In this document: positions 1 to 64,000 of the stretch, piece by piece
Layout: every line of letters starts with the position of its first letter
Position numbering within the stretch: position 1 is the first letter of the stretch
Source: Chiloscyllium plagiosum
Lineage: Eukaryota
Length of the DNA stretch: 64,000 nucleotides
Assembly (NCBI RefSeq): GCF_004010195.1
Contig: NC_057719.1
Coordinates: 27,005,323-27,069,322 of the forward strand
Direction of reading: 5' to 3'
The notes under the pieces: generated by a model
What the model was told of the DNA's origin: nothing
The model's database searches: none
The model's input: the letters and a program-made list of their open reading frames with translations, nothing else
Program-made: the position numbers and the translations under genes

Positions 1-175
1 GGTACAATTGCAACATTTAAGAGGCATTTGGATGGGTATATGAATAGGAAGGGTTTGGAGGGATATGGGCCGAGTGCTGGCAGGTGGGACTAGGTTGGGT
101 TGGGATATCTGGTCGGCATGGACAGGTTGGACCGAAGGGTCTGTTTCTGTGCTGTACATCTCTATGACTCTATGA
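1..175 (+). mobile_element. 3' end of a CR1-clade LINE (HER1-like), cut by the window edge
   Basis: Nearly the same as the 3' end of the long CR1 at ~42723-42899; ends in the TCTATGAC-type tail (ctctatgactctatga). Confidence 0.9.
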
Positions 176-329
176 GATAGTGGGGGTGGAAAAGCCCTGA
201 ACAAGTTGAGAACTCAGAGAAAACTGAAAGGCTATTTTTAGGTTGGTGAAGTTAGCTGTCAGTGAAAAACTGGAGGTGTGCACAAGTCCAGGGAAAGAGG
301 GTGATCAACCAGAACAGAAAATAAACAAT

Positions 330-590
330 AATATGACTTTTAACATTGAGTAATCACAGCTGCCAGTTTAGATTAAAAAAATTACAGGGGTAATGTGTGA
401 CAGAATTTGAGATAACTCCAGGTTTGTATAGAGTGCAAGTGGGAGGCCGGATAGGTGCAGTTTGGAATAGGCAAGCTTGGAGATTACACAGTTAGGAATG
501 AACATCAAATGAACTGAGATCAAGCAGATTGATCTGTATTCAATGTTACAGGGATGGAAACAGCATGGCGGGAGTGAAGACCAAGCACAG
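330..590 (-). mobile_element. Degraded L2-like LINE fragment
   Basis: gtgggaggccggataggtgcagtttggaataggcaagcttggag resembles antisense L2 ORF2 3' sequence (recalled, not searched); heavily decayed. Confidence 0.4.
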
Positions 591-820
591 TGTTCAAGTA
601 AATAGGATTGGATTCCATGAGTAATGCTTTATGACCTGAGTTATGAGTGTATCTCTGGAACAAAGCAGAGGTGCGAAATGCTGGCTTCCATAAGGCAGCA
701 AATAAATTTAGCAAACCAATATATCAGGTTTAAAATGTCCTGATGTTTCTATTTTTAAGAGAAATCGAGAAGAAAATTTTGGATAGAATGCCATTTTCCC
801 AAACTTAACTTCAATCTTTG

Positions 821-1143
821 GGGTGGCATGGTGGCTCAGTGGTTAGCACTGCTGCCTCACAGCCCCAGGGACTCGGGTTCAATTCCAGCCTCGGATGACT
901 GTCTGTGTGGAGTTTGCACATACTCCCTGTGTCTGCATGGGTTTCCTCCGGGTGCTCTGGTTTCCTATTGTAGTCCAAAGATGTACAGGTTAGGTGAATT
1001 GGCCAAGTTAAATCACCCATAGTGTTCAGGGATTTGTAGATGAGGTGCATTAGTCAGGAGTAAACATAGAGGAAATAATATAGGAGGGTGGCTTACTCTT
1101 TGGAGAGTTGATGTGGACTTATTCCACACTGTAGGGATTCTAT
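821..1143 (+). mobile_element. HE1-type V-SINE (tRNA-derived)
   Basis: A-box tggctcagtgg, B-box gggttcaattcc, V-domain ctgtgtggagtttgcac...gggtttcctccgggtgctc, CR1-like tail ccacactgtagggattctat. Confidence 0.9.
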
Positions 1144-2684
1144 ACTTTTCATTGGCTGCTTTCCAAATGAAAAATCTGGATCATGTGATTTCTCAATCAA
1201 ACAACTGTGTTTCGTACAAAAAGATAGGACATATTAACTGAAGATTGAATTAGTGGTGTGTTAAAATTTGTATGGTGAACTAAGGAGTTCCCATCAGAGT
1301 TGTAAATAGCATGAAGTGTTTGACAAAATTTAATGTTTTCAATGGTTACAGGTGTAAATGTGGGGAGAATCAAGGGAAAATGAAGAGATGAAGATGGAAG
1401 CTAAGCAGAATTTGTATCTCTTGAAGGAGACGTTATCAGTCACAGTTATTAAAATGATTAAAACATGAATAAAGAACAACAAGTTATTTTCCTGTATAAG
1501 AAAGTGAATAAGGGATGAGACAAGGAAACAGTTAAAAAGGGATTGAGATGGATTGGGTTATGTTGGATGGCCTGAAAGCATTTTCCAGTGGACAAAAATT
1601 ATCTTTTCTTGAACAGGTAGAAGTTGAGCTGCACGACAGTAACTTGTAATTTATGTAGCACCTTTAACATAATAAAACATCCCAGTCCATTCACAGGAGT
1701 GTTATACAGCAACACTATGAAACAAAATAGTCTTGTGTTTTAACTTCCAAAATCATCATTGACTCTTTTCCAAGTAATGTCTCCAAATGCAAGAATGACA
1801 TTTTAGATCTTTTTTTAACAGCAAGTTCAAGCTTGCAAATAATCAACTTATGCTGAAATTAGCAAACTTGCAAACATTTTACAGTTAATGATCCAGTATA
1901 AACAGTATTTTTAAAATTTGCCTATTTATGTTTAGACAGATGAATAATTTTATAATTTTCACACCAGTGATGTGCTCTGTCAACCTGACATTTACAGGAA
2001 TATACATTTTTACAGAAATTCAGTATGTTGGTTTGCTGTCTTACATTGCAGAGTATTCAGATTTTATATTATCGTGAGGAGCTTTTGTTCAACCTATGAA
2101 AATTTATAGATTGTGCATTTTATCTGAAGTTGCAGCTAAACCAAGTTATTAGAAATTTAGAATGGAAGATGAGTCTGCTGTTGTATTTATTGAGAATTTC
2201 TCTGTCTCAATGTGAGGATCTGATGCAATTTGGTTTCCACCAGCCTATCTGAAATAGACATTCATAATCAAAGACAATGTCCCACTTTTACATTGTGACT
2301 TTGTTATCCTCCCATATCTAGTTAAGACTGGTGTGATGAATTCTTCAGCCACATATGGTTGCTCATGATCAACCTTTGTATTGCTTAATAGTCTTTATAA
2401 GATATAAAACTCACATAAATAATAGAATTGATTAATATTGAGCATCAAGCTGTTGCTTATCTGTACTGTACCAGACAATTGTACTTGCCATTATTTCTGG
2501 GTCTCTGAAATGTTAAACATCTTTGCAACCTCACTGAATGCTATTTGTAAATGATCAAGCCTCTAACTACATGCAAAGGTGCCCATAAGAACTGATCTAT
2601 TGCAGCAATTTTGCTTTGTTGTGGAAATGTGAGAGTTGTTTGAACTGCTACCTGCAAAGTATCTGTGGAGTTCACAAATATCAG

Positions 2685-2885
2685 TTTGGCTCAGTTGGTG
2701 ATATTTTGTCTTTGTGTCAGAAAGTTAGATAGTGAAGTTCCACTCTTAGTTCTGAGCATTTAGCTTGGAACTACACATCACTGAAATACTGAAGGAGTGT
2801 TGCTTTCCGAGAAGACGTTTGAATTAAAAACATAACAGTCCTCTGATATGCCAGCTACCAACATTCTTCCTCAACCAATAGTGCT
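2685..2885 (+). mobile_element. Degraded tRNA-headed Deu-domain SINE (SacSINE1-like)
   Basis: Head tggctcagttggtg...gtcagaaag matches the head of the 43065-43620 copy; later caacattcttcctcaacca is Deu-like. Confidence 0.45.
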
Positions 2886-4035
2886 TAAGGAATACTGCTG
2901 AAAATCTCCCCTCCAATGCATAAACTGGATGTGAAATTTGCCTCTATAATAGCAATGACTACAGTTGTTCGTTGGCTATGAATTTGTGCATCTTGTGGAT
3001 GTGGTAAAGCACAGCTAAGTTTCTTTGTTCTTCTTTGAAATTTGGCAAAATTTGAGTTGAGAAGTTGGCAAAAGTTGAGAAGCAACTCAGACTCAGAACA
3101 ATTAGGGCAAGCTTTCGCTATTGCATTTCTTTATCTAGTTCACAGGGATGTGATGCAATCTATTGAGAGCTTTGACTTTTGTTCCTCGCACTAAGCTGAG
3201 AAATGTATTTAAAACAAATGGCTAAAGTTTCAGTTTTGCATTCCTGACGCACATGGACACATCAAAATAGGTTCACAGCTATCTTGATCGGTCTTGCTGT
3301 TCATTCTTCTGTACCATGTATTAAAGCTCAGTCATTGCTTCCACAGCGAAGGGAATATTCTTGTTAGAATTATTCTCCCAGACAAGAGAGGTTCTTCTGG
3401 CTGAGTCCCAGGAATTCGGGCTAGGATTTGACCAGGCGCTGACTAGGATGGATAGGCCTCATTGATGTCTTTGGTTGTTTTCTTTCAAATCTAAAATATG
3501 TAAATAACCTGAAGTTACCATATGCATTTGACATTCTGTTACACTTGTGCTTTGAAGCACTTTGCTCTGATAAAGTATCATTTTGACCATTAATACCCAG
3601 GATTAGTCATACCCATTAGTAGTACAGAGTAAGTGAACTCATCCTGCATGATAAGATGAGAATGTATAATCTATGGTGTTTACCTTTTTATCAGTCACCT
3701 TCCTGTGTTGGTATTAAAGAACATCAAGCTCCCACAGTCTCTGGGCTGACACCCTTCCTTTCCTGCAATTCCACCAAAGACAGGTTTAACTGCATATTCA
3801 TTTTCTTGCTGCTTGTAGAATCTTGGGATTCACAAAGCTGTCTCTCACATTTCTCTACTTCAGAGCAATCACATTTGCAAAGGAACTCACTCTTTGTGAA
3901 GTGCTTTGAATCATAGAATCCCTACAACCTGGCAGCAGGCCATTCTGCCCGTTAAGTCCACACCGACTTTCAAAAAGCATCCCACTCAGACACAGGCCCC
4001 CTATTCTATCCCTAAGACCTTGCAATTACCATGGC

Positions 4036-4255
4036 AAAAGTGAGGACTGCAGATGCTGGAAACCAGAGTTTAGATCAGAGTGCTGCTGGAAACGCACAGC
4101 AAGTCAGGCAGCATCCGAGGAACAGGAAAATCGACATATCGGGCAAAAGCCCTTCATCAGTCCTGATGAAGGGCTTTGGCCCGAAATGTCGATTTTCCTG
4201 CTCCTCGGATGCTGCCTGACCGGCTGTGCTTTTCCAGCACCACTCTGATCTAAAC
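4036..4255. mobile_element. Non-autonomous PLE-derived fold-back element, family A
   Basis: ~93-bp inverted arms 4068-4255 centred on cttcatcag-tc-ctgatgaag; same sequence family as the PLE terminal repeats at 19486-19600 and 24040-24160; degenerate TSD 4018-4035 / 4255-4272 (14/18). Confidence 0.85.
4163..4190 (+). ncRNA. Minimal type-I hammerhead ribozyme motif (family A)
   Basis: CUGAUGA-A-GGGC(UUUG)GCCC-GAAA-UG-UC; core residues intact, ACGU palindrome decayed to AUGU. Confidence 0.65.
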
Positions 4256-4639
4256 CCTGCATTTACTATGACCAGTCCACCTAACCTGTACATCTTTGGA
4301 CTGTGGGAGGAAACCCATGCAGACATGGTGAGAATGTGCAAACTCTACATAGAGAGTGGGATTCAACCCGGGTCCCTGGTATTGTGAGGCAGCAGCGCTA
4401 ACTACTGAGTCACCATGCTGCCCTTTGGGGCAGAGGCATCCTCAGAAATCATTATAATAATGATTTGAATCTTCTGAAGTGCAGCAGTCACTGGGCTGTT
4501 GGTACAATCAGGTTCCACTTTACTGGCCAGGTCTTCTGTTCCAAGCACCTTCAGAAATGCTGGGTGCACCAAATCTTTAATTCCTTCCTGGTTCAAAGGA
4601 AGGATCACCACGAGTAGTCAAGATTGGCAGCATTTGCTG

Positions 4640-4822
4640 CCAGCTCAGTTGGCTGGACAGCTGGTTTGCAATGCAGAGTGATGCCAACACCATGGGTTCA
4701 ATTCTGGCACTGGCTGAGGTTAGATGAAGGACTTTTCTCCTCACCTGAGTTATGGTGACACCACTCATCTTTGTCTAACAAGAGAGTAGCCCTATGGTAT
4801 AGTAGGGCTACGATGACTTTAC
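4640..4822 (+). mobile_element. tRNA-derived SINE of a different family
   Basis: A-box-like agctcagttgg and B-box gggttcaattc ~50 nt apart; small hairpin gtagccct...agggctac and a gactttacc end. Confidence 0.5.
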
Positions 4823-5080
4823 CGTTACACTTCTCTCCAATAAAATGTAGTTAACTGTTTTCACCAAAAGCCAATTATATAGTTTTCTTGTGCGATAGAA
4901 AGCGCAGGTTTATTTTCTACTATTCCTGAGAAAAAAATACAACACAATGACAGGAGCAAAGGAACTGTGACCAATACCAAAGGAATATACAGTATAAATC
5001 CTTAAAGAGTCTTTTAGGCTAAATGTTTTAATCTGAGATTACTGTTGTTTAGCTGCTAACTTGAATCATTAACGTATGCA

Positions 5081-5820
5081 GAGTTGGGCTGAAAAGTAGC
5101 AAGTAACATTCGCACCACAAAAATGCCAGGCATTGACCATTTCCAATAAGAGACATCTAACCACTGCCTGTGGTGTTACCGAATCCTCTGCAATCAACAC
5201 TATTGGCATTATCATTCACCAGAAACTCAATTGGATTCGCCACATAAATACAGTGGGTACAACAGCATTCCAGAGGCTAGCTATACTGTGGAGAGTAACT
5301 AACCTCTTGACTCCCCAAAACCTTCTCATCATCTACTTAACACAAGTCAAGAGTGTAATGAAAAAGTCCCCACTTGCCTGGATGGGTAGAGCTCCAACAG
5401 CACTCCAGAAGCTTGCCACCATCCATGACAAAGCAGCCTGCTTGATTGGCACCAAATCCGTCAGCGAGCACTCCCTCCACCATTGATGCTCAGTGGTAGC
5501 AGCGTGTACTATCTACAAGATGCACTGCAGAAATTCACCAAAGATACTTAAACAGCAATTTGCAAACTCATGACCGCTTACATCTGGAATGGCAAGGGTC
5601 ACAGCTGCATGCGAACACCCCACTCACCATCCTGAAATATAACCTTTACTGTTGCTCAGTCCAAATTCTGGAATTCCCTCTCTAATCCCCTCTCATAATG
5701 GGAATGTGGAGTGCACTGATCCAAGAACGCAGCTACTGCTACCTTCTAAAGAGCAACTAGGGACTGGCAGTAAATACTACCCAGCTAGCAACACCCATGT
5801 CCCATGAGTGATTAAAAAGA
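5081..5820 (+). mobile_element. 3' part of a CR1/L2-group LINE (second LINE family)
   Basis: ORF 5133-5486 reads as an RT C-terminus (IGIIIHQKLNWIRHIN...IYLTQVKSVMKKSPLAW); A-rich end gagtgattaaaaaga; related piece at 63820-64000. Confidence 0.8.
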
Positions 5821-6267
5821 AATTACAAATGTTGCAGTTATCCTTTTTAAATTCTATGTCCTGATATTTCTCTAAAATAAATAGTGTCAATGGGTGCTTT
5901 TCTTTCTCAAGAAGCTGAGAGACTGCTTTGTCCAGCAGTTTCTCATTCTGGAGTCAGTAATCCTTCTCCCTTTCCCTGCCACAAGCAGTTCCTTGAAAGA
6001 CAAACATGTTTTGTACATTCCATCTGCTGAAGTTGTTTTTTTCAGGTTTGTTAATTGTAGACAAAGTTCCAGTTCTGACCTGTAAAGATTCCCATAAGGA
6101 GTAAATCAAAATAGGAGATAAGGGACACTTTACTCTTGACTGGGTTGACTGGTTTCGGTACATTTTTGATTTTAAAAAATGTTGGATTAAATATTTTCTT
6201 TGGCTAAACACAAGTTTTATGGAGGGTTTCTCACCACAAGGCCCAGTGAGATTTCTCATCATATACA

Positions 6268-6757
6268 GTCATAGAGATGTACAGCACAGAAACAGACCCT
6301 TTGGTCCAACTCTTCCATGCTGACCAGATATCCTAAATTAATCTAGTCCCATTTGCCAGCACTTGGCCCATACCACTCTAAACCCTTCCTATTCATTCAC
6401 CCATGCAGATGCCTTTTAAATGTTGTAATTGTACCAACCTCCACCACTTCCTCTATACACGCATTGCCCTCTGCTTGAAAAGTTGCTCCTTATGTCCCTT
6501 TTAAATTTTTCCCCTCTGACCCTAAACCTATGCCCTGTAGTTCTGGACTGCCCCAACGTAGGGAAAAGACCTTGTCTATTTGCCCTATTCACACCCCCCA
6601 TGATTTTATAAACCTCTATAAGATTACACCTCAACCTCCGATGCTCCAGGGAAAACAGCCCCAGTTTATTCAGCTTCTCCCTATAGCTCAAAACCTCCAA
6701 CCCTAGCAAATCCTTGTAAATATTTTCTGAACCCTTTCAATCTTCACAACATCCTTC
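6268..6757 (-). mobile_element. 5'-truncated HER1/CR1 LINE
   Basis: ORF 6416-6709 (LSYREKLNKLGLFSLEHRRLR); antisense tail gtcatagag. Confidence 0.9.
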
Positions 6758-7213
6758 ACAACATCAGAGCATGCCAATCTGGTCAAGTTTGCCACCTGGA
6801 TCAGGACAACTTCAGCTGTCTGGAGAAATGCCTAGCAAGAAACTCAATGTTCTTCTCCACTCCACCAGCACAAGAGTCATCTTCTCTCTAATACCTCATG
6901 CTCACTCTAGCTCTGCTGCTGCATCCAACTCCCACCAAAGCTCATGTTCTACCACACTTACTGTTGTCTGTGACATGGAATATTGGCTATGAAAGGAATG
7001 TGTGTAGATACGAGATAATTATATAAGCAAGGCGATTGGAATCCATTATCCATGACCGTACTTTGGTCACTGAACAGTTGGATACAAAAGATCATATGAG
7101 AAGTGAAACACTTCTTAGTTTTTGCAATTGTTTTGCAGGGTCACGCAAATATAGCACTGAAGAAACAAATTTCTGAGAGGGTAATATGACTTTTACATTG
7201 AATCTGCAAATTT

Positions 7214-7232
7214 TGTGTGTGTGTGTGTGTGT
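7214..7232. repeat. (TG)n microsatellite
   Basis: Direct reading. Confidence 0.9.
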
Positions 7233-7325
7233 TCTTTTAATGGTGGCAATCTGTAATTAGCTAAATGCTGATTAAATTGGCAAGCAAATGCTTTTTCTTT
7301 TAAAAGCCTGTTATGGTTCAACAAG

Positions 7326-7573
7326 ATTTGGAGATGCTGGTGTTGGACTGGGGTGTACAAAGTTAAAAATCACACAACACCAGGTTATGGTCCAACAGGT
7401 TTAATTGGAAGCACACTGGCTTTTGGAGCGTCGCTCCTTCATCAGGTGGTAGTGGAGGGCTCAATCCTAACGCACAGAATTTATAGCAAAAATTTACAGT
7501 GTGATGTAACTGAAATTATACATTGAAAAATTGATTGTCTGTTAAGCCTTTCATCTGTTAGAATACAGTGATA
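7326..7573 (-). mobile_element. PLE terminal-repeat fragment, family B, with decayed hammerhead (7417-7445)
   Basis: Matches the end of the GIY-YIG-bearing element at 11165; 10-bp TSD gttcaacaag at 7316-7325 and 7574-7583. Confidence 0.85.
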
Positions 7574-8126
7574 GTTCAACAAGGAGTGGGAAAGACAAAA
7601 ACAATTCTACTCCTCACCTTATCATAACACTTCACATTTCTCTGTATAAATTTCCTGCTAGGGCCTGTTTCCATGCTGTATGACTGTATGACTCTATGTA
7701 TCTGTTTATTCTATACATTTGTCTACGTCTTACTAAAATCTGTTAAAAATTACCTCCTGTGCCATGATTGATAAATTAATGTCGGATCTGGTTTGGGGGT
7801 AAGCAAGGTAAACTTTGGCTTCTGGGCTGGTTTACCCCCATGATCCTAGGCCGAGTTCTTAAATGAGGATGGCTGAGGACAGATCTACTGTCCATTGCTT
7901 CCCAATAGTCAGCTAGTTAAGGCAAATGACAAATAATGATCAGATAGATACCATTCCTACATGAGCTGGATTCTTCAGTCAACAATATTTGCAGGCTATG
8001 TCATTCTGGACCATGTCCTCAAGGTAGTAAGTGGGAAGACTCTGAAAAATCACATAAAGTGACTACTAGATATCCCATGTGGGATAGCTCTGCCATGATC
8101 GTGGTCGGACAACTGTGGCCATTTTA

Positions 8127-8226
8127 AACAAAAATAGAAATTGCTGAAAAAGCTGAACAGATGTTGCAGCGTCTGTGGAGAGAAATCAGAGTTAACATTT
8201 CAGATCGAGTGACCCTTCCTCAGAAG
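8127..8226 (-). mobile_element. PLE-type terminal-repeat fragment, family C, hammerhead motif at 8194-8223
   Basis: Minus strand reads CUGAGGA-A-GGGUC(ACUC)GAUCU-GAAA-UG-UU-AAC; homologous to 27710-27815. Confidence 0.7.
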
Positions 8227-8486
8227 TATGTCCATTTTAATTTGTTTTGAAAACTGGCCTTTTCCTTTTGAAGTTGAGGTGCCCTCTTTTTTACCATCAC
8301 AAAAATGCAGTTCCCACCTCAGGTGGTGCTGTTGCTGATGTATTCATGTGCAGAGGCTTCCCATTGGGATTCTAGCATTGAGAGCCCACCTTGCCATCCT
8401 TAATCAGACAGTGACTCTATTCCCTGCTATTAATTGATGTGGCCCTTTAGAAATCTGCATGGGTGTGTTTGAGATGCTGCCACGCA

Positions 8487-8583
8487 ACAAAGGCTGCGAT
8501 TTCTAAATTTGGAATCCGAAACCCAGTGCTGATGTTAGTCGGCGCTGGGTTTCGGATTCCAAATTAGAAATCACAGCCATTGT
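8487..8583. repeat. Near-perfect ~45-bp inverted repeat with a ~6-nt loop
   Basis: ggctgcgatttctaaatttggaatccgaaacccagtgctga / tcggcgctgggtttcggattccaaattagaaatcacagcc. Confidence 0.9.
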
Positions 8584-10504
8584 TTATTGTGTTGCCAAGT
8601 TTCATGAACCTCAGATTTATAATCCATATGCCCAGTCAAATGCTTGAACACTGTATACAGTGTATTTCACTCATTCTGAAAGTCAAGCATTCAATAATAA
8701 CCTGGCTTGGGTCTTGGGCTTTGGTTCATGGATCTTGATTTTGCTCACAGTTTATTTCAATGGCTTTGACATTTCATTTATCTTTAAACCACAAAGTCCT
8801 CATCAAGCTTCTATTATTTTGTATGCTTGAATGTTTGAACATTAAATATTAAGTTTGTTCCAAATTTATATGAAATAGTGTTTAAAATTTGGCAGAGAAT
8901 ATACATAGATAATCCTTTTCTATTCTAGTAAATATGGCTTAATTTGAAATTAAAATAGCTAATTATTAAACCTTTCTTTCCTGGAATATGCAGCTGACAT
9001 TTAATTATCACTGCAGTTTATATTTGTTTTATATTTGTTTCAGTAAATATTTCTTTTGGTCGTTTCATTCTCACACAGGGTTTGGTTGAACTCTGAAATG
9101 TGCAGGCTGGGAGTGTGGGTGAGGGAGGTTCAGTCAAGGCATTGAAAGTGGAATAAGTGGCTATTTGTAAAGAAATAAAGAGAAAAAGCAGGAGAATGGC
9201 CCTAATTGGGATATCATTTGGAGACCCAACATAGAAATGATGCGCTGTAAAACTGGTTGGATTTTTTTTCATGCAAAAATAACTTGCAAATGAAATGAAG
9301 TACTGATTAACCCCCTGTATAATCCATGTTGCAGAATTAGTTTGGAACAGTTATTATGATTGGCATGTAAAGCCACATCATTCTAGGTACTCTAACCATA
9401 GTGATCAAGAGTTAAAAAGAACAATTGATTTTTCTTGTTTGTTGAGCAAGAAATCTTCTCCTTGGTTATTGTTCCTAAACGTAATATCAACATCATTCCA
9501 TTTTATTCGTATTATTGAAGGAACCCCTTGGGAATTGAACTTTGTCCATATTTTTTAGCTTTATATTGAGTAAAGTGCTCTCATCTGTGACTTGGCTTAC
9601 TATTTTACTTAAAAATATGGTATTGACTATGATTGTAATTGGTTGTAATTCAAAAAGTGTGTTTGATGGTAATGTAGATTTTGATACAGCACAAACAGAT
9701 TTGAATTTGAGTGCAATAACTTATTGACTGCATAACATTATCAGTAGGTAAATTGAACCGAGATAGAGCACATGAATTATGTTTGAGCTGAGAGACTGTT
9801 ATTCGCAAACTGAACAAGCATGTTCAAAAAGATAGCTTGAGATTTAATTAACCATCATTGTCTGTGTAACTGTTGGTCTATACGATTTCCATTGAAGTGG
9901 GTATTGATCATTTATTCAGATGGAAGCTAATTAATTTTGAGAAAGTTGCCAAGACGTCCCACAGAGAAATAATGAGCTGAAGCGGTTGCTAAAAGAATGT
10001 AAAATAAATTACGCTCAGCTTTAAATTACATAGCAATGTGGAATAGAACTCCTTTTATTTCCAAATTGTACTTCATGTCTTAGACAAAGGAAACAAGTCA
10101 TCTACACTCCTTGTGGACAAGGAGCTATTTGCAGTAATCTAGTATGGTATTATTTTTAGTTAAAGGATTATGTATTAGGTGAAAGAAATGTAATGGAAAT
10201 GCCAGTAATGTCTGATTCTGATTCTGGTGTGATTGTTGATACTCTGCTGAAACACCAACTAGACATGGCAAGAGTTACTGATCACTTGTCTTTTCTTGAT
10301 TTTGTTATTGTGTGAATTTTCACACTATACTTTGCTGCTGTCAGAAAGCTGTCTATATATCAGGGTTGATTTGTAGTGAGAATGGAGCCATTTATTTTGC
10401 TTTAATCCACCCCCCCCCCCCACCACCCAACTGGATTATTTTTTATTGAAAACATGCTCTCCTTTCCCGGGGAAGACAGGAGCAGTGTTTCAAATTTTTT
10501 AAAC

Positions 10505-10830
10505 AATTAATTCATGGGGTATGGTGTCAGTGTCTGGGCCAATATTTGTTGTCCATCCATAATTGCCCAGGGAGCATTTACAAGTTAACCATATTGTACA
10601 GGTCTGCAATCATATGTAGGGCAGGTAGATTTCCTTTACTAAAGGCCACTAGTGAACCAAATGAGTTTTTATGACAATCAACAGTGTTTTTGTGTTTGCC
10701 TCAGTTTTCATTCCACAGTTAGATTGAATTCAAATTTCACCATCTGCTTTGGTGGGAGTTGAACTCGTGTTCCCAGAACATTATCCTTGGATTCAAGATT
10801 ACTAGCCCAGTGATATTACAGTCTACCAGC
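10505..10830 (-). mobile_element. tRNA-derived SINE sharing its 3' tail with the 5081-5820 LINE
   Basis: Antisense homologue of 37115-37462 (ttgaattcaaatttcaccatctgc; gtgaaccaaatgagttttt). Confidence 0.7.
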
Positions 10831-11164
10831 ACCTCCCGAAACTGAGAGATGTGGTTCTGTAATCCCAAGTTTGAGACTTCCACAACTCCTTTCTAGAAAA
10901 AAGAATGTGACCAAGTATTTCCTGAAACAGAATAAGAAAAATTTGTGACAAACTTCTGGAGCCTAAAGTATTCGAGAAGTTCTGCTGTTTCCGAGTCTGA
11001 ACAAGTATATTCTCCACCTGAGTCAACAGAATGTTAAAGCCACTTTTCTTGTAAGACCTTCAAATTTTTGGCTGAGAACTTTGAGAAAATTAATGGCATA
11101 AATCTAGCCATTTCCTACTTCCAACTGATTTCACACTTCTGAAGTGACAGCCATTAAGTTACTG

Positions 11165-12263
11165 ATTTGAAGATGCTGGTGTTGGACTGGGGTGAACAAA
11201 GTTAAAAATAACGCAACGCCAGGTTATTGTCCAACAGGTTTATTTGGAAGCTCTAGCTTTTGGAACGCTGCTCCTTCATCAAGTGGTTGTGGTGTATAAG
11301 ATCATAAGACACAGAGTTCATAGCAAAAGTTTACAGTGTGCTGTAACTGAAATTATATATTGAAAAATACCTGGATTGTTTGTTACGTCTCTCATCTTTT
11401 AGAATGACCATGTTGGTTTCAATTCTTTCATTTGTAAACCACAGAACTTTTTTAAAGTTGCTTTCTCAAGTGAACTTTAACAATCGATGTCATGTAGGCC
11501 CAGATAATGCATTGAAGGTGTGAGGTGCCCTGTGTGAGACTGTCTGCGCCACAATGTTCAGACTGATTCTAATCTAAAAAATAGATTTTTAGAGTCTTAC
11601 ATGGATTTATGCAGTTTTTGAGAAAAATAAAATGTGATTCTGCAAGTACAAATTCATTCCACAAATTTGTGTGTGTGTGTGCACACATGTGGGTGTGTGT
11701 CTATGGGTAGGAGTTATGAGTTTATGTGAGAGAGTGTGTGTGAGTGTAAAGGGGTATGAGAGGGTGCGTGTGTGCGTATGAGTGCGCAAGTGCATGTGTG
11801 ACCGTATGAGAAAGAGAGCTTGTGTATGAGAGAGGGTCTGCATGAGTATGTGGGTCTAGAAGAGTGTGTGTGTGTGTGTGTGTGTAGTGCAGTGGGATCA
11901 CCTGAAGTGTGACATGAACCCAAGGTCCTAGTTGAGGCCATCCCCATAGGTACCGAACTTGGCTATCAGACTCTGCTCGGCCACTTTGCGTTGTTGCCTG
12001 TCCCAAAGTCCGCCTTGGAGGATGGTCACCCGAAGGTCTGAGGTTGAATGTTCTGGACCGCTGAAATGTTCTCTGACTAGGAGGGAACATTCCTGTCTGT
12101 TGATTGTTGTGCGGTATCCATTCATCTGTTGCTATAGCCTCTGCTCAGTCTCGCCAATGTACCAGGCCTCAGGCCTTATCATTGCCTGCAGTGTATGAGA
12201 TAGACAACGTTGGCTGAGTCGAATGAGTACCTGCCACGTACACGGTGGGAGGTGTTCCCATAG
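11165..12263 (-). mobile_element. 5'-truncated Penelope-like element, family B
   Basis: ORF 11928-12125 (RTTINRQ...VREHFSGPEHSTSDLRVTILQGG...AEQSLIAKFGT..GLN) is a GIY-YIG C-terminus; (CA)n-rich UTR; decayed hammerhead ~11254-11282; TSD ttaagttactg / ttaaattactg at 11154-11164 / 12264-12274. Confidence 0.88.
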
Positions 12264-13623
12264 TTAAATTACTGCATCTGCTTTTTATTCACTGGTGTTA
12301 AGCAATCTGCAGAGTACACAGTTTTTGAATTGCCAAATCTCAGCCACACAAAAGGAAAAAGCTTGCTTCAGGTAAATGTTTCTTTCTAAATATGTCAAGA
12401 CAGACAGTTCTGGACAAGAGAGAGTCTTTTTTTGGTGTTGTTGAATAATAGCAAGATCATCATGGTGTCAAGCACGAATTTGCAGATTCTGTGTTCCGAG
12501 TCCTCAAAGAGCTGATGAGATGAAGAAGTTTGTGCAAAAATACAAAGATATTCCTTCATTGTATGTAAAAGAAAGTCAGTACAGATATAGTTTGTTTGGC
12601 AAACTGTCTGGGAAGAATTTTTTATACATAAAAATTGAAGAATGGGAATCTGAATGGGATTGTATTAATTCCACTTCAACCCTTGATAAAATGCTTGCCT
12701 ACTCTATGTATTTACTGTGGAGTTTTATGTGAACTGTCCATCCCAACCTCATAGGCCCGGAATCCCGCACTGCCCAGTTCTACCTCTTATCCAAAATCCA
12801 CAAACCCGACTGCCCCGGTCGACCTCTCATCTCCGCCTGCTCCAGCCCTACAGAACTTATCTCCTCACAACTCGATACCGTCCTGCCCTCCTTAGTCCAG
12901 GAACTCCCTACATACATTTGGGACACCACCCATACCCTCCACCTCCTCCAGGACTTTGATTTCCCTGCGCCCCAGCACCTCATCTTCACCATGGACATTC
13001 AGTCCCTATACACGTCCAAGTCCTCCATTTCTTCCTCTCTTGCCAACCCAACTGACGCACTCATTCAGCTGGCAGAATTGGCCCTCACCCTCAACAACCC
13101 TCAACAACTTCTCCTTTGAATCCTCCCACTTCCTTCAAAGGGGTAGCCATGGACACCCACATGGGCCCCAGCTATGCATGCCTCTTCATAGGATACATGG
13201 AACAGTTCATCTTCCGCAGCTGCACTGGCACCATTCCCCATCTTTTCCTCCATTACATTGATGACTGTATCGGCGCCACCTCGTGTCCCACGAGGAGGTT
13301 GAACAGTTCATCAACATCACTAACACTTTCCACCCTGACCTTAAGTTCACCTGGACCATCTTGGTGACTTCCCTCCCCTTCCTGGATCTCTCCGTCGCCA
13401 TCTCTGATGAGCGACTCAACATGGACATCTGTTTCAAATCCAATGGCTCCCACAGCTGCCTTGACTACCTCCTCCCACCCACCCCCCCACCACCTGTAAA
13501 AACACGATCACTTACAATTCCTCCGCCTCTGCCATAACTGCTCCTAGGAGGAGCAATTCCAGTCCAGAACATCCCAAATGGCCTCCTATTTCAAGGACCA
13601 CAATTTTCCCTCCCACATGGTAG

Positions 13624-14443
13624 AAGATGGTATTAGTAATAACATTAGCAAATTTGCTGATGATACTAAGCTGGGTGGCAGGGTGAAATGTGATGAGGAT
13701 GTTAGGAGATTACAGGGTGACCTGGACAGGTTAGGTGAGTGGTCAGATGCATGGCAGATGCAGTTTAATGTGGATAAATGTATGGTTATCCACTTTGGTG
13801 GCAAGAACAGGAAGGCAGATTACTACCTAAATGGAATCAATTTAGGTAAAGGGGCAGTACAGAGAGATCTGGGTGTTCTTGTACACCAGTCAATGAAGGT
13901 AAGCATGCAGCTACAGCAGGTAGTGAAGAAGGCTAATAGCATGCTGGCCTTCATAACAAGAGAGATTGAGTATAGAAGCAAAGAGGTTATTCTGCAGCTG
14001 TACAGCGCCCTGGTGAGACCACACCTGGAGTACTGTGTGCAGTTCTGGTCTCCAAATTTGACGAGAGACATTCTGGCTATTGAGGGAGTGCAGCGTAGGT
14101 TCACAAGGTCAATTCCTGGAATGGCGGGGCTACCTTACACTGAAAGACTGGAGCNNNNNNNNNNNNNNNNNNNNNNNNNNNNNNNNNNNNNNNNNNNNNN
14201 NNNNNNNNNNNNNNNNNNNNNNNNNNNNNNNTGCTCTGTCCCAGAGGGCAGTGGAGGCCCAGTCTCTGGGTTCATTTAAGAAAGAGTTGGGTAGAGCTCT
14301 CAAGGATTGTGGAATCAAGGGTTATGGAGATAAGGCAGGAACAGGATACTGATTAAGGATGATCAGCCATGATCATATTGAATGGTGGTGCAGGCTCGAA
14401 GGGCAGAATGGCCTACTCCTGCACCTATTGTCTATTGTCTATT
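13624..14443 (+). mobile_element. 5'-truncated CR1 LINE (different subfamily) nested in the PLE
   Basis: ORF 13578-14279 switches to [11 protein letters not shown]...RPHLEYCVQFWSP; tail (ctattgt)n; PLE sequence resumes at 14444. Confidence 0.92.
14155..14231. other. Assembly gap
   Basis: Run of N. Confidence 1.
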
Positions 14444-16532
14444 GGTTAGCGATGCCCTCCAGTGCATCTCCTCCACTTCCTGCACCTCCACCCTTAACCC
14501 CACCCCTCCAACCACAATTAAAACCCCCCCCCGGTCATCACATTCCACCCCACTAATCTCCGAATACAGCGCATTATGCTCCACCATATCTGCCACTTAT
14601 GATCAGACCCCACCACCAGAGATATATTTCCCTCCACACCCCTATCTGCATTCTGCAGAGACCATTCCCTCCGTGACTCCCTCATTAGGTCCGTGCCTTC
14701 CACCAACCCACCCTTTACTCCCAACACCTTCCCTTGCCGCCACAAAAGATCTAAAACCTGCATCCACACCTTGCCCCTCACCTCTGTCCAAGGCCCAGAG
14801 AATCTTTTCACATCCAGTAGAGGTTTTCCTGCACATCCACTCACCTCATTTACTGTGTCTGTTGCTCTCGATGTGGTCTCCTCTGCACTGGGGAGACAAG
14901 ACGCCAACTTGCAAAACATTTCAGGGAATGACTCTGGGATACATGCACCAAACAACTCCACTGTCCTGTGGCCAATCAATTCAACTCCCCCTCCGACTCC
15001 CCCAAGGACATGCAAGCCCTGGGCCTCCTCTACCGTCAAATCCAAGCCATTCAACACCTGGAGGAAGAGCGCCTCTTCTTCTGTCTTGGGACCCTCCAAC
15101 CACACGGCATTAGTTACCTCATCTCGCGCCCCCCCCCCCCCATCTAATCCCAGATCCAACCGTCCAACTCCGAACCGCTCTCTTGAACTGTTCTACCTGT
15201 CCATCTTCCTTCCCAACTATTTGTTCCACCCTCCTCTCCGACCTATCACTATTGCCCACCCCACCTGCATCTACCTATCTGCAGTCTCCACCACCCCATC
15301 CCTATCCTCCCCACCACCACCCAAAACTAGCCCACACTGGTAAAGTTATTTGACTTCTGCATGGTGCAGGCATTTCCCAGCAATAGATAAAATCAGGCAG
15401 TGACAGATGAGACCCATAAGTGACCATTAACTGACCTCCCATAAAATTTCAGATAGACTGGGTTGGGTCGGGTAGGTGGTGGGAAGGCCCCTCATTGGAT
15501 TTCAGGCACTTCCCACCTTCATACTCTTGGGCATTGACATAGCACCACTGTAAGGTTACCTGTTTGCCAGAATCTCAGGAAGCCAGATCACCTTGTCTGT
15601 GATTTGGCATGGCAGTCCCACTTAGACATATTTGAACACCAGCAGAATTGATCATGCACAGATTTATGAATTGTCAGGTTGGTATCACCCAATCTAAACC
15701 CCTGGATAACTTTGTGGTGTGGAAGATCTTATTTTAGCATCATTCCATTTATGCTCTTTCATACCTCTTCCTTTATGGCTTTGTGGGACATGAATATTCT
15801 TAAATTAGGTGAAACTCATTTTATTTCACTCTCAATTAATTTCCACCTGTTTCTTGTAATGGCTTCTCTGTCCTTATTTGTGACAGTGTGCCTGGTAGAG
15901 CATGTGACTTGCTGGGAGTTGGATGCAGTTGCAGTAAGAGAGAGCTGAAGAAGCAAAGGGAATATGATGACACTTACCCTGGCAGAGTTGAGATCTTGTG
16001 GAATTGCCGGGGGTTTCTCCAGCCACTTGAGGGCTTTGGATCGGTCTAGCTGGATCTGATGTTGAGCCCCATTTGCGGGAACTCGGGAGAGGACATCTCT
16101 CCTGTGTAGCAATCCATCCACCAGGACCTTTAGCCCCTTGTCTGCAAACTAGAGCATCAGGTTTCCCTTATTTGCCTCTTCTCGACAAATATCACAAATC
16201 ATGCAGGGCAGCTATGGACTGCCAGCACTTGATTGGAAGCACAATGGCCTTTTAAGATTCAGCCCAATGTCATTTATATATGTGTCACTGGTGACATATA
16301 ATAAACTATATCTTGTTAATGACAAGGAAGTCTTGTTGTTAACCCCGAAGTGGACTTGCTGTACCACACTCGATCAGACGGGCTTGGTAGTGTACTGCAC
16401 TGAGTGAGGATGGTGGCAGTAACCCTCCATGCACAGCGGTGCAGCGAGTTGGCATGTCCATAACAACATAAATCAGCAATTTGAAAAAGCAGCCATCATC
16501 CAACAGTTTTTAAACAATAATTAAAGCTGAAG

Positions 16533-16742
16533 TAAAAACACAAATAAATGTTGGAACTACTTAACAGGTTTGGCAGCATCTGTGGAGAGAGACAGAGAGA
16601 GATAACATTTCAAGGAATGACCCTCTTCTAGTTTTGACAAGCATCATCAACCTAAAAGGTTAACTCTATTTCTGTATCTACAAGTGCTGCAAAATGTACT
16701 GAGTACTTCCAGCATTTTCTGTTCTTATTTCTGATTTCCACT
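16533..16742. mobile_element. Old degraded family-C-like fold-back element
   Basis: Left arm ...tggcagcatctgtggagaga resembles 8127-8190; right arm gttaactct...tgctgc...ttccagcattttctgtt is its approximate reverse complement. Confidence 0.55.
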
Positions 16743-17411
16743 GTGCTTTGTTCTTGCCTCTCAAAGCTTCCCAGGTTATTACTCTTTGATTTTTGTTCGA
16801 ATGACAGTCATTATGTTGTGACATTAATTCAGTTACTAGTTACTAAAAATAGCTTGTGGAATGTATGTTGCTTGCAAATGAAAATGGTAGAGCTCCTTAA
16901 AAGAGCAAAAACATTAAATGGCACACTGTCTGAATGTATTTTTTTTAATATTAACACATGACACTTCAATTTTGTTCATTGCCTTTGAAAATCAAATAAA
17001 TCCGACAGGATAGAAAATAAATTTAAAAACCTTTGGAATAAAGTAATTCATTGCTATGGTGATATGTTTGCTGAGGTAACTGAACATTAGGTCCCTTTAT
17101 ATCATGGATTATGAGTGTATGAACTTAGCACTTAATTTTTTTTTAAATTAATGAACATCTTTAATAAAATAGCAGAGTGAGGATGTTAGGATATTTATCT
17201 TGAGTTGTAACTTCAGGTGCCAGCTAATTCAGCTGACATTTTCTGCTGGCCTTCACTGATGTGTTGTAATGGTTGAGGCTGAGCTTACTTAAGGGATATA
17301 TTCTGCTTTTTTTTGTGGTGGCTTTCTCTCGGAAGCTGAAGAGACCATCTAAAAATAATGTTCCTGGTCTCAGTGTGATACCAAGGCTCAGCTGCCAGGC
17401 AACGTGTCTAT

Positions 17412-18168
17412 GTCATAGAGTCATACAACACGAAAACAGACCCTTCAGTCCAACTCGTCAATGTCGTCCAGATCCCATTTTATAGCATTTGTTCCATATC
17501 CCTCTAAACCCTTCCTCTTGATATAGCCATAAAAGTGCCTTTTAAATGCTGTAATAATACCTTCCTAAACAACCATAAATGCACCACCCTCTGTGTGAAA
17601 ATGTTACCTCTCGGATTCTTTTTAAATCTTCTCCTCTCAGAGTAAACCTATGCCCTTTAGTTTTGGACTCTCCCACCCTAAGAAAAAGAACCTGGCTACT
17701 TACCCTATCCATGCCCCTCATGATTTTATAAACATCTATAAGGTCACCCCTCAGCCTCTGACGCTCCAGGGAAAATAGCCCCAGCCTATTCAGCTTCTCC
17801 CTATAGCTCAAGCCCTCTAACCCTGGCAACATCCTTATAAATCCTTTCTGAACCCTTTCAAGTTTCACAACATCCTTTCTATAGCAGGCAGACGAGAGCT
17901 GTACGCAGTATTCTAAAAGTGGACTCACCGATGTCCTGTACAACCGCAAAATGATATTCCAACTCCTATACTTAGTGTTCTGACCAATAAAGGCAAGCCT
18001 GCCAAACGCCTTCTTCACCATCTTTTCTACACACATTCCCCTCAGCCCTAATGTTAACTGTATAGGTCCTGCCCTGATTTGCTGTGCCTAAATGCAACAC
18101 CTCACATTTATTGAAATTGAGCTTGATCTGCCAGCCCTCAGCCCATTGGTCCATCTGATCAAGGTCCC
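17412..18168 (-). mobile_element. 5'-truncated HER1/CR1 LINE
   Basis: ORFs 17542-18036 and 17972-18154 (CR1 RT C-terminus); antisense tail gtcatagagtcat. Confidence 0.9.
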
Positions 18169-18219
18169 ATCCTTCTGAAATATTCTCACAATTTAAAATG
18201 CTTCCAACTTCTGCAAGGT

Positions 18220-18602
18220 AGAGTCACAGGTAGATAGGATAGAGAAGAAGGTGTTTGGTATACTTCCCTTTATTGGTCAGAGTATTGAGTATAGGAGTTG
18301 AGAGGTCATGTTGCGGCTGTACAGGACAATGGTTAGGCCACTGTTGGAATATTGAATGTAGTTCTGGTCTCCTTCCTATTGGAATGATGTTGTGAAACTT
18401 GAAAAGGTTCAGAAAAGCTTTACAAGGATGTTGCCAGGGTTGGAGGATATGAACTATAGGGAGATACTGAATTGGTTGGGGCTGTTTTCCCTGGAGCATC
18501 GGAGGCTGAGGGGTGATCTTATAGAGGTTTATAAAATCATGAGGGGCATGGATAGGATAAATAGACAAAGTCTTTTCCCTGGGGTGGGGGAGTCCAGAAC
18601 TC
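18220..18602 (+). mobile_element. CR1 ORF2 fragment in the opposite orientation
   Basis: ORF 18392-18667 (KLEKVQKSFTRMLPGLE...LGLFSLEHRRLRGDLIEVYKIM). Confidence 0.88.
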
Positions 18603-19485
18603 CCCTCAAACTCAGGATAAATTTTATCATTATGGTTTTGAGGGTTCCTTCATCCTCAGGTCCGTAATCAAGTCTGCATCATTACACATTACCAAATCCA
18701 AAATTGGACTCTACCACATGTTGCTCAAAATGCCATGTCATTGACATTCCACAAGTGCCTTTTCTTGGGATCCACTACCAACCTGATTTTCACATTTCAC
18801 TTGCATATTGAAGTCCCCCATGATTATTGCCTTCCTTACACACCTTTTCAATCTCCTGATTTATTTTCTTCCGCACATCCTGATTACTACTAGAACGCCT
18901 GTACACAACTCCCATCTTTTCTTGTTTGCAGTTTCTCAACTCAATCCTCACAGGTTTTACGTCTTCTGATTCGATTTTACTTCTTACTATCAATTTCATC
19001 TCATTTCTTATTAAGAAGACAACCCATCCTCTCTGTTCATCTGTGCCCTTTCGAAAGGACATGTGTCTTTGGATATTTATTTCCCAGCCCTGATTGCCTT
19101 GCAGCCACATGTCTGTGATGCGCACATCGTACCTGCCAATTTCAATCTGCGCCATAAGCTGTTTTATCTTCTTATGTACATTGCGTGTATTTAAGCAAAC
19201 TCCTTCAGCCTGCACTGACAGTTCTCATTGTTGTGCCCTTGTCTGCAATGCCTGAAGTTGGATTTGCTGACCCATTCCATACTCTCTGTCCAGTACTTGT
19301 TTTGCAAACTTTAATAATCTTTGCTGTCCCCTCCCCACTTAACATTTTGCAGAATTTTCCATGTAATTGAATATACCCTCCAATTATTTTGTTTAAAGCC
19401 CTAGTTATTACCAGATCCCTGGTCCCAGTGAGATTTAGATGGAGGCCATCCCATCGAAACAGTTCCTCCCGTCACCAATACACCA
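18603..19485 (-). mobile_element. CR1 fragment: ORF1 end and APE endonuclease N-terminus
   Basis: ORF 18790-19215 (CLNTRNV...ITDMWL...GVVYR). Confidence 0.8.
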
Positions 19486-19553
19486 ATCAGAGCTGAAAAT
19501 GTGTTGCTGGAAAAGCGCAGCAGGTCAGGCAGCATCCAAGGAACAGGAGAATC

Positions 19554-19581
19554 GACGTTTCGGGCATAAGCCCTTCTTCAG
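19554..19581 (-). ncRNA. Intact minimal type-I hammerhead ribozyme motif (family A)
   Basis: Minus strand CUGAAGA-A-GGGC(UUAU)GCCC-GAAA-CG-UC; palindromic ACGU helix III. Confidence 0.8.
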
Positions 19582-19646
19582 GAATGAAGAAAGTGTGTCC
19601 AGCAGGCTAAGATAAAAGGTAGGGAGGAGGGACTTGGGGGAGGAGC

Positions 19647-20205
19647 NNNNNNNNNNNNNNNNNNNNNNNNNNNNNNNNNNNNNNNNNNNNNNNNNNNNNN
19701 NNNNNNNNNNNNNNNNNNNNNNNNNNNNNNNNNNNNNNNNNNNNNNNNNNNNNNNNNNNNNNNNNNNNNNNNNNNNNNNNNNNNNNNNNNNNNNNNNNNN
19801 NNNNNNNNNNNNNNNNNNNNNNNNNNNNNNNNNNNNNNNNNNNNNNNNNNNNNNNNNNNNNNNNNNNNNNNNNNNNNNNNNNNNNNNNNNNNNNNNNNNN
19901 NNNNNNNNNNNNNNNNNNNNNNNNNNNNNNNNNNNNNNNNNNNNNNNNNNNNNNNNNNNNNNNNNNNNNNNNNNNNNNNNNNNNNNNNNNNNNNNNNNNN
20001 NNNNNNNNNNNNNNNNNNNNNNNNNNNNNNNNNNNNNNNNNNNNNNNNNNNNNNNNNNNNNNNNNNNNNNNNNNNNNNNNNNNNNNNNNNNNNNNNNNNN
20101 NNNNNNNNNNNNNNNNNNNNNNNNNNNNNNNNNNNNNNNNNNNNNNNNNNNNNNNNNNNNNNNNNNNNNNNNNNNNNNNNNNNNNNNNNNNNNNNNNNNN
20201 NNNNN
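19647..20205. other. Assembly gap
   Basis: Run of N (right edge approximate). Confidence 1.
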
Positions 20206-20689
20206 ACCCAACCTCCACTCCCGGCACCTTCCCCTGCCACCGCAAGAAATGCAAAACTTGCGCCCACACCTCCCCCCTTACTTCCCTCCAAGGCCCCAAG
20301 GGATACTTCCATATCCGTCACAAATTCACCTGCACCTCCACACATATCATTTATTGCATCCGCTGCACCCGATGTGGCCTCCTCTATATTGGGGAGACAG
20401 GCCGCCTACTTGCGGAACGTTTCAGAGAACACCTCTGGGACACCCGGACCAACCAACCCAACCACCCCGTAGCCCAACACTTTAACTCCCCCTCCCACTC
20501 CACCAAGGACATGCAGGTCCTTGGACTCCTCCATCGCCATACCATGGCAACACGACGGTTGGAGGAACAGCGCCTCATCTTCCGCCTGGGAACCCTCCAA
20601 CCACAAGGGATGAACTCAGATTTCTCCAGTTTCCTCATTTCCCCTCCCCCCACCTTCCTTGGTAAAAATACATACAAAATATTAATTTA

Positions 20690-21500
20690 ATTCTTCAGCT
20701 ACGTCCTCTGCCTCCACGAGGAAATTCACTTTTCATACTCCCTCTTTGCTTACCTTTGCTTTTTCTCACCCACTCAACATTCAGCCAGGTTTACAATTTT
20801 CTATCTGACATCTAGCATAAGCACACCTTTTATATTTTACCATAATTTCTTCTAATTCTCTTTCGTCATCCAGGATGCTCTAGATTTATTTGCCTCTTTT
20901 GAGTGAATATATCTAGACTCTGCCTGAGTCATCTATACTTTGAAGGTAACCCATTGTTGGCCTACTGTTTTTCTTTTGAGTTTTTGATTCTAATTTATTT
21001 GACCCCAATCCATTCTAACCCTCTTGAAGATGACTTTCTCCTAATTGTTCTTGCTCTGAATTGTTGATTATTCCATTTCCAAAGTTATCCAAAAACTAAA
21101 CCTAAACACTACATACAATGACCATTAGTCCCTAAATGTTCTTCCGTTGATGTTTGATCTATTTTCCCCATCACATTCTCAACAACCAGGTCTAGTAGTG
21201 CTGCATTTCCTGTTTGAATAGATGCATACTGCATACTGCGTTAAACAGTTCTCCTGAAAGCATTCTTGAAGGTCTTCTATCCTTAACAACTCTGCTATAC
21301 TAATTTATTTTTTGACAAGAAAATCAAATGACATTGCAACTACTCTATAATTTTTATACTTCGCTATAATTTTCTTGCAAAATTGTCCCTGTACCTTCTT
21401 CTCATTATTTAGTGGTCTATAAACGGCACTGAGCAATGTATTGGACCATTTTTGTTCCTTCCCTCTTGCCATGTCCTTGCAACATCTTCTTTCTCCAGCA
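20690..21500 (-). mobile_element. Heavily degraded CR1-like endonuclease-region fragment
   Basis: Antisense pattern like other CR1 pieces here (atgaccattagtccctaaatgttc, ccaggtctagtagtgc); no intact ORF. Confidence 0.5.
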
Positions 21501-21569
21501 CCTGACAGAAGCTCATTAAGGTTTTACAAGGGATTCTCCTAAAAACTACTTCATAATGACAACCTCAAG

Positions 21570-22180
21570 ACTAATGGAATGGTGGCCCTTATTTCAATGG
21601 GCTTGAAGTATAACGGTAACAAAATTCTTACTGCGACTCTATAAGGAGTACTGTGAGCAATTTTGGTCCCTTTATTGAATAAATGATATCATTTCATTGG
21701 AGACAGTTCAGAGAAGTTAGGATGGATTGTCTTATGAGCAAAGACTCTACTCATTGGAATTTAGAAGAACAAGAGTTGATCTTATTGAGGCATAAAGGGT
21801 TCTTAATTGGCTTGACAGGGTAAATGCTGAGAGGATATTTCCCCTCATGGAAGAGTCTAGGACCAGAGGGCATAGACTCAGAATTAAATAGCGCAAATTT
21901 AAGACTGAGATGAGGAGGGATTTTTTAGAGTCATAGTCATGAAGTCATACAGCATGGAGTCAGACCCTTCAGTCCAACTAATGCATACTTCTCTGAGGGT
22001 TGTGAGTCTCTGGAAATCCTTGCCACAAAGTGCTGTGGGGCAGAGTCCTTGTGTATATTTAAGGCTGAGCTAGATTCTTGATCAGTTGGGGAATCAAGTG
22101 TTACAGGGAAAGGGCAGAAGAGTGGATATAAGGAATGTCGATCAACCTATGTCCCCTTGAATGGCTGAGCTGGCTTGAGG
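21570..22180 (+). mobile_element. Old CR1 3' fragment containing a short antisense HER1 tail (~21926-21988)
   Basis: ctctactcattggaatttagaagaacaagagttgatctt and gagtctaggaccagagggcatag are CR1 3' ORF2 motifs; inner tagagtcatagtcat...cagacccttcagtccaac. Confidence 0.75.
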
Positions 22181-23853
22181 ATGGAAGTTTTTCAGACACA
22201 TGAAGGTCTGTGGGTTTTCTATAGCAACAGTCAAAATATGACAACTGGAGTACGTTCTCTGTAGTAAGAGGCATTTTTGATATGGTACAGGTCATTTTCC
22301 CATGTCAGTTTGCTGTGTTGTCTTGCATCTCCATTTTATAATCCAGATTTTTAAACCAAAAAGATAAGGTGGTGAAGAATAAGTATACACAATTTCGCAT
22401 GGGTGGCCTTATTGCTAAATTCTTCTTGCATGAAGATTGGAACATAACTTTTAAGACAATGTAATTTCTTACTTCCCTGTTGCTTTGCTACTGAATGCAC
22501 ACTGTCACAGTTGACAGAATTTCCTCTGGGCATATAATAATGGGCTATCATTGGTGATAAATCTGTAGGTTTACTGCAAGAGACACAAAAGATGGTATTC
22601 ACCAGATGAGAATAATCAACTGAATGTCTGATGGTATTGAAATAGTTCTTTAGGACAGAGATATGACCATTGACACTGTTAACGCTTAGAAAAGTGGTGT
22701 GGCTAAATAAGGATCAGTTGACACAAAGAAATTGGTGTTATTTATCTTCTTTTCCAAGTGCTTGAGCTCTCACAGTTGCATTCAATAGTGCTCCATCATG
22801 GCTGAGAGAAGTTTCCTTCTAAGCTAAGGAAAGTCATTAGGTAGACTTGTCTTGCTATTGATAGGCTCCACTATTGATTGTGATTGGGAACAATTGCTTA
22901 AGTGTCAGCAATGCAAGTAGCCTACCCATCAACTATATGGGAAAAGTGATAACTAAAATAATAGCAATGCTAAAAGACAGTTTAAATCAGTGTGGTCTTG
23001 TGTAATCTGAGAAAGCAAGCATAAATAAATAAATAGCGAGTTTTTAACCTATAATTTAGAATGCTCCCTTGACTGATAATACTAATATGAGAGTACGCCC
23101 ACTCAAGGATAAAGGAGGGAAGTTATGTGTGGAACCAGAGCAAATGGGTAAGATCCTAAATGAGTACTTTACATCAGTATTCACCAAAGAGAGGGACGTG
23201 AGGGATGTTGAGTTTAGGGAAAGGTGTGTAAATATTCTTGGGCAGGTCAGTATAATGATGCAGGAAATGTTGGGTATTTTGAAATGTATTAAGATAGATA
23301 AGTCCCCAGGGCTAGATGGGATCTATCCCAGGATACTGTGGAAAACAAGGAAGGAAATAGCTCCGACCTGAATAGGTATCTTCACATTCACTTTGGTCTC
23401 GGGTGAGGTTCCAGAGGATTGAAGAATGACCAAAGTTGCTCCTTTGTTTAAGAAGGGAAGCAAGAGATAAATCAGGTAATTACAGACTGGTGAATGTGAC
23501 GTCGGTGATGGGGAAGCATTTGGAGAAGCTGCTGAGAGACAGGATTTATTCACATTTGGAAGCAAATAGATTTGTTAGTGATAGGCAGAATAGATTTGTG
23601 CTGGGAAGGTCATGTCTTACCAATTTGAGTTTTTTGTGGAGATGACCAGAATAATTAATGAGGGAAGGGCAATGGATGTTGTCTGCATGGACTTTAGTTA
23701 AGCATTTGGGAAGGTACCTCATGACAGGCTGGTTCAAAAGGTAAAGATTTGGGGAGCTGGCTTGATGGATACAAAACTGACTTGGTCATAGAAGCAGAGA
23801 GGAACAGTGGAAGGGTGCTTTTCGGAATGGAGATCAGTGAATAGTGGTGTTCC

Positions 23854-24161
23854 CCGTGGCTCAACACTTCAACTCCCCCTCCCACTCCACCAAGGACATG
23901 CAGGTCCTTGGACTCCCCCACCCCCACTCCGGCCTATCACCCTCACCTTAACCTCCTTCCACCTATCGCATTTCCAACGCCCCTCCCCCAACTCCCTCCT
24001 CCCTACCTTTTATCTTAGCCCGCTTGGCACACTTTCCTCATTCCTGAAGAAGGGCTCATGCCCAAAATGTCGGTTCTCCTGTTCCTTGGATGCTGCCTGA
24101 CCTTTTCCAGCAACACATTTTCAGCTCTGATCTCCAGCATCAGTAGTCCTCACTTTCTCCT
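23854..24161 (+). mobile_element. Mini PLE insertion, family A, with perfect 14-bp TSD
   Basis: aatagtggtgttcc at 23840-23853 and 24162-24175; starts in GIY-YIG coding DNA, ends in the terminal repeat; decayed hammerhead 24044-24071. Confidence 0.9.
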
Positions 24162-24874
24162 AATAGTGGTGTTCCTAAGGGACCTTTGTGGTTTGTAATA
24201 TATAAATGATCTAAATGAAAAAATCAGTGGTCGGATTTGTAAGTTTGTGGATGACACCAAAACCGGTGGAGTTGTAGATAGTGGGAAAGATTGTCAAGAA
24301 TACTGTGGTATATCGCTAGATCACAGATTTGGGCAGAGAAACAGCAGATAAAGTTTAAGCTGGACAAATGCGAGGTGATGCATTTTGGAAAATCAAGTTC
24401 AGGTACGAATTACACAATAAATGGCAGAACCCTGAGAAACACTGGCATACAGAGGGATCTGGGCATGCAGATTCAGATCGCTGAAAGTGGCAACACAGGT
24501 GGATAAAGTGGTCAAGAAGTTATATAGCACGCTTGCCTTCATCGGCTGGGGCATTGAATATAAAAGTTGACTTGTGTAAAAGTTTAGTTTGGCCACATTT
24601 GGAATATTACATGGTGTTCTACCAGAAGGACATGGATGCTTTGGAGAGGGTGCAGAGAAAGTTTATCAGGATGTTGCCTGGTCTGGAGAGTTTTAGGAAT
24701 GAGGAGAGGTTGGATAAACTTGGATTGTTTTCACTGGAAAGACAGAAGCTGAGGGGTGATCTGATAAAGGTCTATAAAATTGAGAGGCATAGATAGGGTG
24801 GATAGTCAGAGGATTTTTCCCAGGATGGAAAGGTCAACTCTCAGAGGGCAAGATTCAAGGTGAGAGGGGGGAAA

Positions 24875-25220
24875 TTTAAGAGAGAAGTGTGAGGAGCATT
24901 TTTCAGAGGGTGGTGGGTGTCTGGAATGCATTGCGAGTGGAGGTCATGAAGGCAGGCACGTTAGCAACATTTAAAGTGTATCTTGACAGACATATAATTG
25001 GGAGGGGAACAAAGGGATAGAAACTGCATATGGGCAATAAATAGCAAGTTTAAGAGAGAAGTGTGAGGAGCATTTTTCAGAGGGTGGTGGGTGTCTGGAA
25101 TGCATTGCGAGTGGAGGTCATGAAGGCAGGCACGTTAGCAACATTTAAAGTGTATCTTGACAGACATATAATTGGGAGGCGAACAAAGGGATAGAAACTG
25201 CATATGGGCAATAAATAGCA
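24875..25220 (+). repeat. Tandem duplication, 172-bp copies, period 174
   Basis: 24875-25046 vs 25049-25220; one mismatch seen (gggagggga / gggaggcga). Confidence 0.92.
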
Positions 25221-26625
25221 GATCTAAATAAGGAATAGGAATTGGTGCAGGCTTGGTGGGGCCAAAGGGCCTGTTCTGTGCTGTATTGTATTGACTGTTC
25301 CTTAATACAAGGAAAAAGCCCATTTTGTATGGCTATCAACTTGCTCATTTTTAAAATCCAAATATTGTAACAATGATAGCCCTGTCTTGAACACACTACT
25401 GTCAAAATATGGACACACATCTCTTAGTTGAAATCATTAAATGTTTTGTGTCCAATTCCCTCTGACTCAATGACTGTTTTAATTTGCTATTTGTGCCCAT
25501 GATATTTAGATGGTTCACCCTGAGATCTGAAGGAGTTCTGTTCAGACTATTACACTGCAAATTACCAAAACAGTCCAGGTATCAATGTTTACCGAAAAGA
25601 TTGAATTCTAAGAACTGTGTGCAACCTTGAATTGAACCACCAATCATTGTCTGTTTATGATAAATGTCATTGAAATGTAAGGAATTGCAGTCATGCCTTT
25701 GTTACATACGGACTCAATAGTTCCAACACATATATGGCTGATATCCCACTTCTAAAGTCTATATATTTGAGGTCCATAACTAGATCTATCTCCTATCACT
25801 GACCTACAGGGGCTCCAGGTTAGGCAATGCCTTGTATATGATTGTAAAAACATACAAAGATGTAACTTGGGAGCAGAAGACCATGCAATATAACAAGAAG
25901 GTCAACATCTTTCTCCACTCCACCAGCTTAAAAACCCCCCAAAAAACTTGAAGCCCATCAGTCTTCACCAAAATTTATAAGTTTCAGCCCAATGTCTTCT
26001 GGTTGTTGCATCCTTTAAATTTTGACAATATTTTAAATTCTTTCTGAACTTTTCAACAGAGCTTCAAGTTCCTTCATGTGTAATTGAAACACATTTGAAA
26101 AGTCTTCCTGATTCTCATTCGCAGGGAAAGAGGCTATAACATTTATTGACAGTACAGATGTAAAACATCTCTAACAATAGCATCATCTAAATATAAATAA
26201 GAGACACGGGTCATCTATTTTGATCAGACGATTAGTGCTGACAGGTTTACTGCAATACAAGCTACTGATTTATCAATAATGCATTGTTATGCTGTGTGAG
26301 GCTGAATTTAGTGACTATCAGAAAAAGACTATGATGGTTTACAGCTGACCATGTTTCTATGTAAAAGATAAATGCTAGTTGTAGGCAGAATTCAAGCTCT
26401 CAAAACACTTGCTTTGAGATAGGAATACGAAATATGTATTTTAAAAACATGCTTAATTAAATAACACAATAAAGTGCCTAATTTCCAAAACAAGTTCATC
26501 AGTTGCTGTTACAGTACATACCTATTCCCATATTTATACATCAGAGTGGCTGATTATTCAATCCTAGGTGATTAGCTTAATCTGGCATGTTCCTCCCACT
26601 CAAATAATTTATTCATCTGATGAGG

Positions 26626-26890
26626 CATAGAGTTGGATAGTATGAAAACAGACACTTCGATCTAACTCGTCCATGCCGATCAGATATCTTAAATTAATCT
26701 AATCCAGCATTTTGTCTTTATTTCTCTAAATCCTTCCTATTCGTGTACCCATCCAGATGCCTTTTAAATGTTTAATTGTACCAGCCTCCACCACATCCTC
26801 CGGCAGCTCTTTCCATACATGCACCAACTTCTGCATGAAAAAGTTGCCCGTTAGGTCCCTTTTAAATTTTTCCTTCTCACTTTAAACCTA
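26626..26890 (-). mobile_element. HER1/CR1 3' end
   Basis: Antisense of 1-175-type sequence (catccagatgccttttaaatg, gtaccagcctccacc). Confidence 0.85.
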
Positions 26891-27164
26891 CATTGTGGGA
26901 AAAGTTTAATTTCTGCTAGTTACTGTGCAGTGTCCTGTTCAATGCTGCCTCTATTCTATATTTTAGTCATCGGCCAGAATAGGGGTGATTTTCATTGTAG
27001 TTAATGGGTATAATGACCTTCAAAAATTAGGTATACATAATATTCAATTCCTCTTTAAACTGACTATTTTACAATCTGACCATTTCATGGTTGCAAGTGT
27101 ATCGTGGTTTGAAGTTATAATCTAAAAAGATAAAATTGCACCAGATTTGTTGGGGACTTCCAAT

Positions 27165-27289
27165 TCGAGAATGTTGTGCTGGAAAAGCACTGCAAGTCAG
27201 GCAGCATCTGAAGCTGCCAGACCTGCTGTGCTTTTCCAGCACCACACTCTCGACTCTGATTTCCAGCGTCTGCAGTCCTCACTTTATAC
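27165..27289. mobile_element. Family A fold-back element lacking the central hammerhead segment
   Basis: Arms gtgctggaaaagcac...ggcagc / gctgcc...gtgcttttccagcac; TSD tggggacttccaat / tggggatttccaat at 27151-27164 / 27290-27303. Confidence 0.85.
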
Positions 27290-27712
27290 TGGGGATTTCC
27301 AATGTTTGCTTCATTATAGAAGCTGTTCTGCAGCCCAGTGTATGCTTTGGTCTTATATTGTCTGGGATACCGTATCACACAGATATAAAATAAAATGTAA
27401 ATACAAAACGTGAAACAAAAAATGTGCAAAATAAAACCTTGGTCAAACATTTTCAAGACATTCATTTTCTAGCCAAATTCTATTTCTATTTCTAATTTTT
27501 TTTTCAGTTTTGCAATAGCTAATATCACAACTATATACTCACATACTATATACTAGATGGCTGAAACATTGACCACAACCGTTTTTGAGAAATCAATTTT
27601 AAGTTGGTTTAATAAACCAGGTTACCCTTCCTATTAACTACACCACAGAATAATTTGAAAGTAACTTTTTTAAATCATGCTAAAACACAATATTTACTAT
27701 CCCGTCTGAAAA

Positions 27713-27748
27713 GTTCTGAAGAAGGGTCACTGGACCTGAAACGTTAAC
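27713..27748 (+). ncRNA. Core-intact minimal type-I hammerhead motif (family C) within a ~27710-27815 repeat fragment
   Basis: GUU-CUGAAGA-A-GGGUC(ACUG)GACCU-GAAA-CG-UU-AAC: helix I GUU/AAC, 5-bp helix II with one G-U, palindrome AACGUU. Confidence 0.75.
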
Positions 27749-28407
27749 ACTGATTTCATGGCACAGGTGTTGCCAGACCAGCTGAGATTTTCCAGTAATT
27801 TCTGTTTTTGCTTTTATTTCTAAAGTACCGCGCAGTTTCCCTGGATCATGGATGTCTGGACATTAATTGTGTTTGATGAAAGAAAATTGAGCAAAATAAT
27901 CAATTCTGAAAATTACTGGAATTTTGAGTGCTTTGTGCTTCAGACTGCTATCTGTTCCCAAAGCACTTGGCCTATGCACTGAACAAAACTGATCCAAATT
28001 ATATTGTTATAATACCTTTTCTGAGATGAAATCTAGACTTAATGAAAAAATCAACAAGCAATCAGACTGTTGATCAGCTGGAGGCTAATTTTTATACTGA
28101 GAATCAATACCCCACTCCACCAGATATCTCACGTTGATACTTAAAGAGCTTCTATTTGTATACCTCATGTCTTCCTTAGATTTCCCCCTTTAAGTTGTCA
28201 TTTTGTCTGCTGTCCTTATGTTTTCTCCCTCAGACAAAGTTGAACAAATGTAAATTAAATCAACAATGCAAAAAATTTAAAATTAGAATTTCACTGCTAT
28301 GCAAGATACTGTGGAACCATTTCATACTAGATGTATAAATCCCAGATCTTAGTTGCTGACATTTTTATCAGTTATACTTCTTAACTGAATTGCTTTTGAA
28401 GTAAGTT

Positions 28408-28598
28408 TGGAGAGACATTATTTGTGATGCACCTTGATTGGTCAGATATACTAGATAACTGGATCACTGATGGATTGTAAGGTGCGGAGAAATCATTATT
28501 GTAGATGGTTAATGATTGGTCAGTTCTATTGTCTAACTGGAGCACCAATTAGTAATATAGTACGGAGAAATCATTGTTCAAGGTTTATAATTGGTCAA
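28408..28598. repeat. Degenerate ~77-bp minisatellite (~2.5 copies) with ATTGGTCA motifs
   Basis: attggtca at 28437, 28515, 28590; cggagaaatcatt at 28485 and 28563; taactgga in two units. Confidence 0.75.
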
Positions 28599-29994
28599 CG
28601 TGGTGTCAGTATTGCACTTGGATTTATATTTTACAAAACTAACTGCTTAAAAATTACATTCAGACACTATTTCGATCTTAAAGTCGACAGCAGGTTTAGT
28701 AACTTGCTCTGAAATAAAATGAATAAAAATCAATCATGCATTCATGTATCACCAGACATAGCCATTTTTGAAGCAGTATAATTTCAGTGAACATTATAAA
28801 TGATTCCCCAATTTTGCAGTTTAAAATTAATTCACAATCTTTGCCCTCAATGAAATATTGGCCCTCAAATACATACAATTTTTATGAAAAATAAGCTATT
28901 TGAAAAGTTTTAATCTATTTTGAGTATGTTAAGTGTTTGTATTTCATTATTTATTAATCTGCCACTATTAAGCCAAGTGAAGGATATTGACAGTCACTCT
29001 AACTTGCAATTGGCAAGTTATTTGAATAGCCGTTATATACCTAAACAGTTAGTACAGTGCACTTACAATCTTCTGCTGTGATGAGAACTCAGCCTCCCAA
29101 AGGCATTAATTCAGTTGGAGGTCGATAAACATGATTCCGCAGTTGAATAAGGATTGGACAATAGAAAATTGCACAGTTGCAGTATTGCAGATTTATGACT
29201 AACATTGTTGTACGTCACTTCAGCAACATATATTACAAACAGAACTAAGCAGCATTTGCCTGAGGGCATCCTTTAACAGTTCAGAGTTGCAACATTATAC
29301 AGTGAAACCGACATTTCTTTGACAATGATGATACCAGCATGTTAAGGCTTTGTGTTAAAATATTAGTTTATGCATTAAAAACAGTCATTACTTTAAGAAG
29401 TGGTCTCTTTTAAAGTAAAAACTGCAGCTGAAGTCCAGTGATCATCCATCCGTTAAATGATGAGAGCAAGAGGTCTCCTCCAGTGAGAAAGAGGATGACT
29501 GGTTTTGACATGGGCCAGAAAGTTTCTTAGGGACTGGAAGAAACCATGGCATTGGTCCAATATGATAAACCAGCCTGTCACAAACTTATTGCTAACAGAA
29601 TCCAGGCTGATTGACTTTTACGTTATGACTGAATATTGATTGAAAACCATTTAATTTTGCTCTATTGCATGCATAGAGGGTCCCATATTACTTTTGCATT
29701 GCAACAGTTCATTTTTCAAGCAAAGGACACAGCAGGAAAATTGGCCCAACATGGTTAACAGAATAAATTAAGGACTCCAAAGAGGAGTCATATAAAGTCA
29801 CTAGGAAAAAGGAGCAGTTTAGAATTCAGTATAGGGGGAAGAAGTTCTTCATTAAGAATAGAAAATAAAGTATGTATGTAAACTTGTAAAGAATGTAAAA
29901 GAAACTGTAGTGTCTATTGTAAATATATACAAAGAAGAGTATCTGAAAGGGAAGAATTGATAATTGAGATCAAGGTAAACGCAGATGAAATAAG

Positions 29995-30390
29995 CATAGA
30001 TACAAAGGAACAGGATTAGGTCATTCAGCCCTGCCATGCTGTTCAGTCATGGTTGTTTGAATACTTCAGTGCCTTTTACTCACACCAGCCCCATAACCTT
30101 TTATGCTATTGGTAATCAGAAGTCTACCAGTTTCTACCTTAAACCTATTCAAAAATTGAGCTTTTACAGCCGTGTGTGGTAGAGAATTCCAAAAGTTCAT
30201 AACCCTCATTAAAAAAAACTTCTTCCTCTCAGTCCTAAATGGTATTCCTCTTGTTTTCAAATTGGCCCACCTGGTTCTCAACCTCCCAAACAGGGGAAAT
30301 GTCTAACCTGCATCTACCCTGTCAACCCCTTGAAGTATTTTCTAGGTTTCAATGAGATCATTTCTTATTCTTTCACACTTTAGAAAAATT
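29995..30390 (-). mobile_element. Old CR1 3' end
   Basis: ORF 30066-30281 (FRTERKKFF..RVMNFWNSLP..AV) is a CR1 ORF2 C-terminus. Confidence 0.8.
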
Positions 30391-30569
30391 AGGTTTAGTT
30401 CTCTGTCTAGCTTGTGACACTTTTAGCAAATGTATTTATCCAGGACCCATGAAATGTCCAAGACTTCTACGTACTTTAGCATGGGCACCCATGACTCCTC
30501 CTGACCTACAATCCTGTAACTGTAATAGCTGTTTGTTACCCTTAGAATATGTATGCACTTACTGTGAAA

Positions 30570-30765
30570 ACTTAACAGTGGATGTGATGTATTTGGAATT
30601 TCAGAAGACTTGTGTGCAAAATCAAATCACGTGATAATGTACTGACATGAATTGAGAATTGACTAGTACACAGGAAACAGTTGGAATTAATAGTTCAGAT
30701 TTGGGGTGGAAGGCAGTGACAAGTGGGGTACTGCAGGGATCAATGTTTGGGCCTCAGCTGTTCGC
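30570..30765 (+). mobile_element. CR1 RT fragments
   Basis: VDVMYLEFQK and gtgacaagtggggtactgcagggatcaatgtttgggcc (VTSGVxQGS motif). Confidence 0.7.
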
Positions 30766-33700
30766 ATATGTTTCACTACTGCCTGTTATAGAGAAGTAAT
30801 CAGTTGCTGAACACACAGAGTCCCTCAAGTAAGCAAACGTGGCACCGTCTGCATATTTGGCCTCTTGTATCAGTCTTGTCTCTCCATCAGTGCAGGCATA
30901 GAGTAGGAACCTCTCCTGCCAGCTCTGAGGCCTACTTCTTGAAATGTGTGAGGATCCTAATACCAGGCACCTCTCTGCCTGTTTGGGCTGTGGACAAAGA
31001 GAAGGATTGAAGATGATCATAATGGATACTTGGGCACTTCCTCAGTATGCATAGCCAGGCCATGCAACATGACCCCATTTTGGCGACACCTCACAAGAGA
31101 TTCTGGCTCAGGCTGTTCAGGAAAGAAGGGACATCCTCTTCACCAGTAATGGCAGCAGATCAAATCAGTGCAGCTCTGTGCCCAAGTGCTGAAAGAAGTA
31201 CCCATATCCAGTGCAGGAAGAAAATAAATGCCCCTAAGTGTCAGTTTGCAGTGATTAGACCTTGCACTTGCAGCCAGCAGAAAGAGAGAGAGAGAGAGAT
31301 CATTCATGTTATTTCTACACCGGATTTGGGCAGCCTGTAACAGCCTAAATGATGGTGCAGGCTTGCAATGAGTCTCAGGCATTTGGATGGCCTTCAAAAA
31401 TGGTTCCTGGATCTTTGACCACTGGAAGCGGGTATAACTTACTGTCTGCCCCACCCCATACAATTCGAGCAACAACTCACAAACCAAAGTGTTGAGCTGA
31501 AAACTGTGTCATTGCTGCAAATGAAAGTAACAACCTGTAACATTTCTGAAGCTGTACCTGTTTCCAAAATAGAAGCTTCAACCCATAGAATTCTTTGTGT
31601 GCTACCTGACAGCAGCTGAAATTGAACTTGCAGGTACATGCATGAATTTAAAAGAAGAGTATCTTTCAATTTTACAAAGTGCAATTCAATACTTTTCTTC
31701 TGCTTAGTGCATCAATTTCCAATATTTCATATTCGACATAGAGTCAGACTATTAAAAAAAAACTACTTATTTGATTGAATGCAAGCATTTGGGTCGGGTA
31801 TCAGATATTTTGAACACTTCAGCTTCTACCATTTCTCTCAGCCTAATAATGAGGCAGCACATTAAATTTACTATCGTACTTCATTCTTGAAGTCTTTAAG
31901 GAAGTGTGTAGGTGGAGATGTACTTGATGGATGAACTAGGCCAAATGTGGGCGATGTACTGTGTCATGACTTAGGTGCACAGAACCTTTAGTAATCAATA
32001 ATAATGAATGTTCTGCCTGAATCATCGATAGACAAATGAGTAATGGAAGAAACTGGCAATGAAGTAAGGCTTGCATAGACATCCAAATCTATTTTGTAGT
32101 TTGTAAGGGTTTTGCCGTTTTTATACTTATGAACGAAAGCTGCTGTTCCACCAATATCTGTGCAGTTAGAGTGCCAAGCTGCCCTATTGTGTGGCATTGA
32201 GGTGAAAATGTACACAGTTCTGAACCCAAGTAGCCATGACTTTTCAAAAGGTAAGGGCCTAAATCGGTCAGAACATGGACTGGAATTTCTAATCAGTGAC
32301 CAAGTGAGGCTGCTCACCTCTGACCTCAAAGAAAGCTGCCCTGAAAGACCAAGCTCTCTGCCCCAGATTTTTGACATTATTTTGAATCTGGTGATGTCAT
32401 CACACAGGGTCAACAGCCAATGACATGTAAATATTCACACAGATAGAAAATGAGAAGTGAAATATCACTGAAGCCTTTCAGTTTAATTTAAAATGTTATG
32501 GGAGGTTAAAATTAATGATTGAACTACTCATAGGAGATTTAAAAAGAAGTTAAAATATCATTTTAAAATTTGTTTATTATTCGAAAAATTACATGGAATT
32601 TCTTATCATAGTGGAGAAAATAACTAATACTACTCTTTTAGGTCCAGAGGCATTGTTTAACTCTAATTCTGCAGTTCATACACTGTTGAACAAGATGTAA
32701 CTTTGTAACAGTGAGACTGGAGATACAGTTTAATCTTGGTGGTAGATTGGAGAATCATTCCCACGTTGCCTCCATTGAGGAATGCCTAACAAAATTAAGT
32801 GCCCATCAGACATTTACCTGACCAGTATCAGGCATTCTTCAGGTTTCAGGACTTCAGGGCCAGAAATCCTGCCTGCTGGGAACTGCCGGCCAGTCAGAGG
32901 CTGGAATCTCTTCAGTGGTCTGTCAGTACCATTGTGAGTGATGTCGTCTGGTGCTAAACCATTCAAGATGTGGGAAATCACTGTTGAGCAACACGGGCCT
33001 AAAGTGAGGAATGAGGGTCATGGGGAGAGTGTTACTGGTTTGTTAGGTTATTGGTTATCAGAAGGACCAGGCAGGTTGGAATTTGGTTATGCCTCGTGTG
33101 CCTTCCTGATAAATGTAAAAATTGGTATAAGTACTGAGTTATGGTAGGATTTGTTTGTCTATCTTCTTGTATGGCGAGACTCCCATCTGCCATTGCTTGA
33201 ATACCAGTGCCAGTGGAATGAGATTGTTTGGTGGGCACTATTTAGTTTCTAGGCAGGAAAGCCAACATGAGCCACCTTACATTGGGACTTGATTGCATTT
33301 AGGGCGGTAGTGCATTCTGTCACCTGATTAAATGCCCCTCCAGTAAACTCCATAGTGCTGGAGAATAACAATGCACTGTGCTTTGGTTAGGTTTGCAGTA
33401 ACGAAGTAATGAGTTACTTTATTACCTGCAGACTTAATTCCAAAAGGGAGGAATTGTATTGTAGAGATTGGTACAAAGTGTAAGTATGAAACATTAAATG
33501 ACACAGCAACCCATGGATTATAAGCAGCCGTTAAACTGTTTCTAATGGAGGTCCCTCCTTTCTCAGTTACAGAAACACAAACAACATAATGTACTCCAGG
33601 TGTCTTCTCAGTGGGAGAAGAATTTTTTTTTAAATGACCGAAGTGATTAAAACTTTCAAAATCTGGCTACTTTCTAACAGAAAATGTAAATAAGTTTTCT

Positions 33701-33866
33701 ATCTCTGTGAAATTATTGTTATTCGATAATGACATATTCCAGCTCAGAACCATTGAGTTATTAAAAGGCTCTTTAGATATTTTTCTGTGCAGATACAAAC
33801 AAAAAACTAAATATTTATTAACTGATATTGATATAAACTGATAGTTAAAATTCACTTGTTCTTTAA

Positions 33867-34160
<294 letters not shown>

Positions 34161-35495
34161 TAATCAAAGTTCAATCTAATTATCAAGTAGGCAGTGCATG
34201 AACTTGTGAAATTCGTATTGGAAAATAATTAATATTTAGGACATTTTGAGTCAAGGTGGGAATATAGTCTATTTTTAGTTTGAAGTGATAAATTTCTTTT
34301 CCCTTAATATTTCCCTTAAATTAACTAATGCCTGTATTGTTGCGGTTTTAAACAAAACGTCTTTGCAAAACAATTTGCTGTAAATGCCTAGTTCTTTGTT
34401 TGTTGGAATTTAATGAGCGAAATGCACAAAACTACTGACATTTCAATTTGGAGTATCACCTTAATACAATATCCTCCCCCACCCCTCCTCCGTGAACTGT
34501 AGACTAATTAAGGTAACATTTGAGATTATAAGTTCCTGTTTTGTAGAATATACATCATTTTTTTCACAACAGCTTTATATTTTGGAAGAGAGAAATTACA
34601 ATTAAAGCAACTATAACGATTTATGTGTTACAAACCAGATGTTTTATCCCCTTCGGAGAAATAAAGGAACAAAATGAAGAAATTGTTGTTGCTAATTTTA
34701 AATCTTGGGTGATGAAATTAACCAGACCATAGGTCTCTGAAGCAAATGTTTATTGCTTTCAGCTAAAAGAAGATGTTTGTGTAGGGGAGGTGCAATTTTA
34801 ATCACTTAACAATTTAATCATCTAAACGCAATACAGATACATCAAGACTGTGCATAAAGAAACAATTATTATGCAGTTATGTTTTCAAAGTCCGCTGCAG
34901 GCATGTTTTCACTTAAAAAAGTACAATAAATATATTGATTTTTCTGCTTTATAACCAACTCTGTAACAATTTTATGTTAGGTTATTAAAAGATGGGCATT
35001 TTCAGGTGTTTATGTACTCGTGAGCTGGGTTTCTGATGAAGTCCCACTGCTTGGACCAAAGTCAAGAGCTGGCTAGCAGCACAATATGGCAACAGCATTT
35101 TATTAGCAGCAGCAAGTACTGAGGTTCCTGTCTATGGGTAAAAATCCATGTTGACAGGAAGATGTCGGGCTTCTGTCCTGACTCCTTCATACACCATTGT
35201 CCTATTTCCCAGCCTGTCTCCAAATCCAAACTGTTGATGTAAACAATTCAAGACTATAAAAATTCTAAGACAAGTGAAACCCTATTTAAAATTAAATGTA
35301 AATTGGACAATGTTTGAAGTAAGCAGTGGAACAATCAATATTTCTTCTAAGGTGGCAATGCTTTTACTGATTATTCTTTCAATATCAAATGCAAAGCTGT
35401 GATCGGTTGGCATTGATTTAATCTGATCTGAGCCTTACAACAAAAAGTCGATTCAGGCTTGAAAACTTTAATTTATCTTGGTATTATAAATTGTA

Positions 35496-35623
35496 CAGAA
35501 TCCCTATAGTGTGGAAGCAGGCCATTCAGCCCATTAAGTTCACACTGACCCTCTGAAGAGTATCCCACTCAGACCCAACCTATCCCTGCATTTCCTATGG
35601 CTAATTCACCTAGTTTTGCACAT
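35496..35623 (-). mobile_element. HE1 SINE 3' part
   Basis: Antisense tail cagaatccctatagtgtggaagcaggcc. Confidence 0.8.
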
Positions 35624-36163
35624 GTAATAATAAAGTAATAAATGTAATGGATCACAGATAATCAATTTCTATTCAACATAATTAGTGAGTGAGATTTCAC
35701 AATCCTTTGCATGGGTTCTGTTGATTTCAGGTGAAATGCAGTGAGAAAACTAATACGACTGAGCTGTCTAACTTTCAAACTAGATAGAATATTTACTTAA
35801 ACGAGAAGGCAGAATATCATCAAATTACTGGTTAAGTGGCAGAATGAAATGGCTCTTGCACTAATTAACCCTGATACATTAATTTGGCTTTGCATGATTC
35901 TTTATTGACAAATTATTTATTGCATTTCTTAAGTCAAGGCACAATTGTAGATGACTGTGAAAGCAGCAATTCTGAAAATAATTGGGCTTCCTCAAGCATC
36001 ACCATGGAGCATCTGTAATACTTTAAAATGATTAAATTGTTGAGTGAGAACAAAGCAAGATTATTTTTCCTTGGAACAGCCCAATGATTCAAAAATAAAA
36101 GACCATCCAGCCAAAGCAAATAAAGCCATGTCCTTAAAATTATATTGAGTAATAAATAAGCAT

Positions 36164-36370
36164 GGGAACGTGAGCACAGTGGTTCATTCGTTAACATTGC
36201 TATCTCGCAGTGCCAGAGGCCTCGGTTCACTTCCAGCCTTGGGCGACTGTCTGTGTGGAGTTTGCATGTTCTCCCCCTGTCTGTGTGGGTTTCCTCCAGG
36301 TGCTCTGGTTTCCTCCCACAGTCTAAAAGATAAATGCTTTTTAGGTGGATTGGCCATGCAAAATTGCTCA
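36164..36370 (+). mobile_element. HE1 V-SINE, 3'-truncated
   Basis: tRNA head and V-domain present. Confidence 0.85.
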
Positions 36371-36383
36371 TTTAAATAAAAAA

Positions 36384-36672
36384 TTAGATTAGATTCCCTA
36401 CAGCATGGAAACAGACCATTTGGCCCAACAACTCCACACCGACCCTTTGAAGAGTAACCCACCCGGTCCCATTTCCCTCTGACTAATGCACCAAATGCTA
36501 CGGGCATTTTAGCATGGCAAATTCACCTGACATCTTTGTGACTGTGGGAGGAAACCCACACAGGCACGGGGAGAATGTGCAAACTCCACACAGTCACCTG
36601 AGACAGGGATCAAACCCGGGTTCCTTGTTTCTGTGAGGCAGCAGTGCTAACCACTGAGCCACCATGCCGTCC
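36384..36672 (-). mobile_element. HE1 V-SINE
   Basis: Antisense tail ttagattagattccctacag, V-domain and tRNA head. Confidence 0.9.
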
Positions 36673-36799
36673 ATCAGTGCTCGTGTTCATATTTTCTCAC
36701 ATTCATTATGTCTGTGGGACAATGACCTTCTTCTTCTCTGTAACAATTCTGTGGATCTTAAATGTAACTCTTTATTACACAACACAGACCTTCCTTGTC

Positions 36800-37105
36800 A
36801 ATTAAATCTAAGCCCCTTATTATTTTGATCCTCAATTAAGTCACCCCTCATCTTCCTCTGTTTTAAGGAAAACAACCCTAACCTTTTCAATTTTCTCTCA
36901 TGGCCAAAATATTCAAATTACCCTGCAACATTTCTGTAAATCTCTTCTGTACTCTCTCCATAGCAATCATGTCCCTCCTGTAATACATTCAGGTTGAGAT
37001 GTGGCCTAACTAGAACTGGACACAAAATTCCACCTGTGGCCCAAGTAGCATTTTATATAGTTCCAGCATGACACTCCTGCTTTTATCTTCTATACCTCAT
37101 CCAAG
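36800..37105 (-). mobile_element. Degraded CR1 fragment
   Basis: tcacccctca...ggaaaacaaccc...tgtaaatctcttctgtactctctcca; probably continues at ~37790-38240. Confidence 0.65.
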
Positions 37106-37114
37106 AAGTCACTA

Positions 37115-37462
37115 GTTGAGAAATCCAAAGGCCCAGGTAATATTTTGGTGACTTGCATTCTAATCCCAGCATGGCAGATTGAAGAATTTGAATTCAATGA
37201 AAGAGAAATCTGGAATTAACAGTTAAATGATGACCATATTCAATAGTCATTTTTAAAAAAAAAACCTCTGGCTCACTTGTGTTCTTTAAGGAAGGAAACT
37301 GCTTTACATTGTCTGGCCTATATTTGACTGCAGACCAACAGAACTGTGATTGATTCTGCAATGGCCTCGCAAGCCATCAGTTATATCCAAGGGTGATTCG
37401 GGATTTGAAATAAATGCTGGCCTAGCCAGCCAAACCCACATTCTGTGAGTGAATTAAATAAA
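37115..37462 (+). mobile_element. tRNA-derived SINE sharing its 3' tail with the 5081-5820 LINE
   Basis: Tail ataaatgctggcctagccagccaaacccacattctgtgagtgaattaa aligns with the LINE end gtaaatactacccagctagcaacacccatgtcccatgagtgattaa. Confidence 0.7.
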
Positions 37463-37480
37463 GCTGTCTTTACCATCTTT

Positions 37481-37786
37481 ATTAGATTACTTACAGTGTG
37501 GAAACAGGCCCTTTGGCCCAACAAGTCCACACCGGCCCGCAACCCACCCAGACCCATTCCCCTACATTTACCCTTCACCTAACACTACGGGCAATTTAGC
37601 ATGGCCAATTCACCTAACCTGCACATTTTTGGACTGTGGGAGGAAACCGGAGCACCCGGAGGAAACCCACGCAGACATGGGGAGAATGTGCAAACTCCAC
37701 ACAGACAGTCGCCTGAGGTGGGAAGTGAACCTGGGTCTCTGGCACTGTGAGGCAGCAGTGCTAACCACTATGCCACTGTGCCGCCC
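37481..37786 (-). mobile_element. HE1 V-SINE, full length
   Basis: Head, V-domain and tail all present. Confidence 0.92.
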
Positions 37787-38472
37787 TATCTACCACCTTC
37801 AAGGACTGTAAACATGTACTCCATGGTTTCCTTTACCCATCTCAATATCCATATTTTTTTTTGCCTATTCCCTAGCTTTGTTGTATCTCATTAAATACAT
37901 TACTCACAATCCATTTGCCACTTTTCTGCCCATTCAACCAATTCCTTGATATTATTCTTGGAGTGGACAGCTATCAGTTTTACTGTTAATAACATGGTCA
38001 ATTTATGTGTCATTTGCAAATTTCCCAATCACAACTCCCACATTAAATTCCAAATCCTTGCTATATACAACAAATGGGAAGAATCCAAACACTGAGTCCT
38101 GAAGAACACCACTGCTTTTATTTGTAAAAGCATCCATTGACCATTGTCCTATGTTTCCTTGCAACTGAGCCAATACTGGATCAATGTTATCACTCTTAAT
38201 CATATAAAGGAGTACTTTGTGAAGCAGTTTAAAAAGATACTGTTCAACTGTTGCTCAATGAAGCTGGTTCATCGTATATGTTTTGTGTCAACAATATGCA
38301 AATAAGAGTTTGTGTTGGAGACATGACAGTGGCTTTGTTCTTCTTGATATTTACTCAGAGGAAGTTTCTATTTGTTCAGTTCTTGGTTTTGGACAAGCAG
38401 TCAGATAATTTAATAAAAATGGAGGAATTGATGGATTTGTGGTGAGAGCTGGACATTTGAAAGCTGACTTGA

Positions 38473-38649
38473 GTGGCATGGTGGCTTAGTGGTTAGCACT
38501 GCAGCCTCAAAGCACCAGGGACCCTGGTTTGATCCCAGCCTTGGGCAACTGTCTGTGTGGAGTTTGCAAATTCTCCCTGTGTCTGCATGGGTTTGCTCCA
38601 GTTTCCTCCCACAGTTCAAAGATGTGCAGGTTAGTTGAATTAGCCATGG
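38473..38649 (+). mobile_element. HE1 V-SINE 5' half (3' half at 42900-43005)
   Basis: Stops at gaattagccatgg where the CR1 begins. Confidence 0.85.
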
Positions 38650-38869
38650 ATTCTGGGTAATCAAAGATGGAGGACAGGAAAAATTTCTGGCTGTAAGAGC
38701 TGTTCCTTTTTTTTGGTGTTGGAAGTGATTTACTTGAATTCCAGGAGCAGCAATTACTGTTTTATATGCTGTTGCATTGTTTTGGAATTTTGGAAAAAAA
38801 AAGTCAAAACAACAGCAGTTTTAAAAGGGAGAAGAGCAGACAAAGGAAGCACATGGTGAGGACAGTGCA

Positions 38870-38878
38870 GGAGAGAGA

Positions 38879-38918
<40 letters not shown>
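38870..38918. repeat. (GA)n microsatellite in the CR1 5'UTR
   Basis: Direct reading. Confidence 0.9.
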
Positions 38919-38920
<2 letters not shown>

Positions 38921-40280
38921 ACCTGCACATTTACCACCTTTGCTGTTTGAATTCGTGTATCACTGGACATCGGAGCGCATCTGGGAAAATTAACAAATAG
39001 TGAAATTCACAACTAATCTTGGAGGAACTGTTGGGCAAAGTCACAACACAGAATCAGATAAGTTAATTGTTGTTTTAAGTCTGTCCAAGAGAAAGGCTGT
39101 ATTAGCGAGTATAGTGGGTTCTTTCTTGATTATATGTGTTTGGAGATAAGTCTCTTGATGAAACTTAAAATATAAGCCATAACTATTAATTTAACTGTGG
39201 CAGTGCTTGTAGAGGGATAAGGCAGTGTTATTTTCTGGGTCTGTCGATTGTGAAGGAGCAAAAATGGCCTTTGCACTGATATGTACTTCTTGTCAGAAGT
39301 TGGAATTTAAAGAGGGTTTAAGGGTTACTGGAATTATATCTGCCATAAACGCTGTTGGATGCGAATTATATCAGATCGAGTGGATCGGTTGGAGAGACAG
39401 ATAGAAGCGATGAGGAATTTGCAACAGCAACAGTATGTGATGGATGGCAGTTATAGGAAGGGGGGAAAGTCTCAGATACAGTCACATAGATGGGTTAACT
39501 CCAGGAAGGGTAAGAGAGGTAGGCAAATAGTGCAGGAGTCTTTTGTGGATATACCCATTTCAAACAGGTATGCTGTTTTGGAAAATGTAGGGGGTGATGG
39601 ATTCTCAGGGGAATGTAGCACGAACAGCCAAGTATCTGGTATTGAGACTGACTCTAATGCAACGAGGGGTACGTCGGGTTTCAAGAGATAAATTGTGTTA
39701 GGGGATTCTGTAGTCTGAGGTACAGACAGACATTTCTGTGGCCAGCAGAGAAAAAGCAGAATGGGGTGTTGTTTCCCTGGTGCCAGGATTGAGGATGTCT
39801 CAGAGAGGGTGCAGAATGTTCTCACGGGGGAGAGGGGCCAGCAAGAGCCATTGTCCACATTGAAACCAACGACATAGGAAGGGAAAAGGTTGAGATTCTG
39901 AAGGGAAATTACAGAGAGTTAGGCAAAAATTTAAAAAGGAGGTCCTCAAGGATAGTAATATCTGGATTACTCCCAGTGCTACGAGCTAGTGAGGGCAGGA
40001 ATAGGAGGATAGAGCAGATGAATGCATGGCTGAGGAGCTGGTGTATGGGAGAAAGATTCACATTTTTGGATCATTGGAATCTCTTTTGGGGTGGAAGTGA
40101 CTTGTACAAGAAGGACAGATTGCACCTAACTTGGAAGGGGACTAATAAACTGGCAGGGAAATTTGCTGGAACTGCTTGGGAGGATGTAAACTAGTAAGGT
40201 GAGGAGGTGGGACCCAGGGAGATAGTGAGGAAAGAGCTCGATCTGAGACGGGTACAGCTGAGAACAGAAGTGAGTCAAAC

Positions 40281-40388
40281 NNNNNNNNNNNNNNNNNNNN
40301 NNNNNNNNNNNNNNNNNNNNNNNNNNNNNNNNNNNNNNNNNNNNNNNNNNNNNNNNNNNNNNNNNNNNNNNNNNNNNNNNNNNNNNNN
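40281..40388. other. Assembly gap
   Basis: Run of N. Confidence 1.
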
Positions 40389-42899
40389 ATACAAATGCTA
40401 CAGGAAGAATAGAAAGGGAGGCAAGAGAGGAGGGGGAGTGACATTTTTGATAAAGGATAGTATTATAGCTGGGCTAAGGGAGGATATTCCCGGAAATACA
40501 TCCAGGGAAGTTATTTGGGTGGAACTGAGAAATAATAAAGGGATGATCAACTTATTGGGATTGTGTTATCGACCTCCCAACAGTCAGAGGGAAATTGAGA
40601 AACAAACTTGTAAGGAGATGTCAGCTATCTGTAAAAATAATAGGGTAGTTATGGCAGGGGATTTTAACTTTCCAAACATCAACTGGGACTGCCATAGTGT
40701 TAAAGGTTTAGATGGAGAGGAATTTCTTAAGTGTGTATAAAAGAATTTTCTGATTCAGTATGTGGATGTACCTACTAGAGAAGGTGCAAAACTTGACCTA
40801 CTCTTGGGAAATAAGGCAGGGCAGGTGACTGAGGTGTCAGTGGGGGAGCACTTTGGGGCCAGCGACCATAATTCTACTCGTTTTAAAATAGTGATGGAAA
40901 AGGATAGCCCAGATCTAAAAGTTGAAGTTCTAAATTAGAGAAAGGCCAATTTTGATGGTATTAGGCAAGAACTTTCGAAAGCTGATTGGAGGCGGATGTT
41001 CGCAGGTAAAGGGATGGCTGGAAAATGGGAAGCCTTCAGAAATGAGGTAATGAGAATCCAGAGAAAGTATATTCCTGTCAGGGTGAAAGGGAAGGCTGAT
41101 AGGTATAGGGAATGCTAGATGACTAAAGAAATTGAGGGTTTGGTTAAGAAAAAGAAGGAAGCATATGTCAGGTATAGACAGGATAGATCGAGTGAATCCT
41201 TAGAAGAGTATAAAGGAAGTAGGAGTATACTTAAGAGGGAAATCAGGAGGGCAAAACGGGGACATGAGATAGCTTTGGCAAATAGAATTAAGGAGAATCC
41301 AATGGGATTTTACAAATCCATTAAGGACAAAAGGGAAACTAGGGAGAGAATAGGGCCCCTCAAAGATCAGCAAGGCGGCCTTTTGTGTGGAGCCACAGAA
41401 AATGGGGGAGATACTAAATGAATATTTTGCATCAGTATTTACTGTGGAAAAGGATATGGAAGATATAGACTATCGGGAAATAGATGGTGACATCTTGCAA
41501 AATGTCCAGATTACAGAGGAGGAAGTGCTGGATGTCTTGAAATGGTTAAAGGTGGATTAATCCCCAGGACCTGATCAGGTGTACCCGAGAACTCTGTGGG
41601 AAGCTAGAGAAGTGATTGCTGGGCCTCTTGTTGAGATATTTCTATCATCGATAGTCACTGGTGAGGTGCCGGAAGACTGGAGGTTGGCAAATATGGTGCC
41701 ACTGTTTAAGAGGGGTGGTAAAGACAAGCCAGGGAACTATAGACTGGTGAGCCTGACCCCTGTGGTAGGCAAGTTGTTGGAGGGAATCCTGAGGGACAGG
41801 TTGTACATGTATTTGGAAAGGCAAGGACTGAAGGTAGAAGACAGAGGGTGGTGGTGGAGGGATGATTTTCTGTGTTGGGGCCTGTGACTAGTGGAGTGCC
41901 ACAAGGATCGGTGCTGGGTCCTCTACTTTTTGTCATTTACATAAATGATTTGGATGCAAGCATAAGAGGTACAGTTAGTAAGTTTGCAGATGACACCAAA
42001 ATTGGAGGTGTAGTGGACAGCGAAGAGGGTTACCTCAGATTACAACAGGATCTGGACCAGGTGGGCCGAAAAGTGGCAGATGGAGTTTAATTCAGATAAA
42101 TGCGAGGTGCTGCATTTTGGGAAAGCAAATCTTAGCAGGATTTATACACTTAATGGTAAGGTCCTAGGGAGTTTTGCTGAACAAAGAGACCTTGGAGTAT
42201 AGGATCATAGCTCCTTGAAAGTGGAGTCGCAGGTAGATAGAATAGTGAAGAAGGCGTTTGGTATGCTTTCTCTTATTGGGCAGAGTATTGAGTACAGGAG
42301 TTGGGAGGTCATGTTGTAGCTGTACACGACATTGGTTAGAGCACTGTTGGAATATTGTGTGCATATTCTGGACTCCTTCCTATCGGAAAGATGTTGTGAA
42401 ACTTGAAAGGGTTCAGAAAAGATTTACAAGGATATTGCCAGGGTTGGAAGATTTGAGCTACAGGGAGAGGCTGACCAGGCTGGGGCTGTTTTCCCTGGCG
42501 AGTTGGAGGCTGAGGGGTGACCTTATAAAGGTTTACAAAATTATGAGGGGCATGGATAGGATAAATAGACAAAATCTTTTCCCTGGTGTCGGGGAGTACA
42601 GAACTAGAGGGCATAGGTTTAGGGTGAGAGGGGAAAGATATAAAATAGACCAAAGGGGCAACGTTTTCATGTAGAGGGTGGTACGTGTATGGAGTGAGCT
42701 ACTAGTGGATGTGGTGGAGGCTGGTACAATTGCAACATTTAAGACGCATTTGGATGGGTATATGAACAGGAAGGGTTTGGAGGGATATGGGCCGGGTGCT
42801 GGCAGGTGGGACTAGATTGGGTTGGGATATCTGGTTAGCATGGACAGGTTGGACCGAAGGGTCTGTTTCCATGCTGTATATCTCTATGACTCTGTGACT

Positions 42900-43005
42900 C
42901 TAAGTGTAGTGTAATGGGGAATGGGTTTGGGTGGGATCCTCTTCGGAGGGTCGGTGTGAACTTGTAGTGCCAAAGGGCCTGTTTCCATGCTGTAGGGATT
43001 CTAAT
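42900..43005 (+). mobile_element. HE1 V-SINE 3' half
   Basis: ctcttcggagggtcggtgtgaacttg...gggcctgtttccatgctgtagggattcta. Confidence 0.85.
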
Positions 43006-43064
43006 GACTCAGTGTTTTTGGATGATGTTGCTGAGGGGAAGAACGATTCAGTTGTTCTAGTGCC

Positions 43065-43620
43065 AAGCATGACTACTAGATGTTCCAAAGCATTCAAATC
43101 AATGAAGCAGTTTTGAAATATCATGTAGAAAACACAATGAATAACTTCTGCACAGCAAGCTCCCACAAACAGCATTGAGACAATGAGCAGAAAATTTGTT
43201 TTTTGTTGTATTGATTGGGGAATAAGTATTGCCCAGAGCTTCAGGTTCAACTACCCAGCTTTCTATGAAATTGTGCCTTGGGAATTTTTACATCTGTCTG
43301 AAAGACCTTTGTGCTTAACATCTGAACTGAAATCCACAGTCAGGAGAAAGTGAGGGCTGCAGATGCTGGAGATCAGTGTTGAGAGTGTGGTGCTGGAAAA
43401 GCGCAGCAGGTCAGGCAGCATCCGAGGAGCAGGAGAATCGGCATTTCGGGCACAAGCCCTTCATCAGGAATGCTCATTCTTGATGAAGGGCTTATACACG
43501 AAACATCAATTCTCCTGCTCCTTGGATGCTGCCTGACTGGCTGAGCTTTTCCAGCACCATACTCTCGACTGAAGTCCTCAGCCTTCTGACTAGAGTGAGA
43601 GCAGTACCAACTGAGCCATA
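43065..43620 (-). mobile_element. Deu-domain SINE (SacSINE1/AmnSINE1-related) interrupted by a PLE hairpin
   Basis: Minus strand has the Deu motif tgctgtttgtgggagcttgctgtgc (~43150-43175) and tRNA head tggctcagttggtac at ~43605-43619. Confidence 0.75.
43342..43570. mobile_element. Family A PLE-derived fold-back element
   Basis: Long inverted arms centred on cttcatcaggaatg-ct-cattcttgatgaag; both hammerhead copies mutated; possible degenerate TSD actgaaatccacag / actgaagtcctcag. Confidence 0.85.
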
Positions 43621-43855
43621 ATGAGAAGTAGGAGCAGGCTAGAATAATCCTCTGGGGGATGCTAGAGTGCGCGGTGTGCAGAAGTCATTGCAGTTAACTT
43701 TCTGATGACAGGTAAGAATGTAACCAAACACTTGTTCAACACCCACTTGGTCAACAATGGAGTGGTGTTGGAGGAGGATGCTGTGCTCAACTTTATCAGT
43801 TCAAGAATGAGGAGGGATAGTTTGCCTTTAGCACTGTCACATAAGGTGTCATTAG

Positions 43856-46103
43856 TGTAGGGATTGTAATGAGGTCATCGGGGTGGACTTCAGAGAATGT
43901 GAGTTCCCTGATTGGGGATGTTAACCTGGTCCAATCAGGGAGCCCTGGCTAATAGATATAAACAAGAATGTCAGACATCCTGTTCACTCTGAGATCTGGC
44001 TTTGAGGGAGTTGTATCAGTGTCAAGAACTTTCCACATGTAAGTAAAGTGTGACTTGGTATCAGGATACCAGAGACTGTGCAGTTATTTCAGTGGCAATT
44101 AGAGAAAAGCAGGCTGCTGAAGAAATTCGCTCACAACAGTGATCTTTGATTTGGGGCAAGCGTTTCTGGCCTCATGCTGTTATTTGGAAAGTTTGACTCA
44201 TTCAATCCTGCTGTTGAAGTATATGGAATGAATACATCATTTGACCTGGGCGATGACATTGGGGCAGATGGAAAGTAACGAATAGTTCTCCTGTTGGCTT
44301 GTGGACTCACAACGTTTTCAGTTATTAGGAGCCTAACTTTCGCTGAGGTGCTAGATAATAAAACCTTTCAAGAGTTGATAAATTTAGTTGAGGAATATTA
44401 TGATCCCAAGCTGCCTCTAATCCTAAGATGCTATTGGTTTTACCCATCAATTTGAGAACCAGGAGAGTCCATATCAAGTTTTTTGACTGTTTAAGATGAC
44501 TGGCAGAAGCATGTGATTTTGGTTTAACCCTTAATGAGAAGCTGAGAGACTGTTTGGTTTTTGGGATTAATGAGGTAGCCATGCAAAAGCACCTACTAGC
44601 TGAAACCCTGGATTTCAAACAGGCACTACAACTGGCTTTATCATGGGAAAATGCGGCAAGTGGAGCATGAGTTGCAGAGTATTCCGATGGAAGCCAACAC
44701 TCTTGGCAGTCCATCTGAGCTTGTGGAACACCGTCAGAGAGAAGGTCATTACATAGCCTCACTCTGGACATATCCTGGGTCACTAGATCAGCCCACAACA
44801 AAACCCCAAAATAAAGCAAATCCTCGGCCAAACTGTTAACATTTTCTCCAGTATCTGGGCCAGCAAGCCATTGTAGTTGTTGCTGGTGTGCAGACTTCAG
44901 ACAGCAAAAGAGTTCCATGAGACGTAAATTGAGTAAGCGATTTCCACAGGCCGGTATCCAGGAAAGAGCACACCCTGGAAAGTCCATCTGTATCTAGTTT
45001 GGAACAGTTAAGTTGCTTAGTGACATCCAGATGAGAACCAATCAAAATAAACATCTGGTTAAATGATCACAGATAACGGGCCATTGTTTACCACTAGGGA
45101 GTTTGACTAGAGTCAAATGGTATTTGTAATATAAGGACAGCTCCACACCATCCATCATTCAATGGTCTGACAGAAAAAAAAGTTCAGTCTTTCAAGGCAG
45201 ACTTAAAGAAACAGCCTACAGCTTCACCAGATACCCAGCTGTCCCAGTTATAGGGATACCCCTCACGCAAATACAGAGAGAGCTCTGGCAGAATTGCTAA
45301 TGGGGAGAAGACTCTGCACCAGGTTAAATCTGTTCTTCCTAAATGTGGGGGGAAGGTGAAAAGGCTTCTGGAGTGCCAGTGCCAGACACAAGACCCCACT
45401 TATCAAGAGAGACAGTTTACTTCAGGGGACGAAGTTTGGTGTGGGAGCCACAGGAATGGCCCTGCATGAGTAAAAGGCATGCTCAACGCAAGGTCAGGTC
45501 CAGTGACGTATAAAGTTGGATAGTCCTGAACAAGCATGATCATAAGAAAGCTGCAAAGTTGCAAACAGTGCGGGAGCAAAACTTGCCCAGCTGTTCAACT
45601 GTTCCAGAACTCCTGTGTTCTCCGTCTCCGTCAAGTGTTGAAGATACCTCAGAATCTGAGGTGGCAATGGCGGATGTCATCGCCTGGCCTTTGCCACCTG
45701 AAGAAGGGAATGAATTTCTTCCATGATGCTCCAGACGCAAGAGGCGAGCTACTGAGTGTTACATACTGTCCGTATGAGAGGTAAAGTCAGAGGATCCTGA
45801 TCCTGTGGTATAATGCCCCGGGAGGAGCTACAAAAAGATGAACTGGCCTATATCCTTGGACTGAGAGGGGCAGGGATGGAACGAGGTCAGCCAAGTGGAC
45901 CTCATAGAATATGAGTTCCCTGATTGGGGCTGTTAACTTGGTCCAATCAGGGAGCACTGGCTGATGGATATAAACAGGAGTATCAGAGGTTCTGTTCACT
46001 CTGAGACTTGGCTCTGAAGGAGCAGGATTACTGTCACAGACTCTCCCCATGTAAATAAAGAATGACTCGGTGACAAGGTATCGGCCTCTGTGGAGTCGCT
46101 TCA
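43856..46103 (+). mobile_element. Internally deleted Ty3/Gypsy LTR retrotransposon inserted in an L2-like remnant
   Basis: LTRs ~43856-44091 and ~45877-46103 (TG...CA); PPT gagaggggcaggga; TSD attag/attgg; gag (MLLFGKFDSF; LRDCLVFGIN...HLLAE) and integrase C-terminus (TAPHHPSFNG; AELLMGRRL); no RT or RNase H. Confidence 0.88.
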
Positions 46104-47563
46104 ATTGGTAACTTTGATGAGTCATTTTGATACTGTGGCAGAGTTGGAAGCCTGATTGGAGGGATTCAATAATGGAATATGGATGTGGATTTGGGAGGCA
46201 ACAGCATCTTCAAAGAGAGGAAAGAAAGATTGGTAATATGTAGTAATTTAGAAGGTCAATGGAGATAGGATAGCAGCTTTGAAAGAGAGGGGGAGCAATA
46301 CCTGCAGAGAGCAAATAATTGAGAATATCAACTTTCATAGGAGACTGGAGGATAATTGCATAATTTGTGTGGTTCAGTAGTTTAGTGGACTGGAATATAT
46401 GTTAATAATAACAGGAAGACTATCATCCAGTAAGTCATTCAGAAACATCTGGCATTTGTACTCACACAGCTATCCACTGTTGCAGTTTGAGATACCTTGC
46501 ACTCCACAGAGTGTGCTGTTTTGGTTTTTGCTGATAGACTTGGCACTGAAAGGTTGGCCACTTGCTGTACTTGCTTATTAGTTGCACAATAAAAACAGCT
46601 GAAGAAATTAGTGCTGGTGTATTCAGGAATAAATCAGATTTTAACACCATTATAAGTAACCACTGTTGCCAAGTAATGTCTCTACCCCTGAAATTTAATT
46701 TTACCAGCTGCGTGTGAAGAAAATTAGAGTTTAAGTTTTCATTTATTTTTGAAACCTGCCTTTTTTTGAAATCCCTCTCTCTTAAACCCAGCTTCTTAAT
46801 TTCAATCTTAATTTACTTTCTGTACATCGGCTAAATCTTGGTTATGTTTTCTACTTTAGGAGTTTAAAGCCCTTCAGAAGAAGACTGTGAGATTGGGGAG
46901 GAGGGGCACAGAGGCATATGATATTGTGGGAAGGGGGTCACCTGCTACTCTCTGATTAAGCTCACATGGAAAGGGTTGAGGTTGTCTTTACTGCCTGGAG
47001 ACCAGTTGAAGCCCATAAATGGCCAGTCGAGGCCCTCATATCACTGTCAATGGAATTCGACTAGGACTCAATGGTGTGTCCATACAGTGAAAACTTCTGG
47101 GTCCTTTAGAAGCCATCTCTCAGCCCTTGAAAATGACCCCCACCCACCTCACTGGCATTTCTCTGATCGATGCTAGTGAGTTCTCCCACTCCTCTTGGGT
47201 CACAATCTCCAGCCACTGGCCTTCCAGTAGGCCCAACTCCATACTGGTAGTAGCTATTGCTTCCAGAAATAGTGCTGCTGGCTCCAATTGGCTGACAACC
47301 CTCAGAGGTGGGAAATCCACCCACACGGAAAATGCATTGGGAAAATGACCCCTGTGGAGCCAGGTATCCTAATAACAGCCAGCAGACTTCCTAATTGGGA
47401 TTTAATCAAAATGGGGCACCTGCAAATGGCCCAGTTGACACATGATCTCCAGCTGGTGGAGAGGCCCAACATCATGACCATTAAATTCCAACCTATGTCT
47501 CACTGGGGGAACTTCAGTCTGATTTACTGAAAAGCTTAGCTGTTTCTTGGACTGCTCACAGAT

Positions 47564-48242
47564 GTCATAGAGTCATAGAGATTTTCAGCACGGAAACAGA
47601 CCCTTCGGTCCAACCTTTCCATGCTGACCAGATATCCCAACACAATCTAGTCCCACTTGTCAGCACCCGACCCACATCCCTCCAAACCCTTCCTATTCAT
47701 ATACCCATCCAGATGCCTTTTAAATGTTGCAATTGTACCAGCCTCCACCACTTTCTCTAGCAACTCATTCCATACACATACCAGCCTCTTCGTGAAAACA
47801 TTGACGCTTAGGTCTCCTTTATATCTTTCCCCTCTCACCCTAAACCTATGATGTCTAGTTCTGGACTCCCCCACTCCAGGGAAAAGACTTTGGCTATTTA
47901 TCCTATCCATGCTCTTCATGATTTTATAAATCTCTATGAGGTCACCCCTCAGCCTCTGACGCTCCAGGGAAAACAGCCCCAGCCTATTCAACCTCTCCCT
48001 ATAGCTCAAATTCTCCAACCCAACATCCTTGTAATTCTTTCCTGAACCCTTTCAAGTTTCAACATCTTTCCAATAGGAAGGAGAGCAGAATATTCCAAAA
48101 GTGACCTAATCAATGTCCTGTACAGCCGCAACATGACCTCCCAACTCCTGTACTCAATATTCTGAGCAATAAAGGACAGCATACCAAACACCTTCTTCAC
48201 TATCCTATCTACCTGCGACTCCACTTTCGAGGAGCTATAAAC
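47564..48242 (-). mobile_element. 5'-truncated HER1/CR1 LINE
   Basis: ORFs 47647-48018 and 48006-48224; antisense tail gtcatagagtcatagag. Confidence 0.92.
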
Positions 48243-48710
48243 TATGTCAGTGATCCCTATGGAGGGTACTGCTCTGGAAAAGCCATGAATTTCGAACTAA
48301 CCTATGCTGAGCAGCCTATGAACATTCTGTGGAGAACTGTCTGTGAAGTGAATGGTGAATGCTATTTCATCATCACTGACTGCAAACTGTGGGCCAATGC
48401 AAAAACAAATAAGCAGGAATCACTCTGTTAATAAATTAATTTGATTTGTTTTAACTTAGTGACTTAGAGAGCCTATGCAACACAGTAAATTAATGAAAGA
48501 AATACTCTTACTTAAACAGTTCCTTGCACTGCATTAATACGCTCCAAATTAATGAAGCAATTCTGAGTGGTGCTTACTGTTGTACCATGGGAAACATACA
48601 GACAGTATATTCCTCCTGACTCCGTGTCATACAAAAAAATGCAAACTTTCTGAGATAAAGACAGTCATTAAGATGTTATCCAAAACAACTTTTGCAGACA
48701 ACAACCATAG

Positions 48711-49800
48711 CAACTTTCTGTATTTATGTATAGCACCTTCAGCATAGCAAAATCCTTAAAAATATTAATTTCAAATAAAGACATTTTGGCACTGAATCAC
48801 TGAAGACACCACCAGGACTGATGTCTGAAACCTTGGGCAAAGAGCTGCATGGAAAAGCAAGGCAGGAAAAGCAGAGAGGTTTAAGGAAGGAAATTCAGAT
48901 GATAGAGCCAAAGCAGCTGAAGGTACCACATGCAATAGTGGAGCAATTAAAATCAGGGATGCATAAGAAACCAGAATTAGATGTGCAGGCACATCCTCTG
49001 GAGCTGGAGCTGGTGCAAATTATAAAGATGATGGGAGGGGATACTGGGGACATAGAAGGATTTGAAAACCTGGGCGAGGCTGTTAAACTGAGCATTCATA
49101 GTTCAGGAGCCACAGTGTTGGTTAGTGAGTATAGAGTTAACAGGTATGTCTTTAAATTGGGGAATGATAGATATAGGACTGATGTCAGAGGTAGTTTCTT
49201 TACTCAGAGTAGTAGGGGCATGGAACGCCTTGCCTGCAATAGTAGTAATCTCGCCAACATTAAGGGCCTTTAAATGGTCATTGGATGAAAAAGGAATAGT
49301 GTTGGTTACATGGGCTTCAGATTGGTTTCACAGGTCGGCGCAACATCGAGGGCCGAAGGGGCTATACTGCACTGTAATGTTCCATGTTCTATGGCAAGGT
49401 GAGAGGTTAATGATTCTGTGGATGGAGACGATGTATTGTTCAAAGTTATCTCAGTGTCAAGGAGCACACTCTCTGGTTGGAAGGATTTTGCTTAACTTCT
49501 GACAGTTGCTAGGGATAGAAATGGCCAGACAATGTCATCTGGGTATGGAACAAAGGCAAAGTTTTCAGTCCACCCAATATTTAGTAAGAGGAAACTCTTG
49601 TTCATTTAATTTAGAAGCTGGGCAAGTGGTCTACCAAATGAGAAGGAACCAGTGACATGCTGGCACATTCACGCTGAGCAGATGCAAAAGGGTAACAAAC
49701 AGATGAAAAGTTGAAGGGGGTCATTGATTGATCCGTGAGTGATGCTCGAGGTAATGGAGTGGAGTGATCTGAGAAACCATTACATGACACTTCAAGGTTT
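48711..49800 (-). mobile_element. Degraded L2-like LINE 3' region with a CR1 3' fragment (+, ~49140-49392) inserted
   Basis: Antisense end tgtatttatgtatagcacctt (similar at ~1641-1670); gagaggtttaaggaaggaaattc; the insert encodes RYRTDVRGSFFTQ and ends in a CR1 tail. Confidence 0.65.
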
Positions 49801-50520
49801 GTTAATCAGCAGGTCACGATGCCAAACCAACACTTCTCTAATATACTACATTGACTTTGACCATTTTCTGAATGTTAAATCTTGACAAAACATAGGGGAT
49901 ATTCCCTATGGATGAATAATTTACAAAACATGCAGCAAGTGAGCTGCTCACAAAACTATAAAGGAATGAAGGCATTAGTGCAGGAACTGAAGTGCTATTA
50001 TTTTCTGTATTGCATGAATCCCTGGATGAATTCTAATTTCATCTTGCTTCCAAGTTTATTTTTGGCATTTTGTTATTATACTCGTTTATATTTCTGCTAC
50101 ATTTGTTTCTGGGGACGTTTTGCTGCAGATGACAGAGCAATATCCACCGGTGTAAAATCGAATCATGTGGTGTCATTCAGATCATTGAATCAGTTAGGAT
50201 GTCATTTTACTGTGGCATGGGTTAGAGAGAGAGGACCTGCTGAAAGTGTAATGGGATCTGCAAGAAAGCCTGCAACACAATCTGCTAAAACTATTCAAAG
50301 CCAATGATAGAATGTTATTGGATGGAGGTGTAAGGTTCTGAAAAGCTTAATGCTGCAGAGATGAATTAAGGAAACCCCCATTCCCTCTCCCAACAATATG
50401 GTGATGTCACAGGGCTTTGGATAGAGAACGACTTTGGACCCCAAGACACTAAGACCTAACATCAGGGTCTCCCTCATAGTCCAAGTAACAATGTCGATTA
50501 TAGCAATGTAACTTACACTT

Positions 50521-50725
50521 GATGATTTGGAGATGCTGGTGTTGGATTGGGGTGCACAAAGTTAAAAATCACGCCACACCAGGTTATAGTCCAACAGATT
50601 TAATTGGAAGCACTAGCTTTCGGAACGCTGTTCCTTCATACAACCACCTGATGAAGGAGCAGTGCTCTGAACGCTAGTGCTTTCAATTAAACCTGTTAGA
50701 ATGTAACCTAGTGTTGTGTGATTTT
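50521..50725. mobile_element. Family B PLE-derived fold-back element
   Basis: Inverted arms around ttccttcata / cctgatgaagg; 12-bp TSD taacttacactt at 50509-50520 / 50726-50737; + strand hammerhead 50645-50679 has GAAC in place of GAAA. Confidence 0.88.
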
Positions 50726-52084
50726 TAACTTACACTTAGTTGCTATGATGTGACAACCTACAATGCATTAAAGATAAAAGGCATTTTCTCATTAGACTAT
50801 AGGATAGTTCCCCTCTACCACACCAGATCAAGCAGGTCTTGTAGATCACTACCAGGGAAAGGGATCGTGGCAGCAAATCTATTAGATCTGCTCTTCACTA
50901 GGATTAGCTGTGATGATGATCCACCACACAGCATGGTGGCATCCGTCTGATTATTTAGCCTTAAAGCTAGATAGCAAGCAGTGCGGGTCTGAAGAGCCTT
51001 CAGAAACAGCTATGAGAGGGTTGGTGGTGTGACATATAACAGTTAAAAAACCCAAAATGTTAATTTCTCTGCAGAAGTGAAAACCAGAACAAACTTCTGT
51101 ATGATGGAATCTACAATTGATCAGAAAAAATATTTCAGACCTGCAGGAGACATATTCAAGGCAAGGGTGAGCTAGAAACTTCATGGAGCTAGAACACTAG
51201 TCACGCCTGAATGGTTATAATTTGCTTTGGGTGCTAATAATCCAGGAACAGTCCTGAGTTGACATGTAGCCAGAGGGCAGATGGACATTTGAGGCTCCAT
51301 GGGTTGTTGAAATGCTTGATGGGCAACTGAAAACTCTAAAAACAAATGACACTTGGAAAACTGGATATAAACAAAGTACTGGCAGTTCAGACTGAGTGCT
51401 GCTACCTAGTGACAGAGCACAAGGAGGTATGACTACAGTGGAAAATCAGTGGGACATCAGGGGCCAGAGTGGAAATTTGAAGTAAAGCTACAGACTCAGG
51501 AAATCTTAAAGCCAGAATTAAACCAATAAAGGGGAAATTTAAAAGCCTGAGCAAACAAAGTCTGATGAAATAAGAAAGTTTGGAGTTCATTGAGCCTGCA
51601 GGAAAGGTTGGAAATCTTTTACTTAAAGCTGTGGTTAAAACTGCAGACATTAGGACTTATTCAGGGAAAGAAAAACATTAAAGCAATGGGAATTATTATT
51701 TCACTACAGACAGTGCAAATCATTTCACAAAACGCACGAACAGAACTGGATTTGTCTTATAAAGACCCGGTGAGTAGGTTTCATTCACAACAGCCATTAA
51801 AAGAACAGGAATCATTTATTAAAGCCATAGGCCATGGAATTCATTTGGTACAACCAAAGTGATCAAGAATGTTTATTAAAGTAATAATTAGCAGGATTAA
51901 TTTAAGAAAAGCTGCAAATAAAAATGGGAATAATCCATTTTAGTCAGAATAAGCAGAAACTTTCCTATTTAACTGCAAAATGATAGCACTACACAGTAAC
52001 AGCAGCACTACACAGTAACAGCAAGGCAATACTGCAGAATTAATAACTCTTAAAGCAAGCAGAATAAATAATTATATTTGAATG

Positions 52085-53110
52085 ATATGGCAGCAGGAAT
52101 AAGATTTTAATTTTAAGTAATATTATCAAAGCACATAATTCAAGAAAACTATTCTTGAGTTACAGAATTGTTTCCAAACAGGATAATAAGTCAGAAACTG
52201 GACAAATTAATACAGTTTTATATTCAATTTGGATTATAGCTTGTGATGTGGTAGCTTCCTTCTTTTAAACCTTTAAGAATACCTATTTATATCTGTACTT
52301 TTGATGAAGTTCTGTAATGTTTGATGATTATTTTAACCTCCCCGCAAATAAAATTATTAAATGAGCAAGATCATTCTCTGAAAATTATCTCTAAACATGT
52401 AGAAAATGCAACTCTAGATCTGTAAAGTTAGAATTCATAAGAGACAGAATTGTTGGAATTGCTGAAGAGTCTTTGTCAGATTTATTTTTGCCCAAAGATG
52501 ATTTGCATTTTGATGAAAGCCATTCAGATGGTGAATGAAGCAGAAATCTGGAAGCAACACAGGTCAGTCCTAAGAAGGGACATATGACTTTAATGCCGGA
52601 GATTAGCATAATCCATTCAGTTCTCTAAGTACAGATGGCATGGTGGCACAGTGGTTAGCACTGCTGCCTCACAGCGCCAGAGACCCAGGTTCAATTCCCG
52701 CCTCAAGCAACTGTCTGTGTGGAGTTTGCACATTCTCCCCGTGTCTGCATGGGTTTCCTCTGGGTGCTCCGGTTTTCTCCCACAGTCCAAAAATGTGCAG
52801 GTTAAGTGAATTGACCATGCTAAATTGCCCCGTAGTAAATATAGGGGAATGGGTCTGAGTGGTTTGCTCTTCGGATGGTTGGTGTGGACTTGTTGGGCCG
52901 CAGGGCCTGTTTCCACACTGTAAGTAATCTAATCTAAGTACAAATACCTAAAGAGATACATGAGAAGCCAATACAGCAAATCACAGATAATAAGAGTTAC
53001 ATTCATTGCTGTGGTGAAAGGAACCTTCACAAGCATTAGTATTGCCCAGCCATAAAAAAGAATACTTTATACGTAAAGAAAAAAACAATTTTAGAAATGT
53101 GCCAAATTAG
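52085..53110 (+). mobile_element. Old Ty3/Gypsy gag remnant interrupted by an HE1 SINE
   Basis: Frames give FLSYRIVSKQDNKSETGQINTVLYSI, EFIRDRIVGIAEESLSD and a Cys/His knuckle (HCCG...H...CPA). Confidence 0.7.
52634..52932 (+). mobile_element. HE1 V-SINE with 10-bp TSD
   Basis: tctaagtaca at 52624-52633 and 52933-52942. Confidence 0.93.
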
Positions 53111-53360
53111 CATACAGTCACGGAGCAACAAAAACTCAAATAGCTCCTCATTGAAAGAAATCTGTGATAGTTCAGGTTACTAACTGTAACTGTTGAAGGA
53201 CAATGAAGGCATGTTGTTGAAAAGGGCTGTAAAGGTCTGAAAATGTTCATGCTGAAGAGAGCATTAAGCACTACCTGATGCCATGTGGACTTGAGCAGGG
53301 AACAGCTTTGGGGCTCAATCTTTCACTGTCTTAATAACAAGATCTAAGTTATGTAAGGAT

Positions 53361-53659
53361 GCAGTGGTGGCTCAGTGGTTAGCCCAGCTGCCTCACAGCG
53401 TCAGAGACCCAGGTTCAATTCCCACCTTGTGCGACTGTGTGGAGTTTGCACATTCTCCCTGTGTCTGTGTGGGTTTCCTCCTGGTGCTCCAGTTTCCTCA
53501 CACAATCCAAAGATATGCAAGCCAGGTGAAGTGGCCATGCTAAATTGCCTGTAATGTTTGGTGCGTTAGTCAGGGGAATGGGTCTGGGCGGGTTACTCTT
53601 TGGAGGGTCGGTGTGGACTTGTTGGGAAGGCCTGTTTCCATACTGTTGGGAATCTAATC
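53361..53659 (+). mobile_element. HE1 V-SINE
   Basis: Head, V-domain and tail present. Confidence 0.9.
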
Positions 53660-54084
53660 AAGTTGTACCTAGTTCCTATCATGCAATGAACTACATCTTC
53701 TTTAAGACAAGCACCACTTCTTGGTGGATAATAAGGTAGTTTTCCTCTACCATACTAGACCAAGCAAATCCTGTAGATGTCACCAGAATAGAGAATGATA
53801 TCAGAAAATCTGGCTGATATCTTCTTCACCAAGGTGAACTCTGATGAGGATCCATCTTACAACAGATACGATTACAAGAATCTGAGGAGAAATTGCTAGA
53901 GGGATCCACCGATATTACAAGCTGCACCAGGGATCAGAAAGTGAAGGCAGCCCTCTGAAAGAATCTGAATATTAACAGGCACTTCACTAAGTCTAGATTG
54001 CAGAATGTTAGAAGCCAAGAGGGACCTAGACAGAGAAAGCCACACCTTCAGTGGAGTTGAATACTGAAAACATTGTATCCCAAT

Positions 54085-55510
54085 CTGACTTAGTCCCATT
54101 TGCCAGCATTTGGCCCATATCCTGTAAAAGCTTCCTATTCATATACCCATCCAGATCCTTTTAAATTGTATAATTGTACTTGCCTCCATCATTTCCTTTG
54201 GCAGCTCATTCCATACATCCACCACCCTCTGCTTGTAAGGTTGCCCCTCAGGTCCTTTTTTAAGTCTTTCTTCTCTCACCTTAAACCTATGCTGACCAGT
54301 TCTGGACTCCCCTACCCTATGAAAAGGACCCCATCCATACCCCTCATAATTTTATAAATCTCTATAAGGTCACCCCTCAGTCTTTGGTGCTCCAGGGAAA
54401 ATAGTCCTAGCCTGTTCAGCCTCTCCCTGTATCTCAAACCCTCCAGTTCTGGCAACATCCTTGTAAATCCTTTTTGCATCCTCTGAAGTTCAACAAGATA
54501 CTTTCTGTAGGAGGGAGACCAGAATCGCACGTAGTATTCTACAAGTGGTCTCACCAATGTCCTGTACAGCCATAACATGACATCCCAACTCCTATACTCA
54601 ATGTTCTAAACAATGAAGGCAAGAATGTCCAAGGTCTTCTTCACCACCCTATCAACTTATGACTCCACTTTCAAGGAGCTATACACCTGCTCCCCTAGGT
54701 AGAAAAAAGGACAATCCAGCACAGGATTAGGCCTTTGACCCTCCAAATCTGCATCACCACAAATTCCCCAGTACTAAAACTGTCTTCACTAACAGGGTCT
54801 GCATCCTTCTATTTGATTCCTATTCATGGATTCGTCCAAGTGCTTCTTCAATACTGTTATTGTGTCTACTTTCACCACCTCCTCTGTCAACGCATTCCTG
54901 GCACTCACCACCCTTTGTGTTAAATACCTGCCTCACATTCCTCTTTTAAGCTTCCCTCTCTCACCTTGAACCTGTGTCCCCTAGTAATTGACCTCTCCAC
55001 CTTGGGAAAAAAGCCTCAACAGCACCGATCCTTGTGGTACTCCACTGGTCACAGGCCTCCAGTCTGAAAAACAACCTTCCACGATCACCTTTGTGCCAGT
55101 TCTGTATTCAATGGCTAATTCTCCCTGTATTCCGTGAGATCTAACCTTGCTAATCAGTCTCCCATGAGGAACCTTGTTGAACGCCTTACCGAAGTCCAAA
55201 GAGATCACATTTACTGCTCTGCTCTCATCAATCTTCTTTGTTACTTCCTCAAAAAACTCAATCAAGTTTGTGAGACATGATTTCCCACGCACAAAGCTAT
55301 GTTGACTATCCTTAATCAGTCCTTGCCTTTCCAAATACATGTAAAACCTGTCCCTCAGGATTCCCTCCAACAACTTGCCCACCACCGACGTCAGGCTCAC
55401 TGGTCTATAGTTCCCTGGCTTGTCCTTACCACCCTTCTTAAACAGTGGCAGCACGTTAGCCAACCTCCAGTCTTCCGGTACCTCACCTGTGACTATTGAT
55501 GATACAAATC
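54085..55510 (-). mobile_element. Cluster of CR1 fragments (3' pieces ~54085-54700 and ~54705-55015; RT piece ~55018-55510)
   Basis: ORFs 54312-54578 and 54981-55463 (GNYRPVSLTSVVGK, QHSFVRGKSCLTNL, LDFGKAFNKVPH). Confidence 0.88.
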
Positions 55511-56409
55511 AAATGGGATTTTGTCAAGGTACTGACACCCATATGTAAAAGTGTGAATGTGTAACATCAAAATTAGAGCATAGGAGATGTATTTAAAGAA
55601 AGAGGTGTGTAACCAGCCATCTTTTACTGTAGAGACACTAACACAAACAGACTTGCAGAATGCAACTCCTACCTGCACCAACACATTCAGGGAAGGGCAC
55701 CAGCCACTTGGTTCCAACAGCACTGTTCAATTTCCAGCAGCAAGTGTAGCACAGGAAAGCGATGCAACTGATTCTCTGACCCATAGTCCCATCAATAACG
55801 GTTTACTGATAGCTTGTGCGAGGTTAGTAAGTCTAACCTTTCATATCAGGTCAACCTGAATACAGGAAAAGATTCATTGGCACCATCCCTAAACATACCC
55901 TTACCGCCGTACAGGACAACACTCATTCAATGCCCAGCTGTTTTCTACTTGCTGCAATTTCATTGCAGTTTCTCAAAGACTGATGTTGAATAATAGACAG
56001 CCTTCCCCTTTAAGTTCATGCCTCCTGGCAACTGGATGCACAAACTCAGTTTGTTTTGGCATTGTCCGGGGCTACAAGGGTACTTAGCTGCTGCAGGGAA
56101 GGAGTTCGATCGAGCTCGGTTTCTGGACCATGGCAAATGCAGTGTCTTATCTTAAAGTACGTCTTTAGTCCGCTCTGCTTGTTAGCATTATTCTTTTAAG
56201 CTTCTCTTTGTTCATTGCGACAAAAAATTTCTGTGTTTGCTTATTTATTCACTCCTTTATTCCTGGCCACAATGGCATTGGGCAAGTTATATGAACCATT
56301 TCTGGAAGTTACAAGTGTACAGATTTCAGACCACTGGGTCTAACCTTTATTAATATACAGCTATAAATTGGTGATCCTGTACCCCTTGTCCAATTCGATC
56401 TTAAAGAAT

Positions 56410-57008
56410 TTTACATAGAAATCTCCTTACAAGTTTGTTTCTCAATTTCCCTCTGACGATTAGGGGGTCTATAATACAATCCCAATAAGGTGATCACCCC
56501 TTTCTTATTTCTCAGTTCCACCCAAATAATTTCCCTGGATGTATTTCCAGGAATATCCTCCCTCAGCACAGCTGTAATGCTATCCCTTATCAAAAATGCC
56601 ACCTCCTCCCTTACCTCCCTTTCAATCCTTCCTGTAGCATTTGTTTCCTGGAACATTAAGCTGCCAGTCCGGCCCATCCCTGAGCCATGTTTCTGTAATT
56701 GCTATGATATCCCAGTCCCATGATCCTAACCATGCCCGAAGTTCATCTGCCTTCACTGTTAGGCCCCTTGCATTGAAATAAATGCAGTTTAATTTATTAG
56801 TCCTACCTTGTCCCTGCCTGCCCTGACTATTTGACTCGCTTCTTTTCTCAAAAGTACCAGTCTCAGATTGGTCTCTTTCCTCACTATCTCCCTGGGTCTC
56901 CCTCCCCCCACCGCCCCCATATCACATACTGTTTCTGTTGCAAATTCCTCATAGCTTCTAACCGATCCATTTGATCTGATAAGATTTGCAGCCAGCAGCA
57001 TTTATGGC
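56410..57008 (-). mobile_element. HER1/CR1 5' fragment with internal ORF1 deletion (ORF1 pieces + APE N-terminus)
   Basis: Homologous to ~39350-39440 joined to ~40200-40620; ORF 56411-56677 has LLGLYYRPPN. Confidence 0.85.
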
Positions 57009-57205
57009 TGATCAAAGTCATCAATGTATCCACACAATTGGGTAACCTGGCAATGACCTTATTAGTCAGTCTCGGAAATGTGGCTGGAGCATTTTCCAGA
57101 CCAAATGGCATGACTTTGAATTGATATAGTCAATTTGGCATTAAGAAAGCAGAAATTGCCTTTGCTCTCTCTGACAGAGGTACTGTCAGTAGCATCTGAG
57201 CAAGT

Positions 57206-57519
57206 GGGCGGCACGGTGGCACAGTGGTTAGCACTGTTGCCTCGCAGCGCCTGAGACCCGGGTTCAATTCCCGCCTCAGGCGACTGACTGTGTGGAGTTT
57301 GCACGTTCTCCCCGTGTCTGCGTGGGTTTCCTCCGGGTGCTCCGGTTTCCTCCCACAGTCCAAAGATGTGCAGGGTCAGGTGAATTGGCCATACTAAATT
57401 GCCCGTAGTATTAGGTAAGGGGTAAATGTAGGGGTATGGGTGGGTTCGCTTCGGCGGGTCGGTGTGGACTTGTTGGGCCGAAGGGCCTGTTTCCACACTG
57501 TAATGTAATCTACTCTAAT
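57206..57519 (+). mobile_element. Young-looking (CpG-rich) HE1 V-SINE inserted in the Gmr1-like RT, 5-bp TSD
   Basis: caagt at 57201-57205 and 57520-57524; removing it restores KLDLLRCY*QYPLSERAK...YQFKVMPFGL. Confidence 0.93.
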
Positions 57520-60500
57520 CAAGTCCAACTTCGAAATATATGCTGCTTGTCCCACTTTTTCGACACAGTCCTCCAACCGTGGAATTGGGTATGCATCAGT
57601 CTTTGTAACGGCGTTGACTTTGCGATAGTCCACACATAATTGTTGGGTATCATCTGGCTTTGGCACCATGACTATGGGTGAGCTCCAGATACTGTAACTC
57701 ACTTCGATTATGCCATCTTGAATCATGCGCTCTATCTCCTTCTGAACCTGTGCCAAAATTAGAGGGTTATGCCTATAAGCAAGTTGCTTAATTGCAACAG
57801 CATCTCCTATCTCTACATCATCACAATTAGTTTAGTACTTACCAGTTTATTTCCGCATATCTCTCAATGTGATAATAACTCTTTCAGGACATTTTGATTT
57901 TCTTGTGGAAGGTAGCTCAATAATTTATCCCAATTTTTGACAACTTCCTCATTGTCCAATTTGATTTGAGGACTGTCCAATTCAGAATCCTCTGAACTTG
58001 GTTCTTCCTCCTGTGTTTAATCATTAACACCGTCTCCTCTTGCTTTCCTTCCCTATCAAAATACCTTTTGAGCATACTCACATGACACACTCTCTGAGAT
58101 TTCTTCCTGTCTGGAGTCCTTATCAAGTAGTTCACCTCACTCAATTTCCTCTCAATTTGATAAGGTCCACTAAACCTGGCTTTTAAAAGCTCATCTGTTA
58201 CTGGAAGCAGCAACAGTACCTTACTGCCAATTGCAAAATTGCGAATTTGTATTTTGTTATACGCTTCCTGTTTCATTGTATGCTGTGATACTTTCAAATG
58301 CTGTTTAGCCAACTCTCCAGCTCTATTTAATCGTTTTCTAAAATTTGACACATCGTTCAAATAGGTGGTCTCTGAAATCTGACATATTAATTTCTCCTTA
58401 ATCAATTTTAATGGTCCTCTTACTTTATGCCCAAAAATTAATTAAATTGGACTGAATTTGGTCAATTCATTTGGTGCATCTCTGTTTGCAATCATCTGGA
58501 TAATCCTGACCATAAGCCCTCAACATGGTTTTTAGTGTTTGATACCATCTCTCTAGCGCTCCCTGTGATTCTGGATGGTACGCAGTAAATTTGAATTGCT
58601 TTATTTCCAAGTTATCCATATCCTCCTTGAATAGTTTGGAAATGAAGTTTGATCCTTAATCTGACTGGATCTCTATTGGTAGTCTGCATTTAGTAAAAAA
58701 ATTAAGTAATTCTTCTACAATCCTTTTTTGCTGTGATGTTGCATAATAGGATTGCCTCTGGAAATTTAGTCGACACATCCATTATTGTTAATAAATATTT
58801 ATTTCCAATTTTGTTTGAGGTGGGAACCTCAATCAAGACTTGTGAAAGGTTCCTCAAATGCTGGAATAGGTATTAAAGGTGCAGGTTTTATTACTGCCTG
58901 TCGTTTTCCGATTACCTGATATGTATGACACATCTGGCAAAATTCAACTACATCCTTGTGTAGTCCAGGCCCAGTAAAAACGTCTTTGTATTTTAGCCTA
59001 TGTTTTCCTCACCCCTAAATGATCTCCAATTGGTAGCTCATGCATGACTTGTAGCACCTCCTTTCTATACCCTACTGGCAAAACAACTTGATGAATCTCT
59101 GCCCATTTCTCATCTGCTTGAATGTATGAGCGTCTCCATTTCCTCATTAAAACATCATTTATTAAGTAATAGCACACACGAATGCATTCACTTTCTTTCT
59201 CAGTAAATGCCTTTTGATATAACTGTTTTAACTCCTCATCTTTCTGTTTTAATTCAATCACTTTAGCAGAGCTAAAAAATACTGGAATGTTTACTTATTT
59301 GCCCCTTCTCTGTTCCACTTATCTGATCAAAGAAAGTTTCGGATAACACTATGTCAGCTTCCTTATCTGTGCCTTTTGATCCCTCCTACTTCAACTTGTG
59401 CCTCTGTGATCTTGTGATCACACAATCAGGGAAAACTCTTGGATAAACATTCTTCATTTCTTCAGTGGCTGTGTCTCCACGGGCTTTTCAACTAGAGTAG
59501 GCAGCACGCCTACCAGTGAATCAGCTATATCATTTGCAAAGACAAATTGTATTCTTGGAGCTGAGAGTTTGTCCAGTATGCCTTCCACAAATTCTCCACT
59601 CTTCTCTGGACTCTCTAGCCTCACTTTATATAATTGAGCACTTTTGTCTCACCATAAATTCCTGTTACCAGTACCTTCTCTGGCAATAGCCCCTCAGAAG
59701 TGCATATCTCCTCATCCTTCATCCTTAAGAGGATCCTGTGTCCCTTAATATTGTAACCTCCTTATCTACTGCTCCTGACCTATGTGAATAAACTTTACCC
59801 TTGCATATATATATATTTTTTTAAGCAGATTTGGCACTTGATCCTTAATCAACCTCTGATCACCTTCTATGCTCTGAGGCAGTTGTCTAACTTCTCTGTG
59901 CTTTTTGTTACTAGTCCAACAAAACTTCCACGCTTGTCTGGTTTTCCTACACCTGGCTTTCTCCTAGCCCACCAACACTGTGATTTTTGTGTGGCTCACT
60001 TTATTACAGTGAAATCACTGGAGATTTTTAACTTCTTTGCTCCCTCAAGGGGTTTTTTCTACCCTGTGGTAAGTTATCCTTATGATCTTCACTGAGATCT
60101 ACCTTTCCCTTTCCACATAAGGGTTTCTCTTTGCCCCAATTCCTATCCCTCATGGACTGAAATTGATTCTGAAAGCCAGACCTGGTTTAATGGATCAGCT
60201 CATAATCATCAGCCACTTCAGCTGCTAACCTTGCTGTTTTAACTCAATGCTCTCCCACATGAGCTTGCACTGCTTCCTCATTAAGATTACCTTCAGCCTT
60301 TATCTCCAGCCTTTTAAGCTGACTTCCTTTTTTAAGTGTCAGTTTTTGAAGTTCAAAAGCTCACTCTTTTTCTTTCTTTGCTCTCTCTGTTCTGCTTTTA
60401 GTCTTAACTCAAGCTGTTTCATTTCTGCTGCCCTTCTCTCTCACCTCTGCTTCATTTGCAATTGAATTCTTGTCATCTCTATAGATTCAGATGGTTTCTC

Positions 60501-60743
60501 CAGCAAGTTTGAAAGATGAGCTACTGCTGCAATTGTCTCTCCTTTCCCCACAGAATCAAGCAGTTCCAATTCCAGCTTCTCTGCTAATTCTTGCAACTTG
60601 GTCTTATTCACTTTTTGCAAGACTGCCAAAGTCACCAGAAAACCTTTGGTGACTGAAAGAGCCATTTCTATTCCAAGCTTTGTCTACCCAACCAAACCAA
60701 CACCTGAAATAAAGACACTAGCACCTATCACTCACTGTTTAAA

Positions 60744-60761
60744 ATCTGGGACGAGCCCCCA
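60744..60761 (-). promoter_or_regulatory. Primer-binding site, tRNA-Pro type
   Basis: tgggggctcgtcccagat, 16/18 match to the canonical PBS-Pro TGGGGGCTCGTCCGGGAT, 3 nt from the LTR end. Confidence 0.85.
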
Positions 60762-61411
60762 ACCTGTTATGGACCAATCCAGACCATTCAAAACATGCTT
60801 AAGCAGACAGCTCAGACCATAACTTGGCAATTTGTTTTGGTACATGTACAGTGAAAATTACCCAGAGTAAGTTAGCTAGGTTGACGACTAGATTTTAAAA
60901 CAGACAAAAATGTATTCACAAAATTACACAATGAAACACAAAGGACAGAATAAAGAACCACGACAGAACTCATCCTATCCAACTAAACTTAATTATGCTG
61001 TTCCGAATATTCACAATAGTCCCAATAAGCAAACTCCCTTTAAAAACCAGTGTAAGTGGAACACATGTCTATAGGTTGAAATTGAAGGACAGGAAAGAGA
61101 GAGGTTCCATAAAGCTCCCTGTTGAGTTTCCAACCAGCTCACGACTGAACTAAAACTGCTCAGCTCAGTTAGAGAGCTGACCATTCCCCCTTTCATTATA
61201 CAGGTCACTTCTAAAACATGACCACTTTGGCCTGAAGTCTCATCTGCTTACATATAAACAAAAGGTCTCTCATAATCCTTTTCATCTCTGTACCAAAGCA
61301 GACTGATCGGAACCTGGTCCGCTTTATTGCCCCTCTGAAAAAAAAATCAAGGACAAAGTACCCTTGAGCCAAGGAACAGCTTTTAGAAAAAAAAGGACTA
61401 GCTTTGTGCCA

Positions 61412-61975
61412 GTATCCTCTGACAATCTTCCTCACTATCCACAAATCCATCAATCCTTGCATTGTCTGCTAATTAAACCAGCTATGTTTTCCTCCAAATC
61501 ATTTATGTCAAGCACTGATCCCTGTGGAACACCACTCGTCACTGCCCTCCATTCTGAAAAGCATCCTTTCACCGCTACCCTCTGTCTCCTGTGACTAAGC
61601 CAGTTCTGTATTCATCTTGCTGGCTCACCCCTGATACCATGTGATTTGACCTTTTATACCAGTCTGCCATGAGGGACCTTGTCAAAGGCTTTACTGAAGT
61701 CCAAATAGGCAACATCAACCAGTTCTCCCTCATTAATCATCTTCGTCACCTCCTTGATCGAATTACTGAGGCACAACTTCACCTGAACAAAACCATGCTG
61801 CCTATCGCTAATAAGTCCATTTGCTTTTAAATACGTAGAATTCTTGGTCCTTGAGAATCTTATCCAACCATTTCCCTCCTATTGAGACTCACAGACCTGT
61901 CATTTCTAGGATTATCCCTGCTACTCTTCTTAAACAATGGGGCAACATTGGCTATTCTCCACTCCTTTGGGAATA
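61412..61975 (-). mobile_element. CR1 RT fragment
   Basis: gcactgatccctgtggaacaccactcgtcac is antisense [10 protein letters not shown]; gggaccttgtcaaaggc is antisense AFDKVP. Confidence 0.85.
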
Positions 61976-62601
61976 GCCAATGATGAACAAGAAGTTTACT
62001 AACATGACAGATTCAGAGGATTATTTGCTGCACAGCATTTTGGACCCTGGGGGTGGTTTGCAGATCTTCTCCTAAATGCAGTTTTTCTTTTGTTATTGTC
62101 AGTCATATTTCCATTCATGTAGGTGTGAGGTTAAGATACTGACAGTAGTTAGTTAGTTAGATCTAGATATTGCCAACATTTTAGGTAAATGTTAGGTCTG
62201 CAACTATTTCAAGCTAAATGCAGAAATAGTTTCGTTGGCAATGATCACAGAGTTGGGAATCCTTGTTAGCACTTTAAGATTGACTCATTTTGAACATTAG
62301 GCCAGAAAGAGAGAAAACAATTTAAGGAATTTACAGAGGCAGCCTTAGGAACAACAATTAAGAGTCAACCAGATCAGCATTCTTGACTTATTTTATTCTT
62401 TTATAAGATCTGAGATTGACTGTCAAGGCCATTTGCTACACTTCCACAATTGCCTTTGAGAACATTCTGCAGGTCTCTCTTGTCTTTGTTCTCGGGCAGC
62501 TCGGCTGCAGTGGAACCATCAGCATTGGCAATAGCAACGAGTGTGGCTGAATGACCAATTCATGCTGCTGATTCATATGGTCACATATTCATGTGTTTAA
62601 T

Positions 62602-62890
62602 GGTTGGCACAGTGGCTCAGTGGTTAGCATGACTGCCTCAGTGTTAGGGACCCAGGTTTAATTTCATCCTCGGACAATTGTCTGTGTGGAGTTTGCATAT
62701 TTTCCCCCTATCTGTGTGGGTTCTTCGAGGTTCCCCAGTTTCCTCCCACAGTCCAAAGATGTGCAGGTTAGGTGGATTAGTCATGGGATATGCAGGGTTA
62801 CAGGGGTAGAGTAAGGGGATGGATCTAGGTGAGGGTAGGTCTGGACCCCATGGGCCAGATGGCCTGCTTCCACACTGTAGGGATTCTGTG
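62602..62890 (+). mobile_element. HE1 V-SINE
   Basis: Head, V-domain and tail ccacactgtagggattctgtg. Confidence 0.88.
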
Positions 62891-63019
62891 AACATGATTA
62901 GATATGCCTGGTAAGGCCAGTGAAAGAGACCGGCAGTGAATCCCCACAGTGAGAAGAGAGCCACAGAAGTCGAAGTACCAGGTTGAAAACCTGAGGAGAA
63001 CCAAAGTGAATCCCTAAGT

Positions 63020-63305
63020 ATTATTTTTTCCCCTCTTGTTGGAGAATCTAGAACTGGGAGTCATTGTTTAAAACTAAATGGTCACCTATCTAAGACAGAG
63101 ATGAGGCAAAAATAAAACGTGCTCAGAGGATCATTGAGTGGAAGCTGAGTCTTTGAATAGTTTAAGGCAAAAGTTTATATACTTTTGGTGAGCAAAGGGG
63201 TGAAAAGATATTTGAATTAAATGGAGTGTAGAGTAATCAGATCAGCAATGATTTTCATGAATGGCAAAGTGGATTGGAAGGGGATGGGTCACCTATTCTG
63301 GCTCC
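63020..63305 (+). mobile_element. Degraded CR1 3' end
   Basis: ggagaatctagaactggg, taagacagagatgagg, cagatcagcaatgat. Confidence 0.65.
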
Positions 63306-63819
63306 TGATTCAGGAGAGTTTTTGATACATTTAGTTTGGATTCTGTAACAGTGAAGAAGCCCCCAGGATGCTGTAATACATTGGACAACTCTCGACTGGT
63401 AACAAAATATTCTGTTGGGATATTTGGGCTTAAATAATAAGATTTATAAAAAGTTAGAAGTACTTTATTTGTTCCATACTTGAAGGATAAAATGTTTTGT
63501 TTAACACATAAAATCATTTTTATGTTCCTTTTTACTTACAGTTTAAAAAAAAGCTGGGAGGTCAAATTTTCTTTTAAAACTTCACGTTCTCTCTCAAGAT
63601 CATAACAGGTACCATAACCTCCAGTGAAGTTGCTTGATATTAGTATTGAAAGCTGGTGGAAGAAGAGAATTCTTTAACAGTTGTGAGAAGAGAGAATAAA
63701 ATTCACAGTTATCCTGACTATACTCAGATAAAGCAGGGAAGCATTTTAGAGGAGCAGAACCCATTAACAGAGTTTCAAAGAGAAGATCTTCACAACTGTT
63801 CCATGAATTAACACTTTCC

Positions 63820-64000
63820 CCAGGACTATTCACCAGGGCTTCTGAGACTGCACTTTCCAAATCCACAATGACCACCCTCTAAAAAGACATGGGGTTCAAA
63901 TATATGGAACACCACCAAAGATCCCCTCCAAATCACACACTAATCTCACTTGGAAATATATCTCCTTTCCTTCAATGTCACTGGGCAAAATTCTTGGACT
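63820..64000 (+). mobile_element. Fragment of the 5081-5820 LINE family
   Basis: Aligns by eye with ~5525-5675 (ttcacca...cactttccaaa...gaacacc...gaaatata). Confidence 0.65.

Follow-up and report, generated by a model that had tools for sequence, protein, structure and literature searches.

An insert of 219 bp (4036–4254) splits a SINE copy in the 64-kb stretch of DNA analysed here, hereafter the window. It is non-coding and almost wholly palindromic. Its two arms, 4064–4160 and 4163–4259, measure 97 nt each and pair at 89 positions (8 mismatches, 92% complementary) around a centre of 2 nt. The axis lies between 4161 and 4162, and the C of a CUGAUGA motif (4163) follows 1–2 nt further on. Folded as RNA, the hairpin has a predicted energy of −173.8 kcal/mol (z −22.8), and 0 of 200 shuffled sequences are equally stable. 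A terminal segment of 32 nt, the tail, is confined to the left arm. These values agree with the original prediction of a ~220-bp insert with ~93-bp arms, an axis 1–2 nt off CUGAUGA and an extra ~30 nt at the end of one arm.

The host SINE, which we take to be HE1 as it had been labelled beforehand, is duplicated at the insertion site. A degenerate target-site duplication (TSD) of 18 bp had been proposed here, and the two segments are indeed identical at 14 of 18 positions, a score equalled by one of 389 random flank pairs. Because uninterrupted paralogous SINEs at 35.5 kb and 62.8 kb have the segment once, running straight into the right flank, the duplication represents target sequence; the third of the three aligned copies (43.0 kb) is truncated or divergent at this site. 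The TSD has diverged more (4 of 18 positions) than the arms (8 of 97).

Penelope-like element ends in the window

Profile searches built from window copies recover 11 insertions, which fall into three hammerhead-bearing families of Penelope-like element (PLE) ends (Table 1). TSDs of 12–18 nt accompany 7 of them, hairpins and single copies alike; at the other four (19486, 16536, 27712 and 11163) a search for TSDs gave no convincing candidate.

The insert at 4036 belongs to family 1. Its arm is the 3' end of a PLE, because a TSD-bounded copy (23852–24161) joins endonuclease sequence to arm and tail: positions 23852–23926 are 92% identical over 75 nt to positions 20465–20539 of an endonuclease fragment. 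The link between arm and endonuclease runs through this copy, and no full-length copy lies within the 64-kb window. The frame of the endonuclease fragment (20206–20655) has 65 homologues among 436 candidates, many of them with RT (PF00078) or PF26215. Among the named ones, those of bamboo shark (88%) and whale shark (66%) rank highest. Upstream of the GIY-YIG core, within 20208–20651, it reads CHRKKCKTC, a CX4CxxC motif that falls within the pattern CX2-5CxxC. In this position the pattern is a mark of Neptune, and also of Nematis (PMC8557442, in excerpt). The linker points to family 1 being a Neptune/Nematis-type GIY-YIG PLE. Judged by its sequence, the 4036 insert is a pair of PLE ends, a minimal form of the published PLE insertion structure with its inverted end, one-sided tail of 30–40 bp and variable TSD.

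The same architecture had been predicted to recur at 43342, at 50521 and, without the centre, at 27165. The layout does recur, with a one-sided tail of ~34–38 nt (by eye) in all three hairpins. However, the hairpin at 50521 represents another family, with no BLAST match to the 4036 insert, and its left arm lacks CUG, which leaves one complete core.

Table 1 Features of the 4036 locus and PLE-derived insertions in the window
Feature	Position	Strand	Details
Host SINE copy split by the insert	3910..4424		matches other window copies on both sides
Left TSD copy, SINE sequence	4018..4035	+	14/18 identical to 4255–4272
32-nt PLE tail, left arm only	4036..4067	-	same tail terminates the non-inverted copy 23852–24161
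Left arm, PLE 3' end (minus strand is sense)	4068..4160	-	min-hammerhead motif 4160–4133, GAUA for GAAA
Centre 'TC', head-to-head junction	4161..4162		right arm contributes 2 nt of native sequence from upstream
Right arm, tail-less PLE 3' end	4163..4254	+	CUGAUGA 4163–4169, helix II 4171–4182, GAAA 4183–4186
Right TSD copy	4255..4272	+	4 of its first 5 nt agree with the continuing element sequence (microhomology)
Family 2 non-inverted truncated copy	7325..7564	-	TSD 14/16
Family 3 single stub beginning at CUGA core	8124..8228	-	TSD 14/17
Family 2 longer copy into decayed endonuclease-like coding sequence	11163..12300	-	5' end approximate; translations, profile search
Family 3 old degenerate hairpin	16536..16735		centre at 5' edge of core; no TSD recognised
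Family 1 tail-less end, running into assembly gap	19486..19646	-	intact GAAACGUC motif
Family 1 GIY-YIG endonuclease fragment	20206..20655	+	CX4CxxC linker motif; Pfam PF01541 E 5.3e-05
Family 1 non-inverted 5'-truncated copy	23852..24161	+	tail, internal deletion, endonuclease-derived 5' part; TSD 14/14
Family 1 hairpin without hammerhead	27165..27289		tail on right arm; TSD 27151–27164 / 27290–27303 (13/14)
Family 3 single stub	27712..27815	+	similarity begins 2–4 nt before core; no TSD found
Family 1 hairpin, other subfamily	43342..43572		centre +5/+7 nt upstream of core; TSD 43326–43339 / 43568–43581 (12/14)
Family 2 hairpin	50521..50731		centre −3/+8; TSD 50509–50520 / 50726–50737 (12/12)

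Further PLE sequence was noted in the window. The interval 19486–20655 consists of little-decayed family 1 sequence in opposite orientations on either side of an assembly gap (19647–20205). It is possibly a larger inverted insertion with an unassembled centre; no TSD was found. A decayed PLE coding region occupies 12733–15110 on the plus strand, with RT motifs and then an endonuclease, and no hammerhead end was recognised there. A piece of another RT-type LINE breaks it at ~13630–14445. Directly before this remnant, the AT-rich segment 12430–12720 resembles a decayed coding fragment.

Hammerhead motifs and positions of 5' ends

On the plus strand of the 4036 insert, CUGAUGA is followed by an extra A, helix II (GGGC-UUUG-GCCC), GAAA and UGUC, with the presumptive cut site after 4190. 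The minus-strand motif is the same except for GAUA in place of GAAA. The expectation of one hammerhead motif per strand holds for these boxes, complete on the plus strand and carrying GAUA on the minus strand, but not for helix III: where the 19.5-kb copy has the palindrome ACGU, both 4036 arms read AUGU. As read from the sequence, the plus-strand motif has its catalytic boxes and lacks an intact dimerisation helix. Its self-duplex is mispaired and weaker (−2.0 kcal/mol) than that of the 19486–19646 copy (−3.1 kcal/mol), the least decayed of family 1, which has GAAACGUC. All motifs were read directly; an Rfam search at gathering thresholds returned 0 matches. The 43342 hairpin has UUGAUGA on its plus arm and a GCC cleavage triplet on its minus arm.

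The pairing probability of helix II is 0.0 in the whole 4036 insert and in the nascent transcript, on both strands; in isolation it is 0.23 (plus) and 1.0 (minus). The zero probability is explained by the order of synthesis, since transcription of either strand begins with the antisense arm. The fold-back is thus predicted to bury both ribozyme motifs of the hairpin.

A native stem-loop overlaps the CUGA core of the 19.5-kb copy (19570–19595, minus strand, TTCTTCA-TTCC-TGAAGAA, 7 bp) and is weaker in the 24-kb copy. Folding predicts it to compete with the hammerhead.

The 5' end lies within −3 to +8 nt of the hammerhead core in 6 of the 11 PLE-end insertions, of which four are hairpins and the other two single stubs. 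The stub at 8124–8228 has its own TSD abutting the core. The hot spot lies ~27 nt upstream of the cleavage site. The chance of finding at least 6 of 11 ends in one 12-nt window is ~1e-4 if ends are uniform over the last 300 nt and the choice of window is allowed for, and 2e-3 for 150 nt; the statistic is post hoc, and copies missing the 3' end are left out of the count. Two of the six cases (16536 and 27712) have no TSD, and their ends were placed by alignment.

Ribozyme cleavage would produce 5' ends ~27 nt downstream from the first C of the core. We reject it as their cause because none of the 11 insertions ends there. An Inr-like TCATTCC at the hot spot was also considered; it is restricted to family 1, and the motif, found at 1.3% of positions, is too common to count. 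Our literature search, which covered main texts and few subscription papers, found no paper on such clustering of 5' ends; genomic ends are mapped in the supplements to PMC11167929 and PMC4209133, which may be relevant to it. Nor did the search turn up a paper on twin priming in PLEs or on minimal PLE hairpins of sharks centred on a hammerhead.

Origin of the hairpins

We hold with good confidence that the 4036 insert consists of two 5'-truncated 3' ends of a GIY-YIG PLE, head to head within a TSD, and that it is likely a one-off product of integration at this site, predicted to be dead and not to be copied as a unit. Two alternatives had been offered originally: a minimal product of PLE integration, stereotyped and inverted near the ribozyme, which the data support, and a retrozyme-like class amplified as a unit, which they do not. 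The sample that bears on this choice comprises 11 insertions, 5 of them hairpins, from one 64-kb window.

A retrozyme-like non-autonomous family would have the whole hairpin transcribed, self-cleaved or circularised, and re-inserted as a unit by PLE proteins. Size and layout are alike at four loci, mobilisation in trans requires no more than the PLE termini (PMC3846280, in excerpt), and retrozymes are derived from pLTRs (bioRxiv 10.64898/2026.07.22.740005, in excerpt). Nevertheless we regard this origin as highly improbable. A unique centre in every copy had been named beforehand as the observation that would speak against amplification as a unit, and the centres differ in all five hairpins, which come from three families. 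Counted in nt upstream of the core's first C (left/right arm), they lie at 0/+2 for 4036, +5/+7 for 43342, −3/+8 for 50521 and about 0/+3 for 16536; the centre of 27165 lies ~45 nt inside the arm. This last case is weak evidence of separate origin, as 27165 may have arisen from a 43342-type hairpin by subsequent deletion. A 3-nt insertion common to both 4036 arms is missing from the aligned arms of 43342 and 27165. None of the seven tandem arrays in the window is built on a hammerhead unit. The motifs lie on opposite strands, so that no transcript carries two sense copies for dimer cleavage, and they are decayed, with a helix II that is predicted by folding to remain unpaired in the whole or nascent transcript. 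We also tried arm identity as a discriminator: that between the arms of 4036 (92.5%) is barely above that between the 4036 right arm and the 43342 left arm (91.3%), and does not separate the models.

The short, non-coding and almost wholly palindromic 4036 insert also has the appearance of a DNA-transposon MITE with terminal inverted repeats. This reading can be set aside with near certainty, as it had been at the outset: TSDs vary between 12 and 18 nt rather than being short and fixed, the inverted repeats are asymmetric by 32 nt at their ends, and the same sequence forms the single end of endonuclease-linked copies.

Searches beyond the window add the following. Exact arm motifs have 0 matches in viral contigs and 0 in prokaryote genomes. 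All 17 metagenome matches were dropped as chance, since they extend over at most 32 nt with no similarity beyond. A search of sequencing runs found 20 with the region, from three organisms, with no RNA run among the matches listed.

For the one-off integration product that we favour, the following course may be envisaged. The RT-endonuclease would nick both target strands ~18 nt apart. One nick would prime cDNA at the tail end; the other, aided by microhomology, would prime at a start site 32 nt further in. Synthesis of both cDNAs would halt at nearly the same point, a little upstream of CUGAUGA, and the two would then be joined. This point would likely be where the element's transcript begins; otherwise it would be a structured site of RT stalling or of fold-back. 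It is not the ribozyme cleavage site. Priming at the 5'-proximal pLTR and its tail copy would yield a cDNA of only 95–130 nt. Such double priming resembles the twin priming of L1, with the difference that one and the same end is copied from both primers. By eye, three of four hairpins show microhomology where the tail is missing: 4 of 5 nt match at 4036, 6 nt at 50521 and no fewer than 3 nt at 43342, compared to at most 1 nt at 27165.

Several of these steps have counterparts in vitro. With anole Poseidon, both strands are nicked and extended, two internal RT start sites bound the tail, and 5' truncation of the template shortens the product, whose length is set by the template's 5' end (PMC11167929, in excerpt). 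The same excerpts describe ribozyme cleavage as dispensable for insertion and the RT-endonuclease as a predicted dimer. The hot spot likely reflects RT run-off at the transcript's 5' end, the most speculative step of the proposal. Run-off is favoured because PLE transcripts start in the upstream pLTR, which holds the ribozyme and the tail. In the D. virilis PLE, transcription starts 46 nt before an intron (PMC2377424, in excerpt), and the end of the intron abuts helix I (PMC4209133).

A single cDNA could give the same product by priming itself. Synthesised from the tail past the core, it would snap back on the native TCA-TTCC-TGA stem-loop and copy itself, and microhomology would join it 32 nt short of the tail. 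The 4036 axis coincides with that of the stem-loop, which has 7 bp in the 19.5-kb copy, and GTCC is one change away from TTCC; the microhomology at tail-less ends fits as well, and self-priming has already been proposed (PMC3846280, in excerpt). We consider this route unlikely all the same. The centres of 43342 and 50521 lack inverted microhomology and lie off the native stem-loop axis, the single-arm stub 8124–8228 begins at the same place with no folding back, and the tail-less end corresponds to an RT start site in vitro (PMC11167929, in excerpt). Alternatively, the hairpins may have been longer inverted PLE insertions, later shortened by deletion across the palindrome centre. The displaced centre of 27165, with a possible 2-nt overlap, speaks for this, and 19486–20655 may be a longer inverted pair with its centre hidden by the gap. 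However, later deletions would not be expected to halt again and again less than 12 nt from the core, and in three families at that, and the stub that begins at the core within its own TSD would be left unexplained; we judge this history very improbable.

Extending the one-off reading, we tentatively suggest, as a possible but still doubtful scheme, that a dimeric RT-endonuclease primes both nicks at the start sites of the 5'-proximal pLTR, that the cDNAs run off the transcript's end at the 5' edge of the hammerhead rather than at its cleavage site, and that minimal hairpins, stubs and long copies preceded by an inverted pLTR are three outcomes of this process. If true, the start of the element's RNA could be read from hairpin centres across families, and shark genomes would hold a huge natural record of PLE integration. 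The element itself is ordinary; its value is mechanistic, the hot spot of 5' ends being a handle on PLE integration. If the clustering holds genome-wide, abundant stubs would make it possible to test double priming against fold-back, as well as the role of ribozyme cleavage on the template. The excerpted text of PMC8557442 describes the origin of PLE inverted ends and one-sided tails as unresolved.

Comparison with known systems and other repeats

Inverted 5'-truncated copies with a one-sided tail of 30–40 bp are typical of PLEs (Craig et al. 2021, PMC8557442, in excerpt), and inverted pLTRs placed head to head, with junction palindromes and a TSD of 8–10 bp, have been described (Arkhipova et al. 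2013, PMC3846280, in excerpt). With these canonical EN+ complex insertions the 4036 unit shares its head-to-head 5'-truncated ends, one-sided tail, variable TSD and GIY-YIG partner. In contrast, it consists of two ends only, with no ORF-bearing body between or beyond the arms. TSDs in the window are also longer, 12–18 as against 8–10 bp (PMC3846280, in excerpt), and 5' ends cluster at the 5' edge of the hammerhead, which the excerpted canonical descriptions do not mention.

Dual min-HHRs on opposite strands, 100–700 bp apart, have been noted in metazoan PLEs (Cervera and de la Pena 2014, PMC4209133). The 4036 motifs share with them CUGAUGA, the extra nucleotide before G10.1-C11.1, GAAA, a 2-nt palindromic linker and UH. 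Contrary to these, the pair at 4036 is 2 nt apart, helix II has 4 bp, and the motifs, which have decayed, are predicted to lie buried.

Poseidon PAc of Anolis carolinensis (Frangieh et al. 2024, PMC11167929, in excerpt) also has two 3' ends a tail-length apart. The distance from cut site to tail end is 97 nt here and ~85–92 nt in PAc, as derived from positions in the excerpted text. PAc belongs to a different clade, and the excerpts of that in vitro study contain neither inverted products nor second-strand steps.

Non-LTR retrozymes are tandem same-strand units (PMC7229834; bioRxiv 10.64898/2026.07.22.740005; both in excerpt). Both they and the 4036 insert are short, non-coding and pLTR-related, with a type I hammerhead and a long TSD. 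According to the excerpted sources, retrozymes are arranged head to tail in tandem and form circular RNA (Cervera and de la Pena 2020; Li et al. 2026), whereas the 4036 unit is head to head and single. The window hairpins show no head-to-tail same-strand units and no shared unit consensus.

In genome annotation, hairpins of this kind can be mistaken for MITEs or for conserved RNA structures. The window has a further one at 8486–8584, with ~47-nt arms, a 6-nt loop and 84% over 100 nt. It is single in the window, has no obvious hammerhead core and matches none of the three PLE end families. An inverted pair of ~370-nt LINE-like 3' fragments (82%) lies at 17659–18601; the window contains at least four further copies of this family. 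At 57394–58441, translations read by eye reveal Gypsy-like coding fragments for RT and the integrase end. Finally, a 174-bp unit is repeated in tandem at 24875–25220 almost without change (99%); the duplication either happened very recently or arose in assembly.

Follow-up and report, generated by a model that had tools for sequence, protein, structure and literature searches.

Minimal hammerhead ribozymes in the terminal modules of three abundant Penelope-like element families of a shark

Hammerhead motifs in a potassium channel gene

The window, the whole analysed stretch of 64,000 nt, carries a KCNH1/KCNH5-like potassium channel gene on the + strand and a series of insertions with hammerhead motifs (Table 1). 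A motif scan for exons neighbouring 33874-34073 found none; since one host exon and no neighbour was detected, the copies were taken as intronic. All 11 motifs that the first-pass annotation had named at 9 loci and sorted into families A, B and C are present, with helix II, palindrome and helix I sequences as described. The minus-strand positions given there denote the cleavage nucleotide; C3 lies at 4160, 7445, 8223, 11282, 19581 and 43467. Profiles of the families bring the window total to 16 copies, eight of A and four each of B and C, among them copies beyond the named motifs at 16627-/16647+, 27211-/27208+ (tail only) and 50639-. Rfam covariance models gave seven weak matches at E<=10, none of them to a hammerhead family.

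Table 1. Features of the window (TSD positions as start coordinates of the two repeats)
Feature	Position	Strand	Details
Family A fold-back insertion	4036..4253	both	hammerheads 4163-4190 (+, full core, palindrome wobble) and 4160-4133 (-, broken); approximate 13-bp TSD at 4017 and 4254
Family B 3' UTR, hammerhead and tail	7326..7567	-	hammerhead 7445-7417 with G12A, U16.1C; TATAAA 7485-7480; inferred start site 7453; poly(A) signal ATTAAA 7405-7400; 16-bp TSD at 7310 and 7568
Family C short copy	8128..8227	-	starts ~4 nt 5' of C3; hammerhead 8223-8194 with full core and wobbles; 14-bp TSD at 8114 and 8227
Family B copy	11164..12262	-	decayed GIY-YIG coding remnant (~11894-12262), 3' UTR, broken hammerhead 11282-11254, tail
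Decayed family C fold-back pair	16547..16723	both	from family profiles; absent from the first-pass annotation
Young family A (A1) 3' end	19486..19646	-	intact hammerhead 19581-19554; matched by identical or nearly identical copies at other genomic sites
GIY-YIG endonuclease frame with CxxxCxxC-type linker	20206..20657	+	GIY-YIG E=5.2e-5, above curated cut-off
Family A copy	23854..24159	+	GIY-YIG piece, 3' UTR, hammerhead 24044-24071 (G12A), tail; TTTTATCT at 24008-24015; initiator-like TCATTCC at 24038-24044; 16-bp TSD at 23838 and 24160
Family A tail-only fold-back pair	27170..27248	both	from family profiles; without hammerhead
Family C short copy	27712..27812	+	starts 4 nt 5' of C3; hammerhead 27716-27745 intact; same orientation as host gene
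Internal exon of KCNH1/KCNH5-like host gene	33874..34073	+	only exon found
Family A fold-back insertion	43340..43567	both	hammerheads 43467-43440 (-) and 43480-43507 (+), both broken; 14-bp TSD at 43326 and 43568
Family B fold-back insertion	50524..50725	both	broken hammerhead 50648-50676 (+); on -, a core clipped at its 5' end, from 50639; ATTAAA poly(A) signal in sense at 50686-50691; 15-bp TSD at 50509 and 50726

Integrity was assessed with a strict descriptor (core, helix II of at least 3 bp, paired 15.2-16.2, UH and helix I of at least 2 bp). Four of the 11 named motifs passed it (4163+, 27716+, 19581- and 8223-), as did nothing in 100 window shuffles. The palindrome is perfect only in 19581- and 27716+; a U-G wobble is found there in 4163+ and 8223-. 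The other seven carry core lesions, namely G12A (7445-, 11282-, 24044+), U16.1C (43467-, 7445-), an altered A14 (4160-), an altered A15.1 (50648+) and, in 43480+, C3U plus a disrupted helix II. The idea that these loci harbour functional ribozymes was not supported: 7/11 are broken, fold-back partners lie on opposite strands, monomers are predicted to fold stably in helix II only, and RNA read ends do not accumulate at the cut site, in a library ill-suited to reveal this. The window copies are truncated insertions, most of them mutated, and are likely inert.

By copy density, the ion-channel gene is not a special setting: the 16 window copies (~253 per Mb) compare with 177 in 585 kb of random genome DNA (303 per Mb). 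Co-option of the intronic copies as ribozymes regulating KCNH pre-mRNA is highly improbable. Two full-core copies, 4163+ and 27716+, do lie in sense within the same inferred intron; however, they are 23.5 kb apart, most named motifs are broken, density equals the genome background, and the closest relatives of 27716+ resemble it by no more than 91%, which would suit an old neutral copy. A family B poly(A) signal inserted in sense could end host transcripts, as at 50686, a putative case.

Genome-wide, 138,990 intact-core matches were counted in 3.56 Gb, against 7 for the control. The strict descriptor gave 34 matches in 584,989 random nt and 0 in 10 shuffles. About half of the copies are fold-backs (47/100 in family A).

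Penelope-like elements and ribozyme structure

The linkage of families A and B to GIY-YIG coding DNA was confirmed. GIY-YIG sequence lies ~185 nt upstream of family A hammerheads in 7 of 11 loci outside the window (L152-L162), and family B is linked in four loci (L062, L071, L078, L081). Family C, earlier assigned to Penelope-like elements (PLEs) by analogy only, joins them in L050, L060 and L038, where a decayed GIY-YIG frame of the same orientation precedes the hammerhead by ~250, 250 and 380 nt, respectively. A 561-aa frame in L169 combines reverse transcriptase (RT) and GIY-YIG domains (RVT_1 E=1.4e-8; GIY-YIG E=5e-4, below curated cut-off); both domains in one ORF were seen for family A only, B and C showing decayed GIY-YIG frames. 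In all three families the hammerheads sit in the PLE terminal module (pLTR), downstream of the ORF. A full pLTR-ORF-pLTR unit was not found in 30 N-terminal loci, most with assembly gaps, nor in 28 GIY-YIG loci.

A Cys linker precedes the endonuclease in A, B (L081, L073) and C (L050). The CX2-5CxxC linker is typical of Neptune and common to Nematis and Naiad too (PMC8557442). Judged by this motif rather than a tree, the three families are likely Neptune-type PLEs, and further features of the Neptune clade are present: an optional 30-40-bp tail, an adjoining inverted truncated copy and TSDs. In the window, a gap of 559 N separates the frame at 20206..20657 from the 19486-19646 insertion, whose 5' part it appears to be, in inverted orientation.

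The motifs were confirmed as minimal type-I hammerheads of PLEs with covarying stems. In a random sample in which pairing was not demanded, the 10.1-11.1 pair was GC in 46/56 A and 14/18 B copies, and 15.2-16.2 was CG in 30/56 A, with CpG-decay forms in 24 more, and GC in 17/18 B. An extra base after A9, G10.1-C11.1 and a palindromic 15.2-16.2, the hallmarks of PLE minimal hammerheads, were all found. Compensatory helix swaps were found as claimed: between A and C, whose tails are homologous, both 2.1-1.1 and 10.4-11.4 change from C-G to U-A. Within family A, 10.2-11.2 is A-U in 4 and G-C in 47 of 56 copies, with no mixed pairs, and 2.3-1.3 is U-A in 8 and G-C in 4. These swaps represent few ancestral events rather than many independent ones.

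Family B was not alignable outside the core (in MAFFT it fell one column out of register, with one row clipped). The catalytic core letters are kept across these non-alignable families; N7, loop II and stems vary. The expectation that the core is better conserved than its flanks held in part: in family A the non-CpG core is invariant, but a tail block is equally so (94-99%). CpG decay affects G12 and 15.2/16.2, and helix I of subfamily A1 carries a U-U mismatch. Folding z-scores were not significant, and co-folding prediction did not recover a dimer hammerhead.

An RNA run was also inspected, whose reads are mostly 90-99% alike and hence probably stem from a relative. Family B RNA is polyadenylated at +29/+32, ~30 nt beyond the uncut hammerhead, with no depth drop at the cut site. 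The polyadenylated reads span this site and keep G12 in 948/1,113 reads there. A depth step near the family B start was dropped as start-site evidence, being accounted for by read length. By eye, the tails carry splice-acceptor-like sequence; GT..AG ends occur in none among the joints listed.

These reads bear on whether the hammerhead fold persists because it serves a non-catalytic function, as a protein-binding or promoter-proximal signal, with no cleavage in vivo. Such a role would fit the intact polyadenylated RNA, the U-U mismatch in A1, inserted copies that stem from uncut RNA, and the report that cleavage is dispensable for insertion in vitro, with no RNA ends at the site (Frangieh 2024, PMC11167929). 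It leaves aside the retention of catalytic core letters between families that cannot be aligned, and related motifs do cleave, weakly as dimers (PMC4209133) or with protein (PMC11167929). We consider it unlikely.

Ends of copies and a candidate route of copying

In A, B and C, copies end 3' at two sites, ~60 and 97 nt past the cut site. At the 5' side, 33 of 89 tail-anchored A1 copies start in -33..-26 (4.1 per nt), just 5' of the ribozyme. The rate is 0.6-1.0 per nt across the whole ribozyme and ~0.11 per nt in -199..-41, and only 5/89 start near the cut site (-3..+3). TSDs of at least 7 nt flank 27 of the 33 copies, and those of A1 short copies measure 13-17 bp. This result comes from one subfamily, A1, with a TSD check; a multi-subfamily tally of 5' ends could misplace subfamilies that have no long reference.

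The start would fall on an initiator-like A, ~32 nt after a TATA-position motif and 4 nt (A and C) or 8 nt (B) before C3. TATAAA lies 30-32 nt before the family B start, and (T/C)TTATCT at equal distance in three A subfamilies. A sigma-70 promoter scan was set aside as irrelevant to this host.

Genome-wide, the A at -32 is preceded by G in 6,150/10,079 cases (26% expected); at a control start, -27, G was counted by eye in 10/100 among the matches listed. In copies not chosen by their junction, G precedes the start in 8/11 (A1) and 4/5 (B). Family C has no excess, with G in only 2/7. Subfamily A2 has G in 51/100 among the matches listed (by eye), but in 2/12 single-arm loci fully examined. Among 29 A1 loci, 23 G junctions comprise 11 readable as TSD or fold-back arm, 8 extra and 4 without TSD. 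A G excess before the start is expected from a copied cap; in L1/SVA, an untemplated 5' G has been ascribed to the cap (PMC3287187).

Taken together, we favour, with a probability of about 0.7, the reading that these are minimal hammerheads of three abundant PLE families whose capped RNA begins at the ribozyme and is reverse-transcribed while still uncut. In the pLTR, a polymerase II promoter made up of the TATA-position motif and the initiator-like A would start capped RNA at the 5' edge of the ribozyme. The element's RT would prime internally at +60 or +97 and run through the uncut hammerhead up to the cap. The resulting insertions would measure roughly 90-135 bp, and many would bear an added G or a fold-back arm. 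Read-through or tandem RNA, primed at its downstream pLTR, would give rise to longer copies. Cutting by the ribozyme would require either that two copies pair via the helix III palindrome or that protein assists. Selection on it would be confined to master elements, CpG decay striking G12 and the palindrome after insertion.

The clustering of 5' ends might also arise if, in the same PLE hammerheads, the folded ribozyme makes RT stall or change templates, or if RT jumps to the 5' end of the cut product. Starts rise at ~+3, where RT would first meet helix I, and stay raised to -36, as stalling would predict. The A1 cut product begins GAUUC, and a jump through the shared AUUC would likewise yield G-ATTC; the frequency of fold-backs also speaks for this reading. 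On the other hand, the peak lies at the far (5') edge of the structure and drops sharply upstream (1/89 in -50..-41), the predicted monomer structure is weak, and TATA-position and initiator-like motifs stand at the expected spacing. Moreover, the G excess extends to A2, whose cut product is GAAUC, if weakly at single-arm loci, and to family B at C3-8. Stalling or jumping seems to us somewhat unlikely.

Quite unlikely, in our view, is that the short copies form an independent non-autonomous family, SINE- or retrozyme-like, amplifying from its own short or circular RNA. Their very high number, their uniform short TSD-flanked units, a 206-nt repeat in L272 whose two same-strand cores are identical and PLE-derived retrozymes in vertebrates, including one chondrichthyan (bioRxiv 10.64898/2026.07.22.740005), would agree with such a family. 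Yet short and GIY-YIG-linked copies have the same subfamily sequence, short copies have no upstream TATA-position motif, and the window holds no tandem array, same-strand neighbours within 1 kb being rare and irregular (16 pairs in all loci).

If capped RNA does start at the ribozyme, cleavage would strip the cap together with ~32-37 nt. Tentatively, and at slightly less than even odds, the pLTR may be a compact LTR-like control unit, with a TATA-position element, a capped start at the first hammerhead bases, the ribozyme inside the leading 32-37 nt of the RNA and, directly behind it in family B, a functional poly(A) signal. The ribozyme might then act as a decapping switch on its own message, tens of thousands of mini-copies might record internal priming run off at the cap, and the layout might extend to PLEs of other animals.

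Comparison with known systems

What PLE hammerheads do is described as unclear in PMC8557442. A literature search gave nothing relevant on the shark families or the start-site idea among the entries listed; Repbase and Dfam were outside this search, and Lunse 2017 (RNA Biol) may list cartilaginous fish. Minimal hammerheads in pLTRs of metazoan PLEs are a kind described since 2014 (Cervera and de la Pena 2014, PMC4209133), and the present ones share with them the CUGANGA/GAAA/UH core, the extra base after A9, G10.1-C11.1, the palindromic 15.2-16.2 and a short helix I. Likewise shared are several families per genome, mostly single truncated copies and opposite-strand pairs. The family B palindrome AGCU also appears in the shrimp and turtle rows of that paper; cartilaginous fish were not found in the alignment rows or supplement terms compared, nor was a start site at the ribozyme edge in the parts compared.

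As in the Anolis Poseidon PLE (Frangieh 2024, PMC11167929), two 3' ends lie downstream of the hammerhead, in the tail, which in Anolis was mapped to internal RT start sites, and insertion proceeds from uncut RNA with no RNA ends at the cut site. Unlike Poseidon, the present elements have a Neptune-type Cys linker. The Poseidon ORF begins inside the ribozyme; here, a search of 30 N-terminal loci, mostly gapped, gave no such junction. Partial tandems and, as proposed here, an initiator promoter within the pLTR are known from Drosophila virilis Penelope (Schostak et al. 2008, PMC2377424) and Adineta Pen2a (PMC3846280), the latter also with TATA; an adjoining inverted truncated copy and TSD-flanked truncated copies are shared with the present families. 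In D. virilis, 46 nt separate the start from an intron that ends at helix I, whereas the start proposed here precedes C3 by 4-8 nt and falls at or next to helix I.

High-copy type-I hammerheads related to PLE pLTRs are also found in non-LTR retrozymes (PMC7229834; bioRxiv 10.64898/2026.07.22.740005), of which up to 120,000 are given for axolotl and which are reported in one chondrichthyan (the latter source). Retrozymes are tandem units, whereas the copies described here occur dispersed, singly or as fold-backs, and combine minimal cores with PLE tails. The intact cores counted here compare with ~4,000 in coelacanth and 9,000 in Xenopus (PMC4209133), obtained with different counting methods. 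The shark families extend a known ribozyme type to a very dense and apparently undescribed set, with ~1.4e5 intact cores in the genome.

Hammerhead motifs in the window and in the genome

All 11 motifs that the first-pass annotation had placed at nine loci are present in the sequence as stated. Four of them (4163+, 27716+, 19581- and 8223-, named by core position and strand) pass a strict minimal type-I descriptor, two with a perfect palindrome, and the same descriptor found no site in 100 shuffles of the window. The remaining seven have core lesions, G12A in three cases. Profiles built from genome copies identified 16 copies in the window (8 of family A, 4 of B, 4 of C); Rfam gave no hammerhead match for it. 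Approximate target-site duplications (TSDs) of 13-16 bp were found at six of the nine insertions tested. The host gene is KCNH1/KCNH5-like (+ strand, E about 1e-39), and because a motif scan for host exons in the window gave one exon only, the copies appear to be intronic.

Sixty 10-kb regions at round positions (584,989 nt) served as a random sample of the genome. They contained 34 strict motifs, versus none in 10 shuffles, and 177 profile matches (109 A, 36 C, 32 B), with none in a reversed control. The copy density in the window (~253 per Mb) is close to that of the sample (~303 per Mb); therefore, the locus is ordinary for the C. plagiosum genome. By extrapolation, the genome would hold roughly a million copies, provided that the sample is representative. 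One 30-letter motif of subfamily A1 has 30,936 exact genome matches, and a degenerate intact-core pattern, which ignores pairing, has 138,990 (control: 7). One of the 34 strict sample matches belongs to a fourth family, in which helix II is longer and helix I differs.

Positions of features in the window and at other genome loci (L plus number)
Feature	Position	Strand	Remark
Family B poly(A) signal in window	50686-50691		
Family B tail with poly(A) signal and ends	L062:1551-1571		
Fourth hammerhead family	L124:5697-5735	+	
Decayed Penelope-like element (PLE), RT and GIY-YIG pieces	12733-15340	+	split at about 13630-14400 by a LINE fragment, presumably CR1-like
Second palindrome UCGA across cut site	19550-19556		also in other A1 copies
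Retrotransposon pol-like frames	57394-60822		from ORF list alone; presumably Gypsy-type LTR retrotransposon
Directly duplicated 175-bp unit	24872-25220		99% identical
Further abundant repeats at many sites (examples)	821-1026, 6263-6757, 17410-18601, 37474-37786		which we take to be CR1-like LINE 3' fragments and SINE-like units

Parent elements and conservation of the ribozyme

Family C, formerly assigned to PLEs by analogy only, is now linked to them by hammerheads downstream of a GIY-YIG remnant (L038, L050, L060). At seven of the 11 loci L152-L162, all outside the window, the A hammerhead lies in sense ~185 nt past the GIY-YIG frame. Many of L163-L178 likewise have it in sense after GIY-YIG, and in this group L169 combines RT and GIY-YIG in one frame of 561 aa. 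In family B, a GIY-YIG remnant of its own precedes the hammerhead, both in the window and at L062, L071, L078 and L081. All three families have a CxxxCxxC-type linker, as given for Neptune and Nematis in the accessible text of PMC8557442. A complete unit of open reading frame between two terminal modules (pLTRs) was not recovered among the PLE loci examined. Full-length elements are probably under-assembled, because long PLE insertions (L163-L178, L180-L208) very often contain assembly gaps. No hammerhead was found at the 3' end of the decayed PLE in the window (12733-15340). L272 (- strand) holds a pair of identical family-B-like cores that point the same way at a spacing of 206 nt, a candidate for a natural dimer or for a retrozyme-like repeat.

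Helix pairs were counted without any pairing requirement. The covariation claimed for the stems is borne out by families A and C, which are homologous and swap C-G for U-A at helix positions 2.1-1.1 and 10.4-11.4. Within A, pair 10.2-11.2 is A-U in 4 and G-C in 47 of 56 random copies, and mixed in none. These swaps reflect few ancestral events; B is alignable to the other families in the core only. Among the 109 random A copies, constancy is 94-99% at non-CpG letters of the core and falls to 72-87% at CpG positions, G12 included. The expected excess of conservation in the core over its flanks stands in part: core letters are constant while N7 and loop II vary, but a block of the A tail is equally constant. 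This block, about +19 to +50 past the cut site and common to A and C tails, is a candidate protein-binding or RT-start element. The pattern of constancy and CpG loss is consistent with selection within master elements, followed by neutral decay. In monomer folding helix II alone forms reliably. In co-folding, the intermolecular duplex forms preferentially through the UCGA palindrome, which could compete with the active dimer.

Copy ends and polyadenylated RNA

In all three families the shared sequence runs to near +60 or +97 past the cut site; therefore, motif-carrying copies are made from uncut RNA. These 3' ends match the PLE tail, which has been mapped to internal RT start sites (PMC11167929, in part). 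For 5' ends, 89 tail-anchored A1 copies were analyzed with GIY-YIG-linked references; a few of the starts adjoin assembly gaps. Starts within -33..-26 account for 33 of the 89, and 27 of these copies have a TSD. Upstream, 5 start in -40..-34, 1 in -50..-41, 17 in -199..-51 and 6 further up; downstream, 19 start in -25..-4 and 3 beyond +3. With 5 of 89 in -3..+3, the cut site is no favoured start.

RNA evidence came from about 2% of sequencing run X19, poly(A) single-cell reads probably from a relative, because they are mostly 90-99% alike. One A copy drew 2,634 reads on both strands; 92% of them continue into unlike flanks, and their ends do not pile up. One B copy (L062) drew 3,005 reads, with G12 kept in 948 of 1,113. 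Poly(A) ends were found in 338 reads at +29 (L062 1568) and 427 at +32 (L062 1571), 12-15 nt downstream of ATTAAA; the loose ends listed for run X15, which is genome-sized, do not include them. Since no fall in depth is seen at the cut site and poly(A) ends lie past it, sense, polyadenylated RNA, of element or host-gene origin, contains uncut hammerhead. This B RNA is not the template of genomic copies, because these end further out. A poly(A) signal occurs in 27 of 32 random B copies (ATTAAA 14, AATAAA 13), and AATAAA in 11 of 109 A copies.

Likely RNA start at the ribozyme edge and known systems

Position -32 of A1 is the A of TCATTCC, an initiator-like motif. TCAGTT occupies this register in family C. 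In B, TATAAA lies 30-32 nt upstream of an A at C3-8 (core position C3 is -28 in A1), and (T/C)TTATCT is kept at this distance in three A subfamilies. The base before the -32 A, when other than templated C, is G in 6,150 of 10,079 matches (26% expected); at control start -27, G was counted by eye in 10 among 100 matches listed. G precedes the start at 23 of 29 unique A1 loci: at 8 of these it is an additional base, at 6 it belongs to the TSD and at 5 to a fold-back arm, and the other 4 lack a TSD. Among copies not picked by junction, G stands before the start in 8/11 A1, 4/5 B and 2/7 C. Untemplated 5' G in L1 and SVA insertions has been ascribed to the cap (PMC3287187, in part). Read most simply, these observations point to a capped polymerase II start at the edge of the ribozyme. 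Clustering of 5' ends by stalling at the ribozyme structure remains a rival, and the G before the A1 start would also be seen after a jump onto the cut product. In A2, where such a jump would not give G, it precedes 51 among 100 matches listed (by eye), but only 8/23 unique loci and 2/12 single-arm loci.

If RNA is capped at the ribozyme edge, internal priming would be followed by reverse transcription to the cap. Cleavage may be dimer- or protein-dependent and occur in master elements. Dimers of related minimal hammerheads cleave weakly (PMC4209133), and protein-assisted cleavage is described in a PLE system (PMC11167929; both in part). Promoters within pLTRs are known (excerpts of PMC2377424, PMC3846280); a start at exactly the ribozyme edge was not found described in the literature searched. 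By eye, initiator-like UCA(G/U/C)U stands just upstream of the core in several rows of the PMC4209133 supplement alignment (Xenopus 1, Ciona, Schistosoma 2, Nasonia, Ixodes 2, Lottia 2, Camponotus).

PLE linkage, copy ends, TSDs, covariation, decay and the poly(A) site are established here for a kind of ribozyme, the PLE minimal hammerhead, that is already described. Cartilaginous fish are absent from the rows examined of that 2014 alignment, and no description of shark PLE hammerheads was found in the literature searched. A 2026 preprint reports, in its accessible part, retrozymes and PLEs in one chondrichthyan (bioRxiv 10.64898/2026.07.22.740005). To these known systems our analysis adds the copy number, together with testable start-site and poly(A) observations.
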